DNA of 64,000 nucleotides from positions 9,796,001-9,860,000 of the forward strand of contig OZ231126.1 of the NCBI GenBank assembly GCA_965153355.1, written 5' to 3'. Position numbers and translations under genes: made by a program. The notes beneath the pieces are model-generated. The model was not told where the DNA came from. It did not search any database and saw only the letters and a program-made list of their open reading frames with translations. Shown here in pieces: positions 1-64,000 of this stretch. Source of the stretch: Flaccisagitta enflata. Its lineage: Eukaryota. Numbering within the stretch: the stretch's first letter is position 1; the number at the start of each line of letters is the position of its first letter.

Positions 1-8
1 AAAAGAAA

Positions 9-39
<31 letters not shown>

Positions 40-123
40 AGAAGAAGAATTCGAAGACAATAACGATGACAAAGACGACATTGATAACAATGTCAAAACT
101 AATATGATGATGACGACGACGAC

Positions 124-155
<32 letters not shown>

Positions 156-266
156 CGTCGATGATGAGGATGGTGATGAAAAAGACGACATTGATAACTA
201 TTACAAAACTAATAAGACGATGACGACGATGATGACAACGACAACAACAACAACAACAACAACAAC
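1..266. repeat. GAA/GAC/AAC trinucleotide microsatellites (similar tracts at ~1100-1340 and 2513-2628)
   Basis: Direct reading; these tracts produce the poly-R/poly-L spurious ORFs. Confidence 0.95.
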
Positions 267-892
267 GCATCAACAAGAAAAAGAAACGAAAACGAAGTGG
301 CTCACAAACCAAGTCGGACACTTTCTTTTCAGATCCTCGGTAAAGTGAGAAATAGGGCAGTATGTGGTCAGCGATACCCGTTGCCCTGTTTTGCATGATT
401 GGGAATTGGAGTGAGAGGAAGCAGGGCAGCAGCCCCGAAGGGACCAAGTCCACAGGGGGACTTTTGTACCTCCATCCCTCAATCCGTCCCTCCCAGGCCC
501 TCACAAGCCTGTAATCAGTGCTCACAGGTCTGAAATCTACCTTCTCAGGCCTGAAATCTGCCCTCACAGGCCTTGAATCTGAGAGGGCAGATTTAAGGCC
601 TGAGTGGATAGATTTCAGACCTGAGAGAGCAGATTTCATGTCTGAAAGGGCAGATTCAAGGCCTGAGAGGGCAGATTTCAGGCCTGAGAGGTAAGATTTC
701 AGGCCTTCGAGGGCGGATTTCAGGCCTGTGAGCGCCTGGGGGGACTGAAGAATGTACAGACAAACGAAAGTCCCCCTGTATTCTACAGGACTTAGTCCCC
801 TTCAGGGCCGCTGCCCAAAAAGCGTGCAAGCCGATGCGATTCTATCGACCTAAACCCTAGGTATGAAGAGAAGGGAGAAGAGGAAGTAAAAG

Positions 893-1184
893 AATAAGAC
901 CGGATACACGGCTACCCCAGTCGCGTGCGGGTGGGCAGGGGCAATGTTTTAGGTCACTTGATCATTTAGGCAGGAGCTGTGAGGCCAAAGACCACAAAAA
1001 CCCAAAAAAGTATAGTGTGAGGGACGGACCAACCAATGGACCGACCGAAAGTCCGACAGACCAACAAAGCGGGGTGAAGAATAGCGTAGCACACGACTAA
1101 AAAGAAAGAGAAGAAGAAGAAGAAGAAGAAGAAGAAGAAGAAGAATAAGAAGATGAAGAAGACGAAGAAGAAGAAGAAGAAGAA

Positions 1185-1216
<32 letters not shown>

Positions 1217-2290
1217 AGAAAAATATGAAGATGGTGACTATGAAGACAAATGCGAAGATGATATTGATGACAAAGATGACGATGATTACAATAATGATGA
1301 TAACTTAGACAATGATGACGACGATGATGATGACAATAAATAAGTCAAGAAAAAGAGGTTGGTAGGTTGTGCATGTTTTTTAGTCGCGTGCACGCAACTC
1401 TACAACCCGCTTTGTCCGTCGGTCGGTCGGTTGGTTGGTCAGTCACCCTTTACTTTTTTTATGATTTTATTTCTTTGACCTCACTGCTCCTGCCCAAATG
1501 GTCTGGTGACCTCAAATAGGCCCCTGCCCAACCGCACGCGACTTTGGTAGCTGTTATCCAGCCTTGTTTTCTCAAGGTTTAATTCAAATGCCATAGCCCC
1601 ACTTACATTATTATACCTTCTTTTGTGACTATTTGATATATTCTTTCCATTCTACAACTCGGTATAAGTTAAACAATATCCCACACTATACCCAAACTGA
1701 AATAAACGGCAGAGGGCCTTGTGAGCCCTCACTGACTATTTAATAACTTATAACGCGCACCATTCCTAGTTTCCCTAGATAATGAAGAAAAATTTGAATC
1801 AATACATCTTGTGTTTTAGATTGCGATACAAGGACAGACAAGCAAACAGAAAGACAGGTAAACAGACAGAAAGAGAGGCTCACAACCAGATAAACTGAAG
1901 AGACTTGAGAAACATGGATTATTACATTTTGATTCGAAAATCTTTGAAAATCCTTCCATTTCCCTGCTCTCCTCCAGCTGTATCATCTTCTTCATCATCT
2001 TCTTCTTAATCTTCTCCTTCATCTTCATCTTCATCTTCTTCTTCTTCCTAATCTTCTTCTTGTCTTCTTTTTTTTCTTCTACTCTGCTTCTACAACTGAG
2101 TTTTTTACAAGTCGCGTGCCATGCGACTCTACACCTGCTTTGTCGTTCCGTCTGTCAGTCCTTCAGTCCATTGGTCGTCCGTCACACTACTTTTTTGGTT
2201 TTTTTTGCAGTCTTTAGCCTCACTGGTCCTGCCCAAATGATCAAGTGACCTCAAGTACGGCCCCTGTACGCAACTTTGGTAGCCGTGTAT
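893..2290. mobile_element. Cluster of ~200-bp interspersed repeats (HINE/DINE-1-like family), copies at ~893-1103 (-), ~1377-1570 (+), ~2101-2290 (+)
   Basis: Shared start TAGTCGCGTGCACGC(A/G)ACTCTA, GTCG/GTCC microsatellite, core CTCACTGCTCCTGCCCAAATG...GACCTCAA and end GCGACT...GTAGC...GCCTTGTT. Confidence 0.6.
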
Positions 2291-2704
2291 TTATATTGGG
2301 TCTTGTTATTGAGCAACTCAACAGGGCTCCTTCATCGTATTCTTCTTCTTTTATTAATCACCTTATTGTTCTTACTCTTGTTCTTGTTCTCGTTCTTGTT
2401 CTTGTACTTGTTCTTTTTCATCCTCTTCTTCTTCCGGTACTTCCTCTTTGCCGATTATATTTGACGGCATCTCTACCCTTCCATTCCAAAATCTCTACCA
2501 TTCCAATTTTATAGTTCTTCTTCTTCTTCTTCTTCTTCTTCTTCTTCTTCTTCTTCTTCTTCTTCTTCTTCTTCTTCTTCTTCTTCTTCTTCTTCTTCTT
2601 TTTTTCTTCTTCTTCTTCTTCTTCTTCACCGATCTCGTCTTCCTCTCACAAAGTTTCATAGCTTTGTCCATCTCTTTACCTACCTTTATCTCAGATTTCA
2701 GCAT

Positions 2705-5700
2705 TTTTAGTCGCGTGCACGCGACTCTATAACCCGCTCTGTCGGTCCGTCGGTCCGTCGGTCGGTCCGTCCATAACACTTTGCTTTTTTTCGTCGTTTT
2801 ACGTCTTTTTAGGGTATTTTATGTCATTTTAAGTCATTTTAAGTCATTTCCAGTCATTTTCAGTTAATTTTAGTCACTTAAGTCATTTTGTCATTTTTTG
2901 TCATTTTTGTCATTTTATGTTATCATAAGTCATTTTAAGTCATTCTTAGTCATTCTAAGTTATTTTAAGTCATTACAAGTCATTACAAGTCATTCTAGTT
3001 ATTCTAAGTCATTCTAAGTCACTAAGTTATTTTTTGGCTTTTGAAGTTTTTGGTAACACTTTGTTTTTTTGCGTCGTTTTTGGTCAATTTGGGTTGTCTG
3101 GAGTTATTTTGAGTTATTTTGTCTTTTTTTTGTTGTTTTTGGTCATTTTCGGTTGCTTTTGGTCATTTTTGGTTGCTTTTAGTCATTCTTGGTCATTTTT
3201 GATCATTTATGTCACTTTGTTCATTTAAGTCATTTGTGTTATTTATGGGCATTTCAAATAGTTTGAAGTCTTTTTAAGTCATTTTGGAACATTTCAGGTC
3301 ATTTTTGGTCATTTAACATAGTTTTTTGTTTTTTGTTTTTTTTTTGGTTTTTGGTTTTTGTTTTTTTTTGGTTTTGGGTTTTTGTTTTTTTTTTTCTTTT
3401 CTTTTAGTCATTTAGGTTTTTTGGTATGTCATGGTCATTCATGGTTTTTGGTATGTTTTTGTCATATATGTCATTTCAAGTCTGCTGGTTTAAGTCTGCT
3501 GGTTTAAGTCTGCTGGTTTGGGTCTAATTTAAGTCTGGTTTAAGTCTGGTTTAAGTCTGGTTTAAGTCTGGTTTAAGTCTGGTTTAAGTCTGGTTTAAGT
3601 CTGGTTTAAGTCTGGTTTAAGTCTGGTTTAAGTCTGGTTTAAGTCTGGTTTAAGTCTGGTTTAAGTCTGGTTTAAGTCTGGTTTAAGTCTGGTTTAAGTC
3701 TGGTTTAAGTCTGGTTTAAGTCTGGTTTAAGTCTGGTTTAAGTCTGGTTTAAGTCTGGTTTAAGTCTGGTTTAAGTCTGGTTTTAAGTCTGGTTTAAGTC
3801 TGGTTTAAGTCTGGTTTAAGTCTGGTTTAAGTCTGGTTTAAGTCTGGTTTAAGTCTGGTTTAAGTCTGGTTTAAGTCTGGTTTAAGTCTGGTTTAAGTCT
3901 GGTTTAAGTCTGGTTTAAGTCTGGTTTAAGTCCGGTTTAAGTCAGGTTTGAGTCAGGTTTGAGTCAGGTTTGAGTCAGGTTTGAGTCTGGTTTGAGTCTG
4001 GTTTGAGTCTAGCTTGAGTCTGGTTTAAGTCTGGTTAAAGTCGCGTTTAAGTCTGGTTCATGTCTGATTTATGTCCGGTTTAGGTTTGTTCATTTAAGTC
4101 ATTTGTGTTATTTATGGGCATTTCAAATAGTTTGAAGTCTTTTTAAGTCATTTTGGAATATTTCAGGTCATTTTTGGTCATTTAACATAGTTTTTTGTTT
4201 TTTGTTTTTTTTGGTTTTTGGTTTTTGTTTTTTTTTGGTTTTGGGTTTTTGTTTTTTTTTTTCTTTTCTTTTAGTCATTTAGGTTTTTTGGTATGTCATG
4301 GTCATTCATGGTTTTTGGTATGTTTTTGTCATATATGTCATTTCAAGTCTGCTGGTTTAAGTCTGCTGGTTTAAGTCTGCTGGTTTGGGTCTAATTTAAG
4401 TCTGGTTTAAGTCTGGTTTAAGTCTGGTTTAAGTCTGGTTTAAGTCTGGTTTAAGTCTGGTTTAAGTCTGGTTTAAGTCTGGTTTAAGTCTGGTTTAAGT
4501 CTGGTTTAAGTCTGGTTTAAGTCTGGTTTAAGTCTGGTTTAAGTCTGGTTTAAGTCTGGTTTAAGTCTGGTTTAAGTCTGGTTTAAGTCTGGTTTAAGTC
4601 TGGTTTAAGTCTGGTTTAAGTCTGGTTTGAGTCTGGTTTGAGTCTGGTTTGAGTCAGGTTTGAGTCAGGTTTGAGTCAGGTTTGAGTCAGGTTTGAGTCA
4701 GGTTTGAGTCAGGTTTGAGTCAGGTTTGAGTCAGGTTTAAGTCTGGTTTGAGTCTAGCTTGAGTCTAGCTTGAGTCTGGTTAAAGTCGCGTTTAAGTCTG
4801 GTTCATGTCTGATTTATATCCGGTTTAGGTTTGTTCATTTAAGTCATTTGTGTTATTTATGGGCATTTCAAATAGTTTGAAGTCTTTTTAAGTCATTTTG
4901 GAACATTTCAGGTCATTTTTGGTCATTTAACATAGTTTTTTGGTTTTTGTTTTTTTTTGGTTTTTGGTTTTTTTTTTTTTTGGTTTTGGGTTTTTCTTTT
5001 TTTTTTCTTTTCTTTTAGTCATTTAGGTTTTTTGGTATGTCATGGTCATTCATGGTTTTTGGTATGTTTTTGTCATATATGTCATTTCAAATCTGCTGGT
5101 TTAAGTCTGCTGGTTTAAGTCTGCTGGTTTGGGTCTAATTTAAGTCTGGTTTAAGTCTGGTTTAAGTCTGGTTTAAGTCTGGTTTAAGTCTGGTTTAAGT
5201 CTGGTTTAAGTCTGGTTTAAGTCTGGTTTAAGTCTGGTTTAAGTCTGGTTTAAGTCTGGTTTAAGTCTGGTTTAAGTCTGGTTTTAAGTCTGGTTTAAGT
5301 CTGGTTTAAGTCTGGTTTAAGTCTGGTTTAAGTCTGGTTTAAGTCTGGTTTAAGTCTGGTTTAAGTCTGGTTTAAGTCTGGTTTAAGTCTGGTTTAAGTC
5401 TGGTTTAAGTCAGGTTTAAGTCAGGTTTAAGTCAGGTTTAAGTCAGGTTTAAGTCTGGTTTAAGTCTGGTTTAAGTCTGGTTTAAGTCTGGTTTAAGTCT
5501 GGTTTAAGTCTGGTTTAAGTCTGGTTTAAGTCTGGTTTAAGTCTGGTTTAAGTCTGGTTTAAGTCTGGTTTAAGTCTGGTTTAAGTCTGGTTTAAGTCTG
5601 GTTTAAGCCTGGTTTAAGTCTGGTTTAAGCCTGGTTTAAGTCTGGTTTAAGTCTGGTTTAAGTCTGGTTTAAGTCCGGTTTGAGTCTGGTTTGAGTCTGG

Positions 5701-6040
5701 TTTGAGTCAGGTTTGAGTCAGGTTTAAGTCTGGTTTAAGTCTGGTTTGAGTCTAGCTTGAGTCTGGTTTAAGTCTGGTTAAAGTCGCGTTTAAGTCTGGT
5801 TCATGTCTGATTTATGTCCGGTTTAGGTCTGGTTTAGGTCTGGTTTAGGTCTGGTTTTGGTCTGGTTTAGGTCTGGTTTAAGTCTGGTTTAAGTCTGGTT
5901 TGAGTCTGGTTTGAGTCTGGTTTGGTTCTGGTTTGGGTCTGGTTTATGTCTGATTTTCGATAAATAGATAAAATAAGGAGTCATTTCAGTTCAGTCATTT
6001 TTGTCCTGCACGCGACTTATAGGTGTTGGCCTTGTTTTCA
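2705..6040 (+). mobile_element. HINE-like element expanded by internal satellite
   Basis: Starts with palindrome AGTCGCGTGCACGCGACT plus GTCCGTCG microsatellite; ends TGCACGCGACT...GCCTTGTTTT, the same ends as the short copies. Confidence 0.6.
3480..5955. repeat. 11-bp satellite (TTTAAGTCTGG)n in three higher-order units
   Basis: Arrays separated by the same ~270-bp T-rich spacer starting TTGTTCATTTAAGTCATTTGTG at ~3218, ~4086 and ~4831. Confidence 0.95.
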
Positions 6041-7041
6041 CAAAACTGATGATATGAAGTCTTACATGGATTAGGGATTTACGCTTATACGACACCCCGC
6101 TAAGGTTAACGAAGGTTGTTTTCTTAATCAAAATTCAATGGGCTTTCCAATGATGTATTGTTCAAAGGCTGAAATCGAATTCTCAAATTGACATGTTTTG
6201 GAGGGTGCTTTCTGTTGATCCATGGAAATGACCTTAACAGTTATTACCCGGGTTATCAGTTTTTACTAATCAATGCGGTTACAATTGATGATGGTTAATG
6301 ACCGATTTATTCTTCATCCTCTTTCTTCTCCTCTTCTTCTTCCTCCTAGCAGTAAGTCGCCAGTAAACTTAACATTTCTCTAAGTTCTATGTGTATCTAT
6401 TTATCATCCTATCTGTCTATCCGTCGGTCTATCTGTCTGTCCATCTGTCTGTCCATCTGTCTGACTATTTGTCAGTCTATCTGTCTGACTATCTGTGTGT
6501 CTATCTGTCCATCTGTCTGTTCATCTGTCTGTCAGTCTGTGTGTGTGTCTCTCACAAGTGAAAAATGAAAATAAGAATCTAAAAAATAAAAAAAGATGAA
6601 AAAAAAAATATATAGAAATTTTAAAAGCATGTTTTGTTTAAAAGATGACAAAAATTTATTCATGAATGCAATAATCAAAATCAAAATTAGAAAAAAAAAC
6701 CTACAAAATGCATTTTTTTTCTTAAATTAGTTTCGCTATTCTTGGATGATCAGCAATTTTCAAACATGCAAAAAAAAGTCACTTTTAGAAAAATGATCGA
6801 TAATAACCGCAACCGAAAGTCGATTATAGCAGTATCCCAACTGAACCTATATTCGCGAATATTAATTAATTGAACTGAGTTGAACCGTTTTCTAAAAGCC
6901 AGATCGCCAAAGTATACACACCAATAATCGAAAGATTTGTGATTGACTGGTATTTGTTATTGAGTCAATAAATTGATTAAATTTAGAGGTGGGAACATTT
7001 CTATTTTTTAGATAGTACTAACCGGTAATATTAGTTGCATA

Positions 7042-7376
7042 CCGTATTTTTTCCATTTATCGCCCCCCCTCCAATTAACGCCCCCCCTCTCTTTTTGCTC
7101 CTCAGAACAATATTTGAGGGAAGATGTGGAAGCAAAAAATCTTTGAAAGAGAGAAGATTTCAGTGTTTTTATCAGGGCTTGAATATAATGCAAGCAAAAA
7201 ATATAATATTTATACATTTAATCATACATTTTTGACTTTTTAAGTAGCACTCATTGTCAATGCCATAAGAAAAGAGAGTGCTCACAAATCAAAAGGGGGC
7301 GCTAATTGGAGGGTAAAATGACAATATCTTTTTTTAATTTCAAAAGCGCCCGGGGCGCTAATTAGAAAAAATACGG
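7042..7376. mobile_element. MITE, Tc1/mariner-like
   Basis: TA|CCGTATTTTTTC ... GAAAAAATACGG|TA terminal inverted repeats with TA flanks. Confidence 0.65.
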
Positions 7377-8041
7377 TAATTAGCTACATAGTTAATAGAA
7401 AAATCATTGGAACACAAAACTTGTTGGGACACAGATTTTGGCTTGCTGCCCCAAAAATTTGGGCTCAAATACGCCCCTGGTTATGGCTATAAATGCGTGT
7501 TTCCATACTTATGCTCTAGATATTAGTCTATCCAAACGCACTTTTATAATCGCTTCTATTTGCCTCTCTAGATGACTAACACCATTAACAAATTTACAAA
7601 TTGACTTAATCGGGCATGAAACTAATGACGATTAGCCCGCTGACACAGAATGCCAAGAACTCATGCATACAAGTCGCGTATCCGCCCAGATTAGCCTCTT
7701 ACAGATGTACGAAACCTCCAAAACAAGTCTGAACGACATCAGTGAACCTTTACTACCCTTCCCCTATAATTGCACAAGTCCAGGAATTAATATTACTACA
7801 CGGCCATAAATCTCGTTTGAAACAAGGCCAACACTTATATGTCGCGTGCGTGACCTAGATAACTTAGGATGACTTAAATCAACTTTAAATGACTTAAGAT
7901 CCAGACCAGACCACATTGACCTCATTGCCGTGGGACAAAAAAATTGGGATTTGTGAATAACTTTCCAAGACCTACCTCTACACCAAAAATAAACAAAATC
8001 TATTTTTTTGGGTTATATGGTTTGTGTGATCTGTGCTGAAA

Positions 8042-9891
8042 TTACCCTGTGGCTAAATCTTCTAAACCAATACTCAGAATTGACGTGTGTGAAAAACGGC
8101 CCCAGAATCCATGCAGAAAACCCATGCCATCATCAACATGGTATGCATCTGTCAGTAAGCAGCTTTCAAACAACCATGTGATGATATCTTTAAATGACAC
8201 ATCTTTGATCATAGTGCTGTCAATACAGATAGTTTTCAAAGTTTTGAAGTTTGCACGCTTTTCACCATCTGTCACACGGATAAAATCGCCGAGTTGGGTA
8301 TCTTTTCCTTGACAAGACTGCATTAAAATGCAGGCAGGGAACTTCTCAAATGAGAATAAATGCCCAGTAGCACTCTGAGCAGTCACAAATGGCACAGTTA
8401 TTTCTCTCACTAACGACCTCGCACTTCTCAAATTGGGCGAAGCTGAACCGATTCTATGCTGTAAGCTGTAAGCTGTAAGCTGGGTTATTCTACCATTTAA
8501 GACCTCTGGCTTGAAAGCAGCCACGCAGGCAGCTAGGTTATCGTACTCGCTCTTCAAAAATATTGCGCCTTTTTTGTATTGTACATGCGTTAATTTGTGA
8601 GATTGTTTTTCAAGGGAAAGCGCATCACTTTCCTTTCCTTTCTCACAGGTTATCAATTTTTTGTCAAGTAGCTTGTCATCACACGCCTTAGCAATTAAAC
8701 CCAAGAGCTTCATAAAGATATCAACGCCATTGCCCACGACACCATCGAAACCGTTGTCATCAAAAAGACGACATATCATAACGGCGTTGATAGGAATAGA
8801 GAAAGCCGACTTCATCGAAGAATTGGTTTCCAACGCAGAAGTTAACTTCTCTTTTTTGAGTTGCATTTCCTTCGCATTCCCTGAAAATGGGAACACGTCG
8901 ACAAATTGCAGGCATTGCGATTCGTCCAGCTTGTCTAGTGTATACTCAACCATGTGATCACGGACTTCCCGCAAAGTTTCTTTCCCCTCTTCTCGCGAAA
9001 GAACGATGAAAGTGCTCTCACTGTATAATTCGATACTTTCTCTGAGAAACCTGTGCATTAATTCACTACAGATTCGGACGGATTTGTAAATGCTATATGT
9101 CACTTTCCAAGGTACCCCCCCCTACAGCCCAAACGGATCATCATAAAGACTTGAAATTTGGCATGGACACTCATATTAGGCCAAATCGTGGGGCCACCGA
9201 GGCGATTTTTGATAAGTTGACCCAAAGCCGCGATATGGGGCAGGGGTGGGGGTACCCCTGGGGGGCAAAAATGTCAAAAATTTTTTTTTCGATTTTTTTA
9301 ATTTTTTCGAGTTGATTACTTAGTTTAGTGTCTTTAGCACCAGAATTAAGCATTATTTTAGTATTTACTTTGTTTGAGTGCAATATTTTGCTGTATCAAA
9401 CTTGATACATCACTTTTCTCATTTTTCTGGGTTTTAGACGAACTTCGAAGCTTGCATAATTGGAGGCGCGTTGAACAGCTAGTTCAGAGCCGATCAGCTA
9501 CCTCCTGAAACTACGTCAGCTGTTTTTCTTCTGAAAATACCATTCAGAGGTTTTTATCCTAATATGGGTATGCAGTAGCTTACCAAATGGTTACATTTTG
9601 TAACCTGTCTCACCCAAATACAAGAGCGAGTTGGGAATCCAGTCAACTTCATTCACATTTGAAAAATCAAGGCCAGATATTCTGCCACCCCAGTTGCGTG
9701 TGGGTAGGCAGGGGCCGTAATTGAGGTCACCAATGTATTAGGGCTGGAGCAGAGAGGTGTAGGATTATAAAACATTAAAAGAAGGTAAAATGTAACCGAC
9801 CAACAGACAGACAGACAAGCTCAGCTACTAGATATTGTTCCATCGTATTTATAGCAACCGGCTGCGCAGGGAAAGAAAAGTAAAAATTCCA

Positions 9892-9984
<93 letters not shown>

Positions 9985-12900
9985 TTAGAGCTGCCGTACT
10001 TTCTTTACCTATGTTATCCCCCTGCTTTCTTACAAATTTCACGATATTACCTTTTGCTTTAATTATTAACAATGATAAAAACAGATTTTACTCCACATTA
10101 ATTAGATTATTGTTTCAATTCGCACACCACCATAGAAAAAACTCTTTGGCCTCATAACTTTGTTTCTTTTATCCTTTATTATCATTTTTCAAAGTTGTCT
10201 CGACCATCTGCCGCAAATGCCAGAGTTGGCTGTCCTGTCGCGTAGCATTGCTACCCTGTTACCCTGTAACGGCAACTCGGTGCAGTGACTGTACAAAAAC
10301 TTATCAGAGGCACATAAACACATAAAGAGATAATTGCTTTCATGGAGGATTTGGCCAGAAGCTCTAAGAAAATGCTTCCAAAATCTTTGACGGATGCGCG
10401 CGTAATACGACATTCCTGTGTCTTGAATTTGGAACTACTTCTAGATCAGATTATATTCATCCCCACAAGGTATGAATACATGTTAAGACACTCATTTTGG
10501 GCATTCGAATAAAAATTTATTTCCAGGCGTTTTTGATATTGCATATGTCTATCTAGAGCCCCATCTAATTGGAAAATCGATTTGGATTTGATCTAGGCAC
10601 TCAGTCATCAGTGCTGTAGTTGTATAGAATTGACTGCTGTTGATATGAGAGAAAGTTTTTCCCTAGCCATTCTCAGGGGGGAGAAAGCTAAAAAGTTTTT
10701 AGACATTTTTAACTTTTTTTAGCTTTTTTTATCTTTTTTTAGCTCTTTTCAAATTTTAAGTGGTGCAAAAAGTTAAAAAAAGTTAAAAAAAGCTAAAAAA
10801 GGATAAAAAAAGCTAAAAAAGGATAAAAAAGGCTAAAAACTGGAAAAGGCTAAAAACAGATAAAAAAAGCTAGAAAATGCTAAAAACAGCTAAAAAATGT
10901 ATAACGTAGCAAAGAGTTTTTACACAAAACCACAAGCAAAAAAGCTAAAAAGAGCTAAAAAAGACAAAAAAAAGCTAATAAAGAGCTAATAAAGAGCTAA
11001 AAATCAAAAAAGCTAAAACGTTTCAAAAAAAGCTAAAATAAGCTAAAAACAGCTAAAAAGAGCTAAAAAGTCAAAGCTATAAAAAGCTAAAAAGAGCTTA
11101 ATAATAGCTAAAAAAAAGTAAAAAAAGCTAAAAAGAGCTAAACAGTCAAAGCTGACTCCAAATTTACAGTCCACGGAATATTTTTTTTTTAGCGTTTTTT
11201 AGCTCTTTTTAACCATCTTTAACCTTTTTTAGCAAATTTTTAAGTGGTGCAAAAAGATAAAAAAAGCTAAAAAAAGCTAAAAATGTCTAAAAACTTTTTA
11301 GCTTTCACCCCCCTGCATTCTATACAACTACAGCATTAATGACGGATTGTCTGGATAAGATGAAAATTGATCTTCAAAACTGATTGGGGTTCGAGTATAC
11401 AAATGGAAGTGTTTGCTAATGATTTTTTGATGCGTCCGTCGGTTATTCCGTGGCATTTTTTGTTAATCGCGTAAAATCTAGCCAGATTGAGCGAGATTGA
11501 TCTCTGTCTGTCTGTCTGTAACTTCTTTTTTGCGCCTGCGCAATAACATGCTCATTTTCAGGAATAAAACGCAAAAGACGCATCTACAGGTCAAATTTCA
11601 GCCTTGTTCTCGTGAATGCCCACATTTTGCCTATCCTAATACACATACCCTCAAGTTTGCCTCCATTGAACCCATCATCAAAAACTGAGGTGGGTCATAA
11701 AATTGTTGCAGACGGGTGGGCAGGGGCAGCCGACCCCCAGCCTCACCCCAACCCCCTTTCCCCACACTTACACACACATTCAATGACGACTGCAGGATCA
11801 AAAATGCGCGCCTTTCGCGTTTTCAACTCGAGCGTGACGGACGGACCTACAGACCTTCGGACGGACAAAGCCCCTAATAATTGCGTGTCCGCAACTATAA
11901 AGATGATTGAAGCATTTACCAGCATCTTTAAGATTTCATTCTGATTGCATGCTTCCGGTTTTGAATCATATCACTGCACGCGTTTCCGTCAATGGCCTTA
12001 CGCCTTCATTGTATCATCTTTTTCCATTTAGACTGTAGATTTACTATATTTTTTGAATCATGTTTTGTTTATACAAGGCCCGATAGATGGCCAATCAGTA
12101 GTTACCGGCGGGTAGGCAGGGGCTATACGTGGCATGGTGGGGGCTGGGCGCTGGGCAGTAGTGCTCAGAATTCACTTTTTCAGTCAATTTCGCTTAAATT
12201 AAAAAAATTGCGTTACGGACCTACCTACCTTCCTATCTACCCAGGGACACACCCTATTCGCCTATTACAGAGTCGCTTAGCCAGAGACCAATAAACATAA
12301 AGCTTGTGCCATTCAGTCGCTGGCTAAGCAACCCTATTAGAGGCTGTGTCCAAAGAAAGGATGGTCGGGAACGCGAAATTTTAGATGACGCGAAATTAAC
12401 TGAAATGGTGGTTTCTGAGCATTACGGCCGCTGCCCAGCCACATACCAGCCCCGCCCACCCACAAACTGCCCCTGCCCACCCGCATTACTGCCCCTGCTA
12501 ACCCGCCAGCAAATAATTGTTGGCAATGTAACTTGCCTTAATAGTAGGAATTAGGGGCGGTGGATGTGCTAGACAAGGTAGTGAAATTGGCAGAAAGCGA
12601 AATTCTCCGTTTCAAGCGAAAGTCTTGGTTTTGACCTTTCCTCTTCTAGAGTGAATAAATCATGATCGCAATGAGTTAGATAGGTTATACTGTGTTTTCC
12701 TGGTACCTAAGACACTAAACTAAGTAACCAAGTCGAAAAAATTGAAAAAATCGAAAAAAATTTTTTTGACATTTTTGCCCCCCAGGGGTACCCCCACCCC
12801 TGCCCCATATCGCGGCTTTAGGGCAACTTATCAAAAATCGCCTCGGTGGCCCCACGATTTGGCCTAATATGAGTGTCCATGCCAAATTTCAAGTCTTTAT

Positions 12901-13184
12901 GATGATCCGTTTGGGCTGTAGGGGGGGGTACCTTGGAAAGTGACATATAGCATTTACAAATCCGTCCGAATCTGTATGTGCTTTCATCAAGTCCATCCAG
13001 CAACCAAACTATCTTGGCTTGAGATCTCAAGAACATTTCTCTCAAATGCTCTATTTTCCTATCGTATTCTCCCTTGACAAACGCATATTGCTTCAAAAAG
13101 TTGGCAAAAAGGTCTTGATCACCATCAATCTTCTTGACGTCGATGACAGCTACGACAGAGGAACCGCAGAGATAATCACCTTCT
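8042..13184 (-). pseudogene. NACHT-gene partial duplicate C (no Walker A, internal deletion, interrupted by TIR element)
   Basis: ORFs 12818-13096 and 8042-9103 are near-identical to parts of the 14469-17520 gene; Walker B LLDGLDE present. Confidence 0.85.
9069..12974. mobile_element. Non-autonomous 3.9-kb TIR DNA transposon (Tc1/mariner-type, TA target)
   Basis: ~270-bp imperfect TIRs CAGATTCGGACGGATTTGTAAATGC.../...GCATTTACAAATCCGTCCGAATCTG, TA at 9067-68 and 12975-76. No transposase seen; nested (GA)n at 9899-9982 and an inverted-repeat AAAAAGCT-rich element at ~10674-11315. Confidence 0.85.
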
Positions 13185-13207
13185 GGTTTGTGTGATCTAT
13201 GCTGAAA

Positions 13208-14444
13208 TTACCCTGTGGCTAAATCTTCTAAACCAATACTCAGAATTGACGTGTGTGAAAAACGGCCCCAGAATCCATGCAGAAAACCCATGCCATCATC
13301 AACATGGTATGCATCTGTCAGTAAGCAGCTTTCAAACAACCATGCGATGATATCTTTAAATGACACATCTTTGATCATAGTGCTGTCAATACAGATAGTT
13401 TTCAAAGTTTTGAAGTTTGCACGCTTTTCACCATCTGTCACACGGATAAAATCGCCGAGTTGGGTATCTTTTCCTTGACAAGACTGCATTAAAATGCAGG
13501 CAGGGAACTTCTCAAATGAGAATAAATGCCCAGTAGCACTCTGAGCAGTCACAAATGGCACAGTTATTTCTCTCACTAACGACCTCGCACTTCTCAAATT
13601 GGGCGAAGCTGAACCGATTCTATGCTGTAAGCTGTAAGCTGTAAGCTGGGTTATTCTACCATTTAAGACCTCTGGCTTGAAAGCAGCCACGCAGGCAGCT
13701 AGGTTATCGTACTCGCTCCTCAAAAATATTGCGCCTTTTTTGTATTGTACATGCGTTAATTTGTGAGATTGTTTTTCAAGGGAAAGCGCATCACTTTCCT
13801 TTCCTTTCTCACAGGTTATCAATTTTTTGTCAAGTAGCTTGTCATCACACGCCTTAGCAATCGAACCCAAGAGCTTCATAAAGATATCAACGCCATTGCC
13901 CACGACACCATCGAAACCGTTGTCATCAAAAAAGACGACATATCATAACGGCGTTGATAGGAATAGAGAAAGCCGACTTCATCGAAGAATTGGTTTCCAA
14001 CGCAGAAGTTAACTTCTCTTTTTTGAGTTGCATTTCCTTCGCATTCCCTGAAAATGGGAACACGTCGACAAATTGCAGGCATTGCGATTCGTCCAGCTTG
14101 TCTAGTGTATACTCAACCATGTGATCACGGACTTCCCGCAAAGTTTCTTTCCCCTCTTCTCGCGAAAGAACGATGAAAGTGCTCTCACTGTATAATTCGA
14201 TACTTTCTCTGAGAAACCTGTGCATTAATTCACTGTTTGTGCTTTCATCAAGTCTATCCAGCAACCAAACTATCTTGGCTTGAGATCTCAAGAACATTTT
14301 TCTCAAATGATCTTTTTTCCTATCGTATTCTCCCTTGACAAACGCATATTGCTTCAAAAAGTTGGCAAAAAGGTCTTGATCACCATCGATCTTCTTGACG
14401 TCGATGACAGCTACGACAGAGGAACCGCAGAGATAATCACCTTC
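13208..14444 (-). pseudogene. NACHT-gene partial duplicate B (no Walker A, same deletion as C, frameshift near 13926-13933)
   Basis: Near-identical to copies A and C; Walker B altered to LLDRLDE; extra A in the TCAAAAA run splits the ORF. Confidence 0.85.
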
Positions 14445-14468
14445 TGGTTTGTGTGATCTGTGCTGAAA

Positions 14469-17400
14469 TTACCCTGTGGCTAAATCTTCTAAACCAATAC
14501 TCAGAATTGACGTGTGTGAAAAACCCATGCCATCATCAGCATGGTATGCATCTGTCAGTAAGCAGCTTTCAAACAACCATGCGATGATATCTTTAAATGA
14601 CACATCTTTGATCATAGTGCTGTCAATACAGATAGTTTTCAAAGTTTTGAAGTTTGCACGCTTTTCACCATCTGTCACACGGATAAAATCGCCGAGTTGG
14701 GTATCTTTTCCTTGACAAGACTGCATTAAAATGCAGGCAGGGAACTTCTCAAATGAGAATAAATGCCCAGTAGCACTCTGAGCAGTCACAAATGGCACAG
14801 TTATTTCTCTCACTAACGACCTCGCACTTCTCAAATTGGGCGAAGCTGAACCGATTCTATGCTGTAAGCTGTAAGCTGTAAGCTGGGTTATTCTACTATT
14901 TAAGACCTCTGGCTTGAAAGCAGCCACGCAGGCAGCTAGGTTATCGTACTCGCTCCTCAAAAATATTGCGCCATTTTTGTATTGTACATGCATTAATTTC
15001 GGAACAGATTCCGGTTCATTGATAACTTCCTCCGAAAGCATCTCCAAGGCGTGTCGGTCTCCTTGTAAAAAGATATAGGAAAAGTAAATCATTTTAAGTG
15101 ATTGAATTCTCTCAAACCGAAAACACAAATGACCAGGATATGAGAAGTGGGAGATTAGACAACTTCAGCAAAACGTTTCACCGACGAGTACCTGGTTTTT
15201 CCCAGAGTAATCTCTTCGACTCTAGATCAATATGCGTAGTTCTTGTAGCACTTCCTATCATTGAGAAGAAAGCATTTTTGACTCGGGCAAGAACAGTTCT
15301 TCCACTGGTTACAGCGGAAGACAAATGAACCAGAATAAACTCATTATTTTTTGCCATAAAGGGTGAAATGGCGAATGGTGTATCTTCGGGCCAAAAAATG
15401 AGGGCCGAGCTTGCTACAAACAACTTTCTTTCAATTGTTCCAAGAGCTTTAACATTACAGCATTTTGGACAATCGACGTGGTGATCAGCTACTAAACTAA
15501 CATAGCCGATCCAGATTGCTTTGGAAATTTCCGAATGGATCTTGAATGACTGTTCCTCTGCAATGATGATAAATTTTCTAATAGTGTCCTGAAGAACTAC
15601 CTTCCATTTAGTTTCGTTCCTCGCGACGTAAATAAGTTCTGCGATGATAATCAACAGCCGCCATTCATCCGCTGCAGTACAGCTGCTAAGGATGTGTTTT
15701 AAGATCTTGAGCAGCCTCTTCTGTACTTCCTTTGGCTCTAAACCGAAATCTGTAAGGATCAGAGCAATCGCGCACCGGATAACGGAAATATGGGCGTCCT
15801 TCAATTTGCCTTTCACCTGTAGCGGTTCCAGGATCGCGTCTTCGCTAGTTGCAAAAAGGCACACAAACAACTCCCTAATGTTACGTTGGTAAAAGTGGAG
15901 CTTTTGCGAGTTGCCGATCATAATCTTCTCGAAAACGTCCATCTTTTACAGAAATGAAACTTCTTCATCAGTCAGGCTAAGATGATAAAGCTGCTTCTTC
16001 AAGTCTCTTTGAGGGATGTCTTGAAAACCGATGAGGGATGACCCATTGCAAAAGAAGATGGCGTGACCGAGCTTTTCCAGGAGCCTCCGTTTGTCTGCGA
16101 GTACATCAGCGATGCTTTTCTCAATGAGAGATTGTTTTTCAAGGGAAAGCGCATCACTTTCCTTTCCTTTCTCACAGGTTATCAATTTTTTGTCAAGTAG
16201 CTTGTCATCACACGCCTTAGCAATCGAACCCAAGAGCTTCATAAAGATATCAACGCCATTGCCCACGACACCATCGAAACCGTTGTCATCAAAAAGACGA
16301 CATAGCATAACGGCGTTGATAGGAATCGAGAAAGCCGACTTCATCGAAGAATTGGTTTCCAACGCAGAAGTTAACTTCTCTTTTTTGAGTTGCGTTTCCT
16401 TCGCATTCCCTGAAAATGGGAACACGTCGACAAATTGCAGGCATTGCGATTTGTCCAGCTTGTCTAGTGTATACTCAACCATGTGATCACGGACTTCCCG
16501 CAAAGTTTCTTTCCCCTCTTCTCGCGAAAGAACGATGAAAGTGCTCTCACTGTATAATTCGATACTTTCTCTGAGAAACTTGTGCATCAATTGACTATTT
16601 GTGCTTTCATCAAGTCCATCCAGCAACCAAACTATCTTGGCTTGAGATCTCAAGAACATTTCTCTCAAATGCTCTATTTTCCGATCGTATTCTCCCTTGA
16701 CAAACGCATATTGCTTCAAAAAGTTGGCAAAAAGGTCTTGATCACCATCGATCTTCTTGACGTCGATGACAGCTACGACAGAGGAACCGCAGATTTAATC
16801 ACCTTCTGCCCAATGCCACATAACTTTCTTAGCAATGGTGGTTTTCCCCCTTCCTCCTGGGGCGCAAACGAGGATCATATGATTGCCTCCGCATGCCTCG
16901 GACTCAATTGTGTTACACAAGCTGGTGAATGACGCAGGCGGAACATGACCTGCACTGCCGTCGGAGGAGTTGGAGGAATCCGATTCGTAGCCACTGAAAA
17001 TCGCATCGTATCCAAGTTCAAAGCTATAGCTAGGAGCCGGCGAAGGTGAGCGGGATTCGGTCTCAGCCTCGAAAGATTCTCTTTTAGATTGTACATCAGC
17101 AATAGCAGCCGGCGAAGGTGTGTCGGATTCGGCCATACCCCACCATGCACGCAGATTCCACAATGCAACCTCATCCCACAATGCACCCTCATCCTCGAAC
17201 GATTCTCTTTCAAGTTGTAGGGCTACATCCTGAGCAATTGGAGTTATACAACAGGTCCGCAGATTAAGGACTGCGTCTTTTATTTTCGCATACTGGTACG
17301 AAGCTGGAATGGGGATGGTCGCGTAAAATTTTGAAATATTTGCAGCGAAAAACGTCTTGAACCCTCTCTCTAAATTTTGAAGTTCGATTGAATCGAGTTC

Positions 17401-17520
17401 ATTCGTTGGGGATTGAAAAGGAGGAGGTTTCTGGTAGACGACTGATGCGATAGTCAGATTTTGAATGTTTGACTCGTCGATTTTCGCGCATATTTTCGTT
17501 TTTGCGCCCCCCTCCGCCAT
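14469..17520 (-). pseudogene. NACHT-family STAND NTPase (NLR-like), longest copy A, two in-frame TAA stops
   Basis: Walker A ILVCAPGGRGKTT and Walker B VWLLDGLDE; ORFs 16795-17610, 15946-16719 and 15178-15942 share one frame, broken by TAA at 16795-97 and 15946-48. Likely start MAEGG at 17520; probable intron near 15065-15190. Confidence 0.75.
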
Positions 17521-17887
17521 CTTTGCCACACAAGTCAATCCACCCCTTACAAACACACTTCTTTCCAACGTTTCCGCTTCTTTTTCATGTCCGCTTTTAA
17601 ATTGTTTCAACGGTGAAAAGTTTCAGAAACCCTTTCATGTAGACCGTTAATGGTTCGCTAAACCATTATATTGAGCTAGCCAGGGATAGGCATCTTAGGC
17701 TGAACCAGTTCCAATAGATCTGTTTCAATTCAAACTCAAAGATATTATCATAAAGAAAATAAAATGCATGACAGAACAGCAAATTATAATCTGGAAAATT
17801 TCAGAAGTAACTAAGTAAGAACAAAAGACAAGATTTCGAGATTTATACAAGTGGTAGGGAAGTAAGAAATAAAGTTAAGATGACGTC

Positions 17888-20511
17888 TTAGTTTTTGCCC
17901 TTGCCCTTTCCCTTCCCTTTGGCAAACAGCGACTTGTCCCATTCGCTCGTTTCTTTCCCTCTGACACTCCACAGTCTGGCGGCCCTTTCTTCAAGCGTTC
18001 CGCCGCATTTGAGTCCAATGGCCATCAAAGCGGCCTTCAACGTTTCCAAACCCAGAGCTTCCAACTCGCTCGTCGACGAGTAATCATCCAAAGTCAGAGG
18101 CACTGAAGGAGGAGTAGAGATGGGCGCAGGAGGTGATGGGGGAGTGGTGTAAGAAGGATCAGTCTCAGATGAAGGCGTGGTGATGGGAACCGGGGGTGGC
18201 GTGCTAGTAGCATCAGGATCGGACGGAAGAGTTTCCTCTTCCTTCAGAGGCTCCGAAGTCTGTGAAGGCAAGAAACTGGCTTCTTGATTAACGGAATTGT
18301 CTTTAGACGAAGTCGTGTCACTCGATGGAGACTCAATCTTGGTTTCAGAGTCTGGCGCGATGGCGACAACTTTGGGCGCCTTCCGTTTTCTCACTCCTCC
18401 CGTTTCGTCCCTAATCTCGCCTTCCTCTTCTTCTTCTTCTTCTTCTTCTTCCTCCTCTTCCTCTTCCACTACCACACCTTCTGCTTCACATATGGCTTCA
18501 CCTCCCGGCGACGCCTCTGAATCTCCTTCCATCTTTACTTCATTCTCCTCTTCGCTATCCAACGAAGATGCCGATGAAGAGTCATCATCATCGTCATCAT
18601 CCTCCATGTCTTCCATCCCGTACAACTTTTTCGCCGACGACGCTCCTTCCTCTTCCTCCTCGCTCTTCCTCTTCTTCGTTCCTCCATTTGTAACCTTCTT
18701 CCTCTTCTCCACTCCTTTCTCCTCTTCTCCTTCCTCTCCCTTCTTGTTCTTCCTTAGCCCTGCTTCGATCGCGTCGTCTAGATTTTCGAGTACTTTGTTC
18801 TTTTGTTGGTCGTAGTTGGCGTCTGTGAATTTGTGTTTAGGCGTTTCCAATTGCGCCCTCTTCCTGTCCATTCTTTCTTTGCGTCGTTCTTCCCGCTGAC
18901 GTTGACGTTCAGCGGTTTTCGCCAACCACGAAGTCAATGCCTGAAAAAGGGAAAGGTTGGAATTTCAACGACTGTAGCCCATATGCTTCAATTCTTGTGT
19001 TAAGGTCTTTGCTTCCACACGAATGTGCACATGTTAATTTAGAGATATTGTTGAGTCAGCAAAGCAATGAACAATTAACCATTAATTTACAGACGGGACC
19101 CTAATAAGAGCGGAGGAGGGACCCAAAGTTTTAGCATCACCCCTTACAGCCTATATAGCTCAAGCAATTTACTTAGTTGCTATGGCGGATTACACCTTGG
19201 GTGGATACAATTGGCGCCACCGTGGCGATTTTTGAATTTCCACCTAGAACACCCCCAAATTTTAAAAATTGAAGAAAAAAATGGGTTTAATTTTTTGAGG
19301 GTCCGGAGGGTGATTTTACAAAATTTAAGGGTGTTCTAGGTGGAAATTCAAAAATCGCCACGGTGGCGCCAATTGTATTCACCTAAGGTGTAAATTGCCA
19401 CAGCAAGTAAGAGAAATGCTTGAGCCATTTGAGCTGTAGGGGGTGATGCTAAAACTTTGGGTCCCTCCTCCGCTCTTATTAGGGTCCTGTCTGTACTCGA
19501 TAAATAACCATTTGTAATCGTCCCTGACTTCAATTGCTGGTGTCTCTCTTGACCTAGTGATTTGTCTGTCTTTTTGTCTGTCGATCTACAGAGAGACATA
19601 AACTATTACCTTTTCGTTGTTGACGTCCCTGACTCTTCTGCCGCTGAGGTCTCTCATGGCTTCGTGATTCGTCGTCTTCTCGATCTGCGCTCCCAACGCG
19701 CGCAACATCGACCCAAATCCACCTTTGCCGCCAAACAACCGCGCTTGAACCTAATGGATCAAGAGTAGTTATGGAACAAACAGTTGAAGGAAGTGAACCA
19801 TACAGAATAGCCCCTACAGACAGGCCACTAATTTAGTGTGTGGTGGCACATTAAGTTTTAGCACCACCCCCTACAGCTCAAACCCGATAACCAATTTTTC
19901 CACTTGGAACTGCTCTGATTACCTTGGGGCAATACAAATGGCGCCACCGTGGCGATTTTTGGGTTTCCACCTTTAACACCCCCAATTTTGCGATTTTTTG
20001 GCTTTTAGGGGATGGTTCAGGGGTGGGCAAAAAGTGGTCATTTGGAGGGGTTAAAAGTGGAAACTCAAAAATCGCCACGGTGGCGCCATTTGTATTGCCC
20101 CAAAGTATCCAAAGTTGTTCCAAGTGAAAAAATTGGTTAATTGGTTTGGGCTGTAGGGGGTGGTGCTAAAAAATGTGCCGCCACACGCTAAATTAGTGGT
20201 CCTTCTGTAGATTTCATGTGCCTGTGGTGATGATTGTCATGCTTTTCCGGCTTGGCGCCTATACTTAACGCTACACCTTCTACAGGACATGGACATTCTG
20301 ACATGGCAAATAGTTTTACCCTGATGACGTCGTCATGATTGAGAAGATCGTCGCCGTCGATCGATCTGCCATTTCTCGTCAGGAAGAAGTCGTCGATGTC
20401 GACGCCCAAGCTGCTCGCCAACTGCTTCTTCAAGGATGCCGACCGGAAATACCCCTCGAACCAAATCCGCGTCGAAACGCGCTGGTCAGAGAGCAAAGTC
20501 AAAGAAGGCAT
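17888..20511 (-). CDS. SDE2: SDE2 splicing/replication-stress factor; exons 20511-20320, 19750-19610, 18940-17888
   Basis: Ubiquitin-like N-terminus, [16 protein letters not shown] cleavage motif, RDLSGRR, C-terminal SAP-like [36 protein letters not shown] junctions in phase 0. Confidence 0.93.
19090..19493. mobile_element. Fold-back MITE in SDE2 intron 2
   Basis: TA|CAGACGGGACCCTAATAAGAGCGG ... CCGCTCTTATTAGGGTCCTGTCTG|TA, nearly fully palindromic. Confidence 0.85.
19817..20207. mobile_element. Related fold-back MITE in SDE2 intron 1
   Basis: TA|CAGACAGGCCACTAATTTAG ... CTAAATTAGTGGTCCTTCTG|TA; shares GGCGCCACCGTGGCGATTTT and CCCCCTACAGC motifs with the 19090 MITE. Confidence 0.8.
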
Positions 20512-21196
20512 TTTGTTCTAAAGTGTTCTCTTTTTGTTTGTTTGTTTTCTTGTTTGTTTGTTTGTTGTTTCAAAGTTTGTTTTCTTTTCCCACTTAATTT
20601 TTTATTCTTTTCAATGAAATAACGGACTATTTCAATGAGGAAAACCTTATGAAAATGAGATGAGTGATCATGAAATGATATCATGAAGGTTTTTATTCTT
20701 TTTTTTAAAGTGGTGATGACTGATAACGAATTTCGGTGTATCATTATTACAAGGAAATTCTACGTAAAGGAGTACCTAAGCTATACACACGTTGGGGTAA
20801 GGAATAAGGAGAATATCATTGAAGTTATTTATTCTTACGTTGGTGCTGCTGCCGAAATATTTTTCAAGAGGGTGACGCACCAAAGAAAACGCTTGTAGTT
20901 TTTTTTTCTTGTGAAATCAAACAAAAAACCAACTAATTAGGAAAAACAGCTATTTGAAAGTCCAAACTGGGACAAGAATTTTAAAACAAATTCCGGGATA
21001 TTTTGTACATATTCCGAATCTATAAACAACGCGATTTACACACTCAGGAATCGTAATGGCGAAGTGCATTTTCCTGTTGCGACCTTGCCCACGGACTCCT
21101 ACACACTGGCTTATCAGTCTCATCCCTAGGGCCCTTTCATAAGGAAAATTTCATCTTCTTCATACTCTTCTTCCTCCTTCTCCTCCTTATCCACAC

Positions 21197-24100
21197 TTAG
21201 TCTCTCTTCCTCGACTTGCTCGGCCCTCCTCCTCCTCCTCCTCCTCCTCCGCTGGAAGATGCTCCTCTTTTGCCTCCTTGACTTTTGGCTTCGGCCAAGA
21301 ACTTGTCGAGTCCGAATGGATCGTCTTCAACGGCGTCGACGTCGCGTTCGAACTGCACCGGCCCGTCGCGTTTCGACGCGCGATCCGTGCCCGAGAATTC
21401 TTTGTCCGGAACAAAACGATTCGTCTTCATGATCGTCTCCAAATCATCGCCGTACGCGTCTTTGTCCTAGGAGGAGAGAGGAGAGTTTACAGGGTGAGGG
21501 AAGGGGAAGGGGGGGGGGGGAAGTGGTGAAAGGATGATAAAGCGAACAAATACAGTTGATGCCCCGCTCTAACGGACCCGCCACTAACGGAATTCGACTT
21601 ATAATGGATGCAAATTCATAGTCCCATCATTTTTTTTCTATATTGGCTTTAAAAAAATTTCGCATATAACAGATAAAAATTGTTAGTTCCTTGAAATCCG
21701 TTAGAGGAGGATTCCACTGAAGACAAAAGGAGAAGCAAAAATATTCAGGGAAAATGTGATCCGACAGCCGTGCCTCGTTTCGACTTACGGTTCCTTTAGA
21801 GGGTCTGTAGATATTGTTAGCGAGACTGTTAGCGGCCCTCCAGGGTTTGTCATAAACGTTGTAAGTGTCGTCCTCGGCGCCGAAGCCTTGATCCAACCCT
21901 TTGGACTGATTGAATAACCTAAAAACAAAGGGCAAAGAGAACATAAGAAAGAAGTTCGATTTTGGAGAAAATTACAAACAATCGCGATTAAGGGAGGGGG
22001 GGGAGGTAAGAAGGTTAAACAAGTATAAGAAAACAGCTACTAAGATGTAAGTTTCATACAAAACAGCAAAGATTTCTTTCAGTATGTCGGGATAGCAACG
22101 GTGGTCAATACAACTACATTGGATGACAAAACGATCAAGACACGAAAATTCGATGTCATGAATCTGACCTTGAGTCGAATTGGGTGTCTCCTCCGCTGGT
22201 GGAGGCCGATGGCATCCCGAGGGCGATTTTCTCGCTGATGTCTCTTTCTTTGTCTCGACTGAGTTTGTTGCGTTTATCCGGAGCCGCGCGAGCCAAATTC
22301 CGCTCACGAGCGCGATCCTTGTGTCGCTCGTATCGCAAAGCGTCACGATCTTCGGCACCGCCTGTTAGTGGATAGCGTTAAGTCGTTGAGTCTGTTGGAA
22401 ATTCCAACTTGGAATTGTAGTATCCAACGTGTAGGATTCCAACAGCGATCGTGTCCTCTTTATCACAATCCAATGAGCATTACGAATCAATATGATCGAT
22501 CCAGCGAAACGGAAATTCGGCTGAACACCAGGGCTGTAAATTGATCCCCATTGGCGGCAATTATGAGCATTAGTAAGGTATTTCAAGATAATACTTCCGA
22601 ATTTAGCAACGTCAGAGTAAGCAAGTTGCTGGTCATTTTGTTTTCAAATGCAGAAACCTTGTCAGAGCCGGTGTAAAGTTGCGTACTGCTATATGCAAAT
22701 TAGAATTAGTGAAGGATATGAAAACCGTAGTAATTTTTTTTCTTGTACATGGACGCATGGGCTCACTCGACATATGATCCCGCATACTTATGAATATGAT
22801 GACGGCACGCTTATTCAATGTTTGGGTACAAACCGTCTTTATCGGTTGCTGCGGCTGCGGCGGTTCCTGTTGAGGTAGCGGTTGCTGCGGCGGCTGGGCG
22901 ATGGATTCCAGCTCGCTCTTCTCTCGCCTTTTGAGCCAAATCTCGCAAATTTTGTTCCTTCTTCTCCTTTTCTTTTTGGGCCAATTTCTTCTCGATTTGA
23001 GACCTCATCTCGACAGCTTCTCGCGCTTTTCGATCGGCGATGTAAAGCGCCTCCGCCAATTTGGCAAAGTTCTCGTTGATATGCACCTGGGATCAAGTAA
23101 GGGGATTCGATTGAAACATCCGTCTGGTGCGCGCGATCGCACGATCACCGTAAACGAGAGAATGTCCATCCGTCCAACGGCCAACAAGTAGTCGAGTGCA
23201 ACTAACGTACAAACTAACGGAGATAACTACGGACATGGCGCACTAACCGCTATTTGCCACCTAACTGTAGTCATCCTCTGCCATCAGCTTCCCACCTGTT
23301 GTAATCCTCTGCCAACTGCTGCCCACCTGATGTAAACCTCTGCCATCTGCTGCCCACCTGTTATAATCCTCTGCCATCTGCTGCTCACCTGTTGTAAACC
23401 TCTGCCATCTGCTGCTTACCTAATGTATACCTCTGCCAGCTGCTCCCCACATGTTGTAATCCTCTGCCTTCTGCTGCCCACCTATTGTTAACCTCTGCCA
23501 TATGCTGCCCACCTAATGTAAACCTCTGCCATCTGCTGCCCACATATTTTAAACTTCTGCCATCTGCTGCCCACCTGTTGTAAACCTCTGCCATCTGCTG
23601 CCAGTCTTTTGTCCAGAGGAATGGTGTATCCTCTCGCGTTCTTCCAGTTGGAAATGCAGGGTGGAATCTTCCATTCTTGTTGTTCTTTCGCCGTCACTTT
23701 TCTGTGGAGAGAAAAATCAGCCCCCAAAACCCCGATCATGCGGCGTGGGCCCGACATAGGTTAAATTCACAAATATATGGGCAATAATTTTCAACAGTGA
23801 CAAGCTAAAAGTATGTCATGCATTTCACATTTCAGCTCAGAATACGAGACTTGGCCTTTCATTTGCCATTCTCTGACTAAAATGCCCATAAGCGTATTTG
23901 TGAATTTAACCAACCATATCAAAGCCCAAACGTCAAAGAGATTAGTCCCTCACCTGCTTGGCGAATGCATGACGGGTGCGGGGGGACTCGGGGGGCCGCG
24001 GGGAATCTTCTTGTTCGTCTTGAATTTGGGGGGCTCCATGGGATCGACTTGCGCCTCGACCATCCGAATGATACGCTGCTTGGCGCCACTGTTGAATGCC

Positions 24101-26102
24101 GCTCCCTTCGGAAAATGAATGAATGAATAAATGAACACATGAATGAATGAACAAATGAATGAATATATGAATGAATGAATGAACAGGAGATCCGATGCTT
24201 GGTCTCATTATTAAAAACCGCTTCCTAAAGAGGATGATTAACTTAACAAGTGAATGAATGAAGGTTTGAAAAGGAGATCCGCACTTTTGGATGAAGAAGT
24301 AGATGAAATGCACAAATAAAATTTTGACTATCGAATCAATGCTCAAAAGATTCATAAACGATCACACAGTTGCACGAATGCAAGAACGTGCAACAGCACG
24401 AAGGCCTGACCTGTTGCGAAGGCGTGTAGCGAATGTATTGAGCTGGCGCTTGTTTCTCGGCGCAACGGACGGGCATCGCGGCGCTGATCTTTCCCTGAAC
24501 CAATTTTTCCAGCGCAGCACGAGTTCGCTCAGTGTTATCCTCGATCTGGAAGTGAGGGATGGCAACCATAATTAGAGAATAGATTAACACAAATGTCATT
24601 ATAAAGAAATAAAGAGAGAAAGAAAGAAAGAAAGAGAAAAAGAAAAAGGCAGAAAGAAAGGCAGACAGAAAGAAAGCAAGTAAGCAAACAAGCAAGCAAG
24701 AAAGCAGATTGGAAGAAAGAAGAAAGAAAGACTGAAAAAAGTATAGAGGGTGAGAGACAAATAAGAAGGACAAATCAGGACGATGTCACCTCTTCTTCGT
24801 CAGGCTTTTGAAGTTCCTCGTTATCTTCATCCATGACTTCTTTGGGTAGAAGATCTTCGAACTTGGAAAAGACGACGCGATCTTTGCCGTGACCTTGACG
24901 AGCGATCGCGTCGTACTTCACTTTACCTTCCGCGTCAACCTAAAATATTAAGGGAACGATGCAATATGCAAACTAGGTTTTAGTCGTAATCTTTAAGAGC
25001 GATCGCGTCGTACTTCACTTTACCTTCCGCGTCAACCAGAAGTGTTTGGTAAACATGGTTACAACGCAATATACAAAGGAGGTCTATGACATGATGCCTA
25101 AGGGTGATCGCGTTGTGCTATGACTCCTTCGTGAATTCCTGCAATACGCACATTGAATCAGTATCAACCATCCCATCAAGGTACTCCAATGATAGTTATA
25201 GACTTGTGATAAACGATGTTTTAAGTTTAAGAGCTGTCGAGACTACGCTCTCAAAAAGAACTCTGAGTCTCACTTGCAGTGCCAAGGCGTTGGACTTTTC
25301 TTTCTTCTCATTTCTCTCTCCCATGCCGAGAGGATATTGTGCGGCGTGGATTTCCGGGAAAGCGCCTCCATCGCCGAAATCGGCCGGCGTCCGCGGAATC
25401 CATTTCCCGTTGGCTCGATTGCCGTAAGGAGGAGCCCGACCGGACATTAACAAGGCGGTACTGGCGCCTGGTATGGGTATTGGGGAGGGTGGTTTAAGTA
25501 ATATTAGTCAAATTGCCATTCTATCCAAGATATTTCAAGGGCCATCGGACATCAACAGCGCAGTACTGGCGCCTGGAATGGGTATTGGGGAAGGTGTTTT
25601 AAGTAATATTAGTCAAATTGCCATTCTATCCAAAATATTTCATAAAACACCAACAACGCAGTACTGGCGCCTGGTATGGGGATTGGGGAGGGTGTTTAAA
25701 ATATACTTGTATACGTAATAAGTCAAATTGCAATTCTTTTCAAAATATTTCAAGTGCCACCAGACATCATCAAAGCAGAGCTGGCGCATTTTATGGGGAA
25801 GAATTCCAATTAATCATCAATGCCAGTGAAAATCAACGGCAAGTGTACTGGCGAAATCATTGTTCCAAATAAGAGACTGGCCCCTTGGACTGTGAGCACT
25901 TCCAGGCACATCGGCCTGGGGTTATTAAAGTTGAGAACGCGCTTCCACCCCATCTTGCATCTCCCATCCTTCTCCTGAGTCCTGACCCTATAATAACCAC
26001 AGTACCTGAGGCGGCGGCTGCCTTGGCGTGTTTTGCGCGATCATGCTCGTCTCTGTCGAATGTTTTTTGCGACGGCGCCGGCAGCACGCTGCTCAGCGAC
26101 AT
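21197..26102 (-). CDS. SNW1: SNW domain protein 1 (SKIP/Prp45), multi-exon
   Basis: Exons encode MSLSSVLPAP, DFGDGGAFPEIH, YIRYTPSQQ, DPMEPPKFK...PPSPPAPVMHSP, IPPCISNWKN, INENFAKLAEALYIAD, RDISEKIALG, FVPDKEFSG...DPFGLD. Confidence 0.96.
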
Positions 26103-26900
26103 TTTTAGTTCTTTTATTTGTTTGTTCGTCTTTTTTCCTCGTCTGCTTTTTTGTTGTTTTTTTTCGTCGACCGATTGTAAATAAAAAGGGAATTTAAAAA
26201 GGATGATAATCGTAATTAATGAATGTCGCGAGAGGTGAAGTAATGGAAGAGGGGGAGAGAAACAAACCTCTTTCACTCAAGAGTGTAAAATCGAAACCGT
26301 TAGAAGAGGGCGGAGGGGTAGGGGGGAACGAAAATTGCTAGTTTTTTTTTTTAAGAAAAAACTTTGACCAGATCAGCAGAGAGTTAGTAGTAATGCCGAA
26401 TGTGAAAAAATAAGCCTTCGAACGCGACCGCACCAAAATCTCTCTAATGCGCGTGAGTTAGCCTTAAGCCTACAACTAAGGGAAGACTCGGAGAGGAAGA
26501 GGAACAGAGGACAATGCAATGACCGAGGTAGAACGAACAAACAATCGAACGAACGAACGAACGAACGAACGAACGAACGAGTGAAGAGGTAAAGGTGGGA
26601 AGGGGTGGAAAATCAAACATTACGTCGAAAATGCCAAGTTTTCGAGTGCTCGCGACGAAAGGGGGGGAGTTGGGACGATGCGGGAATAATAAGAAATATC
26701 AAAGTTACACAACGCGGGTTCATAAAAATCTGAACAGTATCTGGGTCCGCGACGGAAGGGGGTTAAAGATCACCAATTCTGTAAGATCGCTATGACCAAA
26801 AGATTGCTAACCCTGTAAGTTCGCCAAAACTATAAGTCTTTACATTTAGAGCCTCCATACAAAGTTTCATACAAATCCGTTGAAAAATGACAAAGTTATG

Positions 26901-27470
26901 TGAGGTTTTTGGGGACTGCCTACTATGGTATTTCTATGGAAGCTTGGAAGCAACCCACTACCCCCAAAAACTCTCCCCATTGTGCCCTGCATATTTGAAT
27001 GTACTAAATTCCTTTCCCCCTCATTTTGCCCCTTTGTGTGACTCTGTGCCTTGTAGGACTGTGTATTCAATGCCCCTTATCATTGTTGTGACCCGTTGCC
27101 TTACTGTTACATATTCCTGCTTCACATTCCTGTTATATACTCTGAACAGAGATCGCCTTTTTTGCCCTAGAACCTCACCCCAAAATGTATTCCCATTTTG
27201 TTTGTCCTCCACTGATAATATGTCTTCCTCTTCCTCACTCTCTCTGCCCAACTCCTATATAACCGGTCCCTCACCCAAGCTCAATGTTCTTTTTCTGTAC
27301 TACAATTGCTGTTACGCTTTTTGCTGAATGTTTCTATACTTCAACAAATTAAAACGTGTCTCCGCAATTACTTTGTCCTAAGAAAGGGAACCACCGCAAA
27401 CTAACATCCAGTGTAATTCAGTCACACCATAGTCTGTGTCATTTAGCTACGTTTAGCGACACAAACTTTA
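26901..27470 (+). repeat. 5' LTR
   Basis: TGAGG...CTTTA; same sequence as 50233-50802; TATATAA at 27256-62 and ATTAAA at 27348-53. Confidence 0.96.
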
Positions 27471-27472
27471 GG

Positions 27473-27490
27473 TGGTGTCACCGTCGTGAT
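27473..27490 (+). promoter_or_regulatory. Primer-binding site
   Basis: TGGTGTCACCGTCGTGAT starts 2 nt after the 5' LTR; TGG is complementary to the tRNA CCA end. Confidence 0.75.
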
Positions 27491-28845
27491 ATCGTAACTT
27501 CGCCTCCGAAACATTTTAAAATTTTTAAATTTGGGGGGATAATAGAACCAAGTGTTCAAACCTCCAAGTTTAACGCAAAATATACGATAAATTTAAAATC
27601 TTAAAATCTCAAACCTTCGCCAAAAATCCACTCGAATTCAACGCTAACGTCCTAAATCGTTTTGTACAATACGCATTTCCCTGACAATTTTTGCCTATTC
27701 TTTATCGAATCACCTATCATCATTTCAACCGAATCATCTTCGTTTCAATCGAATTATCATCCTTTCAATCGAATTATCATCATTTCAACCGAATCATCTT
27801 CGTTTCGATCGAATTATCATCATTTCAATCGAATTATCTTCATTTCTACCAAATTATCTTCATTTCAATCGAATTACCTGTATTTCCAATTGAATTGTCC
27901 ATTCTTTGCCAAATCATCTGTACCATCGGTAAAGTCGCATGATCCGTAGTCATCACATCTAAATCGTCTCACAATCATCTGTGACTATAGCCCTTGAACT
28001 TATCTGCAACCACCTCTGACTGTATCCGTAATACGCCTTTATTTCTCGCACATTCGCTGCATAATCCCGTATTTCCAACAAAATTTACCTCATCTCTTGA
28101 AATTTTCCGTGACTTCACCCGCGCAAAATCGCCCCAAACCGTACGAAATCAAACAATTCTTTCTTCACTTTTGTCAAACTATCTTTCGCTAATCCGTTTC
28201 TACCTCTCTTCACTCTCTTTGTCGCTTCCTCTCTTCAACCATTCAACCACCAATTTCGCGCTATCGAGTTTAATCAACGAATTAACATCAATCGAATGCA
28301 TCAGAGACAGCAAGGAGGAGGAGTAGGTAAAAACAGATAAGTGGTGCAAAGTCGTCGCTCGTCGCCGCCCGTCGGGGTCGTTCTCCGTGGACAACGCCGT
28401 CGAATCGTCGAGAAACGCCGCCGCTCAATCAGAAACTCCGTCGCACTTCTCAAAGACACCGCCGTTCTTCGAGAAATTTCGCCGTCGTTCACCTCGGTGG
28501 TCGCCGTCGTTCGTCACGATAGTCGCCGTCGTTCGTCACAGTGGTCGCCGTCGTTCGCCGCAGTGGTCGCCGATAGCTGCCGTCGTTCTTCAACATCGAC
28601 GAACGAACTTTTGCCGCCGCCCACCCGTCCGCAACGAACTTTGCTCAGCGCTTCGCTCTAAACCGCCACCAGCGAAGCCGCCAACAACGAACGAAGATGG
28701 AGTCTGTAAGGTAGTGTTAAACCGAAAGAAGAAACCGATTATTGCCGCAGATTCATTCTGTCGCTGTTCCGTTCATATTTATTCAATCTTGCCATTGCTT
28801 AACATATGATTCTCCCCTCCAACGTGGGTTTGCTTTTAAGCTCTA

Positions 28846-31800
28846 ATGGAAGGGGATCCGTGGGATGGGATAAATAAGTTCCTATTAGCAGAAAGGAAAG
28901 AAATAGTAGAGAAGTTTGGTTTTTATTACGACAGGAGATATTGGTTTCTGGTCAAGCCCAGTACCATCAGATCAGGGTCCTTTTTTCCTCTGGGGGGATA
29001 TCGAAGTTTAGGACTGAAGAGCCGATTTGTCGCTCCGGGTGAGACAAAACTCGACAAAAAACCCTTTGATGAGCTTAAAAATTTCAGAAGTAGCCAAATT
29101 TTTGAAATAGCCTCAAAACCGCGTGACAGTTTGAACGGTCCCAACGTTCTTTACTGGGTATATGGTTTTTTTTCTTTTGTCCCAATTTTACGGCCATGCA
29201 AAATCTGTTTGAGGAGAAATGAAAGGAACTGTGATTGCGATACTTTGTTGGTCGCATTCATTGAAGAGTTTCAAGAAGTGGTAAGGCAGAAACAAAAAAA
29301 TATCCATGAGCCATTCACCTATGATTTGAGAAGAAATTTCAACCTTAGGGTAGCTGAGGGCTATGATAAGGAGATACTCCCGGGGCCAGAAAGGCTCACA
29401 GATTATTACTTAGAAGGGCCCCTCATCTTGTCAGACAATATTGCTACCAAAGACGGAAAGCTGATTCCCGCCAAACCGCAAAGCAGAGGAGTGATAGAGG
29501 CATTAAAATCAGTTTTCTCTCACAAAAATGCCCCTGACAGCTCATTCTCTCTGCCCGCAGATTCTTTTGACCGTAATCCAAACGCAAGCCTGTCTGTCAC
29601 ATTGACTAACGACTCCCTCAATGAATCCTCGTTAGCCACTGATTCTCACACCCCTCGCAAAAGCCTTTGTGACGAGATTCACGTGGCAAGTCCTCACCAC
29701 CCCGCAGGCAAACCCTTCACCCCTGACTTATCATCGCCAGATCAGTCAACCCTCACAGCCGATGATATCACAGTAGTCCAACTCCACTCAGACCCCACAC
29801 CCACTCCAGACCTAACCACCCAAACCTCTGATCCTCAATCAAACGAAGATCCTAACCTTCCCGTGAGCGATCCAGTTGAGCCGATCGATAATCCGTTCAA
29901 ATTGACCGGCCTGTCTGCCGACCCTCTGCCTGGTGTTTCAGATCTCGATCCTTCTGTTGATCCGCCCGAGAGTATAAGCACGATGTCCACCATTACCGAG
30001 AGCGTAGACACTGAGACGGGGCAGAAAGGGGAGAAAGAGGTTTGTTATCCAGCAGCGTATTTAGCCTTTTGCTTCTTCTGTAGCGAAGAGCGTATGTTTA
30101 AGTTGGGGCACTGTCCGAAGATGGGATGCGGGATGCCATTTCGCATGGTGCCAAGTCTAAAAACAGATGCAATTCTTGACATAGAACGCTATTCACCCCC
30201 CTTTCCTGCCCGCATGCTGAGTGAGAGTAATGATGAGAGAGAAAAATACGTCTGTCAGGCCCTCTTCAATTCCGATGAACTCAAATTTGAGAACGGATTG
30301 TACGTAGTAGGGAAGAATGCGAGTGACCCGCTCTTGATCAACGCTGCCCGAGTGTTAAGGAACAGGGGCAAGCCGGGTAACTTGGACTCATTTGATGTCA
30401 GTGGGTTAAGCTCAGATGATGTTGTAACGAAGGAAAAAACAAAATTTGTCATTCACAGCTTACAACATAACTTCAACAGACAAAGACTTAAAGAGTATGA
30501 CTCATACTTCAACCTAGACATCAAAATCCTCAACATGATTTGGAACAAAGGGTTCACAGAACTCGGGCCAGTGGGTGAACATGACCTGCCCAGGGGTGTG
30601 TATCTGAGTGAATTTAGGAACCAGGTGGAAAAGGAGCTCACCAAAGGACGAGAAGTCTTTACCAAAATTTTTGATACGGAAAAGTATGATCATGGGTTGG
30701 GCTTCAGATATTGTGCGCACAAGAATGAATTTTCTACCTTTGGGGAAGCCGGTTGGGAAGTAGTTGACAAAACAAAATTGTGGGACCAAAAAACAATCCC
30801 TTTCCTGAGATCATTCAACTGCGGCCCTCGAAGGCTTTATCTGAAACTGATTCTTGACAAGTTCAAAGATCACACACCTGAAGAGCTTGATAACATGGGC
30901 CTCGAACCTCGCAATATCGAACTGATTAGGTTAGAGATCCAAAAAGCACAAGAGATTGACGACAAAAAACTCGAGTTCATGAGACTAAACAAACTGACGC
31001 GCGAACTGGCGCCTATTGACGGAAACCACAAGACGTACGAGCAGTACTTCGAGGCAATACTTAGTAAACACTTGAACAAAAAAATCCTGCCCCCCACTGC
31101 CTCTAAGGCCGACAAAGAGAAAATGCCTGGAGAAAGTGCATATGAGGATTTCATTGACCCCGAAGACATCCACGACCTGCTCAATTTCAGTTATGGTTTT
31201 AGTGCCCAGACAGATAAAACAAGAAAGGCAATACTAAAAAGGGGTACGACCAAACACCGAAACTTGCCATTGACTCGCGATGCTCCAGCAGAAGATCACT
31301 ATGACATGACCGCCCTCGAAAAAAAGGCGCATGAGACCCTCACAGAATACAATAGGAGTCGGGGGGTCGACATAGATAGCATAAGAGAGATACGCGAAAA
31401 AAGAGACCCTTATCGTGAGCCAAAGAACACCTATCTTAAAATCCTTAATGACCATGCCGAGGCTGACCGAAAATCTAACCCCAAGCATTCAACCCCAATA
31501 AGAAAAACGGTCTCGATCGGAAAGCATGGCGATGACGATGACGGTGATGACGATGATAGCGATGACGATGACGATAAGAGATCTAATAAGGAAGATGGCA
31601 AATCTGACGATAGGGATAAGAAAACCCCAGATGACCGAGCAAAATTTGACAATGACTTGAACGACACAGTTAATCCCTTTTTCGCTCCCAAAGAGAGACC
31701 CACCTCTAGTAAGGGGCTGGATAGTAGTCGCGGAGAGACCGTTGGTGACCGCTTATTGAGACTGTCCGGTTCGACCGTTGAACAAACCAAACCTAAAGAA

Positions 31801-34800
31801 GGAGAAGATAAGCCTGATTTAGGACAAGGTCACCACACCAGCGATGACGATGAAGACGATGATCATGATCGCGGTGGTCGAGGCTCAGGTGATCGAGGCC
31901 GCGATGATCGAGGCCAAGATGACCGAGGCCGAGATGACCACGAGCGCGAGCATCGTAAACAATCATCGAGAGATAACCCAAGAGGGGGAAATGGAGGGGG
32001 CGGATATGATGGGGGAGGAGGTGGACATGGTGGGGATGGAGACAATGGGGGAAATGATCGAAGGGGAGGCCGAAAGCCTTGGGAAAAGGGAAACAGCTAC
32101 CCCTATGACTACTCCACCAACCCCACACCATCGCAAAAGGCCGAGCATCATGAATTGACCAAAAGGCTTAAGTTGCTCAGTAAGGATGCCCCAGAATTCT
32201 CACTCAAAGATGATCGGTCGTTCAGAAGCTTTTATTGTGAGTGGAGCTTTCATTTTAGGTTTTTCTTGAAATTGGATGAGGCATCGCTCGTGTACAAATT
32301 TTGCACCAGTTTTCGCGACAGCGAGTTGCGCTTTCAGGTGCAACAAATGAGCACTGCCCATCCAGGGATAAAGGTTAACGCGCTCGCCGCAAAAATTGGG
32401 GCAACATTAGGGTTAGAAAGTACACAACATTATGAGTGTCAGCTGCAAAGGGCAAGCAGAAGAAGGGGTGAACAGGTGGGACTGTGGGCATTCCGCTTGA
32501 CCGAACTCTACAACCACAGTCTTCCCGCCAAAAATTTTTACGAGTTTGTCCACACAGATTTGTACAGGCAACAATTATTTAATTTATTTTGTAGAGGTAT
32601 CAATAATAAATATTTAGTCCAGGAAATGTATAAAAATGAGATAACCGAAATTTTCGCGGGAGTCGCTTTTTGCCAAAATCTCATCGTCTCTGACCAAGTT
32701 TCAGAGGCAGCGGCCAATTTTGGGAAAACTAACAGCAGCCACTCTTTCTCTATGGCTGATGAGGTTAAGCTCCTTACGAGGAAAAATCGCGATTTCAGCG
32801 ATATAAACGCATTGGGATATACTGACAAAAAGGATTACAAAAAGAAAAAAAGAAATGACAATTGCTTTTTGTGCGGGTCAGACAAACATTGGGCGAAAGA
32901 TTGTGCCCTATCCAAATACAAAGATAGAAAAGATGAGGTTTCCTTTATCAAGGTAAAAAAATCACCAGCCGAATGGCGGAATGAAAAAAAGAGGAAAAGA
33001 GCGAAGGAGCGGGTAAACAATCTTAATCTTGAGGTTGTAGAGAAAAGTGACTCGGGGTCAGATAGCGAAGACTCTCAAGCATCGGAGGCAACGGACTACA
33101 GACCGACCGATAGCGAAGGTGAGGCCGAGACCGGAGAGATCAACCATATCGGAGATAAAGCTAATGACTCTGGGTCAGAGAGTGAGAGCGATGAGATAGC
33201 ACACATGGTCAACGCTTTAAACAAAATGCTTGGCAGGAGAAAAGGCGGGAAGGCTGACGATAAAACCAACAAGCCGAAACACAAAAGCAACCGCATATTC
33301 ACTGACGGACCAAGCGACGTACCATGGGTGACTATCCAAGGATTAGCAGATTTTGTGGCCGATACAGGCTCTTCTTTGTCCCTCCTGCGTCCGCATGAAG
33401 TGCCCCCTTCGGCGAAAAAGATCAAAGTCGATGAGTCTATAGAAGGGGCAGATGGGGAGGTGATCAAATTGGAGAATAAAGTGGACCTGTACATTGATTG
33501 CACTAACAAGCAGTACAGATTGACAGACGATAACACAAAACCACTCATTTCGTTTTACATCTGTGCCGAGACAAAGTGTAACTTGCTCTCATACTTTGAC
33601 ATTGCCAAACTTGGAGTGATCATTAATGATGTTAATTTGGGGGGAAAGAGTGACGATGACAATGATTTCGATGACGATGATGAATGCGACATCGAAACAG
33701 TCACGTACACGATAGTAGACAAAACAGTCACGAAGACAGTCACAGCCACAGTCACTGCGAATGACAGCGGACATGACAGCGACGATGACAGTGACAGTGA
33801 GAGTGACAGCAAAAGTTCAAATCAAAATCATTTCGATCGTCTCCCTCAAAGAGAAAGATGGATAGCCAGACAGAAATCAAGACGGACAGTCAACATCATC
33901 GTCAATAACAGTGACAGTGACGATGACAGTGACGATGACAGTGACGATGACAGTGACGTCAGCAGTCAGTCGATCCGTACGCAATGTCCCTCTCTGGAAG
34001 GAAAACAGACGATCAGACAGACATCGAAACATACAACCAACCAAGATTCCTCACCCACTTACTTGACCGATCGCGGAGATCTTGATAAGCGTAATCTTGT
34101 CTCCCACTTGACTGATGTCGGCCGCCGAAATGCGCGGAAGACCGATCCGATGGTCATTAAAAGTGACCGACCACTGACGCCCGCGAATGACCGACCTCTT
34201 GAAAGAGATCGGAATGCCGACTCTCTCTTGCTTCCTCACCCACTATCTCTGACCGCAGCCCTGAAAAGCAAAGAAAAGATCGAGCATAAAGACATTAGAT
34301 CGGTCTCAAAAAGAGATGTAGTCAACCTAGTGAGTGGAATGTTGCCATTTGCCAAACTTCGTGTGTTTAACAAAAAAAATGCCCCTGTCACATCTGGCAT
34401 CTATTTGCAATGCCTCCTTGACAGCGGTTCAACCTTATGTTTGCTGTCAAAAAAATGGCTTGACAAGTCTGGGCTCACTTTCACCCCACTCCCTCACACC
34501 ATTCACGCGTCCTCTTTCACCGGCAATGATATCAACCTATTGCACAAAATTCAGGCCTATGTAGACTTTGGCACGGGGATCAAGAGACCAGTCACCTTTT
34601 TTATCTTTCAAGGTGACAGTAACTATGAGGGATTATTGGGGTATGACTGTCTGAAGCAAAATCATGTGACCCTCGATGCCGCCAATGACTCATTTTCCAT
34701 TGATGGCTTAGCCCACCCGGTGCACCGTTTTGACCTAGCTAATCAAATCAATGCTCTCCAGTCTGAATCGATCAACTTGGAGAAAATCCCCTTAGTGATT

Positions 34801-37800
34801 GAAAAGGGGGTATCGCTTCGCAGGGGTGATTCACTATTCCTGGGGGTAAAATTAGATCTATCCCAAGGAGGCACTGTCAGCTCGGGAGACGTGCTCTACA
34901 TAGAATTTCCCGAGGAGTATGAAAAGATGGGATTAAAGCCAACTGACCGGGTTGTTCAGATTTATCGCCTTAAGCTAAGGGGTGAAGTTTATGGGACGAA
35001 GGTATTTGTGGAATTCCCCAAAACAGCCGAAGTCGATATAATAAACTTACCCACTGACTCTCCTTTCGGCCACCTTTCTCCTTTATTGCCACCCGAACTC
35101 GAGGACGTTGCCAAAGTAAACGAGGCAAGGGTTCTCCACAATGTGTGTTTCGTTGAATCTGAAAGAGAAGCGGAAGAGTTGAGGGCTGGTAATCGGAAAA
35201 AGTGGCAGGCCCTTCATGACCTTTATTACGGGGCCAGTCCTGAGGAGTTGGCCGAATACTTATCAGCAAAAGGGCCAATCGACTTTAACTGCATTATCCT
35301 CTATCTCAAGAGAAGGCAACTATCTGCCGAGGAAAGGGAAGAGTTGAAGAAGGTTCGAAAGGAGAGAGCAGAATTTTGGACCTATGATGAGATTTTGACT
35401 CACTTTAAGGATCAAATTTCTAAAGTACCCGCTCAATTCAAACAAGACGTCATCAATTTGCTGTATGAAAGGAGGGGTGCCTTTGCGGGAAAATCCAGCC
35501 ACTTGAGGGTAGGGACAATAACCTGGTGTCTCGATGCTATTTATCCACGCGAATTGCAACTGCAAGTGCGTGCCAAACCCGTAAGCGGGCTGAAAAAGCT
35601 CATCACCAATCGCTTACAAAGGATAATGATGGATAGTGGGATCATTGAGCCGGCGAAGGGTAGGCCCGCAGCTTTACACAGGTTCCTTGTTGTACTAAAG
35701 CCTCAAGACAAAGTCAAAAAGCCAGTTGACAAGGCCTCTCTAGATGCCATGACAACGGCTGAGTTAGAAAAATGCTTTCGATGTGTCGTCGACTCGAGTA
35801 ACTTGTCATCTATGTTGTATAAGTCACCTCATCCCGACCCTCCCACCATTTTCCAAACATTGGGGAAAGTAGAATGCGACACTCTCAAAACTTGTGCTGA
35901 CCTCAAACGGGCATATGACCAAACCCGTGCTACAGAGGCTGCAAAGTTGTTGTTTGCATTTGAAACCCAGCTCGTTGGCATACCCCTTGCCGTTTTGAGT
36001 TCCATCCCCCAGGGTTGCCCGGAGGGATCTCGCATCAACCAACGCGTGAGTAGTCACGCGGTGGAGCGGCAAAATAACATACCTGCCAATCTCAGTTTTG
36101 ATGAGTTCAAGGTTGCGTATCGCAAACTTGACGATGACGAAATTGCTGCAGAAAAGCAATGTGCGTTGCGCCGGCGACGCGAAGAGAGAGCCCGGATGAT
36201 CGATCATCGAAGCGAAGGGAGAGAAAAGGATGATGAGGAGGAGTCCTCCTTCGAAAAGCAGGAGAATCGAGCGAAGAAGGAGAATTCCGAGGAAGGAGAG
36301 AAGAAGACGATCGGTCATCGGAAGTCGGTCAAGAGAGAGAGAGAGAGCGAGCATAATGGTATTGGTCGCGAGGTCTTTTTGGAGTCGCTCCAATTGCCAG
36401 TGACCACTGATCCTGACGCCCTCGATAACATGATTGTCAAAGGTTTGTCAACGGGCCCACCTGAGAAAAGGAGAAAGCTGATTTGTGAGAATTCAGCCCA
36501 TGTATACGCTGACGATATCATGGTGCAGTCTCCGACCGAAATTGACCGCATTAAAGAGCTTGAGATTGAGTCTAAAGCACTGCCCCGTCCTGCTCAAAAC
36601 GATAAGGAACTGCCTATCCTGCTACACTTGGCATTCCTCAATAGGGTACTATACTGCCTAGAGGAGGCCAATTTTTTGCTCAGTAGCACAAAAATCAACA
36701 TTCTGTGCCACCTGGAGGGTTTTGAGTACCTGGGCTTTAGCTTCAGGGGGAATATTATTTCCATAGCTCAAAAAACTATAAGTACTATCCAAGCCTTGCC
36801 AGACCCCAAAACCCTCAAGGAGACACAAAAAATCATCGGCATGACTGTCTATATAGGGCAGGTGATGCGCCATGGACGCATCATGACCGGTTTCCTCAGT
36901 GACAAGCTAAAGAAAGGCGTGACCTTCAAATTTACCGATGACGACAGGGAGAAATTCCAGAGGCTCAAAGACTTGTTATGTCAAGTTCATATGAAAGGGT
37001 ATCTTTACGCTTTAGACACCAATGTGAAAGACAAGACATTTATTTTGTACAGTGACTGGAGCTATGTAGTGCACAGCTCCAGTTCTTGCCTTCTTGTAAA
37101 ACTACACACCAAGGAGGGTACCACTGTCCTACCCGCTGTCTCTGACTCTCGCTCGCTCGTTGACTCTGTCCGCTCAAAAGGTTCGACCATCTGTGAGATG
37201 GCCGCCCTCGTAAGTTCACTCCAGCACCTTAGACCGATCCTCTTCCTTGCCCCGTTCATTTGCTACACCGACAACATTGCGCTCCAGTTCCTGATGAACC
37301 GGCGCTTTGCTACCAATGTGGCTTTGGACTCGACTGTGGCTCAGAGGCTGCTCCTATCGGTCAATGACCTATTCTTTCAATGTCGCTATGTGCCCTCTGA
37401 GCTACAACTCGCAGATGGACTGTCCAGGATCAAATTAGAGACAGGGAAGACCGTTGACCAACTCCTTACCAATTCAAATAAAATCACGGATTTCGACTAT
37501 GTCGAGCGTATGGTCAGACCAAACAAAGCGGACGAAAATGAGTCTCAGTTTCTAGAAAGGGCGGAAAGAAACATTGACATGATCCGCCGACTAGAGACCG
37601 AGGCCGGGGATACAAGGGGGGATTTGTACCAACTCTTCAGGAAAACCCACTTCAGTGTGAAAAACAAGGAAGTGCTCAGTCTGACCGACCGCCCGATCTC
37701 ACCTCTTGAAGAAGTTGACCCCCAGACCAAGCTTGAGACCGACGATAGTCCTCCACGGTCGATCGGTTTCTTTGATCAGGAAAATGAGGGCGGGCTAATG

Positions 37801-40539
37801 ACCGAGGCCGGCGGAGATGAGAGTGTGAAGGCCGACCGAACGGGAAAACGATCATCGCTAGACAGCGATGGTGGGAAGACCGATGACGATGATCGGTCAC
37901 GTGACCAGGCCGAAATCTGCAAAGGGGGAAATGACACACAGGATAATAAGGTGGTAAATGAGCTGAACTTTACCAAAATCACATCCCCGCGTGAGAAAAA
38001 AATCTCTCCACGCAAATCTACACCCAGTCACGCCCCCCTTGACAAAGAATCAATTGACAAAATGACACAGGATGAGTTGATTGATGTCTTTAACCAAAAG
38101 CCCATTATCCCCGATCATCAGCCCTCCGATTTTGACTCCCTTCCCATTAACCAACTTGAAGAGGAGGAAAACCGGATCGCAACTGATAAGTACCAAGAGA
38201 CCCCATACGAGTACCGAACGGACATTTTAGACATGCTTCTTCGCTCAAACACAAATGACCGATCAGGCCTAAGCACCAAAGGACAAAAGATCGCGAGACA
38301 AGACAGTCTTATGATCACCCGATACCCAGATTTAGTTGCCACTATCATCCATGACACCCCCGATGGTATTTTAAGCGATGGGTTTGGGCATGAACAAAGC
38401 AGCGTTCTGGATTATCTCTGTGAGATCAACTACATATTGCACACTACGGGCCCACAAGATCCTACTCCCCTCTTTGAAAGTTATGAAGACGCACATCGTT
38501 ACTTCAAAAGGGGGCGCTTAGCCGATGAATTTAGGGATCAATACAAATTTTGGATCGCATGTCAAACCCGAGATCTAGACATGCAGGTCTTACGCAAGTT
38601 GGTCAAAGGTGAGCTGTCCCTAGAAGATGACTCAGTTGACATAATTAGGAAAACGAGTCGTTTGGCTCATGTTCTGATCAATGACCTCGACTCACTATTT
38701 ATGTTCCAAGACCTTTTGTTCAAACTCGTTTTTCCCACTCGCGGGCAAAAGGCAAGGGCCCTTCTCATTCTCAGCCCCCAAGACTTGGGCAGGATCGCCC
38801 TTAGGCACCACGGGCTGGCTCACAGGGGCGGGTTATACACCTACACCATTCTAGCTAATCGCTACTACACCGTTAACATGTATCAGACCATCTTGGATCA
38901 AATCAAGGGGTGTAGTGTGTGTGCCGATTTCCACCTAAATAAAAAGAAATCCTACACTGCCCTTACCAACGTTCTGGACCTCTCGAGCATCTCCCAGATC
39001 AGTGTGGATTTGAAGGGACCCCTCGAAAGGGCCCCTACCACCCCCAGTAAGAAAAAGGGGAACCCTTGGGACGAGAAGCGCGTTAGAAAGTTCTGGATCC
39101 TGTGCATCGTGAATCCAATCACCGGCCTAAACCAGTTCTTTTATCTGCCGGACAAAAAGGCGTCAACTGTGGTCAGGTGTCTGTATGAAAAGTTCATACG
39201 CTTCCACTCAGGGATAACACACGTGCAACTTGACGAAGGCCCAGAATTTGCAAATGCGTGCCAGGCGGAACTGGCAAGCCTAATGAAGTTTTCCCTTAAG
39301 TTTACCTGCAAGGCAAACCCCAGGGCAAACAGAGGAGAGGGTTCCGTTCAGAAGCTGTCAAACTTATTAAAGGCTGTGTTACAAGGATCCGAGTTCAGAA
39401 TCAAGGACAAACTGACAGACCTGTCCATTATCTCCAACTCTGTATACTTCTCAGAGATAAGTGGGCGCGCCGCCAATGATGCCCATGGGGTCAGCAACGG
39501 CGACGCACTAGCCTACTCCCCTGCCATCATCTGTGGGAAGGAGGAATACAAACACAAGGGTCAGCACTGGACAGACGTCTCGGACTCGATGAGGGAAATC
39601 GTTAGACTGATAAGGGAACATTACAACTGCTTTATCACTCTCAAACGATCAAACTTACACACCTTCGAGTCACTCAATATCAAAAAGGGGGACGTGGTGT
39701 ACTTCAGGTCCTATTCTAAGGCCCACCCGGTCTCTATAGGTCTCAAATCGCTTTGTCCGTCCTGGAGTTTGGGCCGTGTGGAAACGATCTTATCCAGGTC
39801 CGCGGCCATAGTCAAAAACATACAGACGGACGCACGGGTACGTCGCCATATCAGCGATATTCACCCCATCTGGGACCAAGGATCATGGGCACTAACTACC
39901 AACTGGAAGAGTAATTTCGATTCTTACCAAACTGAGAAGGCTGGTCTTGACCTCAACGACTCGGTCGAGACGGCGAAGAGAAGAGACGACGATGCCATCA
40001 AAGCTCGATCCGCGAATCAGGCCAGTAGAGGCGAGGACAACCCCCCCGCTGGTCCGACCAAAGTGACCGACGGTCGCTCGCGAGATGAAAAGCTGTCGTT
40101 GAAGAATGACCGAGTGAGTAAATCCGATAAGTCCGTGAAATCCAGCAAAGGATCGAGGGCCGACCGTCCGAAGCACAGAGAGAGCGACGATCACAAAGTG
40201 AGTCCGAAACCGCGCACGCGACTTCGATCGAAGTATGATGGTGCGTCCGAAGATGAACAGAAAATGACCGAGGACGTGATGAGTAAGATCCGAAAGGCGA
40301 AGAAAAGCACAAAGTCTGTTTCTGAGCGAAAAAATCATGACGAGGGAGACGATTGGAGCATTAAGGGAAACAACGGCTCCCTCAAACGCAGATCGCGAAA
40401 GTCAAGCAATAGGGCATCGCGTTCATTTGACAGCGATGACCACGAGGATGAGGATAGTCAGGATAGTCTGCCTTCCAAAGACAATCGTCGTCGATCTAAG
40501 AGGCTGGCAAGAAAGCCTCGGGTCGACTACAGAGAGTAG
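28846..40539 (+). CDS. 3897-aa Gag-Pol polyprotein (long N-terminal extension, CA-like, CCHC, PR1, PR2, RT, RNase H, integrase)
   Basis: RRRGEQVGLWAFRLTEL Gag-like motif; CFLCGSDKHWAKDC (32863-32904); ADTGS (D at 33361); LDSGS (D at 34420); ADLKRAYDQ, PQG, YADD (36505); RNase H YSDW/EMAAL/YTDN/ADGLSR; integrase HHGLAH...CSVC, VDLKGP, LDEGPEF, RGEGSV. Confidence 0.96.
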   Translation: MEGDPWDGINKFLLAERKEIVEKFGFYYDRRYWFLVKPSTIRSGSFFPLGGYRSLGLKSRFVAPGETKLDKKPFDELKNFRSSQIFEIASKPRDSLNGPNVLYWVYGFFSFVPILRPCKICLRRNERNCDCDTLLVAFIEEFQEVVRQKQKNIHEPFTYDLRRNFNLRVAEGYDKEILPGPERLTDYYLEGPLILSDNIATKDGKLIPAKPQSRGVIEALKSVFSHKNAPDSSFSLPADSFDRNPNASLSVTLTNDSLNESSLATDSHTPRKSLCDEIHVASPHHPAGKPFTPDLSSPDQSTLTADDITVVQLHSDPTPTPDLTTQTSDPQSNEDPNLPVSDPVEPIDNPFKLTGLSADPLPGVSDLDPSVDPPESISTMSTITESVDTETGQKGEKEVCYPAAYLAFCFFCSEERMFKLGHCPKMGCGMPFRMVPSLKTDAILDIERYSPPFPARMLSESNDEREKYVCQALFNSDELKFENGLYVVGKNASDPLLINAARVLRNRGKPGNLDSFDVSGLSSDDVVTKEKTKFVIHSLQHNFNRQRLKEYDSYFNLDIKILNMIWNKGFTELGPVGEHDLPRGVYLSEFRNQVEKELTKGREVFTKIFDTEKYDHGLGFRYCAHKNEFSTFGEAGWEVVDKTKLWDQKTIPFLRSFNCGPRRLYLKLILDKFKDHTPEELDNMGLEPRNIELIRLEIQKAQEIDDKKLEFMRLNKLTRELAPIDGNHKTYEQYFEAILSKHLNKKILPPTASKADKEKMPGESAYEDFIDPEDIHDLLNFSYGFSAQTDKTRKAILKRGTTKHRNLPLTRDAPAEDHYDMTALEKKAHETLTEYNRSRGVDIDSIREIREKRDPYREPKNTYLKILNDHAEADRKSNPKHSTPIRKTVSIGKHGDDDDGDDDDSDDDDDKRSNKEDGKSDDRDKKTPDDRAKFDNDLNDTVNPFFAPKERPTSSKGLDSSRGETVGDRLLRLSGSTVEQTKPKEGEDKPDLGQGHHTSDDDEDDDHDRGGRGSGDRGRDDRGQDDRGRDDHEREHRKQSSRDNPRGGNGGGGYDGGGGGHGGDGDNGGNDRRGGRKPWEKGNSYPYDYSTNPTPSQKAEHHELTKRLKLLSKDAPEFSLKDDRSFRSFYCEWSFHFRFFLKLDEASLVYKFCTSFRDSELRFQVQQMSTAHPGIKVNALAAKIGATLGLESTQHYECQLQRASRRRGEQVGLWAFRLTELYNHSLPAKNFYEFVHTDLYRQQLFNLFCRGINNKYLVQEMYKNEITEIFAGVAFCQNLIVSDQVSEAAANFGKTNSSHSFSMADEVKLLTRKNRDFSDINALGYTDKKDYKKKKRNDNCFLCGSDKHWAKDCALSKYKDRKDEVSFIKVKKSPAEWRNEKKRKRAKERVNNLNLEVVEKSDSGSDSEDSQASEATDYRPTDSEGEAETGEINHIGDKANDSGSESESDEIAHMVNALNKMLGRRKGGKADDKTNKPKHKSNRIFTDGPSDVPWVTIQGLADFVADTGSSLSLLRPHEVPPSAKKIKVDESIEGADGEVIKLENKVDLYIDCTNKQYRLTDDNTKPLISFYICAETKCNLLSYFDIAKLGVIINDVNLGGKSDDDNDFDDDDECDIETVTYTIVDKTVTKTVTATVTANDSGHDSDDDSDSESDSKSSNQNHFDRLPQRERWIARQKSRRTVNIIVNNSDSDDDSDDDSDDDSDVSSQSIRTQCPSLEGKQTIRQTSKHTTNQDSSPTYLTDRGDLDKRNLVSHLTDVGRRNARKTDPMVIKSDRPLTPANDRPLERDRNADSLLLPHPLSLTAALKSKEKIEHKDIRSVSKRDVVNLVSGMLPFAKLRVFNKKNAPVTSGIYLQCLLDSGSTLCLLSKKWLDKSGLTFTPLPHTIHASSFTGNDINLLHKIQAYVDFGTGIKRPVTFFIFQGDSNYEGLLGYDCLKQNHVTLDAANDSFSIDGLAHPVHRFDLANQINALQSESINLEKIPLVIEKGVSLRRGDSLFLGVKLDLSQGGTVSSGDVLYIEFPEEYEKMGLKPTDRVVQIYRLKLRGEVYGTKVFVEFPKTAEVDIINLPTDSPFGHLSPLLPPELEDVAKVNEARVLHNVCFVESEREAEELRAGNRKKWQALHDLYYGASPEELAEYLSAKGPIDFNCIILYLKRRQLSAEEREELKKVRKERAEFWTYDEILTHFKDQISKVPAQFKQDVINLLYERRGAFAGKSSHLRVGTITWCLDAIYPRELQLQVRAKPVSGLKKLITNRLQRIMMDSGIIEPAKGRPAALHRFLVVLKPQDKVKKPVDKASLDAMTTAELEKCFRCVVDSSNLSSMLYKSPHPDPPTIFQTLGKVECDTLKTCADLKRAYDQTRATEAAKLLFAFETQLVGIPLAVLSSIPQGCPEGSRINQRVSSHAVERQNNIPANLSFDEFKVAYRKLDDDEIAAEKQCALRRRREERARMIDHRSEGREKDDEEESSFEKQENRAKKENSEEGEKKTIGHRKSVKRERESEHNGIGREVFLESLQLPVTTDPDALDNMIVKGLSTGPPEKRRKLICENSAHVYADDIMVQSPTEIDRIKELEIESKALPRPAQNDKELPILLHLAFLNRVLYCLEEANFLLSSTKINILCHLEGFEYLGFSFRGNIISIAQKTISTIQALPDPKTLKETQKIIGMTVYIGQVMRHGRIMTGFLSDKLKKGVTFKFTDDDREKFQRLKDLLCQVHMKGYLYALDTNVKDKTFILYSDWSYVVHSSSSCLLVKLHTKEGTTVLPAVSDSRSLVDSVRSKGSTICEMAALVSSLQHLRPILFLAPFICYTDNIALQFLMNRRFATNVALDSTVAQRLLLSVNDLFFQCRYVPSELQLADGLSRIKLETGKTVDQLLTNSNKITDFDYVERMVRPNKADENESQFLERAERNIDMIRRLETEAGDTRGDLYQLFRKTHFSVKNKEVLSLTDRPISPLEEVDPQTKLETDDSPPRSIGFFDQENEGGLMTEAGGDESVKADRTGKRSSLDSDGGKTDDDDRSRDQAEICKGGNDTQDNKVVNELNFTKITSPREKKISPRKSTPSHAPLDKESIDKMTQDELIDVFNQKPIIPDHQPSDFDSLPINQLEEEENRIATDKYQETPYEYRTDILDMLLRSNTNDRSGLSTKGQKIARQDSLMITRYPDLVATIIHDTPDGILSDGFGHEQSSVLDYLCEINYILHTTGPQDPTPLFESYEDAHRYFKRGRLADEFRDQYKFWIACQTRDLDMQVLRKLVKGELSLEDDSVDIIRKTSRLAHVLINDLDSLFMFQDLLFKLVFPTRGQKARALLILSPQDLGRIALRHHGLAHRGGLYTYTILANRYYTVNMYQTILDQIKGCSVCADFHLNKKKSYTALTNVLDLSSISQISVDLKGPLERAPTTPSKKKGNPWDEKRVRKFWILCIVNPITGLNQFFYLPDKKASTVVRCLYEKFIRFHSGITHVQLDEGPEFANACQAELASLMKFSLKFTCKANPRANRGEGSVQKLSNLLKAVLQGSEFRIKDKLTDLSIISNSVYFSEISGRAANDAHGVSNGDALAYSPAIICGKEEYKHKGQHWTDVSDSMREIVRLIREHYNCFITLKRSNLHTFESLNIKKGDVVYFRSYSKAHPVSIGLKSLCPSWSLGRVETILSRSAAIVKNIQTDARVRRHISDIHPIWDQGSWALTTNWKSNFDSYQTEKAGLDLNDSVETAKRRDDDAIKARSANQASRGEDNPPAGPTKVTDGRSRDEKLSLKNDRVSKSDKSVKSSKGSRADRPKHRESDDHKVSPKPRTRLRSKYDGASEDEQKMTEDVMSKIRKAKKSTKSVSERKNHDEGDDWSIKGNNGSLKRRSRKSSNRASRSFDSDDHEDEDSQDSLPSKDNRRRSKRLARKPRVDYRE

Positions 40540-41337
40540 ATTCGAGTCTGCATGTTTTTTAGGATAGTGTACAGTGTATAGTGTTTAACCTGTGTACAGA
40601 ATCAACCAATTTATTCTAAAGAATATATGCCAAATTTGAATCGAGTGAATTTAATTGACGTCCGATTTAACATAATGAAAAATCCACAACACTGCAAACG
40701 GGTCGAACGTAATTGTTTTTTAAATCCACTTAGGGCGAGTGTTAGCGAAATTACATGTGTCTACGAAAGACATGGGCGTTTTGCAAATATTGCATGGGTG
40801 GAAATCCGATGTCGCTTAACAAAGAGACCACTCCTTTGGGTACGCGGCGCGGAATCCTGACGTTGATGAGTTTGTTTATTTGGTTGAGCTTGGGGTACGG
40901 AATCTGTCCACGACCATGGCAATAGTCGCAAGAGAAGGTTGTGTTGCGAATTTGAAGTAGGATGCCGAAAATGACCGTGTTGAACCGATAATCCCCGTAT
41001 CCTTGCCTGGAATAAGAGATTAGGTCAATTATTCAGAAAGAGAGAAATGGCTATTTGATCGATCGAATCAGATCAACCGAATCATTCATCGAGTCGAATG
41101 AATGAGATGGTTGGTGTGACAAGATCTGACCGATCCGACCGGTTGACCGATTTGACCGATCATCGCTCAGTAACGATGATAAGTTTGATATAAAAACAAG
41201 ACACTCATCGATGCTAGTACCATTTCGATTCAATCTTACAATCAAGCAATATTCCAAAAAATACATACGATCAACCAAGTCATTTTTCACATGCTATATG
41301 ACAAACTGTTTCAATAACTTTTTGTGAAATAGCGAAA

Positions 41338-41904
41338 ATGGCCGACAACAACAACAACAACAACAACGAACAACAGCGTCAACAACAACAAATCATCACT
41401 GAATGCTCGCCAACATTCTGTGCATGCGATCCCAATTTGGATCGCTGCCAACAAGGATTTTCAAACAACAGATCCTTAAATTGGGCTGAGTCAGCCCATA
41501 ATTTTCATCTATATCGCGTTCAACAACGAATTGACGCGTCAGTACAAAATGCCTACCATGAGGAGTCCACTTCCAACATCAGAAGACACCTCATGGCTAG
41601 CCGTTTCACAACCGAGCAAAATCCCGCTTCCATGTGGGGACGGTACCAAAGAAACGCGCGGGTAGCTCGAGAAAACTCAATGTTGTCCAGTCGAAGACCG
41701 ACCAACACTGCCTCTCGCCCCTTCGGCATTTTGGTACCGGAGCAGGCTGCCGAAAGGCCCTTATTACATCTAGCAGCTCTGCAAGGCCAAGACCATCTGG
41801 CCAAAGACCATGAACTCGTCTGTCGCCACGAAATTGGCTATTGCATTTCGGGCGACTCAGACAGCAATCATTCATTCGAACAATCACGCAAAAGACAAAA
41901 ATAA
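41338..41904 (+). CDS. Element-internal 188-aa ORF, unknown function
   Basis: ATG in AAAATGG context; N/Q-rich start, CSPTFCACDPNLDRC and HELVCRHEIGYC Cys/His clusters; no recognised family. Confidence 0.55.
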   Translation: MADNNNNNNNEQQRQQQQIITECSPTFCACDPNLDRCQQGFSNNRSLNWAESAHNFHLYRVQQRIDASVQNAYHEESTSNIRRHLMASRFTTEQNPASMWGRYQRNARVARENSMLSSRRPTNTASRPFGILVPEQAAERPLLHLAALQGQDHLAKDHELVCRHEIGYCISGDSDSNHSFEQSRKRQK

Positions 41905-41978
41905 TCACTTGTTGTAGCATCTGTAAATATCGTTGTACTAGCATTGATGATAATCTTTGTCGATGTAGATATCGTTCA

Positions 41979-43289
41979 CTAACGTTCATGAATAAATAAA
42001 CCCAACTTAAACCAACTGAAGTGTTTAACTTTACAATAGATTGACCGTTCGTCCTCTCACCTAAAAGCTTGGTGGACGGATTTGAGAGCGTGCTGGCAGG
42101 CTGAACCGATGGCCAAATTAACGTCAGAACACCCGATGCATGCGTAAGGAAGACCTTTAGAAATATAACAAAATTTCCAAACGAAACAATCTTGCATAGT
42201 AATTTTAGGCTGCAATATAATCTACCTAATTTACCACTACTTACCACTATAATAATCGGCTGGGTAGATTTCCCACACTGACGGTCCGACCAGAGCGATG
42301 TGTTCGACGTAAAATTTGATCGCACAAAAAACGAGATCCTCGTAGTAAGCAATCCCGATTATCATGAGAAGCACCATGATCCCTGGCACGACCGGGTCGA
42401 TGGTGATGAGTGTGACCACGCAATAACCCCCAATGACACCAAGGAGGGTTTTGCCATGCTCTGCGAATGAATGAATGAATGAATAAGTGAATGAATGAGT
42501 GAATAAATGAATGAATAATATGAATGAATGAATGAATGAATGAGTGAATAAGTAAGTGAATGAATAAATGAATGGATAAGTGAGCTAAGGAATGAATAAG
42601 TGAACGAATAAATGAACGAGTGAATGACCGAATGAATGAGTGAATGAACGATAAATGAATGAATAAATGAACGAATAAATGAATGAATGAGTGAACGAAT
42701 GAATGAATGAATGAACGAATGAGCGCATGAATGATAGGTGATCAAATGAATGATTAAGAACGAATCCTGCCTGAAGAGATGAAGCGAATCAGTTCCAAAA
42801 TTAGAACGTAAGCGGTGAACTGGCCCAGAGGATACTGCTTGAGACGGAAGTTCCACCAAATAGCATTCAAACGGGGAAACGATAGCAGGGTTTCTGATAA
42901 AGATTTACGAGGATTTGGCATGTAAAACTATATATATATCAATTCTAGGCCGATCAGAATTCACATAAAACGACAAAGCACCGCAGAATCTCACCCGTGT
43001 CGATTTCGTCCTCCTCGTCTTTTTCTTCTTCGTCCGACGTGTACATGGAACTGTCGTCGTCGTCGTCGTTGTCGCCGTCGTCGTTTTCGTTGTTGCCATC
43101 ATCCACTCGGCGACGGACGCGTCGTCCTTGGCCGTCGCCGCCGTCACCAACGCTTTCACCATCATTCAAACGACGGATTCGTCCGCCACCACCGTTGTCG
43201 TTGTCAATCGCGTAATATCCCTCCGCCACAACGTTCCTGTCACCAGACCCGCTAGTTGACGACACGTTAGCATCACTTGAATCCTCCAT
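41979..43289 (-). CDS. Antisense spliced element gene B, 254 aa: acidic N-terminus plus hydrophobic region; exons 43289-42995, 42893-42771, 42460-42245, 42154-42061, 42015-41979
   Basis: Five exons join in frame (765 nt incl. stop); one intron needs a GC donor (CAG|GCAGG at 42770), the rest are GT-AG. Confidence 0.65.
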
Positions 43290-44029
43290 GTCGACTTATG
43301 TCCGATTTCTGATAAATAGTAAGATTTCTTTTAGCGAGCAAAAAATTCTTTTTTGGGCGAGATTTTTGTAGAAAAATAAACGGTCCACAGATTAAGTGAC
43401 TGACCGGGCTGGGGGGAATTGACTAAATGAGCAACAGGGGGGAAGAAGAGCTGGGAAGAAGAACATAAAATTTTTTAAATTTCAGGAAGAGCAGCCCTTA
43501 CCTCTTGACTCATCGCTGGATGAGTTGCGTGGCCGCCTTCCCACACCCTTGTCTCCTCCCATCACCGGAAGAGGCTCAGGGCAATACCACTTAAGAATCA
43601 CTTAAGAGTCACTCAAGATTCAGAGTCAGTGAATCGATCGAACAATCGTGTCGAGCAGTTTGTTTTTGGAATGTTGCTCAAGTAGTCAATACATTCTGCC
43701 AGTTTGGTTCTGTCTGAAAAGTTAATTGAAACATATATATATATATATATATAAAAAAAACTACAGGAGGTGGCCTGACTGGCCAACGGCTCCCGTCTAT
43801 CTACTCTCTCTCTCTTTCTCTCTTTCTCTCTTTCTCTCTTTCTCTCTCTCTCAATTTCAATCATGATTCAATCATCTTTATCATCCTCAATCGTATTCAA
43901 TCATCTTTTTCTTCCGTCAAACTTCAATCATTTTCATTATCATCGTCATTTTCAGTCATCTTTTCAAGTCTCTCTTTTCCTCGTCAGTCCATCTTTTCTT
44001 CTTTCTTTTTCTCCTCTTCCTCCTCTCCT

Positions 44030-45531
44030 TTAGACGGGGGTCTCGCGGCCCATCTGGTCGCTGTCGCCGCCGTCGTTGTTGTCGTCGTCGCTGACGTGAC
44101 TGAGGGTGGGCGGCGCCGGAAGCCTCTTGGCCGCCGCCGCCTCGAGGTCGCGCCTCGCCACGTCGCCTCCCACGAGGTTGGCGAGGATCCCATCGGTCGT
44201 ACTATTGAATAGAGATATCAAAATATATAATTCCTGACCAGGGCAGGCTAGATAAAATGACCTCGCCCCCCCACTCATCCACTCACCTCATCGAGTAAGT
44301 GTTGGAGGAAGCGGCCGAGGATCTGCCAAAGAAATGAGATCGCCATAAGCACAGATAAGAGTGACCATCGGGTCTCACCCTCACACTCCAACAAGCCACT
44401 TATTTTCCTACTCACCTCCACAATAATACCCGCTCCCACACGGACCGGGGGTGGCTGCCCCTCCTTCGATAACAGCGAATCACTGAAAATGGGGATTTAA
44501 GGTCAAACTCAGACTAGGAAGTCATCATTCAAATTGTAGGCATGATTTGGTTAACACTCACAGAATACACTTTGGTGAACTTACTCTCTGCTGCGGTCAC
44601 CCCCGAGGCCAAAATGATGGCCAGCATCGCAACCGCGATCAGGATATAACTGTAAAAAGAGAAAAGCCCCTCTTAACACCCATTCATGACTTTCTAAGGT
44701 CTCTTGTTTGTTGAGCAAATTCTCAAAGAGACCATAAAACAGGTATGCGACGTTGTCGACTCTTCTGGATGTCGATAACTATCAATTTTGATAGACTTAA
44801 GATCATTTGAACCTAATTGACCTTTCTCAGCATTGTCTACATTTAAAGATGGTACTGTTCGAATTAGCCATGTAAGTAAGTTCTTTACCCTAATCGCCTT
44901 GTCTCTTCAGAGATTGTTATCTGTGTCAGTCCGGTGTGAGTTATGTTTGCTAATATTTCTCCTGAGACATGACAAAATATTTACAACCATATGCAAATGA
45001 GATTCAAGCGTGCACCTTAAAATTTAGCAATCAAAACTTACGCCCAAGTAGGGAGCGCCGAGGCCGGGGCTGCCGGTGGATCCTGCTCGGGGGGGGTGGC
45101 GGTGGTGTTGGCGCCTACCAACACCTCCATCACCATCGTCGCCGCCGTTGTTGTCGCCCCCAGACAACGCCTCGCGAGGATCGCCGGGTCTCTGTTTAGG
45201 ACATAAATGAATATTCCTTAATATCTTTATCTTTTTAACATTCTTTAACATTCTTTAACATTTTTTAACATCTTCTTAACATTCTTTAACATTCCTTAAC
45301 ATTCTTTAACATCCTCTAACATCGTCTAAAACATTTTAATATTCCTTACTATGCTGACCGACCGACTGACATGACCAACTAAAATCCAAATATTCCACCA
45401 TCAGACCGACTGACCGACTTTACTCACCTAGAGCCATAAGATGAGGCAGCCAACCGGAGACAATTGACTTCTACTGCCGACAGTGACGACCGACCGACGG
45501 ACGCCATGACTGACGTGACGTTGATGAACAT
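44030..45531 (-). CDS. Antisense spliced element gene A, 197-aa single-pass membrane protein; exons 45531-45428, 45191-45042, 44649-44585, 44482-44416, 44322-44287, 44201-44030
   Basis: Five introns all with GT(A/G)AGT donors and YAG acceptors, phases consistent (594 nt incl. stop); TM WAYILIAVAMLAIILASGVTAA then IRCYRRR; C-terminus ETPV. Confidence 0.85.
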
Positions 45532-45619
45532 GACTGCTTACGACGACTTTTTGACCGACGAACTGACGCGCTGACAAGTCCTTAGGCCCGACGTAGATTA
45601 AAATTCACAACACTTCCGT

Positions 45620-45895
45620 CCGACCAACCGACTTGCCGACTAATAAAATGAACGAGACTCGCCGACGATCGACTGACTTTTGCCGACTGATAAAATGAAC
45701 GAGACTCGCCGACGACCGACGGACTTTGGCCGACTGATTAAAATTAAAAGAGACTTGCCGACGACTGACTGACTTTAGCCGACTAGATAAAACTGGAAGA
45801 CGCGCCGACGCACTGACGGACCGATGCCGACGTAAAATAAATTAAAATCTCTGGACTCGCCGACGAGACTAACAGACTGTCCGACGATAAAATTA
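45620..45895. repeat. Degenerate ~47-bp tandem repeats inside the element
   Basis: About six copies of GCCGACT(A/G)ATAAAATGAACGAGACTCGCCGACG..., just upstream of antisense gene A. Confidence 0.8.
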
Positions 45896-46364
45896 GGAAT
45901 AAAAACTCTAGGACTTAAAGCACGTAACCTGCAAAGAGGAAAAGAAGTGAGAAGGAATAAAACCCTCAACTTAGGACCGCCTTTTTGACACTGACGATCC
46001 TCAAAATTCTTCTCACTTTCAAACATAAACAAATCAAGCCTTGAGGGCTTACGAGACTGAGCTCTCAAGAGGGGTGGGTTTTTTCTTAGTCAACATGTCG
46101 ACGTTCTTTTCTTACCACCCGACAAAAATATCAAGCAAAGCAATGGTACACTAGTGAGGGTAGAGTGGTAGGACCTGCAAAAAATGATAAGGCATGAGCT
46201 TGGGTTCAGGCATGAACGCTGCCCATTTAAAATTGGACGCTCAGGATTATCATTACTTTACCCGCTGGTGTGGGGTTTTTTCAGTCATGGTTTTCACCCA
46301 ATAGTAAAAAGACTAGGCTTAGAATTGTGCTTGAACAATCACCCAAATCACTAGGCTTGGAATT

Positions 46365-48887
46365 GTGCCCCAACAATCACCCAAATCTCAAGATGCGTTG
46401 AAACTACTCATCTTAACAACCACTTCTCTGTTCTCCCCTCCTCTCTCCGCCCCTGACTGTTCACTTCGTGTGTGTTCTCTCTGTCCGATGTCTGGCCCAC
46501 AAATCTGTCAATCTTACAGAGCGAGGAGAGAAGAGGCGAGAACGAACGCAGAAGTCCTCAAGCGCGTGCTCTTTCTAATATTCTTCTTCAAGATTGTTCA
46601 ACCGAGTGCTGTCACTATTAACATCCCTGACCCTCGGGCTCCCTGCATTAGTTTAGAAATGGCCCTGCCCATTGTCAAAATACAAAATTCACCCCCCTCG
46701 ACTCTCGATATGAGCTTTGATTTTGATATAAAGACCCTGTATTCTCAAAGGTACGGGCAAAAGGCCCCCACTAGTGATAATCATAAAGAAGTGTTTAAAT
46801 GCGCCACTCAGGTTGGGGAAGAAATATCCAAATTGATAGACTCTTTCATTTTACGTGTCATTGACTTGATTGAACTCAGACAGGAATCTTATTTGACCGA
46901 TGGGGAAAATTACAATGACGCGGACAAACAGACCAACAAACCTCGCCGTCGCGAAACCAGAAGTGGGATGAATCCTCGCTCGAACAGATCATCTCATGGT
47001 TTGTCCGAGGGAGAAAAATCTCATCTTCGAGAAGCGATAGAGCTGACAAATGAACAGTGGTCGTTTTCTGACCACTGGCTTGACGAACAGATTAGGAGCG
47101 ACCTCTCGGGGGGGACAAATTCAACTGAGTTTGGTGACATCAAAATTAGGAACAAAAGGGATCCCGCGACATTCATAAGTATTGTCATATCTCTTATCGC
47201 GTTGACAGCTACGGCGTCAACCAGTCTGTTCCTCGGCGCGCGTCTGGAAAAACTGGTTGACTATGTAGACTCATTAAGCAAAGCCGTTGAAGGTGATTGG
47301 CAATCAATTCAAGTAGGATTCAAAAATCTGATTTTATTAAAGGATGGATATGGTTCCATGGCTGCCGGCGCTCATTACATGAGTCAAACCATCCGGCGCC
47401 TACTAGAATATAATTTATGTCACATACAACAAACTAGACTCTTTTTCGAGATGAGAGCGATTGCCAACCGCCTTGACGGCATTTTTGAAAGCTTGGTATT
47501 AGGAAAGTTCAGCACTAAGATTCTCCCTCTACCACTCCTTAAGGAAATTTTCTCCCAGAGTTCGATCGCCGATGATGTTTTGAGCAAAGCTGTTCCGACC
47601 TCGTTCTATCAAGGGGCTAGTCTGTCTGTCCTCTCTGCCGATCGAGCTAAAAAGAGCGTCCGTCTAATATTTGTCGCACCACGCATCGAGCGAGAGCCGA
47701 GTTATCGAGTTTTGAAAGTACACTCTGTTTCATCAACTATATCCGTGAATGGCCGCATCTTTGACCGAGTTTTCTCTTTCGATGCTGACAAGATTGCTAT
47801 CCCGATCGATCTCTACGAAAAACATCACGATGATATGATCTTATCTGCAGCGGAGGTGCAGCAATTACGCATCCCGACCGAGTGTAGCTTTACCAACGGT
47901 CTGTTTGGATGTAGGAATTTTCTCTCTCTCCCAAGTCAGGTTTCATCGTGTCTCGCAGCTGTATTCGCTAGAGATTGGCCGAAGATGCAGTCCCAGTGTC
48001 GGATCAGAATGATCCCTCAGGCCCATCATCACCCAGTGTCCACTAGTTCAGGTTCCACGGGGATGTTACTTAGCTGCGTTTCTACTTACCGTCTGTACGG
48101 AATTGATCACACAAAATCAAAACACTACCAGAGAGAGGATTTAACCAAGATGGCCACCCGTGACGCATCAACTTCTTTGTGCGTCTGGGTGCCTTTACAC
48201 TTTAGTAAAATTCAAATTTTGGACGATCAAGGAAATAGACTAGATGAAATTGAACAGGATACCAAACTTATGATCAGGAATGGGTTGGTAAGAGACATAA
48301 CTGATTACGAAACTAAACATTTCCACTATTTCCAACGACAAGTTACAATGGACAACATGAGTCTTCTCAACTTTACTGGTCATTACGAGGACATTAATTC
48401 ACATTGGGGAAATATTGGCAAGCATGATCTGCCCGTTTTTGATATGAATGAAGAGCGTAAGATTTTCCTTGAGATTGGACTGGCCGTTGTAGTTGCGTTC
48501 ATCCTATGTTTGTATTTGGCCAAACTTGCGATGTGTCTGAGACGAAGGTACGCCCGTCCAACTGCCGGCCAGGCTGGTAGAGCCCGAGCTCAAATCACTT
48601 ATGCCCGCTCCGCCTCTCCGACGGTTACTCTTAACCTCCCACCAGCCTTGCCCCCGCCAAATCCTAACCGCCAAAACGATTCCCAAGATGATGATCTAAC
48701 CGAACCCAAGGATCGTCGCCCACGAGGCTTGAATCCCCCCTCGCCGACCAGTCAAGTGAGCTTTGTCGAAGATTGCAGCGGTTGTCCCGATCGCGATCCA
48801 ATCTTTGACCCCCGCGATTTTGTTGGTCGCGAGAGTCATCCTCCACAGACGCTTCCTCCCAAACCAGCGCGTGTGCAGACCACCTAA
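46365..48887 (+). CDS. env: Envelope glycoprotein, class I fusion-protein architecture (first ATG 46488)
   Basis: Hydrophobic VLFLIFFFKIV, furin-type RNKR (47148-59) followed by hydrophobic DPATFISIVISLIALTATASTSLFLG, heptad-like LEKLVDYVDSLSKAV, Cys-rich ectodomain, TM IFLEIGLAVVVAFILCLYLA (~48462-48521), Pro-rich tail. Confidence 0.88.
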   Translation: MPQQSPKSQDALKLLILTTTSLFSPPLSAPDCSLRVCSLCPMSGPQICQSYRARREEARTNAEVLKRVLFLIFFFKIVQPSAVTINIPDPRAPCISLEMALPIVKIQNSPPSTLDMSFDFDIKTLYSQRYGQKAPTSDNHKEVFKCATQVGEEISKLIDSFILRVIDLIELRQESYLTDGENYNDADKQTNKPRRRETRSGMNPRSNRSSHGLSEGEKSHLREAIELTNEQWSFSDHWLDEQIRSDLSGGTNSTEFGDIKIRNKRDPATFISIVISLIALTATASTSLFLGARLEKLVDYVDSLSKAVEGDWQSIQVGFKNLILLKDGYGSMAAGAHYMSQTIRRLLEYNLCHIQQTRLFFEMRAIANRLDGIFESLVLGKFSTKILPLPLLKEIFSQSSIADDVLSKAVPTSFYQGASLSVLSADRAKKSVRLIFVAPRIEREPSYRVLKVHSVSSTISVNGRIFDRVFSFDADKIAIPIDLYEKHHDDMILSAAEVQQLRIPTECSFTNGLFGCRNFLSLPSQVSSCLAAVFARDWPKMQSQCRIRMIPQAHHHPVSTSSGSTGMLLSCVSTYRLYGIDHTKSKHYQREDLTKMATRDASTSLCVWVPLHFSKIQILDDQGNRLDEIEQDTKLMIRNGLVRDITDYETKHFHYFQRQVTMDNMSLLNFTGHYEDINSHWGNIGKHDLPVFDMNEERKIFLEIGLAVVVAFILCLYLAKLAMCLRRRYARPTAGQAGRARAQITYARSASPTVTLNLPPALPPPNPNRQNDSQDDDLTEPKDRRPRGLNPPSPTSQVSFVEDCSGCPDRDPIFDPRDFVGRESHPPQTLPPKPARVQTT

Positions 48888-50215
48888 GAGAAATGTTAGT
48901 CCAAATCTGCTGTCAACTCATTTGCATATTGTGGCATTTCATTCGTTGACACGACTTACCAAAGATCAAAACCATTTCCACATCCATGACTTTACCCACT
49001 CTTCAGCTCGCTAGCACCATTATCTAACCATTTTAACAACCAATTAGCTCTGTTTTCTTTGTCCGTCAGTATGTACGTGATGTGTGCCCTGTATCACACA
49101 GATAGATGTTTAGATAGATGACTGTCGCCCCGAATTGAATATACCTCAATATCTGAATCTGTGCTTGCTTTCTTAAGAAAGAACGTCATATTCCTAATAT
49201 TCCTTTTTCTGGCTATGACCTCCTTAGGACCTCACGGTTCTAGCTACAGGAAGGTCGCCTTGTAACAAGCTTAGATAGGGCTCCCAATGATCCTAGCTCG
49301 ATCAACAATCCTAGCTCGTTCGGGAGCCAGTTGAAATGTTCATGTTAGTGAATGTTGAAATCCAACCTTATTTGCATATTGCCGTCCTCTAAAATATTTG
49401 ATCCAGATGAGATAAAGACTTAGAATTTTTTCATTCATTTTTTCCAATGGCCACGAATCACGAACCTCAGATAGATCATTTTTTATGACTCAAAAAATTC
49501 TTATCGGGATGATCAGTTTGATTTTTACTACTGTTCTTCCTGTATCTTACATTCAGTATTGACTAAAAATATATAATTCCAAAATCATCTATCTCCTACG
49601 TTCGTGTATCCCGCACTGATCCTATCCAGTGTCTATCATTTGTGGCCAAGGCCTCCTAAGAACATTAAGGTTCTAATCTTGGATGGCCGCCTTACAAAGA
49701 CTTAGTCTGTACGATTGAAGTGATCGTGTCTGAAGAATGAAGACCTAGCCTCATTAGCATATTGCAGCGAGTTGTTGCCCCCCGACAAAAAGTGTCGGAT
49801 TAAAATTTTATCGCTTCGCGAATAAGCCTACCCTAGCGTAATTAGGAAGGTTTTTTATTTTGAGGGGACCTTAATAAAAATTTGCCAACTATAATCAATT
49901 TTTGTTGCCCGGATTTTTCCATTTATAATTTTTACTTGTGTGTGACCGAAATCATTATGCCGTTGAGAAAAATCTTTTAATCAAAACGAGTTCTGAAATT
50001 CCGTTAATAGCATATTGGCGCGATTTATGGGCAACGGCCACCCTGGAATCTTTGATTCTAAACCGGGAAGGTCGCCTTGAAATGTTAGTTAGATACAAGC
50101 TTGCATGTATATGCTTGAGACTTAACTTCCATAATTTTGAAGTGAATAGAAAATACAAAAATTTTTTTGCGGAAACTTTAACTCTACTTTGAGCTGGGGG
50201 GACAATGCCGGGGTC

Positions 50216-50232
50216 AAGGAATTGGGGGGATA
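50216..50232 (+). promoter_or_regulatory. Polypurine tract
   Basis: AAGGAATTGGGGGGA-TA immediately before the 3' LTR. Confidence 0.75.
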
Positions 50233-50802
50233 TGAGGTTTTTGGGGACTGCCTACTATGGTATTTCTATGGAAGCTTGGAAGCAACCCACTACCCCCAAA
50301 AACTCTCCCCATTGTGCCCTGCATATTTGAATGTACTAAATTCCTTTCCCCCTCATTTTGCCCCTTTGTGTGACTCTGTGCCTTGTAGGACTGTGTATTC
50401 AATGCCCCTTATCATTGTTGTGACCCGTTGCCTTACTGTTACATATTCCTGCTTCACATTCCTGTTATATACTCTGAACAGAGATCGCCTTTTTTGCCCT
50501 AGAACCTCACCCCAAAATGTATTCCCATTTTGTTTGTCCTCCACTGATAATATGTCTTCCTCTTCCTCACTCTCTCTGCCCAACTCCTATATAACCGGTC
50601 CCTCACCCAAGCTCAATGTTCTTTTTCTGTACTACAATTGCTGTTACGCTTTTTGCTGAATGTTTCTATACTTCAACAAATTAAAACGTGTCTCCGCAAT
50701 TACTTTGTCCTAAGAAAGGGAACCACCGCAAACTAACATCCAGTGTAATTCAGTCACACCATAGTCTGTGTCATTTAGCTACGTTTAGCGACACAAACTT
50801 TA
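50233..50802 (+). repeat. 3' LTR
   Basis: 570 bp, no differences from the 5' LTR seen by eye. Confidence 0.96.
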
Positions 50803-53495
50803 TATGCACGTTTTTCACTTTTAGGCTAGTAGGGTGGTTTGGTGGTAGGCTGGTTTAGATAAATAGTGTGCGTATGTTGAGTTCTTCCATTTAGAGACTC
50901 CATACCAAGTTTCAAACAATTTGGTTGAAAAATGTCCAATTTAAGTAAGTTTTTTCTTTTAGGCCGATAAGCTGGTTGGGTGGTAGGTCGGTTTGGCCGA
51001 TTAGCATGCTCAAATGCATATAAATCATATACATATGTTGAGGCCTTCCATTTAGAGACTCCATACCAAATTTCAGCCAAATCGGTTGAAAAATGCCAAA
51101 GTTATGCACGTTTATCACTTTTTGGTTGGTAGGCTGGTTGGGTGGTAGGCTGGTTTAACAGGATAAATAGTTTGCATATGCTGAGTCCTTCCATTTAGAG
51201 ACTCCATACCAAGTTTCAACCAAATCAGTTGAAAAATGACAAAGTTACGCAAGTTTTTCACTTTTAGGCCGGTTGGCTGGTTGGGTGGTAGGTCGGTTTG
51301 GCCGGTTAGCATGCTCAAATGCATATAAATCATATACATATGTTGAGGCCTTCCATTTAGAGACTCCATACCAAATTTCAACCAAATCGGTTGAAAAATG
51401 CCAAAGTTATGCACGTTTTTCACTTTTAGGCCGGTAGGCTGGTTGGGTGGTAGGCTGGTTTGACAGGATAAATAGTGCGCATATGTTGAGTACTTCCATT
51501 TAGAGACCCCATACCAAGTTTCAACCAAATTAGTTGAAAAATGACAAAGTTATGCAAGTTTTTCACTTTTAGGCCGGTTGGCTGGTTGGGTGGTAGGTTG
51601 GTTTGGCCGGTTAGCATGCTCAAATGCATATAAATCATATACATATGTTGAGTCCTTCCATTTAGAGACTCCATACCAAATTTCAGCCAAATCGGTTGAA
51701 AAATGCCAAAGTTATGCACGTTTTTCACTTTTAGGCCGGTAGGCTGGTTGGGCCGGTTGGGTTGGTCGGATCACAAAAATCGGATAGGATGTAAAGCGCC
51801 TTAACCTAGTACAACTTCCCACCAAATATGAACCAAATCGGTCAAAGCATAAAAAAGTTATCCATTTTTTAAAATCCGTCACGACGACGACGACGACAAC
51901 GACGACGACGACGACACCCACCCGCCTTGAATTATAGTCCGCGTCGGAATGATATTCCGTCGCGGACAAAAAGGGAAAGATCACGAGAGTCGATCACGAA
52001 AAGTAGGTTGGAAAAACCGTAATTAACATCGCGGTAATGCGATTTTTATACCGGGCGCCGAATCTACCATCTACACACACATCATTTGACTGAAAACGAT
52101 AGAAAAAGTCATAAAGACGAGATTTGTTAAAATATGTAAAATGATAGGCATAATTTCTTCTCTCTCGCCTTTCTTTAACAAGCCGGTAAAGAAGGGAAGT
52201 CCATTTTCAAAAAAAGGTTTCTTTTGATCATTTCGATATCCTATCTGCAGGTACCGGTAGAAGCAAATAATAAATGTTCTTTTTTAATAATACATTTATC
52301 TCAGCCAATAAGTATGAAAAGAAGCCCTGTGAAGGCATATCGATAAGAACGGATCAATAATCCACCCGCTTCTTTGGAAAACGACCGCCGCGCTATCTCA
52401 ATTCTCAATCTATGAATACATGTAGCTCAAGATCACAGGAATGGAACTGTACGAGTGTAATGAACAGAACAAAGCGGAAGTTTTGAAATTTGACGCAGAA
52501 AAGAGGAACCCCTTACAAAAATGATGAACGCGAATGAAAATTGAGCGAACAAGCATGGAGCAAAGAGAGAAATGATTATGGAGTATGGAGCAAACTGAGA
52601 ATAAAGAGATTTTAAGACACATGAATAAAGCGAGCGAACAAGCATGGAGCAAAGAAGGAAATGATTATGGAGCATGGAGCAAAGTGAGAATATAGAGATT
52701 TTAAGAGACACATGAATAAAGCGAGCGAGCAAGCATGGAGCAAAGAGAGAAATGAGCATGGAGTATGGAGCAAACTGAGAATAAAGAGATTTTAAGAGAA
52801 ACATAAACAAAGCGAGCGCAAGGAACGAAAGGAGAAACGCTCATGAAATCAACCAAGAATGGAATGACAAAAGAGATGAGCGTCGGTCAAACAAGGAGAG
52901 AGTGAGTCGAATGCGCGTGGAGCAAAAAACGAATAGACATCGAGCGAGTTGAATGAGCGAGGAAGGAAACAAGGAAAATGAAAAAGATGAGACACTGTCC
53001 TTTTTTTTCACCAAGTTTCTGGACAACAGAGACGCCCAATCGGCAAATGATGTCACGAACATTCAGTTCATTCGAGACTCGCTTAAATCTTAGATTAAGT
53101 AAACGACGCATGATGAAACCGAGTAAGAATTCGTTTGAGGACTAAATGGACAAGTTCCGGCTTGCTCATCGCTTTATCATCGTCACATTTCATTTCATTG
53201 AGGTCGCGATGGAAGGAAGATGCCAATATCTTCGATTAACAACCTCATCTCGGTCCATGTCTTCGCCAAATCGTTTTTCTCCATGAACTTCTCCTTTGGT
53301 TTACCCATTCCTTCTCAACTTCGTTACCATCACTTCAAATTCATCCCGTCGCTTTCCCTTTGGATTTTTACCGCCATTTCCAACTAGGACCGCGTCTCCT
53401 TCACCATCCCTGATTCTCGTCATCTTCCATTCCCTCGGCCATCATCATCATCATCGTCATCATCATCGTCGTCGTCGTCATCATCTCTTTCTCAT

Positions 53496-55920
53496 TCACA
53501 AGAAGTCGTTTCTGTGCATTAAATGTTCGAATTGGATTTCTAGTCCGATTCTTTGTTCCATGACTTCCTGCAGTTCTTGATTCATCTCGTTGTTGGTGGA
53601 GATTAATTGTTGACGAAAGTCCTTTAATTTACGGATCTTCGACGTCAAGTCCTGAAGAGTCGGGAAGAAAAATTAGCAGCCGGTAGATGAGAGAGTGCGT
53701 GACAGTGCGTTTGCTTGTGTATAATTGTCTGTCCCTCTCTACTGCACGTTATCTTCATTCATTATCTCAGGTAACCATGTATCATCTACTTTATCCTTTG
53801 AGTCATCGTCTTCGGGAGTGAGCGTTTCTCATCATCAATAGACTCGTCTCTGTAGCTGGGCATATCAGTCTCTCAATGTATCAAGATGGGGCTGAGGATG
53901 TGTAGAAATTGTGTGTGTTGTCCTCAAATAACTTACCTGTAGCTGGGCGTATCCTTCTCTGGAGATGGGACCGAGATGCTGCGGGCGCGGTAGTTCCGTG
54001 CCATCATCCAATCGTATCACTCCTTCAGTCTCTCGAATTCCGGCAGGACCAACAGACAGAGCCTCCAAACCAACGGCCAATGATTCAGAACCTGAAGATG
54101 ACGAAGAACGAAATTGCAAGTTGAGAGTGAAACCAGAATGAAAGACCAGCGACTGACAAGAGCCGAACGAGAGCTGAAGAAGAGCTGATCAAGAGCTGAA
54201 CAAGAACTAAACAAGAGCTGAACAAGAACTGAACAAGAGCTGAACAAGAAATGAACAAGAGCTGAACAAGAACTGAACAAGAGCTGAACAAGAACTGAAC
54301 AAGAGCTGAACGAGAGCTGAACGAGAGCTGAACGAGAGCTGACAAAACTACTGACAAAACTATCATTGGCGTGCAAGATAGCCTGCAATAGCTGTAAGTG
54401 GTTAAAGAATTTCCACACGATGATTATGGAATGTTGGAATGTTTCTAACCAGCGCTGACGTTGTTTACGGCCGAGCCAGGCGGTGGTTGCTGAGTCGACG
54501 GTGGCTGCGAACCACCTTGCTGCGCCGACGGTTGTTGCTGCTGCTGCTGCGTGGGCATGAACTGTTTGTTGAAATCCAATGAATTCTCGCGCGAATGAAG
54601 ACGAGGACGTGGAGGAGGAGGCGGAGGCTCAGCCAGCAACTAGGATTAAGTAAAAGATGTTTCATTCAACCATTGATCCATTCATTTGTTTATATATCCA
54701 GTTTATTTATTCATTTGTTTATTTATTCATTTACTCATTTCTTTTCGATCATTCTACCAGTAATGGCGGCTGTCGCCGTGAGGAAAAAAGTCGTAAACAT
54801 TGGTCACTTTTCACCTTGCTTTTGTCTTCAGTCACTGAATTTTTTTTATTTGTTAGATCAAATCAAAAGCAGTTGAATGTATTGATTGCACTGAAAAATC
54901 AAAGAAAAATAGAACTGAGCCAAATGAGCTAGATGAGCAAAAATAATCAAAATATTTCAACCAGACAACCAGCTTTGCTCACTGACATGCTTTCTTGTAT
55001 TTGCATGCTTAAATCAAAATATTAATTTATTCACCCTTTTCTAAATAAGAGAAAAAAAAGCAAGTTAAATGAGCTACATGAGCCAGAATACTTAAAAATA
55101 TCCTCACAGATGAGCAGCTCTGCTCACTGACAATTTTTTTATTTGCTTGGTAAAACAAATATGAAAATATTTATTCATTTATTGTATTTGAAATCAGAAA
55201 GAATAGACTGAGCTAAGTGAGCTAAATGAGCTAAAATGTTCAAAAACGCCCTCATAGATGAGCAGCTGTGCTCATAAACATGTTTTTTTGTATTTGCATG
55301 CTCAAGTAAACATAAATACACTCCTTTATTGATCCTACAAAAAATGAAAAAAAAGTTGAAAAAAATTTCATTCGAATTTTTCGTAAATAAATCTTTAAAA
55401 AATCATAGCGCGAAAAATATTTGGCATAGAGCATTCTGCTTGGCGCCAAATGAAAGAGAATAATCAAATTTACTTACACTATTAATTTCATCGGAGGCCT
55501 CAATCAGCCGGATGAGATTCACAACTTCCTCATAAGAAAATGAAAACCCTGTTTCTCTCGAATATGTCAAAAAGTCGAAGACTGACTTCGACTTTTTTCC
55601 CGATCATTTATTCATTTCTATCCATTCAAAGATTGTAACGATTTTTTGCGACTCGTTTCTTCCAATCCTCCTCGCTGACCACTCTCACCTGATTATGCGA
55701 CGATTGAGGCTGTGACGATTGCTGTTGTTGCGGCTGTTGTTGTTGCTGTTGTTGTTGTTGCGAGCCTTTGACTGCGACGGGATGCGCGATTTTCGATGAT
55801 TCGTCGCTGTGCGGTTTTTGAAAATCAAAGTTTAAAGGCTTTGTAGATCCCGGACTAGACAAAATACTCGATGTAGGAGATTCGGAGAAATGCGCCCATT
55901 GCTGTTGTTGTTGTTGTTGC

Positions 55921-55952
<32 letters not shown>

Positions 55953-58848
55953 GAAATGTGCAGGGGCCGAAGATAATCCTTCGGTATTGCCCGCTGACGC
56001 AGTCGCCGCCGAACTTCCCGCGTGAAACGCCTGTCCAGCCCCTCCTCCTCCTCCTCCAGCTCCACCTCCGCCACCCGCGGCACCGCCATGATGCTGCTGC
56101 TGCTGTTGTTGTTGTTGCATTTGATGTTGCAGCAGATGATGATGGTGTTCTAAATCGGCGAGTCTGTGGGCGGCGGAGAGATTGGCGGTGAGTGAGGCTA
56201 GTCTGGCGGCGGCCGCGGATTCTTCTTCGTGAATCGGTGGAAACGGAAGTAAAGACGACGGTAAAGTGTCCGGGATTTCGATCTCGTTCCGCCGCAGAAC
56301 CACCAAATGCATGCAAGTGCAAAACTCTTCCAAGTTGAGAGCCCCGTCGCGCGTCACGTCAGACAATTGCCAGATCTTGGACAGTTCGTGAATCGGAAGG
56401 CGAGATTTTTCGAAAAAGACTTTGGCCACCGCGCCGTGGATTAATCCTTCCACGTCAGCCTGTGGGGGGAATGGCGTCGAACGGGAAAGATTATCTATGA
56501 TTCAGAACTCCATCCCGTTTTTTTTCGGGGGGGGGGAGATGTATCTATGTGAGGTTTTCCCTGTCCTGGAATGAGGTTTTCCCTGTCCTGGAATCAAAGT
56601 TTTTAACCCTGGGGTCAGGTCATTGCATATTTCTGCTTATGTTTGTTTTTGGCCAAATTTTTCTCACCAAAACAAACACAAACCACGATACTCAAATGAA
56701 ACTTGCCTGCATGGTCTTGAATTGCGTGATGTAATACTCTCTTTGTTCGTCACTGATAGTCCAAACATCCTCCGTGTCAGACGCGGAAGAGAGAGAAGTC
56801 GTATCAAAGGAAGAGGATCGTTCTTCGCCCTCTCCAGGGCCGGAAGCGCCTGGCGCCTGACCGCCCCCACGTGAATCTCCAGCGTCGACGCCCATAGACA
56901 GCCCAGTATCATCTTCGTCAAAAGGGACCCAACCTATGAGATCACGACAAAAAAACAAGGCAAAACATGTGAGGGAAAATGATAACACAACTTGCAAATG
57001 AGATACTGCAGGTATATCCATGCATTTCTATAAACAAAGACAATATCAGCTTTAGCAATTATACCTTTAGCGGAAGTATTCATATTGTTATCGGTGACGA
57101 AGTTGTGATGAGGCACGGCAGAATTGGCGACTCCTCCACCGCTTTCACCACCGCTTCCGCCGCCGCCGCCGCCTCCGCCGCTGCCTGCACTCGTCATGGC
57201 GGCCTCGTGCGGGGAAAGTGGCGGAGCACCAGGCATCGGCGGTGCTAAGGGAATCTGAAAAGAAATGTATCGTCAACGTAATTCGTCTTCAATTAATTCG
57301 TCTTCAATTACGGACTGGTGCTAAGGGAATCTGAAAAGAAATGTATCGTCAACGTAATTCGTCTTCAATTAATTCGTCTTCAATTACGGACTGGTCTGTT
57401 GTTGGTCGACCATGACTCGGTTATCATCGAAATCATAGCGGAGCATTTGGCCGTTGGTCATTAAGAGGCGTACCTGCACGGCGGGCAATCCCGGTGAGGC
57501 AACGGGAGGCACAGCGGCGGATCTGGCGGGCGCCGCAGCCGAGGGCGACATTGGCGGCTTAGCGGGAGAAAACGGCGCACTTCCGCCCACTCGGAAGCCT
57601 GTTGTTGGGAGTGTGATAAGAAGGAATAGTATCACTTTTTAAGATAAAATATTGAAGCGCGTATCTTCAGCTTCACAAATCAGTGCCAGGCCTGTAAATA
57701 GTTGCATATTCCCCCCCCCTGGCAGGGGGGGGAATAAAATTAAAGGATTTGGAAATGGGGAAGAAAATCAAAGGGTAGAAAAACCAAAAACAGAAAAATA
57801 TAGAAGATATTACACTTTTGGCAGTACTAAAATGTAATATTTAGTCACCACAACACTATTTCATACTATTTAAACCAAAATATTACTATACAGTGGGTAT
57901 ATGGGGAAGAAAATCAAGTGTAGTTCTACCCTGCGGGGAAGAAAATCAAAGGACCAGGGGGGGGGGAAGAAATCAAAGGTCGCGCAACTATATACACCCC
58001 TGCAAATCACGCTAAGTCACGACTAAGCAATAACATTTCAACATAGATGGCTTACCAGGTGCGCCGCCCTGTTGGGGCTGAGTAGAAATGACGCCAGAGA
58101 CGGGATTATTGGCCGATGCCGTTGCAGCGCCGGAAGCAGCAGCAGCGTCGCCAACGACCGTCGCTTGAGACGCCGAGGAGGAAGAGGAGGAGGAGACCGA
58201 AGTTAGGTGCGTCATGCGTTGGTTAGATAAGGATCTCATGTGACCTTTATTCGGAGGCGGAGGCAAGACGCCGGTCGTGGACGAAGTCATCAAAGACGCC
58301 GAAGCGCCGGAAGGCAATAAAGGCGCCGCGCCACTGGATCCCGACGACGCCGGCATCGGCGGTCCGGCGGGGATGATGAAACTGCCGCCGACATTGTCCA
58401 ACGACGCCGCCGGATGTCCAGCGGCGTGGTGATGGTATGGCGCCGACGCCGTCGAGGCGGAGGACGAGTCATTAACGCCGGAAGTTGCCGCACCTCCGGT
58501 TTTGCCGGCAGCTACAGCGGCGGCGGCGGCGGTGGAGGAGAATTTCGGCAAAGGAACCTCGTTTCCGGAATTGGGGGCGATGGTCTCGATGGCGACCGGA
58601 AATCCGGCCTGTGCGGCGGCGATCAGCTTTAACGCGATGTAAAACTGACTTCGGCCGAAATGTCCCAACCGTTTGGCGCCGCATAATTCGGTGATGCGAT
58701 GCAGCGTCTCTTGCGGCAGACCGGAAGCGAGGAATAATTCGCCCGCGCGAACGCCCGTGATTCGTTTGATGCCACTGCCACCATTCTTCTCTTCCAAACG
58801 ATCGAATAACTCGCCGTAGAGTCGTTGCTCCGTTTCGGACAACTCCAT
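53496..58848 (-). CDS. REPS1: RalBP1-associated Eps-domain protein (REPS1/REPS2-like), multi-exon
   Basis: N-terminal EH LCGAKRLGHFGRSQFYIALKLIAAAQ; second EH WTISDEQREYY...FFEKSRLPIHELSKIWQLSDVTRDGALNLEEFC; C-terminal coiled coil NQELQEVMEQRIGLEIQFEHL. Not all internal exons were resolved. Confidence 0.88.
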
Positions 58849-60361
58849 GATTGGTGGTTTTGTTGTAGTTTTTTTGTTTCTTATGATAAGTGCGAAGCGA
58901 TTCAGTGGTTCCCCACAGGTACAAATACTTTTTAATTCCAATACCTATCTTTCTTTATTTTCTTTGTTAACAGCCGAGAGTTATTTTCCAAGTGAGAGAG
59001 TGCCATTTTCACACAACTTTAGCTTCCTTTTCATGCGCAAAAATAAAATCTTCTATTTCTTGAAAATCTATCACAGACGGCTTTTCATTCTTTATATTGG
59101 TCATGCTTCGTCACAAAGTTTCATCCTTGAAATGGGATTACAGAAAATTGATTTTAAAACCAAAAAGGCTAAAAGCTGCAACAAATACAAAACGATTCAC
59201 GCGGCAGTAACGCAACAAAAAACTTAGCTAAAATCATCGCCCATCCCACTGGCAGACCAAAGGAGGTGAATCACCACGCACCAAACGCGATCATAGACAC
59301 AGTGAGAGTGACAACTGACCAACTTTTGGTTTTGTCAGCTTATGTCGACATGTTAACAAGTCGTTTCAATCTGTGCATATTCATCAATCACCAAGTCCCA
59401 TGGAAACGAAGCCGTGATTCAGTTTTAAGTAACCAACAAGATCACTAATTTGTCAAGAAAAGTTAACTACCACCAATGAAAGAAGATTCATTTGATTTAT
59501 CAATCACTTAAAGTGGTTTTGATTTAAGGTTTTTTCAGTGGGTCTGTTTTTGGTCGGGAAGGGTCTGAAGAGAGAGAGGTATATGAGATCATCAGCCACC
59601 ATCTAAACGTGACATGTTTAAGTTACATGGCCTAGTCACTACGTAAGCGAATTTTTGAGATTGTATCACAAGTGGTTGGAAAGTTATCACAGTTCACAAA
59701 ATATTAATAACAGGACCCTCGTCCAATAATAAGTATCGAGACCAAGCGATGACGGCGGAGGGAAACCGTTTTGGGTGGAAAATGCCACTGTTTTCCAGAA
59801 TCGTCCACGTCGAGCGCATAAGAAATCAAAACAATAAAACGCGATTCGGGCGGCCAAACCAACCAAGAGCAATGGGAATCAAAACTTTTCTAAAGCGAAA
59901 TTTTAACTGGCAACCACAGTCCACCAAAGAGACAATATCTCGCCCGAGAGAATGATCAGAAATGACAAGAAATAAGGTCGCAAGAAAATCATCCAAAACA
60001 AAAAGCATTTCACCGCGTTGAAGTAAACATAGCCTTAGAAATGGCACAGATATCAGGTACAGTAAAGGTAAACAAAATTCCGGGGTTAATGAGGTCCTCT
60101 GTCGTCACAGTCATCACCATGAAGTAAAGGCACCAAATCTCAAACCTTGGTTAGCACCAGGTCATAGTCGATAGTCCTAGACCATCACCAAGAAAAAAGG
60201 CCATTCACCATCATCACCAAGAGGATTGACACTAGGATAGCATGGCATCAGAATAGCATGGCGCTATAGCAGCGGCTTTGACATTTTTGAGATTCGGAAT
60301 TCTTACAGGAGCCCCAATTTTTACCTCAAAAGTTTCCCCTCCCCCACACGTCTCCCCTTCC

Positions 60362-62638
60362 TCATCTCTTGAAATTTTTACTCGTTGCAAATATAACCTC
60401 TTCTTCATCACTCTGCTGCTTCCCCATCGGGGGTCGATGAGGATGGATTCCCCCAAGTGATTCTAGATTTGCCGCCAGACTGGCGACACTGCCCGTAACC
60501 GGGGCTTCAGAGCCACCTCTGATTATGGGAGACCCACTCTTATCAGTCGGGCCTCTTGGACCTGATGGGCTTTTGGATTTTGTTGACGGACGTTGTACGT
60601 TAAGATACCCTCCACTCGCGTCTTCAAACTTATTATTCCTTCTGGGGGCGAGTGGTGGCGCTTTCGGAGAATGCGCTTTTGTATTCAGATAATTGCTCTC
60701 CTGCTCCTTGGAACGAGCCGACTGGGAATTCAAATAACCAATATCGTTATCATCGTCAACGACGTGTTGTTTATTGCGTCTTGGAACGGCCGGGCCCTTA
60801 GGTGTTTGGGGACTGGAAACGTTGAGGTAAGACGGCTGCTCTTCTGTAGGCTCGTGAAAAGAAGAGCCACGTTTTTCTTTTCGATTGACAGCTTCTTTTT
60901 GCGATGTTTCATCCACTGATTTAAATTCCAAATAACCATACCCATCTTCCGAGATAGCCACCTGATCAACGCTGGAGTCGTGGATGCTGCAATAATTCTC
61001 ATCAGGGACCATCGCGGGTACTTTAGGCGGTCGTTTTGGGCCAGTTGTGACTTGCAGATAACTGCCATCATCGTCGTCATGACTTTGTCTACCGGGTAGG
61101 ATAATGCTCTCTTCAACGCTTCGTCTTGAGACAACTTCGGGGATTTCCTGGTAATTTTGATCATCTGGCTCCTCTATAACCTCTTGCTCTTCCTTACAGG
61201 AGGACGATCGCCACCATTGAGGTCTTGACTCAATTCCCCTTTGCCTCTGAACCTGGTTTACCATGGTTTCTAAATCTGCCTGGGTCCCCTTGAATTGCTT
61301 CAAATACGTGTTCTCTTCCACGCCTAGAACCTCCATATTATTACAGGTAAGAGCGACGCTGTTGGTCCGCTCCACAAACTGTTGCATAATTTCATCCAAA
61401 TCCCCACACAGCGCCTCTCGTGGCTGGACGTCCAGGCAGAACCATTCCCCTTGACGCTTGACGCCGATGCTGCCGGTATCCTCGCCGGAATCGAAAAGAT
61501 AGTCGACGGCGTACTCGCCGGTTTTATGGAAATTAGCCTTAGGTCTGACCAAACAATTGCCATAGCCAAGATGATTCGCATTGACCAACACTTGTCGTGA
61601 TTTCCCTCGTTCGAGACCCTCAAAAAACCAGGTTGGCTGGGGCAAATAATCATGAAACCGACGGAATATGTGGACGTGATCGCGATTGGATGAGGGCGTC
61701 ACGGGACTAATAACGGATGAAGGTGATACAGGACTTCTGCTAGAGGAAATGGGACTCTGTCGCGTGCTGGGAGACACTGGACTCGCACCTGCGGATGAAC
61801 CTGAAGTGGAGCGATTCACCGATGGCAGAATTGTCGGTCTCAAGCCAACTGGCGGCGCTGAAACCGCAGGAGTGGTTCTTGGGGCCACTGGAGTAGTACC
61901 AACACCTGAGTCGCGACTACCGCTACGAGGAGCTAGTGGAGGGGGCCGGACAGCAGATCTTGACTGAGCTCCTGCTGCTCCTGCTGCTGCTCTTGTAGCT
62001 GATAAAGCAGCTACTCCAACAGCTGCTGCTGATGCAGCCGAGGATCTCCCGGGATTTGCTCTGGGTCTCAACTCGGGTGGGGCTCCGGCACCTGAAGAGG
62101 ACGTAATCGTATTTCCAGCAGCGAATGTACCGCCGCCGTCCTGATTCACTTGAGAAAACCCACCACCGCCCCCAACAACACCCCCACCGCTGACATCAAC
62201 ACCACCACCCCTATCACCACCCTGTACGGCGAGAATCCTCTCCTGGGCATCCTCGCTGAGATCCTCCAATTGCTGCTGGGTGGCGACTCTACCAAAGATG
62301 ATGAAATCTAAAATATGGAACCAAACTCGCGTCTCCTCGGCGTCGTCAGAGTGATAAAATTGAATTTTGAGGTTCTGCGAATCCGCGCCGCGCATCAACA
62401 GACAAACGGAATCCACATTTTTACGAGCTCTGCCATGATCCATTTCGATGTTGAGACATTCCAATGACTGGAGATCCAAGCGATGCGGGGAGACGGAATC
62501 CTCCTCGCGCATCAACTCGGACTTCCACGAGGACAATTCGAAATCTGCGAGGACGAGGAATTTCTTCTCCCAGGCGCGGCCGTTAATGCGGGTCATCATC
62601 CAACCATTCATTGACGAATAGTCATCGCCATTGGCCAT
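60362..62638 (-). CDS. Intronless PH + SH2-like adaptor (STAP1/2-like) with Tyr-motif tail
   Basis: PH-like GWMMTR...WEKKFLVL...EETRVWFHIL; SH2-like WFFEGLER...GYGNCLVRP; tail motifs YQEI, YLQV, YLEF, YLNV, YLNS, YLNT, YLNV. Confidence 0.7.
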   Translation of the reverse strand: MANGDDYSSMNGWMMTRINGRAWEKKFLVLADFELSSWKSELMREEDSVSPHRLDLQSLECLNIEMDHGRARKNVDSVCLLMRGADSQNLKIQFYHSDDAEETRVWFHILDFIIFGRVATQQQLEDLSEDAQERILAVQGGDRGGGVDVSGGGVVGGGGGFSQVNQDGGGTFAAGNTITSSSGAGAPPELRPRANPGRSSAASAAAVGVAALSATRAAAGAAGAQSRSAVRPPPLAPRSGSRDSGVGTTPVAPRTTPAVSAPPVGLRPTILPSVNRSTSGSSAGASPVSPSTRQSPISSSRSPVSPSSVISPVTPSSNRDHVHIFRRFHDYLPQPTWFFEGLERGKSRQVLVNANHLGYGNCLVRPKANFHKTGEYAVDYLFDSGEDTGSIGVKRQGEWFCLDVQPREALCGDLDEIMQQFVERTNSVALTCNNMEVLGVEENTYLKQFKGTQADLETMVNQVQRQRGIESRPQWWRSSSCKEEQEVIEEPDDQNYQEIPEVVSRRSVEESIILPGRQSHDDDDGSYLQVTTGPKRPPKVPAMVPDENYCSIHDSSVDQVAISEDGYGYLEFKSVDETSQKEAVNRKEKRGSSFHEPTEEQPSYLNVSSPQTPKGPAVPRRNKQHVVDDDNDIGYLNSQSARSKEQESNYLNTKAHSPKAPPLAPRRNNKFEDASGGYLNVQRPSTKSKSPSGPRGPTDKSGSPIIRGGSEAPVTGSVASLAANLESLGGIHPHRPPMGKQQSDEEEVIFATSKNFKR

Positions 62639-63078
62639 GTTTTCAAGAGGCTCAAATTTATGGGTTGTTAGCTTCGACTTTTTATTCTCCAGGATTGATT
62701 TGAGTTTTGTTCAGGTATATATGATTACAGTTAATGATCGATATGGACCCAATTATATAATCGAAATTAACAATCCTAGCGATAAAAATGTCAACGGTAA
62801 TTATGAAAAAGGTGCGGTCTTTTTATTTTCAAAATAAATAAGTCAACAACAAGATCATTAAAACGCAAATGCAAATATTAAAATGGTATTTCAGAAGGTA
62901 CGAATTGTTTGTGCCATTTTGAAGATGGGAGGGGATTCAAAAAATGGACACTAGATATCGGGGAATACATTCTTAAACCAGGATTCAATTTTAGAGAGAG
63001 AGGATGATTGAATGTGATGGACGGGAGAGTACTTGATTAAACTCAGGATAGGATCAACTGAATCATGGACCCAAGAAT

Positions 63079-64000
63079 TTAGAATCCGAGATCAAATCCC
63101 TCTTCGGCGGGGGCATTGGCGTAAAAGTCTTCATCGGCCAGAGGATCCTCGGAGGCATTCCCGTCATCGGAGTCGTCTTCCCCGCCATCGCCTTCCCGGC
63201 CGCCTCCTTCGTTCCTCTGTTCGCCTCCTTGGTCGTCATCTGCTTGAGGATCTCTCGTTGCATCTTCTTCTTCTTCCTTCTCTTCTTCATCCTCATCATC
63301 GGAATCTGAGACTTGGAGATCGTCGTCGATTTCTCTTCCTCCGCCATCGAGCGTCGACGGGCCGTTGGAGCAACTTCCGTCGGCGGAGGCGGAAGGCGGC
63401 GCCTCGAAAGTCGGGAGCACGTTGGCGGGAGGATTGTTGTTGTTATTGTTGGATCTGTTGTCGGCGTGCGCCATCATGTTGTTCATGCCTTCGATGAAGA
63501 GTTGCGTGGGATCGTAGTCGTCGTCGACGCCGTTTTCGTCGTCATCGTCGTCGTCGTCCTCCACCGGATTGAGATTCGGTTCGGGATAATAAGCGCCGGC
63601 TGGGTGAAAGGGCGTGGCCAGCATTCCGGCGTGATGAAACGGCGTCGCGTGGATGCCGTGATAAAAGGGCGTCGCGGCGGCGGTGCCGTGATGGAAGGGA
63701 GTGGCCGCGATGCCCGGATGCCTCGGCGTCGCGGCCACTTGAGCGTAAGCGGCCGCGGCTTCCGGTTCGAAGCCCAGCGTCGTGGCCTCAAAGGCCGCGG
63801 CCACGGCATCGGCGCCTTGAGGCACCACTGGCATGGAGACCGCCTGTCCTTCGTTGTCCGTTACTTGCAAATAAACGGTGCCATCGGGAGCCATTTGCTG
63901 CTGTTGCTGCTCCTGTTGTTGCTGCTGCTGCTCCTGTTGTCTACGAGTGTTCTCCTCGTGATCCATCTCCACATCATCGTCCATCGGCTCTTCCTCCGAT
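63079..64000 (-). CDS. 3' part of an acidic low-complexity protein, truncated by the window edge
   Basis: Frame stays open to 64000; poly-Q, repeated ATPF(H/Y)H units, acidic tail ending EEGFDLGF. Confidence 0.55.
   Translation of the reverse strand, partial: SEEEPMDDDVEMDHEENTRRQQEQQQQQQEQQQQQMAPDGTVYLQVTDNEGQAVSMPVVPQGADAVAAAFEATTLGFEPEAAAAYAQVAATPRHPGIAATPFHHGTAAATPFYHGIHATPFHHAGMLATPFHPAGAYYPEPNLNPVEDDDDDDDENGVDDDYDPTQLFIEGMNNMMAHADNRSNNNNNNPPANVLPTFEAPPSASADGSCSNGPSTLDGGGREIDDDLQVSDSDDEDEEEKEEEEDATRDPQADDDQGGEQRNEGGGREGDGGEDDSDDGNASEDPLADEDFYANAPAEEGFDLGF

Follow-up and report, generated by a model that had tools for sequence, protein, structure and literature searches.

What kind of retroelement occupies ~24 kb (positions 26901-50802) of the 64,000-nucleotide stretch of Flaccisagitta enflata DNA analyzed here (the window), and does it really carry genes other than gag, pol and env? 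The two long terminal repeats (LTRs; 26901-27470 and 50233-50802, both on the plus strand, as are all features described below unless stated otherwise) are 570 bp long and, in a self-comparison of the window, do not differ by a single mismatch over these 570 bp. They are flanked on both sides by the 4-bp target-site duplication (TSD) TATG, with one copy (26897-26900) inside a 143/162-bp satellite unit and the other (50803-50806) followed by a 305-bp satellite array. A single TATG occupies the matching position in four of the five downstream satellite units listed (51089-51699), the fifth having TACG. Identical LTRs and a 4-bp TSD show that this was an integrase-type insertion, and the TSD length falls within the 4-6 bp range given for Metaviridae in the available text of PMC12440569. 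An earlier note on this DNA had described identical-looking LTRs, a clean TSD and a very recent, intact insertion, all of which our analysis bears out, including the unbroken gag-pol and env. The element begins with TG and ends with TA, not with the usual TG...CA, a terminus that is common without being universal. Its 5' LTR contains a TATA-like box at 27256 and an ATTAAA motif at 27348 and is followed, after 2 nt, by a candidate primer-binding site that starts with TGG (TGGTGTCA, 27473-27480) and that may match tRNA-Leu. No tRNA gene was detected within the 64-kb window, and an Rfam scan of 26800-43900 matched no family. A polypurine-tract-like stretch (50216-50232) lies directly 5' of the 3' LTR. 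Self-comparison found no repeats of at least 40 nt inside the element except for short tandem arrays, and microsatellites are present between pol and env. The neighboring genes in the window, encoding EH-domain, PH-domain and SDE2 C-terminal proteins, are consistent with an animal host.

The gag-pol region is, as initially reported, uninterrupted: a single 11.7-kb ORF (28846-40539) encodes a predicted polyprotein of 3897 aa. An N-terminal extension of about 1100 aa (28846-32145) lies ahead of a Gag zinc knuckle, CX2CX4HX4C (32863-32904), followed by a first retropepsin-like domain (PR1, 33328-33645, DTG at residue 1506), a second retropepsin domain (PR2, 34372-34665, DSG at residue 1859), a reverse transcriptase (RT) with the YADD motif plus an RNase H (RH, 35521-37425), and an integrase (IN, 38743-39945). 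A Pfam scan of the whole protein retrieved the gypsy-like order PR-RT-RH-IN with all matches under the curated cut-offs; scanning cut-out pieces added the CCHC knuckle and brought the integrase zinc finger to its cut-off. The predicted PR, RT, RH, and IN domains all keep their catalytic residues (for RT, D2352/D2556/D2557; for RH, the D-E-D-D set D2737/E2784/D2809/D2857; for IN, HHCC and the D-D35-E triad D3388/D3463/E3498). A charged stretch of about 105 aa inserted ahead of the YADD motif of the RT (36166-36480) is found only in the query among the seven aligned lineage members.

Two features of this polyprotein had been missed in the earlier note, its N-terminal extension and the presence of two separate predicted retropepsin domains. 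PR2, as a cut-out piece, matches Pfam retropepsins. PR1 has no Pfam match and no meaningful PDB sequence match; its ESM features resemble those of the RVP family (0.93, with 150 of 256 shared), and all ten of its family matches belong to one clan. A 4066-aa relative, P0043, shows the same order of parts as the query all the way from the N-terminal extension and its two Cys clusters to the integrase. It likewise has two D[TS]G protease domains, with motifs 747 residues apart; a pairwise alignment of PR1 with this protein gave an E-value of 0.027. The two Cys clusters lie in residues 80-195 and 401-765 of the extension, one in each, and both stretches align with the relative, while residues 1-800 have no match in Pfam. 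A search with the full-length polyprotein retrieved nothing among 6055 candidates, which reflects a limit of sensitivity, since P0043 later surfaced in a HMMER search. We found no paper on duplicated proteases in LTR elements in a search of mostly open-access literature.

An exhaustive search by HMMER, with RT-RH as the query, yielded 918 matches at E ≤ 0.001, including 14 at E ≤ 1e-30, and the ten top long RT-RH matches that we looked up comprised seven ENA proteins and three ordinary pseudoscorpion gypsy polyproteins. We built an RT tree with the query, six hand-picked lineage proteins, and 29 ordinary gypsy RTs, the latter being those among the 144 remaining listed matches in which a motif filter recognized a complete ordinary RT-RH. 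A branch with 100/100 support and a length of about 1.7 changes per site separated the seven lineage sequences from the 29 gypsy ones, to be read with a long-branch warning in an unrooted tree without outgroup that contained no retrovirus, caulimovirus, Troyka, Bel, or Tor sequences. Against the PDB, the lineage profile had Ty3 RT as its best match (E = 7.7e-21), ahead of one at about 1e-15 that we take to be a gammaretroviral RT of the MLV type; the lower-ranked matches are presumably foamy and caulimoviral enzymes. Because Ty3 RT is the top profile match and the lineage branch is long, the element appears to be both gypsy-related and deep. Its description as Ty3/gypsy-like therefore stands, given the PR-RT-RH-IN order between LTRs and this best PDB match; the RT sits on a branch apart from the 29 ordinary gypsy RTs sampled, a divergence that had been overlooked. 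Searches for relatives in viral_contigs and in JGI metagenomes found none.

The env gene (46488-48887) encodes a predicted F-type, class I fusogen-like protein of 799 aa from its ATG and 850 aa from stop to stop, the latter accounting for the 2.5 kb originally given. The predicted protein has an N-terminal hydrophobic segment, an RNKR furin site, a hydrophobic fusion peptide (residues 229-247), and a transmembrane (TM) helix (659-677) followed by a Pro-rich tail. It has no Pfam match and no meaningful PDB sequence match, and neuropilin entries at E 1.6-1.7 from the PDB searches with env and PR1 were rejected. Its ESM features match clusters of Fusion_gly, the paramyxovirus F family (0.93, 203 of 256 shared), which indicates that it resembles paramyxovirus F; an AlphaFold model (pLDDT 32.5) was too poor for a fold search and therefore uninformative about the fold. 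Env homologs fall in five clusters with 56-99% identity, and the furin arginines and seven Cys are invariant in all six sequences compared (57-99%). The closest cluster has 31 members; among the 15 listed, ten are full length (98.4-99.5%) and five partial. These features and conserved homologs support the presence of an env. Both the env homologs and those of ORF3, described below, are proteins without genomic context, and their detection does not imply linkage within one element.

Between pol and env lies a gap of 5.9 kb, where three extra genes had been proposed. One of them, ORF3 (41338-41904), encodes a predicted protein of 188 aa with a Cys cluster, an Arg-rich composition and a basic C-terminal end. 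It has a TATA-like box 149 nt upstream (41189) and an AATAAA motif 87 nt downstream (41991). A search retrieved 13 matches, all confined to environmental protein clusters: ten span 90-100% of the query, an eleventh is partial (55%), and the other two are copies with frameshifts. The 11 in-frame homologs, from 11 protein clusters, share 50-96% identity with ORF3 and keep the Cys motif, a MASR-like core, and the basic end; 39 of 42 further members of three clusters have 181-189 aa. This conservation confirms ORF3 as an extra gene. DUF1365 was rejected as its identity (E 0.034), and its AlphaFold model (pLDDT 47.0) was too poor for a fold search. ORFs exactly as in the accessory region also occur on other contigs, so that, with the ORF3 homologs, the extra genes can be said to be kept in other copies. 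The other two proposed genes, both antisense, are predictions with moderate support.

Predicted gene A (44030-45437, minus strand) forms an open chain of five or six exons (45437-45428, 44961-44889, 44649-44585, 44482-44416, 44322-44287, and 44201-44030, or a single first exon at 45136-45042 in place of the first two) separated by four or five GT-AG introns of 85-466 nt. Its predicted product of 140-144 aa would have an N-terminal sequon, one TM helix, and the C-terminal end ETPV, presumably a PDZ-type motif. Another first-exon model (45200-45042 joined to 44961) was dropped because it contains stops. Predicted gene B (42057-43289, minus strand) has exons at 43289-42995, 42893-42771, 42460-42245, and 42154-42057, the second of which either uses a GC donor or is skipped, and would encode 202-243 aa with an acidic N-terminal half and a hydrophobic hairpin. 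A GAAT microsatellite sits in one of its introns. An antisense ORF of 250 aa at 41606-42358 was rejected as a gene because its 5' part shifts frame among variants.

Are these antisense chains genes, or would the element and ORF3 be real while the chains are chance splice-like patterns in a long spacer that is non-coding and contains promoters and packaging signals? Scored with a generic splice matrix, the chains of A (37.3) and B (29.4) exceed the maxima of 150 Markov shuffles each (22.2 and 23.3, respectively) in regions chosen after inspection. In unbiased window tilings gene A ranks first (1/168 and 1/178), whereas gene B is only tenth of 178, and a control tile placed antisense to gag-pol scores nearly as high as gene A (34.9 vs 38.1). 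Strong donors are only mildly enriched (11 vs 6.9 expected, a count reached by 21 of 300 nulls), while acceptors are not (reached by 110 of 300). The ambiguous 5' ends of both genes, the GC donor needed by one intron of B, and the lack of a minus-strand AATAAA near the stop of either gene (the element has 18 in sense orientation) also speak for chance. Against it, predicted TM helices coincide with predicted exons, and GC content is 0.60-0.66 in the exons of A vs 0.39-0.42 in its introns and 0.52 vs 0.31 in B. All four visible differences between exon 2 of gene B and the variant P0221 fall at third positions and are synonymous (baseline 0.33, p about 0.01), a test resting on this single variant, which is read there in another frame. 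Among 15 variants of exon 1 of gene B, a sample biased by 90% clustering, the frame is kept up to the predicted donor and two frames are found right after it. On balance we regard chance chains as unlikely and consider it quite probable that A is a real antisense intron-containing gene, and only slightly less so that B is; the prediction that both encode membrane proteins has moderate support from these sequence patterns.

It is less plausible still that the whole block at 40.5-46.3 kb is passenger DNA, derived from host gene fragments that were captured or from a nested insertion and carried by the family without a role in the cycle of the element. The host-like introns and microsatellites within the block would fit such an origin, and LTR elements are described as capturing genes between pol and env in the available text of PMC6431247. 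By contrast, even at 50% identity homologs of ORF3 retain its length, start and Cys motif, its matches come only from environmental clusters, env (56-99%) and RT pieces show identity ranges similar to its own, and the absence of long internal repeats noted above offers no trace of a nested insertion. We give very little credence to an assembly artefact, in which LTRs were collapsed or separate elements joined into a chimera. Collapse could yield LTRs with 0 mismatches, but the exact 4-bp TSD lies in a satellite unit whose neighbors are empty, the PBS-like and PPT-like motifs are correctly placed, and exact ORFs of the accessory region are found on other contigs. In addition, four marine-metagenome runs from one study contain 0.50-0.55 of the words in the 40.6-50.2 kb region, more than the share taken up by env plus the 3' UTR (0.40; shares under 0.2 were disregarded). 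These four runs and two from a single organism, possibly the source, match the DNA best, and no RNA run was listed among the matching ones.

In the explanation that we favor, and hold to be reasonably likely together with the mechanism proposed here, the element is an autonomous LTR retroelement with an env, was active recently, and belongs to a deep lineage of marine animals that is related to Ty3/gypsy. Its genomic RNA, about 23.4 kb long, would span from LTR to LTR, be translated into one Gag-PR1-PR2-RT-RH-IN polyprotein, and be reverse transcribed from a tRNA primer. The two proteases might pair within one chain or split the Gag and Pol cleavages between them, a role for the second one suggested by analogy only. 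Env and ORF3 would each be expressed from a separate mRNA, most likely driven by an internal promoter as in Tor3b/4b, a solution that we favor because no strong splice donor was found in the leader and ORF3 has a TATA box. By analogy only, ORF3 may be a nuclear regulator of RNA or transcription with a Rev/CERV-like role, and A and B small membrane proteins that act on host cell membranes, while Env would carry particles between cells, for example from soma to germ line. Intron-containing cargo in retroelements is expected to be antisense; being antisense, the introns of A and B would be retained, since they cannot be spliced out of the genomic RNA ahead of reverse transcription. A bolder reading, which we advance tentatively and consider rather doubtful, is that reverse-transcribing viruses of marine plankton animals form a branch of family rank here. 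Their enveloped particles would contain an RNA of ~23 kb, two different proteases would process the polyprotein, and a complex-retrovirus toolkit made of a nuclear regulator and multi-intron antisense genes for host-modulating membrane proteins would have evolved independently.

The element is a new structural variant of env-bearing LTR retroelements, and its lineage is probably undescribed. Its layout, with two proteases, an F-like env, ORF3, and two probable antisense intron-containing genes, is unlike that of the described invertebrate elements with which we compared it. If this is confirmed, a gypsy-related lineage of invertebrates has evolved retrovirus-like complexity (regulators, antisense spliced genes, and small membrane proteins), two proteases can be maintained stably in one LTR polyprotein, and surveys with 10-kb filters have missed a whole lineage of env-bearing elements of more than 20 kb. 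The element would also allow two ideas to be tested in nature: how large a retroelement RNA can be and still be packaged, and whether retroelements keep introns only on the antisense strand. A search of mostly open-access literature found no paper on intron-containing antisense accessory genes in an env-bearing LTR element.

F- and gB-type env are widespread in invertebrate gypsy elements according to the available parts of an errantivirus survey (PMC13524379), whose filters (pol-env gap ≤1 kb, each region ≤10 kb) would exclude our element because of its 5.9-kb gap and 11.7-kb gag-pol. Relatives could nevertheless be among the 1512 elements of its supplements; the words "accessory" and "antisense" are absent from its main text. 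Our element shares with ancient errantiviruses, as presented in the accessible literature, the gag-pol-env order, an F-type env that lies 3' of pol and has a furin site, a fusion peptide and a TM helix, and recent multi-copy behavior, but differs in its tandem proteases, gag-pol size, and an env well beyond the 1 kb from pol that the survey used as an operational filter. Tor3b and Tor4b of Oikopleura dioica (PMC4402516), compared by description only, are also divergent gypsy-related elements of marine plankton with a furin-cleaved env glycoprotein, and have a pol-env spacer and an env shown to be expressed from an internal promoter, whereas the accessible text describes no extra or antisense protein genes. 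The planarian Burro elements (GYPSM1, PMC6431247) likewise exceed 20 kb and encode a giant single polyprotein (4873-5140 aa) and an env homologous to paramyxovirus and baculovirus F. However, as far as that source describes them, their env lies between gag and PR in the same frame and is not a separate 3' ORF, their Gag is N-terminal and not behind a 1100-aa extension, and their BIR/MATH/ankyrin/BCL2 cargo has no counterpart in our element by Pfam. Cer1 of C. elegans (PMC10309623), another LTR element from an invertebrate, encodes a regulatory accessory protein, CERV, involved in genomic RNA export; CERV comes from a spliced mRNA in the available account, and ORF3 is likened to it by description only. 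The plant Retand/Grande/Ogre elements are also large and have antisense extra ORFs downstream of pol, but belong to plant hosts, with no F-type env in the accessible descriptions (PMC7264820, PMC6431247), which attribute the size of Ogre largely to its LTRs; the word "intron" is absent from PMC7264820. Extra or regulatory ORFs are described for rotifer elements as well in the available text of PMC5408684. The complex genome is less unique than the earlier note implied, such ORFs being described for Burro, Ogre, Retand/Grande, rotifer elements, and Cer1.

The comparison with complex Retroviridae is one of analogy only, and our element is not a member of that family. HTLV-1 HBZ is an antisense spliced gene and HIV-1 Vpu a small TM accessory protein, and the combination of a sense regulator, antisense spliced gene(s), and small TM accessory proteins is what the predicted genes here would recall, as would the presumed PDZ-type motif at the C-terminus of predicted gene A. 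By contrast, the RT is nearer to Ty3, the env is of the F type, and there is a single, catalytically complete RH directly after the RT, Pfam having detected no second one. Retroviridae, lokiretrovirus, and Odin have a dual RH, an inactive tether plus a new RH, in the accessible text of PMC9040795 and PMC12440569. The latter source, in its available part, characterizes Troyka by CG...CG termini, a 3-bp TSD, a CX2CX8-10HX4C knuckle, and no env, whereas the element of F. enflata has TG...TA termini, a 4-bp TSD, CX2CX4HX4C, and an env.

Among the relatives of the element's polyprotein recovered by the HMMER search with its reverse transcriptase (RT) and RNase H domains, P0043 is a single ORF of 4066 aa with ~25–29% identity to that polyprotein, with which it shares the N-terminal Cys clusters and two protease domains. 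P0043 and another relative, P0190, are located on ENA contigs of 14–15 kb. The existence of remoter members (P0058, P0060, and P0073) indicates that this lineage, as yet unnamed, is a broad one. In the alignment, the element carries a charged insert of ~105 aa (36166–36480) in the RT palm, ahead of the YADD catalytic motif, that is missing in six relatives of the lineage.

Three G6 tracts, located in the leader (27533), in the accessory region between pol and env (43411), and shortly 5' of the polypurine tract (50196), are similar to the 3' polypurine tract and possibly act as additional plus-strand primers. Upstream of the predicted antisense gene B, an additional exon-like stretch on the minus strand (43713–43502), preceded by a (TA)n tract and bearing a strong donor at 43501, may correspond to the 5' UTR or promoter of this gene.

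The element is hosted by a 305-bp satellite (143+162; 26813–26900 and 50803–51766), and an 11-bp satellite of ~220 copies occupies positions 3485–5956. Between 8018 and 17622, the window contains pieces of a P-loop NTPase gene, presumably NACHT-like, in three repeats with a weak match to NPHP3_N. These repeats comprise 300-nt blocks with up to 98–100% identity. A 290-nt inverted repeat (9067–9356/12687–12976) is also present in this region, and these sequences possibly reflect either a recent duplication or immune-gene fragments borne by a transposon. Host genes encode an SDE2 C-terminal domain (17888–18871), an EH-domain protein that we take to be REPS-like (55626–58944), and a PH-domain protein (60362–62638).

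Follow-up and report, generated by a model that had tools for sequence, protein, structure and literature searches.

Two retropepsin-fold domains, one of them very divergent, in the Gag-Pol polyprotein of a giant, probably Ty3/gypsy-like retroelement

Does a single polyprotein encoded in the genome of Flaccisagitta enflata contain two retropepsin domains, and if so, how could these domains work with each other? The question arises from a stretch of 64,000 nucleotides (contig OZ231126.1, positions 9,796,001 to 9,860,000 of the forward strand; hereafter, the window), in which a sequence-only reading had claimed two such domains separated by a D/S-rich linker. As shown in Table 1, the locus belongs to an intact LTR retroelement of 23.9 kb lying within the window. 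The LTR pair is 99.8% identical (the comparison of flank with flank by blastn gave 573 bp at 99.825%), and the LTR ends, trimmed by eye, read TGAGG...CTTTA, TG...CA termini being absent from the element. We also considered the Troyka superfamily, which was ruled out, as its definition (PMC12440569) gives CG...CG termini and 3-bp target-site duplications, unlike those of the element.

Table 1. Features of the element, with positions in the window
Feature	Position (strand)	Basis
Target-site duplication TATG (4 bp)	5' copy 26897..26900 (+); 3' copy 50803-50806	Read directly beside the LTR ends
5' LTR, 570 bp, termini TG...TA	26901..27470 (+)	blastn of flanks
Candidate primer-binding site TGGTGTCACCGTCGTGA	27473..27489 (+)	Inferred from position: 2 nt 3' of the LTR, TGG start
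ORF1, single 3,897-aa Gag-Pol polyprotein, no internal stop	28846..40539 (+)	Open reading frame
CCHC zinc knuckle, nucleocapsid-like, residues 1337-1354	32854..32907 (+)	Pfam zf-CCHC / zf-CCHC_5, E 0.02
PR1, divergent retropepsin-fold domain, residues ~1492-1596	33319..33633 (+)	AF2, Foldseek, VIA, hhalign to PR2
Asp/Ser-rich low-complexity linker, residues 1597-1830	33634..34335 (+)	Composition
PR2, orthodox retroelement aspartic protease, residues 1831-1963	34336..34734 (+)	Pfam, hhalign
Reverse transcriptase C-terminal part (YADD) and RNase H	36487..37305 (+)	Pfam RVT_1 (residues 2548-2632), RT_RNaseH (2730-2820)
Integrase, zinc-binding and catalytic core domains	38758..39453 (+)	Pfam Integrase_H2C2 and rve
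ORF2, 799 aa, candidate class I fusion glycoprotein, env-like	46488..48887 (+)	ESM Atlas features and sequence features
Polypurine-tract-like AAGGAATTGGGGGGATA	50217..50232 (+)	Inferred from reading the sequence: directly 5' of the 3' LTR
3' LTR, 570 bp	50233..50802 (+)	blastn of flanks and reading of LTR ends

Pfam matches along ORF1, every one of them below the gathering cut-off, follow the order CCHC, Asp protease, RVT_1, RT_RNaseH, Integrase_H2C2 and rve, that is, the Gag(CCHC)-PR-RT-RNase H-IN order of Ty3/gypsy-type elements. The top PDB sequence match of the RT/RNase H region was the Ty3 RT/RH structure 4ol8 (E 1e-4), and that of the integrase was PFV integrase (E 2.5e-6). The element is probably Ty3/gypsy-like, as judged by its LTRs, its domain order and these top matches.

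The two domains, which we call PR1 and PR2, are marked by the motifs FVADTGSSLSLL and CLLDSGSTLCLL, respectively. The catalytic residues that had been proposed are indeed encoded where expected, Asp1506 at codon 33361-33363 and Asp1859 at codon 34420-34422, and all the strings that had been quoted for the two domains lie in a single open frame, IEGADG and NLLSYFDI downstream of the PR1 motif and ASSFTG and GLLGYDCL downstream of that of PR2. The span originally given for the pair, 33320-34680, covers PR1 and most of PR2, but the second domain extends to ~34734. In PR1, the catalytic pattern of two hydrophobic residues followed by Asp-Thr/Ser-Gly-Ala/Ser is present as VADTGS (residues 1504-1509, with D1506-T-G-S), together with a flap-like EGADGE and LLSYFDI. 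PR2 carries an LPFAKLRVF lead-in, D1859-S-G-S, SFTGN and LLGYD, so that both the Asp-Ser/Thr-Gly motif (LLDSGS) and the hydrophobic-hydrophobic-Gly-x-Asp motif (LLGYD) are found in it. Six D[ST]G tripeptides occur in ORF1, and only those of PR1 and PR2 fit the wider pattern hydrophobic-hydrophobic-D-[ST]-G-[AS]. Since this pattern is unique to these two of the six, and PR1 passed the fold, profile-profile and conservation tests described below, the motifs go beyond what chance would give.

PR2 has the features of an orthodox retroelement protease. Its matches to Pfam were to gag-asp_proteas (E 4e-5; 24.6 bits, below the cut-off of 28.2), Asp_protease_2 (E 1.7e-4; 22.7 bits, below 24.3) and RVP (E 0.015; 16.1 bits, below 20.7), and its catalytic Asp was invariant in the 10 aligned sequences. 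The HMM search suggested by the sequence-only reading gave sub-cut-off matches for PR2 and no match for PR1: none of nine PR1 sequences matched any Pfam family at E values up to 10. PDB sequence and profile searches with PR1 likewise gave chance matches only (neuropilin, E 0.9; Met-tRNA ligase, E 1.2).

The retropepsin fold of PR1 had been set beforehand as a test by which the two-domain reading could be refuted. The AF2 model of PR1 built from an alignment of nine relatives reached a pLDDT of 86.9 and a pTM of 0.78, the prediction from the single sequence being uninformative (pLDDT 37). When this model was searched with Foldseek, the best 50 PDB chains were all retroviral proteases, headed by the M-PMV protease (7bgt_A; E 6e-4, TMq 0.60). 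In VIA-align, run over 48,161 chains, the best 11 rows were all retropepsins or retropepsin-like proteins, with Z from 10.2 down to 6.8: EIAV protease (Z 10.2, rmsd 2.9, 96 aligned residues), FIV (9.9), M-PMV (9.2), XMRV (8.6), HIV (8.6), RSV (8.4) and Ddi1 (8.1) were among them, and a covalently tethered HIV-1 protease dimer occupied row 11. ESM Atlas features also grouped PR1 with RVP clusters (0.94), family or clan being common to all of the 10 best matches. These models indicate that PR1 is a real retropepsin-fold domain, though sequence searches of Pfam and PDB miss it. As had been pointed out, LSYFD replaces the usual LG-D motif in PR1, with Ser (LLS-Y-F-D) at the position of the conserved Gly that precedes the C-terminal helix of retropepsins. 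Across the nine aligned PR1 sequences this position is occupied by Ser in six, Ala in one and Gly in two (P0010 and P0004).

The two domains are homologous, but remotely so. In hhalign, the PR1 profile aligned with the PR2 profile over 86 columns with 93.5% probability (E 2.3e-7, score 45.1), and among the aligned columns are DTG, the Gly of the flap and LLSY.D/LLGYD; in 100 column shuffles the maximum score was 18.1 (mean 11.7, sd 2.1). PR1 and PR2 are ~20% identical, with different flap and lead-in motifs, and BLASTP aligned them only around DTG/DSG (E 0.52). Against other retroelement proteases, hhalign gave 99% and a score of 105 for PR2, and 73% and 33.8 for PR1.

Conservation in relatives, the other point on which the sequence-only reading could have failed, was also found. 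Five divergent lineages carry PR1 and PR2 in the same ORF; they are represented by 13 ORFs that have PR2 with a full PR1 and three more that have PR2 with the C-terminal part of PR1. Of 20 sequences, 19 retain the catalytic Asp of PR1, as do 5/6 lineages, and the same proportion of lineages retain Asp-Thr/Ser-Gly-Ser/Ala at PR1 identities of 21-48%. The exception is P0015, in which Tyr replaces the catalytic Asp; this ORF looks decayed. It has no PR2 within 309 aa, and low-complexity sequence of the SLSLSL type forms its end. In BLASTP against P0024, PR1 forms an island of similarity (residues 1478-1593; 34.5% identity, E 2e-14) and a second island starts at 1813. The P0024 cluster itself, with ten members >99.7% identical and no variable column in PR1, linker or PR2, is uninformative on constraint, since its members are nearly the same. 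Searches for homologous proteins with the PR1 profile added little, with five proteins in the longer search and one in the near search, and the region query returned one full-length polyprotein. In JGI metagenome contigs and IMG/VR, the sequence patterns used revealed no relative of PR1 or PR2, and the relatives of this giant dual-protease element come so far only from marine assemblies.

The linker behaves differently from the domains it joins. Its 234 residues are rich in Asp (17.5%) and Ser (12.8%), in agreement with the original description, and 73% of them are polar or of disorder type. Among relatives its length ranges from 234 to ~620 aa and its sequence is not conserved; BLASTP was unable to align it with P0024 and P0010, though both flanks align. 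With a length so variable, the geometry between PR1 and PR2 is not fixed.

From these results we conclude, with high confidence, that the window carries an intact, recently inserted Ty3/gypsy-like LTR retroelement with an env-like gene, whose single Gag-Pol holds two homologous retropepsin-fold domains: PR2, the orthodox protease, and PR1, a very divergent paralogue placed directly after the nucleocapsid zinc knuckle. Both retain the catalytic Asp-Thr/Ser-Gly, and the tandem is conserved in a small family of giant elements.

How the two domains would act is a different matter. The predicted complex of PR1 with PR2 scored 0.82 (best of three controls, 0.00), a value that does not favour the heterodimer over homodimers. 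In the calibration, made on microbial pairs, 51 of 78 solved complexes attained this mark, as did 2 of 108 mismatched pairs; the prediction did not draw on the PR1 and PR2 alignments built here. The predicted runs share at least 87% of their contacts, with a partner pLDDT of at least 78. In the predicted interface, PR1 20-26 (DTG) faces PR2 27-33 (DSG), the flaps 50-56 and 59-66 come together, and so do the termini. This predicted pair has the canonical geometry of a retropepsin dimer and is compatible with an intramolecular pseudo-dimer; because retropepsin dimers have been solved abundantly, the score may reflect the memory of the model.

We tentatively propose that both domains are catalytic and that, held on one chain by the flexible acidic linker, they would pair in cis to form a canonical two-Asp retropepsin dimer with an asymmetric active site. 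Such a natural single-chain pseudo-heterodimer would be pepsin-like in logic, and it could allow the giant polyprotein to start its own processing without dimerizing with a second polyprotein first. Being dimerizable domains on the same chain, PR1 and PR2 would presumably meet each other before any other partner. Engineered tethered dimers of the HIV-1 protease activate prematurely and block particle assembly. A cis dimer of PR1 and PR2 would consequently need regulation. Counting against the proposed cis dimer are the Ser at the conserved Gly of PR1, its lack of a Pfam match, the Tyr of P0015 and the variable linker.

Several of these same observations bear on other explanations. That PR1 might be a chance motif, or what remains, without function, of another element inserted in nested or chimeric form, was suggested by its lack of Pfam and PDB sequence matches and by the poor single-sequence model, but this idea is effectively refuted by the confident fold obtained once relatives were supplied and by the like placement of PR1 in intact ORFs of 3,897, 4,066 and 4,233 aa that are colinear throughout. 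The variants between copies (40 of 100 listed) point the same way, with 6 of 9 synonymous in PR1 and 6 of 17 in the linker, numbers so small that they give a weak hint. PR1 could instead be a pseudo-protease, its fold kept for dimerization, scaffolding or regulation, for example by keeping PR2 in an inactive state or by seeding the dimerization of polyproteins, while PR2 alone cuts. Consistent with this, the G86S and G86A mutants of the HIV-1 protease, which are nearly inactive, were among the Foldseek matches of PR1, whose own Ser sits at the conserved Gly position; all the Pfam protease models miss PR1, P0015 has lost the catalytic Asp, and PR1 lies much farther than PR2 from generic retroelement proteases in the hhalign comparison. 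However, a PR1 free of catalysis is hard to reconcile with the retention of its motif in 5/6 lineages as diverged as these, and the sole exception is the apparently decayed ORF of P0015. We regard the pseudo-protease as improbable.

The remaining alternative is that PR1 and PR2 are independent proteases, each homodimerizing between two polyproteins and differing in cut sites or timing; for instance, in a 430-kDa precursor that arises with no frameshift between Gag and Pol, PR1 could act on the Gag part and PR2 on the Pol part. The catalytic triad is retained in both domains, their low identity and unlike flap and lead-in motifs fit different specificities, and the long, variable and unconserved linker resembles a spacer that cleavage could remove. 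Moreover, according to PMC2642776, retropepsins are single-domain peptidases, and the homodimer is the rule for every characterized one. Independent proteases on one chain would, however, need some way of not pairing with each other, and against this stands the confident prediction of a canonical PR1:PR2 pair, with the caveat that it may echo solved retropepsin dimers. Overall, we consider two independent enzymes somewhat unlikely.

The comparison with known systems shows where the tandem is ordinary and where it is not. As in the retropepsins of Ty3/gypsy elements and retroviruses (clan AA; Pfam RVP, gag-asp_proteas and Asp_protease_2), PR1 and PR2 have a fold of ~100-130 aa in which Asp-Thr/Ser-Gly follows a pair of hydrophobic residues, the flap forms a hairpin and the C-terminal helix is capped by hydrophobic-hydrophobic-small-x-D. 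Unlike the retropepsins of known elements, with one domain per polyprotein and an active site built by two chains, the two diverged copies are here on the same chain. To our knowledge, the protease of every characterized retrovirus or LTR retrotransposon consists of two identical chains, and the conserved natural tandem departs from that rule; our search of the literature outside subscription journals and Repbase reports brought up no LTR retroelement that carries a second protease domain. A doubled pol enzyme domain has a precedent in RNase H, which is duplicated in pol of retroviruses and of Tat-type plant elements, with one copy strongly diverged, although this concerns RNase H and not the protease.

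Two homologous Asp-Thr/Ser-Gly units on one polypeptide are also what characterizes the pepsins (family A1), whose two-lobed form was reportedly traced by Tang et al. in 1978, as cited in PMC2642776, to a retropepsin-like ancestor that duplicated and fused, which is the classical view. Pepsins differ in their larger lobes, compact arrangement and inter-lobe sheet; the domains found here are retropepsin-sized and separated by a long low-complexity linker, PR1 matched retropepsins at Z 8-10 and pepsin lobes at Z ~5 only, and the tandem falls outside A1 as defined by a compact two-lobed body. The engineered tethered HIV-1 protease (PDB 3ka2; VIA Z 6.8 to PR1) likewise has two retropepsin units on one chain, but it is man-made, with near-identical units, a short linker and one active site, whereas the tandem of the element is natural, highly asymmetric and evolutionarily conserved. 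If PR1, linker and PR2 do form a natural single-chain retropepsin that assembles in cis, through a disordered linker, into one asymmetric two-Asp active site, which we see as a real possibility but hold with reserve, this protein would be a living example of the duplication-and-fusion intermediate that has long been assumed to link dimeric retropepsins with two-lobed pepsins. The need for protease dimerization times particle maturation, and the cis arrangement would then represent a new retroelement route to control protease activation without polyprotein dimerization. The tandem would open two old questions to direct experiments, the origin of two-lobed pepsins from retropepsin-like monomers and the control of assembly when the protease halves are tethered beforehand.

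Downstream of ORF1, the element encodes its putative envelope. The nearest ESM Atlas clusters of ORF2 were Baculo_F / Fusion_gly / Gypsy-env (score 0.96, 221 of 256 features common), recognition being low (1511), and ORF2 matched nothing in Pfam. The protein has an N-terminal hydrophobic segment, an RNKR sequence at 221-224 with a hydrophobic run directly after it, and a TM towards the C-terminus (~657-685). In its overall plan the element resembles the giants described in PMC6431247, namely the gypsy-like Burro of planarians, with a 4,873-aa ORF1 and an env-like region, and Ogre of legumes: the internal region is longer than 20 kb (22.8 kb in this element), the polyprotein of several thousand residues has a large unexplained extra part, and there is an env-like fusion glycoprotein. 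We detected no sequence relationship to these giants, and the passages of PMC6431247 on Burro mention one PR. The element described here carries its env as a separate downstream ORF. It is a rare intact case combining an internal region of more than 20 kb with its own candidate fusion-glycoprotein gene.

ORF1, the Gag-Pol polyprotein of the LTR retroelement in this window, carries two retropepsin-fold domains that are homologous to each other and each have a catalytic motif, in a tandem that is conserved among relatives. The sequence-only reading had proposed such a pair, PR1 and PR2. PR1 spans residues about 1492-1596 and PR2 residues 1831-1963, and all the strings quoted in that reading were found in ORF1, with the catalytic aspartates at residues 1506 and 1859, as it had placed them; the linker it called D/S-rich (1597-1830) is 234 residues long, with 17.5% Asp and 12.8% Ser. 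There are six D[ST]G tripeptides in ORF1, and only at PR1 and PR2 do they stand in a hydrophobic-hydrophobic-D-[ST]-G-[AS] context.

The element is 23.9 kb long (internal region, 22.8 kb), and the direct repeats flanking ORF1 extend over 573 bp at 99.8% identity. These LTRs are near-identical, so the insertion is recent. The Pfam matches in ORF1 run in the order CCHC, aspartic protease, RVT_1, RT_RNaseH, Integrase_H2C2, rve, and by sequence the closest solved structures are the RT/RNase H of Ty3 (4ol8, E 1e-4) and the integrase of prototype foamy virus (E 2.5e-6); judged by its sequence, the element is highly divergent and of Ty3/gypsy or retrovirus type. The insertion site lies in satellite DNA (family D13) in which 143- and 162-bp units alternate and whose unit sequence resumes on both sides (26813-26909 and 50858-51860), with higher-order repeats of about 305 bp in family D12.

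Features of the element (window positions unless ORF1 residues are given)
Feature	Position	Strand	Description
Target duplication	26897-26900 and 50803-50806		TATG, 4 bp; abuts outer LTR ends
5' LTR	26901-27470		570 bp, termini TGAGG...CTTTA; sequence-level reading
Candidate primer-binding site	2 nt 3' of 5' LTR		TGG-initiated
ORF1	28846-40539	+	3,897 residues, stop-free frame, holds PR1 and PR2
CCHC knuckle	ORF1 residues 1337-1354		Pfam, below curated cut-off
Aspartic protease	ORF1 residues 1854-1938		Pfam, below curated cut-off
RVT_1	ORF1 residues 2548-2632		Pfam, below curated cut-off
RT_RNaseH	ORF1 residues 2730-2820		Pfam, below curated cut-off
Integrase_H2C2	ORF1 residues 3319-3360		Pfam, below curated cut-off
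rve	ORF1 residues 3432-3492		Pfam, below curated cut-off
ORF2	46488-48887	+	799 aa, class I F-type fusion glycoprotein candidate
Purine-rich tract	directly 5' of 3' LTR
3' LTR	50233-50802		570 bp, termini TGAGG...CTTTA; sequence-level reading

No Pfam family matched ORF1 residues 1 to ~1,300. This N-terminal part (28846-32800, + strand) precedes the capsid/nucleocapsid-like part and has two blocks, 31-173 and 396-751, conserved in the related proteins P0024 (4,233 aa) and P0010 (4,066 aa); block 31-173 is Cys-rich, with a CxxC...CxC motif. Immediately 5' of the RT YADD lies a highly charged, E/K/R-rich stretch of ~115 residues (about 2422-2538; 36100-36460, + strand) that is missing from P0024, the BLASTP alignment breaking at 2422/2538 in the window and at 2838/2850 in P0024.

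PR2 matched the Pfam families gag-asp_proteas (E 4e-5), Asp_protease_2 (1.7e-4) and RVP (0.015), all under gathering scores, and aligned end to end, weakly, with the Ddi1 retropepsin-like domain (E 0.56). Combined with seven relatives in a profile, PR2 matched a second profile, built from five other retroelement proteases, with 99% probability (score 105), and the catalytic Asp was kept in 10/10 aligned sequences. By these comparisons PR2 can be taken as the element's orthodox protease.

Pfam gave no match with the window's own PR1, nor, up to an E of 10, with any member of a set of nine PR1 sequences, and PDB searches with PR1 by sequence and by profile gave no relevant match. BLASTP of PR1 against PR2 aligned the DTG/DSG area alone (E 0.52), and the single-sequence AlphaFold2 (AF2) model was uninformative (pLDDT 37). 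With residues 1440-1990 as the query, HMMER was run exhaustively over 1.84 billion representatives and found no more than 21 proteins (E up to 1e-3), several of them spanning PR1; these relatives and one separately found full-length relative made up the nine-sequence alignment (21-48% identity to the window). It starts with P-x-[VI]-x-[IV]-x-G-[LI]-G and hydrophobic-hydrophobic-D-T/S-G-S/A, and continues through a flap-like G-x-x-G turn and a hydrophobic strand to an invariant L-x-Y-x-D-I-x-K-L block, a pattern that reads as retropepsin-like.

The AF2 model built from this alignment reached a pLDDT of 86.9 and a pTM of 0.78. With it, Foldseek retrieved retroviral proteases as all of the top 50 PDB chains (best, M-PMV 7bgt_A, E 6e-4, TMq 0.60). 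When the model was compared with 48,161 chains by a method independent of Foldseek, the first eleven entries were of retropepsin type: EIAV (Z 10.2, rmsd 2.9, 96 aligned), FIV (9.9), M-PMV (9.2), XMRV and HIV-1 (both 8.6), RSV (8.4), Ddi1 (8.1), foamy virus (7.7), Rickettsia APRc (7.4), HTLV (7.0) and, at 6.8, a covalent dimer of HIV-1 PR; lobes of the pepsin family ranked below them, at Z of about 5. Profile alignment of PR1 with PR2 by hhalign gave 93.5% probability (E 2.3e-7, score 45.1) over 86 columns, among them DTG/DSG, LLSY.D/LLGYD and the glycine of the flap, as against a maximum score of 18.1 when the columns of the PR2 alignment were shuffled 100 times (mean 11.7, sd 2.1); the PR1 profile scored lower with generic retroelement proteases (73%, score 33.8) than with PR2. 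The language-model features of PR1 adjoin RVP clusters (0.94), with the same family or clan in 10/10 best matches. The possibility, raised in the sequence-only reading, that PR1 lacks a retropepsin fold is therefore not borne out by the fold, homology and language-model results.

The same reading had also allowed that PR1 might not be conserved, and here too the results favour the pair. Local HMM searches for PR1 and PR2 covered 52 proteins, 13 of which have both domains in full on one ORF: that of the window, P0010 and P0047 (4,066 aa), and ten from the P0024 cluster (as long as 4,265 aa). P0003, P0004 and P0005 combine the C-terminal part of PR1 with a full PR2. Grouped at 50% identity, the ORFs with PR1, full or C-terminal, and PR2 fall into five lineages. 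Against P0024, BLASTP of the window polyprotein gave colinear blocks with a PR1 island at 1478-1593 (34.5% identity, E 2e-14); the next block begins at 1813 and the linker, about 267 residues in P0024 and about 620 in P0010, is unalignable. The closest relative, P0002 (53% identity over the best-matching stretch), carries PR1, then a different linker of 190 aa and a conserved PR2 lead-in (...VVNLVSGMLPFAKLRVF...), after which the frame degenerates. PR1 is also present in P0015, the P0019 cluster, P0023, P0009, P0049-51 and P0025, whose ORFs end too early to judge PR2. P0008 has 336 residues ahead of its PR2 in which PR1 was not matched (E up to 1e-5), which is uninformative given linkers of up to about 620 residues in relatives. 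In the more generic element P0017, the 873 upstream residues lack PR1, as expected of ordinary single-protease elements. In the P0019 lineage a strongly hydrophobic, TM-like segment (…VLFCFISVLLCVILPLLFFIAPI…) follows PR1.

Near-identical sequence occurs in runs that carry a coded organism label (study P1) and in runs from a single further study (P2), which are marine metagenomes, at 0.56-0.68 of sampled words. Of 100 copy variants from four runs, 40 were classified; among these 40, synonymous and non-synonymous changes numbered 6 and 3 in PR1, 4 and 3 in PR2, 6 and 11 in the linker, and 3 and 4 in the flanks, a weak hint that PR1 and PR2 are under stronger constraint than the linker. A metatranscriptome contig of 175 nt maps to 33403-33575, within PR1, with 2 differences, which is not proof of transcription.

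As a clan-AA review (PMC2642776) describes them, LTR-retroelement proteases are single-domain, dimerising enzymes, and pepsins are two-domain monomers, with duplication of the single-domain form as their presumed origin. A two-chain prediction of PR1 with PR2, made without supplied alignments, scored 0.82 over three runs (best of three controls, 0.00), a mark attained for 51 of 78 solved complexes and for 2 of 108 mismatched pairs; contact agreement between runs was at least 87% and partner pLDDT at least 78. The predicted interface is that of a canonical retropepsin dimer, PR1 residues 20-26 (DTG) lying opposite PR2 residues 27-33 (DSG), flap facing flap and termini adjacent. Because retropepsin dimers are among the most often solved complexes, the score speaks to compatibility only: in the model PR1 and PR2 look like compatible halves, and binding itself is not implied.

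Two dimerisation-competent domains on one chain would encounter each other at high effective concentration, and on this ground we tentatively infer a PR1:PR2 pseudo-heterodimer formed in cis to be the most likely mechanism, though at less than even odds. That PR1 and PR2 are instead two independent homodimeric proteases, each dimerising as retroelement proteases do, is somewhat less likely. A non-catalytic PR1 is less likely again: Asp-Thr/Ser-Gly is found in 19 of the 20 sequences covering the site and in 5/6 lineages. The sole exception, P0015, has Tyr in place of the catalytic Asp (LCYSGSE, residues 533-540), and may be a decayed copy, since there is no PR2 within 309 residues past its PR1 and the ORF enters SLSLSL-type sequence. 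At the conserved retropepsin Gly position the nine PR1 sequences have Ser in the window and five others, Ala in one, and Gly in P0010 and P0004, so that on this one classical motif the window's PR1 falls short. The two-protease arrangement recurs among the relatives, and an artefact as its source is in effect excluded. Domain duplication has a precedent in RNase H, which is duplicated in retroviral and Tat-type pol genes.

Full-text literature searches, with subscription journals and Repbase outside their coverage, turned up no case of two protease domains in an LTR retroelement. PMC5408684 was rejected as a precedent, 'two protease' meaning something else there. A giant-transposon review (PMC6431247) describes Burro, with a 4,873-aa ORF1 and an env-like region, beside Ogre, mentions one PR, and states that inter-LTR material rarely exceeds 10 kb.

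ORF2, the env-like gene, gave no match in Pfam. Its language-model features are closest to the Baculo_F, paramyxovirus-F (Fusion_gly) and Gypsy-env clusters (0.96, 221/256 shared), with low recognition. It has a hydrophobic segment at the N-terminus, RNKR at 221-224 with a hydrophobic, fusion-peptide-like stretch right after it, and a transmembrane segment at the C-terminal end (about 657-685). ORF2 thus resembles a viral fusion glycoprotein of class I (F-type), and the element may therefore be an env-bearing endogenous retrovirus-like agent of a protist. The 5.9-kb gap between pol and ORF2 (40540-46487) has no long + strand ORF (maximum 188 aa, 41338-41904) and contains (TGAA)n-type microsatellite arrays at 42460-42746.

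Elsewhere in the window, an 11-bp tandem repeat array with 163 registered copies occupies 3374-5500, the 4-6 kb region shows extreme strand asymmetry (AT skew -0.5, GC skew +0.45), and 23193-23632 holds a second array, of a 31-bp repeat. Blocks at 8018-9061, 13184-14228, 14421-14819 and 16125-16886 (families D7-D10 and D16), 98-100% identical and present in two to three copies within 9 kb, overlap minus-strand ORFs, one weakly matching NPHP3_N, and are a recent local segmental duplication. Host-type ORFs, all on the minus strand (17888-18937, 55626-56453, 58012-58941 and 60362-62638), encode SDE2 (E 6e-28), EH (E 3e-16 and 6e-9) and weak PH domains. Taken with the marine origin of the matching runs, they point to a microbial eukaryote of the sea, and the long, uninterrupted exons suggest that this host is intron-poor.

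Follow-up and report, generated by a model that had tools for sequence, protein, structure and literature searches.

A very young 23.9-kb retroelement probably carries, as antisense cargo, a real coding gene that contains introns. This gene occupies positions 43289–42057 on the minus strand of the window (the whole 64-kb stretch of DNA that was analysed) and comprises four coding exons, three phase-1 introns and a further intron in the 5'UTR (Table 1); the predicted spliced CDS encodes 243 aa and stops at a TGA (42059–42057). Joining the exons proposed in an earlier note on this DNA reproduces exactly, on the minus strand, the peptide strings that it quoted, while its length of 254 aa has to be replaced by 243 and its gene border at 41979 is not a border of the CDS. 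The antisense position that it described is borne out, as the gene runs opposite to the 3899-aa gag-pol ORF and also to an env-like ORF, overlapping no sense ORF, and the other antisense gene that it mentioned (gene A) is indeed present directly upstream, as a six-exon open chain of 189 aa.

Table 1. Features of the retroelement and of its antisense genes, in window coordinates (slashes within splice sites mark exon-intron borders)
Feature	Position	Strand	Remarks
Target-site duplication TATG	26897–26900; second copy 50803–50806	.	
5' LTR	26901–27470	+	570 bp, TG...TA; identical to 3' LTR
PBS-like stretch TGGTGTCACCG	after 5' LTR	+	
gag-pol ORF	28846–40539	+	frame open from 28840, first ATG 28846; 3899 aa stop to stop
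Coding exon 4	42057–42154	-	CxxC-x11-CxH, stop TGA
Intron 3, predicted	42155–42244	-	90 nt, phase 1, GTG/GTAAGT ... TTCTAAAG/G
Coding exon 3	42245–42460	-	216 nt; relatives found and aligned
Intron 2, predicted	42461–42770	-	310 nt, phase 1, (TTCA)n; donor CAG/GCAGGA, acceptor TTCGCAG/A
Coding exon 2	42771–42893	-	123 nt, weakly hydrophobic segment
Intron 1, predicted	42894–42994	-	101 nt, phase 1, CGG/GTGAGA ... TTTATCAG/A
Coding exon 1	42995–43289	-	295 nt from ATG at 43289; acidic, Gly-rich N-terminus
5'UTR intron, predicted	43309–43501	-	193 nt, GAG/GTAAGG ... TTATCAG/A
(TA)n tract	43730–43753	-	upstream of gene; candidate TATA-like promoter element, from sequence
Gene A, predicted	44030–45507	-	6 exons, 189 aa, one membrane span
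Gene A exons	45507–45428, 45191–45042, 44649–44585, 44482–44416, 44322–44287, 44201–44030	-	
env-like ORF	46488–48887	+	799 aa, read from translation
Purine tract AAGGAATTGGGGGGATA	before 3' LTR	+	
3' LTR	50233–50802	+	570 bp

Sequence analysis within the 64-kb window delimits an LTR retroelement of 23,902 bp (26901–50802). The two LTRs match at 570 of 570 positions with no mismatch, and a rebuilt empty site aligns without gaps (positions 3–110 of 120) to the satellite units at 50860–51860 with 87–90% identity. Because identical LTRs are combined with TATG on both flanks and this ungapped match to the satellite, the insertion is a single event, and it is very young. A native host gene lying between two unrelated LTRs was rejected on the target-site duplication and the empty site; a nested transposon bearing the antisense cassette was likewise rejected, as a search for terminal repeats flanking the cassette gave none. 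A candidate primer-binding site, read from the sequence, is a stretch starting with TGG 2 nt beyond the 5' LTR; a candidate PPT, read in the same way, lies ahead of the 3' LTR and is a tract rich in purines that ends in GGGGGGATA.

The gag-pol ORF encodes a zinc knuckle, two aspartic-protease-like motifs, RT (YADD), RNase H and integrase. Its matches in Pfam all fall under the curated cut-offs (RVT_1, 3.3e-6; RT_RNaseH, 2.9e-4; Integrase_H2C2, 4.7e-4; Asp protease, 9e-4) and lie in the order protease, RT, RNase H and integrase (residues 1857–1936, 2550–2634, 2732–2822 and 3321–3362), with PFV integrase (4.9e-5) and Ty3 RT (5.4e-4) as the best matches in the PDB. The pol region had no match in IMG/VR, nor in a search restricted to proteins of 2144–6824 residues, a size range that makes that search uninformative. 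The env-like ORF has a signal-like N-terminal hydrophobic stretch, the sequence RNKR with a second hydrophobic stretch after it, and a membrane span near the C-terminus; it had no match in Pfam, the PDB or IMG/VR, and its AF2 model (pLDDT 34.6) is unusable. By these sequence features the element is Ty3/gypsy-like and retrovirus-like, with an env-like ORF. For gene A, choosing sites by splice consensus alone gives an uninterrupted ATG-to-TAA frame of 570 nt, whose predicted product is a single-pass membrane protein.

Exon 3 encodes two hydrophobic helices with a short ..DP..PG.. turn between them, followed by a conserved KFYVEHI...WEIYPAD segment. A phmmer search with this exon against 1.84 billion representative proteins returned seven relatives at E ≤1e-3 (9.6e-38 to 7.4e-4), with identities of 96, 55, 51, 38, 38, 35 and 36%, all of them unnamed ORFs on contigs of 0.5–3.5 kb. 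The family alignment has nine invariant columns and conservative substitutions; homology starts about two residues before a conserved GK and ends, in 7/7 relatives, at a Gly and then residues that, at the protein level, are compatible with a GT donor. Judged by sequence, the homology of the relatives stops at the borders of exon 3 itself, and exon 3 is a real coding exon. The earlier note had considered de novo origin as one possibility, and this is contradicted because the relatives, down to 35% identity, share the same exon borders. Its other possibility was a captured host gene; the gene may be this or a long-standing gene of the element.

There is no paralogue elsewhere in the window, and searches of large protein collections gave no relative of at least 126 residues; among longer proteins, exon 3 matched 0 of 15 candidates and query A1 none of 8000 scored. 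If the family is located within masked repeats, a lack of such relatives would be no surprise. Scans for homologues in JGI metagenomes and in IMG/VR (queries A2 and A3) and a GTDB genome scan gave no match, and an Atlas search gave no usable match for the product. Exons 1–3 hit no Pfam family and contain no bZIP domain. With the exon 3 family the sole Pfam match was DUF3487 (E 0.012, in 1/8 members), again with no bZIP, and the family profile had no match in the PDB at E up to 10. The predicted product is thus one with no Pfam or PDB relative. If expressed, it would represent a new protein family, so far seen only as exon-sized ORFs in marine metagenomes.

Intron 2 is, as had been claimed, a repeat tract, in which TRF finds a period of 4 (42465–42734, 67.5 copies, 72% matches). 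The window contains 19 matches to (TTCA)4 with at most one mismatch, against 0.01 expected; 16 of them lie at 42464–42719 and the other three at 24116–24183, between two exons of SNW1 and on the same strand, which agrees with the like repeat reported for an SNW1 intron. The comparison with a tract in REPS (~54660–54740) needs correcting, as that tract, whose place in an intron is putative, reads (TGAA/TAAA)n on the REPS sense strand and is complementary to (TTCA)n. Upstream of the exon, one relative of exon 3 (P0002) continues through a repeat of the (TTCA)n kind. The sites of intron 2 fit the GC-AG type, with a GC donor in AG/GCA.G context that differs from the usual AG/GCAAGT at +4 and +6 and a normal acceptor, and the host precedent cited for such a donor is sound, since removal of the GC-AG intron of REPS (CAG/GCAAGT near 56706) restores an EH domain that it splits in two, with the frame kept. 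These sequence comparisons support a host-style intron 2, with (TTCA)n as in the SNW1 intron and GC-AG borders as in REPS. SNW1, REPS (with its EH domains) and SDE2 in the window point to an animal-type genome. Two other treatments of this region were rejected. Reading the (TTCA)n tract as coding fails at ~42755, where the frame of exon 2 stops, though other frames are open; an in-frame GT donor 9 nt downstream (TTC/GTTCTT) fits 3/9 donor consensus positions as against 6/9 for the GC site.

The host style of this intron, in both its repeat and its GC-AG borders, would also suit two minus-strand genes that were simply host DNA acquired at the DNA level, with no role in the element and now either expressed or decaying. 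Relatives at 35–55% identity with kept exon borders are what an ordinary gene family in related species would give, the seven relatives could themselves be ordinary host genes, and Pfam finds no known retroelement or viral domain in the gene. We nevertheless consider such an origin unlikely, as both genes retain complete open spliced frames and share with gag-pol a low-complexity style rich in Asp and Gly, very large protein collections hold no full-length annotated homologue, and capture scars and borders of nested elements were looked for and none were found.

The spliced frame as a whole can be compared with chance. Among dinucleotide shuffles of 42000–43320, 0/100 gave a spliced ORF of at least 243 aa (mean 98, maximum 223). 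Slices of the window of equal size reached this length in 8 of 96 cases; one of these slices contains this gene, four fall within gag-pol, another is from the REPS region, and the other two come from repeat arrays with long ORFs (~7.9 and ~15.9 kb). The strong donor motifs in 43320–41300 are exactly the four of the gene's chain, at a density close to chance (about four expected in 2 kb by our estimate, four found). In exon 1 the model frame is the best of six frames in one coding test and the best of three minus-strand frames in another. Coding-score tests place the model frame above the other minus-strand frames in exons 1, 3 and 4, with one plus-strand frame scoring about equally high in exons 1 and 3, and they are neutral for exon 2, which has no coding signal of its own. 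Since all introns are in phase 1, exon 2 can be skipped with no loss of frame. The start codon has a G at both -3 and +4, which is a good context, and the sites of the GT-AG intron claimed upstream of it are present (GAG/GTAAGG and TTATCAG/A, 43501–43309).

With exon 3 the sole exon that has independent support, the neutral score of exon 2, the near-chance density of donors and the distance of polyadenylation signals from the stop would be compatible with a once-coding exon 3 surrounded by chance splice-like motifs, from which no protein is made. This is very unlikely in our view; none of the shuffles matched the length of the chain, the model frame leads among minus-strand frames in three exons, the introns are in phase 1 throughout so that dropping exon 2 would leave the frame intact, the ATG context is good, and identical LTRs leave little time for decay. 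Taken together, the sequence data support a genuine candidate for a spliced gene that lies antisense within a retrovirus-like element.

No minus-strand AATAAA lies near the stop of this gene to define its 3' end: there is none between the stop and 40880, and the nearest signals are at 40880 and 40615. The TGA at 42059–42057 is overlapped by a donor-like AG/GTGAGA. A longer product would result if splicing from 42060 led to a fifth exon ending at 41606, with either a 55-nt intron (acceptor 42006), giving 375 aa, or an 82-nt intron (acceptor 41979), giving 9 codons fewer. The chain stays open along this route, the minus-strand frame 41606–42358 is open for 250 codons and the AATAAA signals lie further down, but neither codon nor positional tests give the candidate fifth exon a coding signal in any of its frames, the 200-aa plus-strand ORF that it overlaps has an equally weak signal, and an open frame would be entered with a one-in-three chance. 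We regard this extension as decidedly unlikely and retain the 243-aa product.

In the predicted product, the first 100 residues have a net charge of -23, and 19-residue hydropathy windows reach 1.9–2.25 over residues 145–187. The AF2 model of exon 3 has three helices, but its confidence is low (pLDDT 62.7) and does not allow a fold search. The predicted layout begins with an acidic and disordered N-terminus, continues with a hydrophobic hairpin and has CxxC...CxH at the C-terminus, and hydropathy suggests a membrane topology in which a helical hairpin is embedded in the membrane.

The scheme that follows is our inference as regards transcription, the promoter, which splice sites are used and what the gene might do for the element. 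The element would copy itself via plus-strand RNA, on which the introns of the gene would read CT...AC or CT...GC; because the spliceosome would not see them there, they would pass reverse transcription intact. Once integrated, the gene would be transcribed from the DNA copy in the reverse direction. As the env-like ORF and ~6.5 kb lie between it and the 3' LTR, it probably has an internal promoter, for which the (TA)n tract (43730–43753) is a candidate, and a start in the 3' LTR is argued against because the env-like ORF and gene A lie between. An acceptor-like TTTTCAG/A occurs at ~43716, past this tract; an in-frame fusion with gene A through it was rejected, the lengths being incompatible with the frame. 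The host spliceosome would remove the 5'UTR intron and the three phase-1 coding introns, one of them GC-AG, and translation would yield a protein with an acidic disordered N-terminal tail, the membrane-embedded hairpin and a cytosolic C-terminal part containing the conserved KFYVEHI/WEIYPAD segment and the CxxC...CxH motif. Composition and position suggest that both antisense products are most likely accessory factors of the provirus stage acting at membranes, possibly in env handling, particle assembly or the exclusion of further copies.

Reverse-transcribing elements are expected to lose introns. Both antisense genes lie inside the element, so the whole unit was retrotransposed with the antisense introns intact; two neighbouring multi-exon genes thus came through very recent retrotransposition with their introns, kept because both genes face the opposite way. 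If expressed, they would give the env-bearing Ty3/gypsy-like elements of animals a new kind of accessory cargo, with introns, an internal promoter and products targeted to membranes. A wider reading, which we regard as possible but doubtful, is that marine animals harbour a lineage of giant env-bearing retroelements with a conserved, as yet unannotated family of accessory membrane proteins, to which exon 3 points. Such elements would keep antisense cassettes of intron-containing genes, expressed from integrated copies alone and with a promoter of their own, that control membrane steps of spread or block further copies. If this were true, antisense placement would offer retroelements in general a means of carrying spliceosomal genes. 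The case also shows that repeat masking and prokaryote-style ORF calling conceal such genes from annotation.

HIV-1 ASP is an unspliced ORF that overlaps env. The gene described here has four predicted introns and overlaps no sense ORF; the two have in common an antisense position and a small hydrophobic membrane product (predicted here). ASP is described as a small hydrophobic membrane protein encoded antisense in the retroviral genome (PMC3182985). HTLV-1 HBZ and other retroviral antisense genes are described as coding genes on the minus strand of the provirus, with expression from integrated DNA only and with spliced and polyadenylated mRNA (PMC1459196, PMC10186651). Our gene, known from sequence alone, likewise lies on the minus strand of a provirus. 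However, HBZ transcripts start in the 3' LTR, from which an env-like ORF and ~6.5 kb separate the present gene, HBZ has a bZIP whereas our product has neither bZIP nor any other Pfam domain, and the host here has an invertebrate-type genome. The main text of a 2023 review of retroviral antisense genes contains neither 'intron' nor 'invertebrate'.

Plant Ty3/gypsy elements (Tat/Retand) are reported to have an internal region of unusual length with antisense ORFs between pol and the 3' LTR, whose function is thought to be regulatory (PMC7264820, PMC11963269); 57/104 carry a Transposase_28 domain (PMC11963269), and 'intron' is absent from the main text of both papers. Our gene has the same placement between pol and the 3' LTR but no Pfam domain, and the element adds a sense env-like ORF with membrane spans; with an animal-type genome and no Transposase_28, it does not belong to Tat/Retand. 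The F-type env of metazoan errantivirus-like elements has a furin-type site, a hydrophobic stretch after it and, at the C-terminus, a membrane span (PMC13524379, whose main text contains neither 'antisense', 'opposite strand' nor 'accessory'). At the level of sequence only, the present element shares with these a gag-pol and a sense ORF with such env features, and differs in its 3899-aa gag-pol and in the two-gene antisense cassette between pol and env. A paper on bdelloid rotifers, in which 'antisense' is used for small RNAs only and 'intron' and 'opposite' are absent, describes LTR retrotransposons that captured additional ORFs, including TM-type ORF3s (PMC5408684); like the element here, these are animal LTR elements with extra ORFs.

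The exons proposed in the earlier note for a spliced antisense gene, joined on the minus strand from 43289 to 42057, give an uninterrupted frame that contains all the peptide strings quoted there, and the three coding introns are all in phase 1. That observation is mostly right, with its length and end in need of correction, as the exact exon model predicts a product of 243 residues instead of 254. The GT-AG pair suggested at about 43310-43501 is also present, upstream of the start codon. Because every intron shares the same phase, skipping of exon 2 would keep the frame should the GC donor of intron 2 go unused. A strong acceptor-like site, TTTTCAG/A, lies at 43716 (minus), upstream of the 5'UTR exon and right after a (TA)n tract, and could serve in co-transcription with the upstream minus-strand gene or in trans-splicing.

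Features of the retroelement, its insertion site and its minus-strand genes
Feature	Position	Strand	Description
Satellite at insertion	26813-26900 and 50807-51860		tandem, alternating 143/162-bp spacing
LTRs	26901-27470 and 50233-50802		direct repeats, 570 bp, no mismatch
gag-pol	28840-40539	plus	3899 aa, unusually long
Antisense gene, exon 4	42154-42057	minus	TGA stop included
Antisense gene, intron 3		minus	donor GTG/GTAAGT, acceptor TTCTAAAG
Antisense gene, exon 3	42460-42245	minus	216 nt
Antisense gene, intron 2		minus	donor CAG/GCAGGA, acceptor TTCGCAG
Antisense gene, exon 2	42893-42771	minus	123 nt
Antisense gene, intron 1		minus	donor CGG/GTGAGA, acceptor TTTATCAG
Antisense gene, exon 1	43289-42995	minus	295 nt
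Antisense gene, further GT-AG pair	43501-43309	minus	19 nt upstream of ATG
Upstream minus-strand gene	44030-45507	minus	6 exons, 570-nt frame, ATG to TAA
env-like ORF	46488-48887	plus	799 aa; features from sequence only

To compare this frame with chance, the longest ATG-to-stop chain was searched for using strong donors only, pyrimidine-preceded acceptors and at most three introns. Within 42000-43320 the real minus strand yields 256 aa and the plus strand 111 aa, while dinucleotide shuffles of this segment (n = 100) average 98 with a maximum of 223, none reaching 243. Equal-sized slices of the window reach 243 in 8 of 96 cases, comprising the antisense gene itself, four slices of gag-pol, one of the region of the host gene REPS and two long-ORF repeat arrays at ~7.9 and ~15.9 kb. 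In 43320-41300 there are just four strong donor motifs, all of them used by the chain, a density that we estimate to be about chance level; what carries the case is therefore the open frame, not the number of motifs. Scores of codon usage and codon position, trained on gag-pol and host exons in the window, place the model frame first among the three minus-strand frames for exons 1, 3 and 4 and are neutral for exon 2; for exons 1 and 3 one plus-strand frame scores about equally.

The stop codon overlaps a donor-like AG/GTGAGA, use of which could add a fifth exon and extend the product to 375 aa. None of the frames of this added stretch shows a coding signal. On the minus strand, the closest AATAAA motifs lie at 40880 and 40615. 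The same strand has ORFs of 87-93 codons in 40751-41032, accompanied by an acceptor-like site at ~41006 and the motif at 40880, which may represent a further exon or else a third antisense gene. Just downstream of pol, two ORFs at 41302-41904 (plus, 200 codons) and 41606-42358 (minus, 250 codons) overlap on opposite strands, with coding signal in neither, and AATAAATAAA lies at 41991-42000 (plus) between them and the antisense-gene stop.

When the 71 residues encoded by exon 3 were run through phmmer against 1.84 billion cluster representatives, seven matches reached E ≤1e-3, with identities of 96% (P0002, E 9.6e-38), 55% (P0003, 2e-19), 51% (P0004, 8.9e-15) and 35-38% (P0005-P0008, 1e-8 to 7e-4). 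All seven come from ENA metagenome assemblies, where they are unnamed ORFs that span 69-112 aa and lie on contigs 0.5-3.5 kb long. The family alignment has nine invariant columns and hydrophobic helices with conservative replacement. In every relative the similarity begins ~2 residues ahead of a conserved Gly-Lys and runs as far as a Gly that precedes K, E, V, S or a stop; as judged from protein sequence alone, we infer that these are the residues expected from read-through of G/GTAAG, G/GTGAG and similar donors. Upstream of this region P0002 carries an (FIHS)n stretch, the read-through of the same microsatellite intron as intron 2 here. The existence of relatives with the same borders indicates that exon 3 is a true exon, part of a gene family that has diverged, and contradicts an origin de novo within the element; the suggestion of a captured host gene or de novo accessory gene is partly right. 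The window holds no paralogue of exon 3, protein searches found no relatives of at least 126 residues, and searches of metagenome, virus and genome collections for the relatives' context were empty.

Intron 2 is a period-4 tract. Allowing one mismatch, the window has 19 matches to (TTCA)4, where 0.01 would be expected, and these lie only at 42464-42719 (n = 16) and 24116-24183 (n = 3), the latter flanked by two exons of the host gene SNW1 on the same strand, as the proposed likeness to an SNW1 intron implies. The similar tract claimed for REPS near 54700 exists, but it is the complementary repeat on the REPS sense strand, at a putatively intronic position. The REPS precedent for a GC donor is real: splicing from CAG/GCAAGT at ~56706 to an acceptor at ~56460 puts "...YYITQFKTMQ" directly before "ADVEGLIHG..." and completes an EH domain that Pfam matches in the downstream ORF only from profile position 18 onwards. 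The donor of intron 2 is weaker than this host example.

The element is bordered by TATG on both sides and lies within one satellite unit; both flanks with a single TATG align without gaps across the junction to neighbouring units at 87-90% identity. Between the LTRs are the gag-pol frame, the env-like ORF and, between those two, both minus-strand genes, with no terminal repeats bracketing this antisense cassette. Since the LTRs are identical, TATG is present on both sides, the empty site aligns and the cassette is unbracketed, the sequence indicates that a single, very recent insertion brought in the 23,902-bp unit with its antisense introns already in place. Matches of gag-pol to protease, RT, RNase H and integrase are weak and in the correct order, the closest solved relatives being PFV integrase and Ty3 RT; it has long low-complexity inserts of Asp/Ser/Gly as well as two aspartic-protease-like motifs (DTGSS at ~residue 1530, DSGST at ~residue 1860). 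In the env-like ORF, which has no Pfam or PDB match and an unusable AF2 model, one hydrophobic stretch is N-terminal, a second comes after RNKR, and the C-terminal part holds a membrane span.

The element's genomic RNA would be the plus strand, on which the introns of minus-strand genes would persist because they are not splice substrates there and would be copied back into DNA. The integrated copy would be the sole template for expression of such genes, read in the opposite direction. Known antisense retroviral genes include HBZ, whose spliced transcript begins in the 3' LTR (PMC1459196), and HIV-1 ASP, a membrane protein (PMC3182985). In contrast to HBZ, the gene described here is parted from the 3' LTR by the env-like ORF and ~6.5 kb, and for this reason an internal promoter appears more likely than an LTR promoter, with the (TA)n tract at 43730-43753 as a candidate. 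Other papers describe antisense ORFs between pol and the 3' LTR of plant Ty3/gypsy elements (PMC7264820, PMC11963269), widespread env-carrying Ty3/gypsy elements in metazoans (PMC13524379) and extra ORFs in rotifer LTR elements (PMC5408684). Searches of the main texts of open-access papers turned up no account of antisense genes with several exons in LTR retroelements of animals, which does not prove their absence.

The N-terminal 100 residues of the predicted antisense product are Asp/Gly-rich with a net charge of -23, and are accompanied by two strongly hydrophobic helices (19-residue hydropathy up to 2.25) linked through a short Pro/Gly turn, a third helix (AF2, pLDDT 62.7) and, in the C-terminal part, CxxC-x11-CxH. 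We read this as a probable hairpin-anchored membrane protein with both ends cytosolic. The upstream gene, whose exons were picked by splice consensus alone, is predicted to encode 189 aa with a single membrane span, a Thr/Pro-rich stretch and an Asp-rich tail. From composition and position, our guess is that the 243-residue product, with this neighbour, may be an accessory factor acting at membranes.

Elsewhere in the window, duplicated blocks of ~0.7-1 kb (8018-9067 and 12972-16886; 95-99% identical) carry a run of minus-strand ORFs, one with a weak NPHP3_N match, and 3216-5956 is a large tandem array of 11-bp period with higher-order repeats of ~740-870 bp.

Follow-up and report, generated by a model that had tools for sequence, protein, structure and literature searches.

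The window, i.e. the whole 64-kb stretch of DNA that was analysed, contains an LTR retroelement of 23.9 kb on the plus strand (26901-50802), which encloses a candidate six-exon gene on the minus strand (Table 1). Antisense placement had been claimed in a preceding sequence-only reading of this DNA, and indeed the minus-strand exons lie inside the plus-strand LTR element, in a spacer of 5.8 kb between pol and env. The insertion is bordered by a four-base target-site duplication, and in the flank, where a 305-bp tandem repeat is present, a neighbouring repeat unit (at 51539) is uninterrupted across the insertion point and represents an empty-site paralogue. Blastn matched the two LTRs over 573 nt with 99.8% identity; the lone mismatch (26900) falls into the flank, and the LTRs themselves are identical at 570 of 570 positions. 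A putative PBS-like TGG... follows the 5' LTR at about 27473. Identity of the LTRs indicates that the element retrotransposed recently, yet this copy has all five introns. Also in the neighbourhood are an SDE2 ORF and a host EH-domain gene, the introns of which carry the same kind of splice signals as the minus-strand exons. The Atlas gave no taxa for the SDE2 ORF; the host would be a eukaryote with GT-AG introns and is probably an invertebrate animal.

Table 1. Features of the retroelement and of the minus-strand gene model
Feature	Position	Strand	Remarks
Target-site duplication TATG, 5' copy	26897..26900	.	same four bases at 50803-50806
5' LTR	26901..27470	+	570 bp; begins TG
gag-pol ORF	28846..40539	+	3897 aa, one frame; order protease, RT, RNase H, integrase
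Exon 6	44030..44201	-	172 nt including TAA; GC 0.70, GC3 0.90
Exon 5	44287..44322	-	36 nt; Ser-rich linker
Exon 4	44416..44482	-	67 nt; basic juxtamembrane stretch and one Cys
Exon 3	44585..44649	-	65 nt; predicted transmembrane segment, residues 84-105
Exon 2	45042..45191	-	150 nt, GC 0.71; acceptor CAG, donor GTAAGT
Exon 1	45428..45531	-	104 nt coding from ATG; donor GTGAGT at 45427
47-bp tandem repeat	45633..45792	.	3.3 copies; 100-260 nt upstream of antisense ATG
env	46488..48887	+	F-type class I fusion glycoprotein, predicted from sequence, relatives and AF2 model
Polypurine tract	50218..50229	+	3 nt ahead of 3' LTR; read directly from sequence
3' LTR	50233..50802	+	identical to 5' LTR

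Matches of the gag-pol product to Pfam all lie below the curated cut-offs (RVT_1, 3.3e-6; RT_RNaseH, 2.9e-4; Integrase_H2C2, 4.7e-4; Asp_protease_2, 9e-4), and comparison with PDB sequences retrieved PFV integrase (4e-5) and Ty3 RT/RNase H (5e-4). Searches of pol against proteins of 2143-6820 aa, of pol, env and the env alignment against viral contigs, and of env against metagenome contigs returned no match, and neither did Pfam for two ORFs of the spacer (188 aa, plus strand; 248 aa, minus strand). Within the window, blastn and tblastn revealed no second copy of the element and no paralogue of the antisense gene. Judged by its sequence, the carrier can be classified as a recently active, giant, F-env-bearing Ty3/gypsy-like endogenous retrovirus.

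Read from its first ATG, the env product has a signal-like N-terminus; a hydrophobic peptide follows its RNKR cleavage site, and a membrane anchor is present at the C-terminus. Searches yielded 53 relatives, and in those that were aligned the RxKR site and the hydrophobic peptide are conserved. An AF2 model (pLDDT 66.7) was compared with the PDB using Foldseek: all matches listed are F proteins of pneumo- or paramyxoviruses (best E 8.9e-13), with low TM-scores of 0.2-0.47. A profile of Env retrieved hMPV F0 from the PDB (E 0.024), and the Atlas gave Baculo_F/Fusion_gly clusters as lead (0.95); Pfam returned no match to Env even at E 10. On the basis of the model, Env is predicted to have the paramyxovirus or baculovirus F fold.

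Exon structure and predicted product of the candidate antisense gene

Six minus-strand exons spanning 45531-44030 splice in frame to 594 nt, that is 197 codons plus TAA, exactly at the coordinates that the sequence-only reading had given. Its statement that all five donors conform to GT(A/G)AGT proved correct as well: in exon order they read GTGAGT, GTAAGT, GTAAGT, GTGAGT and GTGAGT (5/5 fit GT[AG]AGT). The predicted introns 1-5 measure 236, 392, 102, 93 and 85 nt and are all of the GT-AG type; the acceptor is CAG in four cases and TAG in one (5/5 YAG), and a pyrimidine-rich tract precedes each. Retention of any single intron closes the frame within 1-19 codons. The ATG of exon 1 is preceded by an in-frame TAA 9 nt upstream, and codon 9 provides a second in-frame ATG, which resides in the same context as the first. 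No comparable ORF exists on the plus strand in the same interval. The array of 47-bp repeats upstream of the antisense ATG is a possible promoter or enhancer region of the gene; an AATAAA polyadenylation signal is absent from the minus strand between 42500 and 46400.

The predicted protein has one transmembrane segment (residues 84-105; Kyte-Doolittle 19-residue mean 2.56), which coincides with exon 3, and the net charge of the next 15 residues is +4. The earlier description of a small membrane protein with a polybasic juxtamembrane stretch thus fits the translated sequence. The part ahead of the membrane segment comprises 83 residues, is T/A/P-rich and contains two N-glycosylation sequons; exon 2, whose product is the T/A/P-rich portion of this N-terminal domain, carries one N-x-T sequon. 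This part is predicted to face outward. No clear signal peptide is present at the N-terminus of the 197-aa protein. Residue 2 is not Gly, and the top 9-residue hydropathy mean within the first 30 residues is 1.6. The 92-residue tail is acidic and probably disordered. Exon 6 encodes the cytoplasmic tail with an acidic cluster and the C-terminal ETPV, a free C-terminus that matches the class I PDZ-ligand pattern S/T-x-hydrophobic. At the level of a sequence pattern, the PDZ-binding tail noted previously is therefore present. Pfam searches with exons 2 and 6 gave no match at E up to 10.

Chance expectation, reading frame and sister copies

Donor-like sites are clustered at the locus: the entire window of 64 kb has 19 minus-strand GT[AG]AGT sites, and 6 of them sit in 1.14 kb (44286-45427). 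When a mechanical spliced-ORF finder was run on both strands with the same donor and acceptor rules, the antisense gene was the only five-intron chain in the window on either strand. The remaining multi-intron chains were confined to trivial ones in gag-pol, the ORF of 11.7 kb, and to a version of the antisense exons in an alternative frame. In a control of 4372 strands shuffled in 500-nt blocks, a chain with five introns appeared in 1 and chains with at least four introns in 16, which substantiates the earlier assertion that the arrangement is unlikely by chance.

The exons have GC contents of 0.54-0.71 as compared to 0.31-0.47 in the introns. In the spliced frame, GC3 reaches 0.77 as compared to 0.58 and 0.57 for GC1 and GC2, respectively, and GC peaks at codon position 3 in each of the six exons taken separately, with one tie. 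For comparison, GC3 is 0.52 in gag-pol and 0.46 in env. The high GC content of the exons keeps a second frame open through exons 2-6 as well, so that an open frame by itself is a weak argument. The product of this alternative frame (208 aa, Arg-rich) would begin inside intron 1 and its GC peak lies at codon position 1, so that it was rejected as a GC artefact. Exons 2 and 6 each contain a (GAC/AAC/GGC)n-like stretch of 20-35 nt, which is found again at 43051-43096 and is translated in different frames in the two exons. A 1-kb duplication linking exons 2 and 6 is unlikely, as the sequence common to both is restricted to these 20-35 nt and is microsatellite-like. Carriage of the gene by a nested transposon is likewise unlikely, there being no terminal direct or inverted repeats around it.

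Sister copies were retrieved at the protein level with an 82-aa ORF composed of the last 25 codons of intron 5 and of exon 6; the evidence gained from them covers exon 6 and its acceptor. The search produced 8 clusters representing 26 distinct public sequences with 56 contig occurrences. Variable columns make up 21 of 25 in the intron-derived part and 16 of 56 in the exon-derived part (Fisher 6e-6, the columns not being phylogenetically independent), and mean pairwise identity rises from 0.70 in the former to 0.91 in the latter. Invariance starts at the two codons that contain the predicted exon 6 acceptor AG. All sisters have the stop at a common position (26/26), 25 end in ETPV and one in EIPV, and a one-codon indel inside exon 6 distinguishes 13 of the 26. 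The 3' end of intron 5 is still joined to exon 6 in every one of them. They are all called as ATG-started ORFs of 66-114 aa, the positions of their starts differ, and in two the upstream sequence is unrelated to the rest. The sequence-only reading had named frameshifts and lost splice sites in sister copies as a sign against the gene. For exon 6 and its acceptor, to which this check applies, the outcome favours the gene, the count of 26/26 intact copies being biased since a protein search is blind to frameshifts in exon 6.

A spliced product containing exon 6 was not found among the proteins of 99-2000 aa in a collection of 5.8 billion proteins, in which the unspliced ORF occurs many times. 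Little weight attaches to this negative, because the source contigs may be DNA or plus-strand RNA of the element. Among public sequencing runs, five marine metatranscriptomes were listed with small shares (0.06-0.07), along with one raw poly(A) run; these listings do not bear on expression or habitat. Outside the near-identical copies, no homologue of exon 6 was found in the protein collection or in metagenome contigs, and its alignment had no match among viral contigs. Exact look-up of ten further ORFs of the region found nine absent and one present (45778-46026); the latter is non-genic, lies upstream of the gene, has 15 members and is uninformative on exons 1-5.

Interpretation of the antisense locus

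What could these exons represent other than a gene that belongs to the element? They may be a piece of a host gene that read-through or recombination transduced backwards, introns included, and that brings no benefit to the element; such a passenger might still be spliced and translated. This appears unlikely to us, even though the codon usage differs from that of the element's own genes (GC3, see above), the exon-per-domain layout with a transmembrane exon is typical of cellular genes, and the literature documents additional ORFs captured between pol and env or the LTR (PMC6431247, PMC7264820, PMC5408684). No cellular homologue turned up in the protein collection, in metagenome contigs or in Pfam, and the window holds no other copy or paralogue of the gene. 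Moreover, exon 6 is kept in three diverged sister groups and the adjoining intron is not, which suggests selection while being carried, unless some of the sisters are the host gene itself.

A second alternative assumes that the antisense transcript is spliced but non-coding and regulates the element, for instance by feeding dsRNA or piRNA pathways or by transcriptional interference, the ORF being incidental to the GC-rich exons. The position of the GC maximum argues against it, as it falls on the third codon position of the proposed frame throughout the six exons, with the one tie, and so do the exact match of a strong transmembrane segment to one exon and the pattern seen in the sisters, which have the stop and the C-terminal motif in common and differ by a one-codon indel. 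Hence, we regard this alternative as highly unlikely, notwithstanding the two frames open through exons 2-6 and precedents such as BLV AS1/AS2, which are described as spliced antisense transcripts of doubtful coding capacity (PMC10186651), and the non-coding antisense RNAs described for micropia (PMC7264820).

Even less probable is a gene that is confined to the last block, i.e. an unspliced ORF of 74-84 aa (44278-44030 in this copy) encoding a soluble acidic peptide, with the upstream exons as a chance chain. The calling of all 26 sisters as short ATG-started ORFs with the same stop would agree with this, as would the missing spliced form among the proteins of 99-2000 aa. However, the N-terminal part of this ORF is its least conserved (21 of 25 columns variable), its starts differ, two copies are unrelated upstream, and conservation begins at the predicted acceptor; a chance chain of five introns is also at odds with the single occurrence in 4372 shuffles. 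We give least credit to GC-rich low-complexity accidents with exon 6 kept as a cis-acting plus-strand RNA or DNA element, for which the recurrence of the microsatellite-like stretches in a third block outside the model and the absence of a canonical poly(A) signal may speak, but which is opposed by the shuffles, the clustered donors, the phased GC3 in every exon, the conservation boundary at the acceptor and the retained stop and last four residues.

Taken together, the sequence data make it probable that the locus represents a real intron-bearing, protein-coding gene, which a giant F-env Ty3/gypsy-like endogenous retrovirus carries as antisense cargo between its pol and env. According to this model, host RNA polymerase II would initiate on the minus strand upstream of position 45531, with the 47-bp repeats as a possible start region, and the spliceosome would excise the five GT-AG introns, as suggested by their splice signals. 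The 594-nt frame would then be translated to a single-pass membrane protein of 197 aa, with an outward N-terminus, the exon-3 helix, a basic cytoplasmic stretch containing Cys, and the acidic tail ending in ETPV. The antisense introns would persist through every cycle of retrotransposition, because the packaged plus-strand RNA reads them as CT...AC and cannot be spliced there. That introns in antisense orientation escape splicing for this reason is established logic. It had already been invoked in the sequence-only reading and holds for the present data: the element retrotransposed recently, five introns are present in this copy, and the end of intron 5 is found in 26 of 26 sisters. The gene could either derive from a host gene by antisense transduction or have grown out of the low-complexity, GC-rich DNA of the spacer itself.

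As to function, we tentatively propose that the protein may serve as an adaptor at membranes. Its tail would recruit PDZ or sorting proteins of the host, and it would act in the membranes that are travelled by the Env protein and the particles of the element. A more far-reaching version, which is decidedly unlikely in our view, holds that a family of giant retroviruses of marine invertebrates keeps, under selection, an antisense gene with five introns and a promoter of its own, and that the tail of its product routes Env and particles from soma to germline. In this case, the acidic cluster and the PDZ-ligand tail would hijack the polarity and sorting machinery of the host, and the giant env-bearing retroviruses of marine invertebrates would qualify as 'complex' in the retroviral sense. 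It would further mean that LTR retroelements can ferry intron-containing genes of cellular type intact by carrying them backward.

So far, antisense genes are known from a few complex retroviruses of vertebrates, where they are spliced once, and from some plant retrotransposons, where the ORFs are unspliced. In the literature, supplements and subscription journals aside, we found no case of a multi-intron antisense gene in a metazoan env-carrying element. If the preferred reading of a protein-coding cargo gene is true, accessory-gene complexity would reach a very different branch of retroelements. The locus would then be a natural demonstration that antisense orientation lets intron-containing cargo pass reverse transcription, and the gene would provide a concrete candidate for how such elements may handle membranes or cell polarity in transmission.

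Comparison with known systems

Class I PDZ-binding motifs are found at the C-terminus of small viral proteins such as HPV E6, HTLV-1 Tax and coronavirus E, the latter being a small single-pass membrane protein. The protein described here resembles them in its S/T-x-V C-terminus (ETPV); there is no sequence relationship, binding is putative, and a three-residue PDZ pattern is expected by chance in an estimated few percent of proteins. Reovirus FAST fusogens and HIV-1 Vpu are likewise small and have a single membrane segment with a cluster of basic residues next to its inner end. However, the ectodomain of FAST fusogens is very short and bears a myristate or a hydrophobic patch at its N-terminus, and Vpu has its membrane anchor at the extreme N-terminus, whereas the present protein has an N-terminal part of 83 residues without a Gly2 for myristoylation and its anchor at residues 84-105. 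The FAST-like or Vpu-like function suggested by the sequence-only reading lacks support for these reasons and also because an F-type env is already present: as the element encodes a full F-type fusion glycoprotein, a second fusogen is unneeded. The roles in cell-to-cell spread and in the manipulation of junctions or immunity that the same reading put forward are conjectural.

Among retroviruses, the antisense genes of deltaretroviruses (HTLV-1 HBZ; HTLV-2/3/4 APH-2/3/4) are described as minus-strand protein genes with a spliced transcript, whose intron is carried through replication (PMC10186651). They share with the candidate gene studied here the combination of minus-strand coding capacity and introns. 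Their transcripts start in the 3' LTR and undergo a single splice, in contrast to the five introns here, and they encode nuclear regulators, HBZ being a bZIP factor, whereas a membrane protein without detectable sequence similarity to them is predicted here. Unlike HBZ and APH, the gene sits between pol and env, i.e. upstream of env on the plus strand. HIV-1 ASP provides the example of a retroviral membrane protein encoded in antisense (PMC10186651). It overlaps env, is unspliced and is described to have two membrane segments, whereas the present gene overlaps no sense gene and has five introns and one membrane segment.

Antisense ORFs have likewise been described for Ty3/gypsy elements of plants, namely Grande gene23, RIRE2 and Retand aORF-3R/TRP28, and Grande has its own promoter upstream of the antisense ORF (PMC7264820, PMC11963269). 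As in the element studied here, these ORFs reside in an unusually long post-pol region, in which arrays of tandem repeats are described. The plant elements lack an F-type env, and such of their products as are known are nuclear or bind DNA; as compared to Retand, the antisense gene here contains neither TRP28 nor another Pfam domain. The word 'intron' is absent from the main text of PMC11963269, and 'introns' occurs 0 times in the available text of PMC7264820.

The closest counterparts of the carrier itself are described among the metazoan env-carrying Ty3/gypsy elements, the F-type 'errantiviruses' (PMC13524379), in the main text of which the word 'antisense' occurs 0 times. Like these, the element has LTRs, a gag-pol arranged as PR-RT-RH-IN and, as a gene of its own, an F-type env whose product combines a furin site, a fusion peptide and a membrane anchor. 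By comparison it is far larger, with its total of 23.9 kb, a gag-pol of 3897 aa and the 5.8-kb spacer between pol and env.

A probable six-exon gene on the minus strand of the pol-env spacer

The sequence-only reading had proposed a six-exon antisense gene for a small membrane protein within a retroelement, and this structure proved exact when 43800–45800 was read on the minus strand and the six stretches were joined. The exons of 104, 150, 65, 67, 36 and 172 nt combine in frame to 594 nt, that is 197 codons plus TAA, and the splice signals are as claimed: every donor reads GTGAGT or GTAAGT, and the acceptors are CAG in four cases and TAG in one, each preceded by a pyrimidine-rich tract. The introns measure 236, 392, 102, 93 and 85 nt, and keeping in any single one closes the frame after 1–19 codons. 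The ATG is preceded by an in-frame TAA 9 nt upstream, and the 1.5 kb of minus strand that follow the stop contain no AATAAA. An extra consensus donor lies in intron 3 (see table); its use would shift the frame.

Features of the window and its retroelement, in window positions
Feature	Position	Strand	Remarks
Antisense gene (candidate)	45531-44030	-	exons 45531-45428, 45191-45042, 44649-44585, 44482-44416, 44322-44287, 44201-44030
Extra donor GTGAGT	44561	-	23 nt into intron 3
LTR retroelement	26901-50802		TATG duplication on both sides
gag-pol	28846-40539	+	single frame, 3897 aa
env	46488-48887	+	840-codon frame; first ATG 46488
305-bp tandem repeat	26860-26900; 50803-51752		3.1 copies on 3' side
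Spacer ORF	41338-41904	+	188 codons; opens with poly-Asn/Gln run
Spacer ORFs	41606-42859	-	248 and 165 codons
(GAAT)n array	42465-42734		crossed by 165-codon ORF
Third GC-rich block	42905-43295	-	downstream of antisense gene
(GAC/AAC/GGC)n-like stretch	43051-43096		also in exons 2 and 6
47-bp repeats	45633-45792		possible promoter
Short ORF	45778-46026	-	83 codons; between antisense gene and env
Recurring blocks	8018-16886	-	170-300 nt
Satellite	3374-5200		11-bp period

Consensus donors are concentrated at this locus, as 6 of the 19 minus-strand GT[AG]AGT sites in the 64-kb window fall within 44286–45427. A mechanical chain search (ATG-to-stop; GT[AG]AGT donors; YAG acceptors with at least 9/15 pyrimidines; introns of 60–500 nt; exons no shorter than 30 nt) returned the antisense gene as the only five-intron chain on either strand of the window. 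Shuffling in 500-nt blocks produced a chain of five introns in one of 4372 strands and of four or more in 16. The exons also differ from the introns in GC content (0.54–0.71 versus 0.31–0.47). Two frames are open because the exons are GC-rich, and the phase of GC therefore matters: values for codon positions 1, 2 and 3 are 0.58, 0.57 and 0.77, and in each of the six exons the third position of the proposed frame has the highest value, once in a tie. An alternative chain of 208 codons, with its GC peak at position 1 and its start inside intron 1, was rejected. Exons 2 and 6 both contain a short (GAC/AAC/GGC)n-like stretch, read in different frames, and part of the coding sequence is thus low-complexity.

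A very young retroelement as carrier

The DNA of the window is eukaryotic. Neighbouring minus-strand ORFs encode EH domains (3.1e-16 and 6e-9) and an SDE2 C-terminal domain (6.4e-28), and the EH-domain gene has ordinary GT-AG introns and one GC-AG intron. The ends of the retroelement carry a direct repeat of 573 nt with a 99.8% match; as the sole mismatch lies in the flank, the 570-bp LTRs are identical. A polypurine tract is located just before the 3' LTR. The insertion occurred in a 305-bp tandem repeat, and the adjacent repeat unit, serving as an empty-site control, runs uninterrupted across the insertion point. With its internal region of 22.8 kb the element exceeds the 20 kb that PMC6431247 sets as the limit for 'giant' elements. 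A spacer of 5.8 kb separates pol from env and harbours the antisense gene on the strand opposite to both. The carrier is thus an endogenous retrovirus of the Ty3/gypsy-like kind, giant, very young and equipped with an F-type env; such elements are described across metazoans in PMC13524379.

Pfam matches to gag-pol follow the order protease, RT, RNase H and integrase, all of them weak and below curated cut-offs, and no Pfam family was matched beyond these. PDB sequences yielded PFV integrase (4e-5) and Ty3 RT/RNase H (5e-4), and no relatives were found among proteins of 2143–6820 aa. The frame of 3897 codons is far longer than usual; ~1,850 residues precede the protease and include one CCHC knuckle as well as long low-complexity runs of acidic and Gly/Arg-rich sequence. 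Env, though without a Pfam match even at E 10, is modelled with an F-glycoprotein fold. Alignment revealed a conserved RxKR site followed by a hydrophobic peptide, a C-terminal anchor and, among 24 aligned members, seven invariant columns (one cleavage-site Arg, one Pro and five Cys). The profile matched hMPV F0 at a borderline E of 0.024, the Atlas lead was to Baculo_F/Fusion_gly clusters (0.95), and a Foldseek search with the AlphaFold model (pLDDT 66.7) gave, among the matches listed, only pneumo-/paramyxovirus F (best E 8.9e-13; TM-scores 0.2–0.47). Env has 53 relatives in a library of 1.84 billion proteins; the family comprises at least 53 representative clusters, seen only in public assemblies on contigs of 0.7–7.2 kb.

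Elsewhere in the spacer, the 188-codon plus-strand and 248-codon minus-strand ORFs had no Pfam match. The third GC-rich block, on the same strand as the antisense gene, has open frames in which either Asp/Asn/Gly or Thr is abundant, and carries the repeat-like stretch common to exons 2 and 6; it may represent an alternative 3' exon or another antisense ORF, or else the repeat and nothing more. Outside the element, the recurring blocks are repeated two or three times with 98–100% identity at spacings of 1237, 2362 and 5166 nt, among minus-strand ORFs adjoining the SDE2-like ORF, a pattern suggestive of recent segmental duplication at this locus. The long satellite (163 overlapping 300-nt registers) falls in a stretch whose composition is strongly skewed, with an AT skew of about -0.5 and a GC skew of 0.45 in 4001–6000.

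Exon 6 in sister copies

A search with the 82-codon ORF formed by the final 25 codons of intron 5 together with exon 6 recovered eight clusters of 85–98% identity from public assemblies, containing 26 distinct sequences in 56 contig occurrences; one of these equals the window sequence exactly and is found on 14 contigs. Variable columns amount to 21 of 25 in the intron-derived part versus 16 of 56 in the exon-6-derived part (Fisher 6e-6, on columns that are not phylogenetically independent), and mean pairwise identities are 0.70 versus 0.91. Upstream of exon 6, two copies contain unrelated sequence and three groups have different ATG starts, and invariance starts at the two codons holding the predicted acceptor AG. 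The stop is common to all 26 sequences, the C-terminus is ETPV in 25 and EIPV in one, and a one-codon indel within exon 6 separates 13 of them. Frameshifts and lost splice sites in sister copies, which the sequence-only reading had named as evidence against the gene, were looked for in exon 6 and its acceptor: the exon and the acceptor are kept in all 26, in a protein-level comparison that copies with an exon-6 frameshift would escape. All 26 sequences retain intron sequence joined to exon 6, which fits its further expectation that antisense introns survive retrotransposition; these contigs are therefore not spliced mRNA. Exon 6 had no match, as a spliced product, in a collection of proteins of 99–2000 aa, and no relatives were found in viral and metagenome contig collections.

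The 83-codon ORF upstream of the antisense gene, which looks non-genic, forms a cluster of 15 variants in public assemblies, distinguished chiefly by where they start and end; close copies have thus preserved this portion of the spacer well, too. The candidate antisense gene is probably real, and on balance we favour its being both real and coding.

Predicted product, expression and known systems

The predicted protein begins with 83 T/A/P-rich residues of net charge 0, with two N-x-T sequons and, on reading of the sequence, no clear signal peptide. A strongly hydrophobic segment (residues 84–105; 19-residue hydropathy mean 2.56) is encoded exactly by exon 3 and is followed by a basic, Cys-containing stretch with a net charge of +4 in 15 residues, so that the N-terminus is predicted outside and the C-terminus inside. 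The tail of 92 residues comprises a Ser-rich linker, an acidic cluster and the C-terminal ETPV. This predicted layout resembles a transmembrane adaptor, and we presume a likeness to cellular adaptor proteins and viral PDZ-ligand proteins. The analogies to FAST fusogens and Vpu drawn earlier fail on the features compared, namely how long the N-terminal part is, the lack of Gly2 and where the anchor lies; the element also encodes an F-type fusogen of its own.

A minus-strand promoter inside the element, possibly formed by the 47-bp repeats, would drive a pre-mRNA from which the spliceosome would remove the five introns. The plus-strand genomic RNA is unspliceable at the antisense sites, and therefore each new copy inherits the introns. 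The product would span the membrane once, and its cytoplasmic tail may recruit host sorting/PDZ proteins in membranes used by Env and particles, an adaptor role proposed with low confidence. GC3 is 0.77 in the antisense gene versus 0.52 in gag-pol and 0.46 in env, a contrast which, together with the exon-per-domain layout, points to a cellular gene captured in reverse orientation; the low-complexity content is compatible with growth in place.

In a literature search of main texts, no metazoan LTR element with an env was reported to carry an antisense gene with introns; PMC13524379 does not use the word 'antisense' in its main text, and the portion consulted of a Drosophila errantivirus review uses it solely for piRNAs. 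Deltaretroviruses have spliced antisense genes and HIV-1 an antisense membrane protein (PMC10186651). In plant elements antisense ORFs lie downstream of pol, in many cases next to tandem repeats, and that of Grande has a promoter of its own (PMC7264820, PMC11963269). Rotifer elements contain extra ORFs between pol and env, in sense orientation (PMC5408684).
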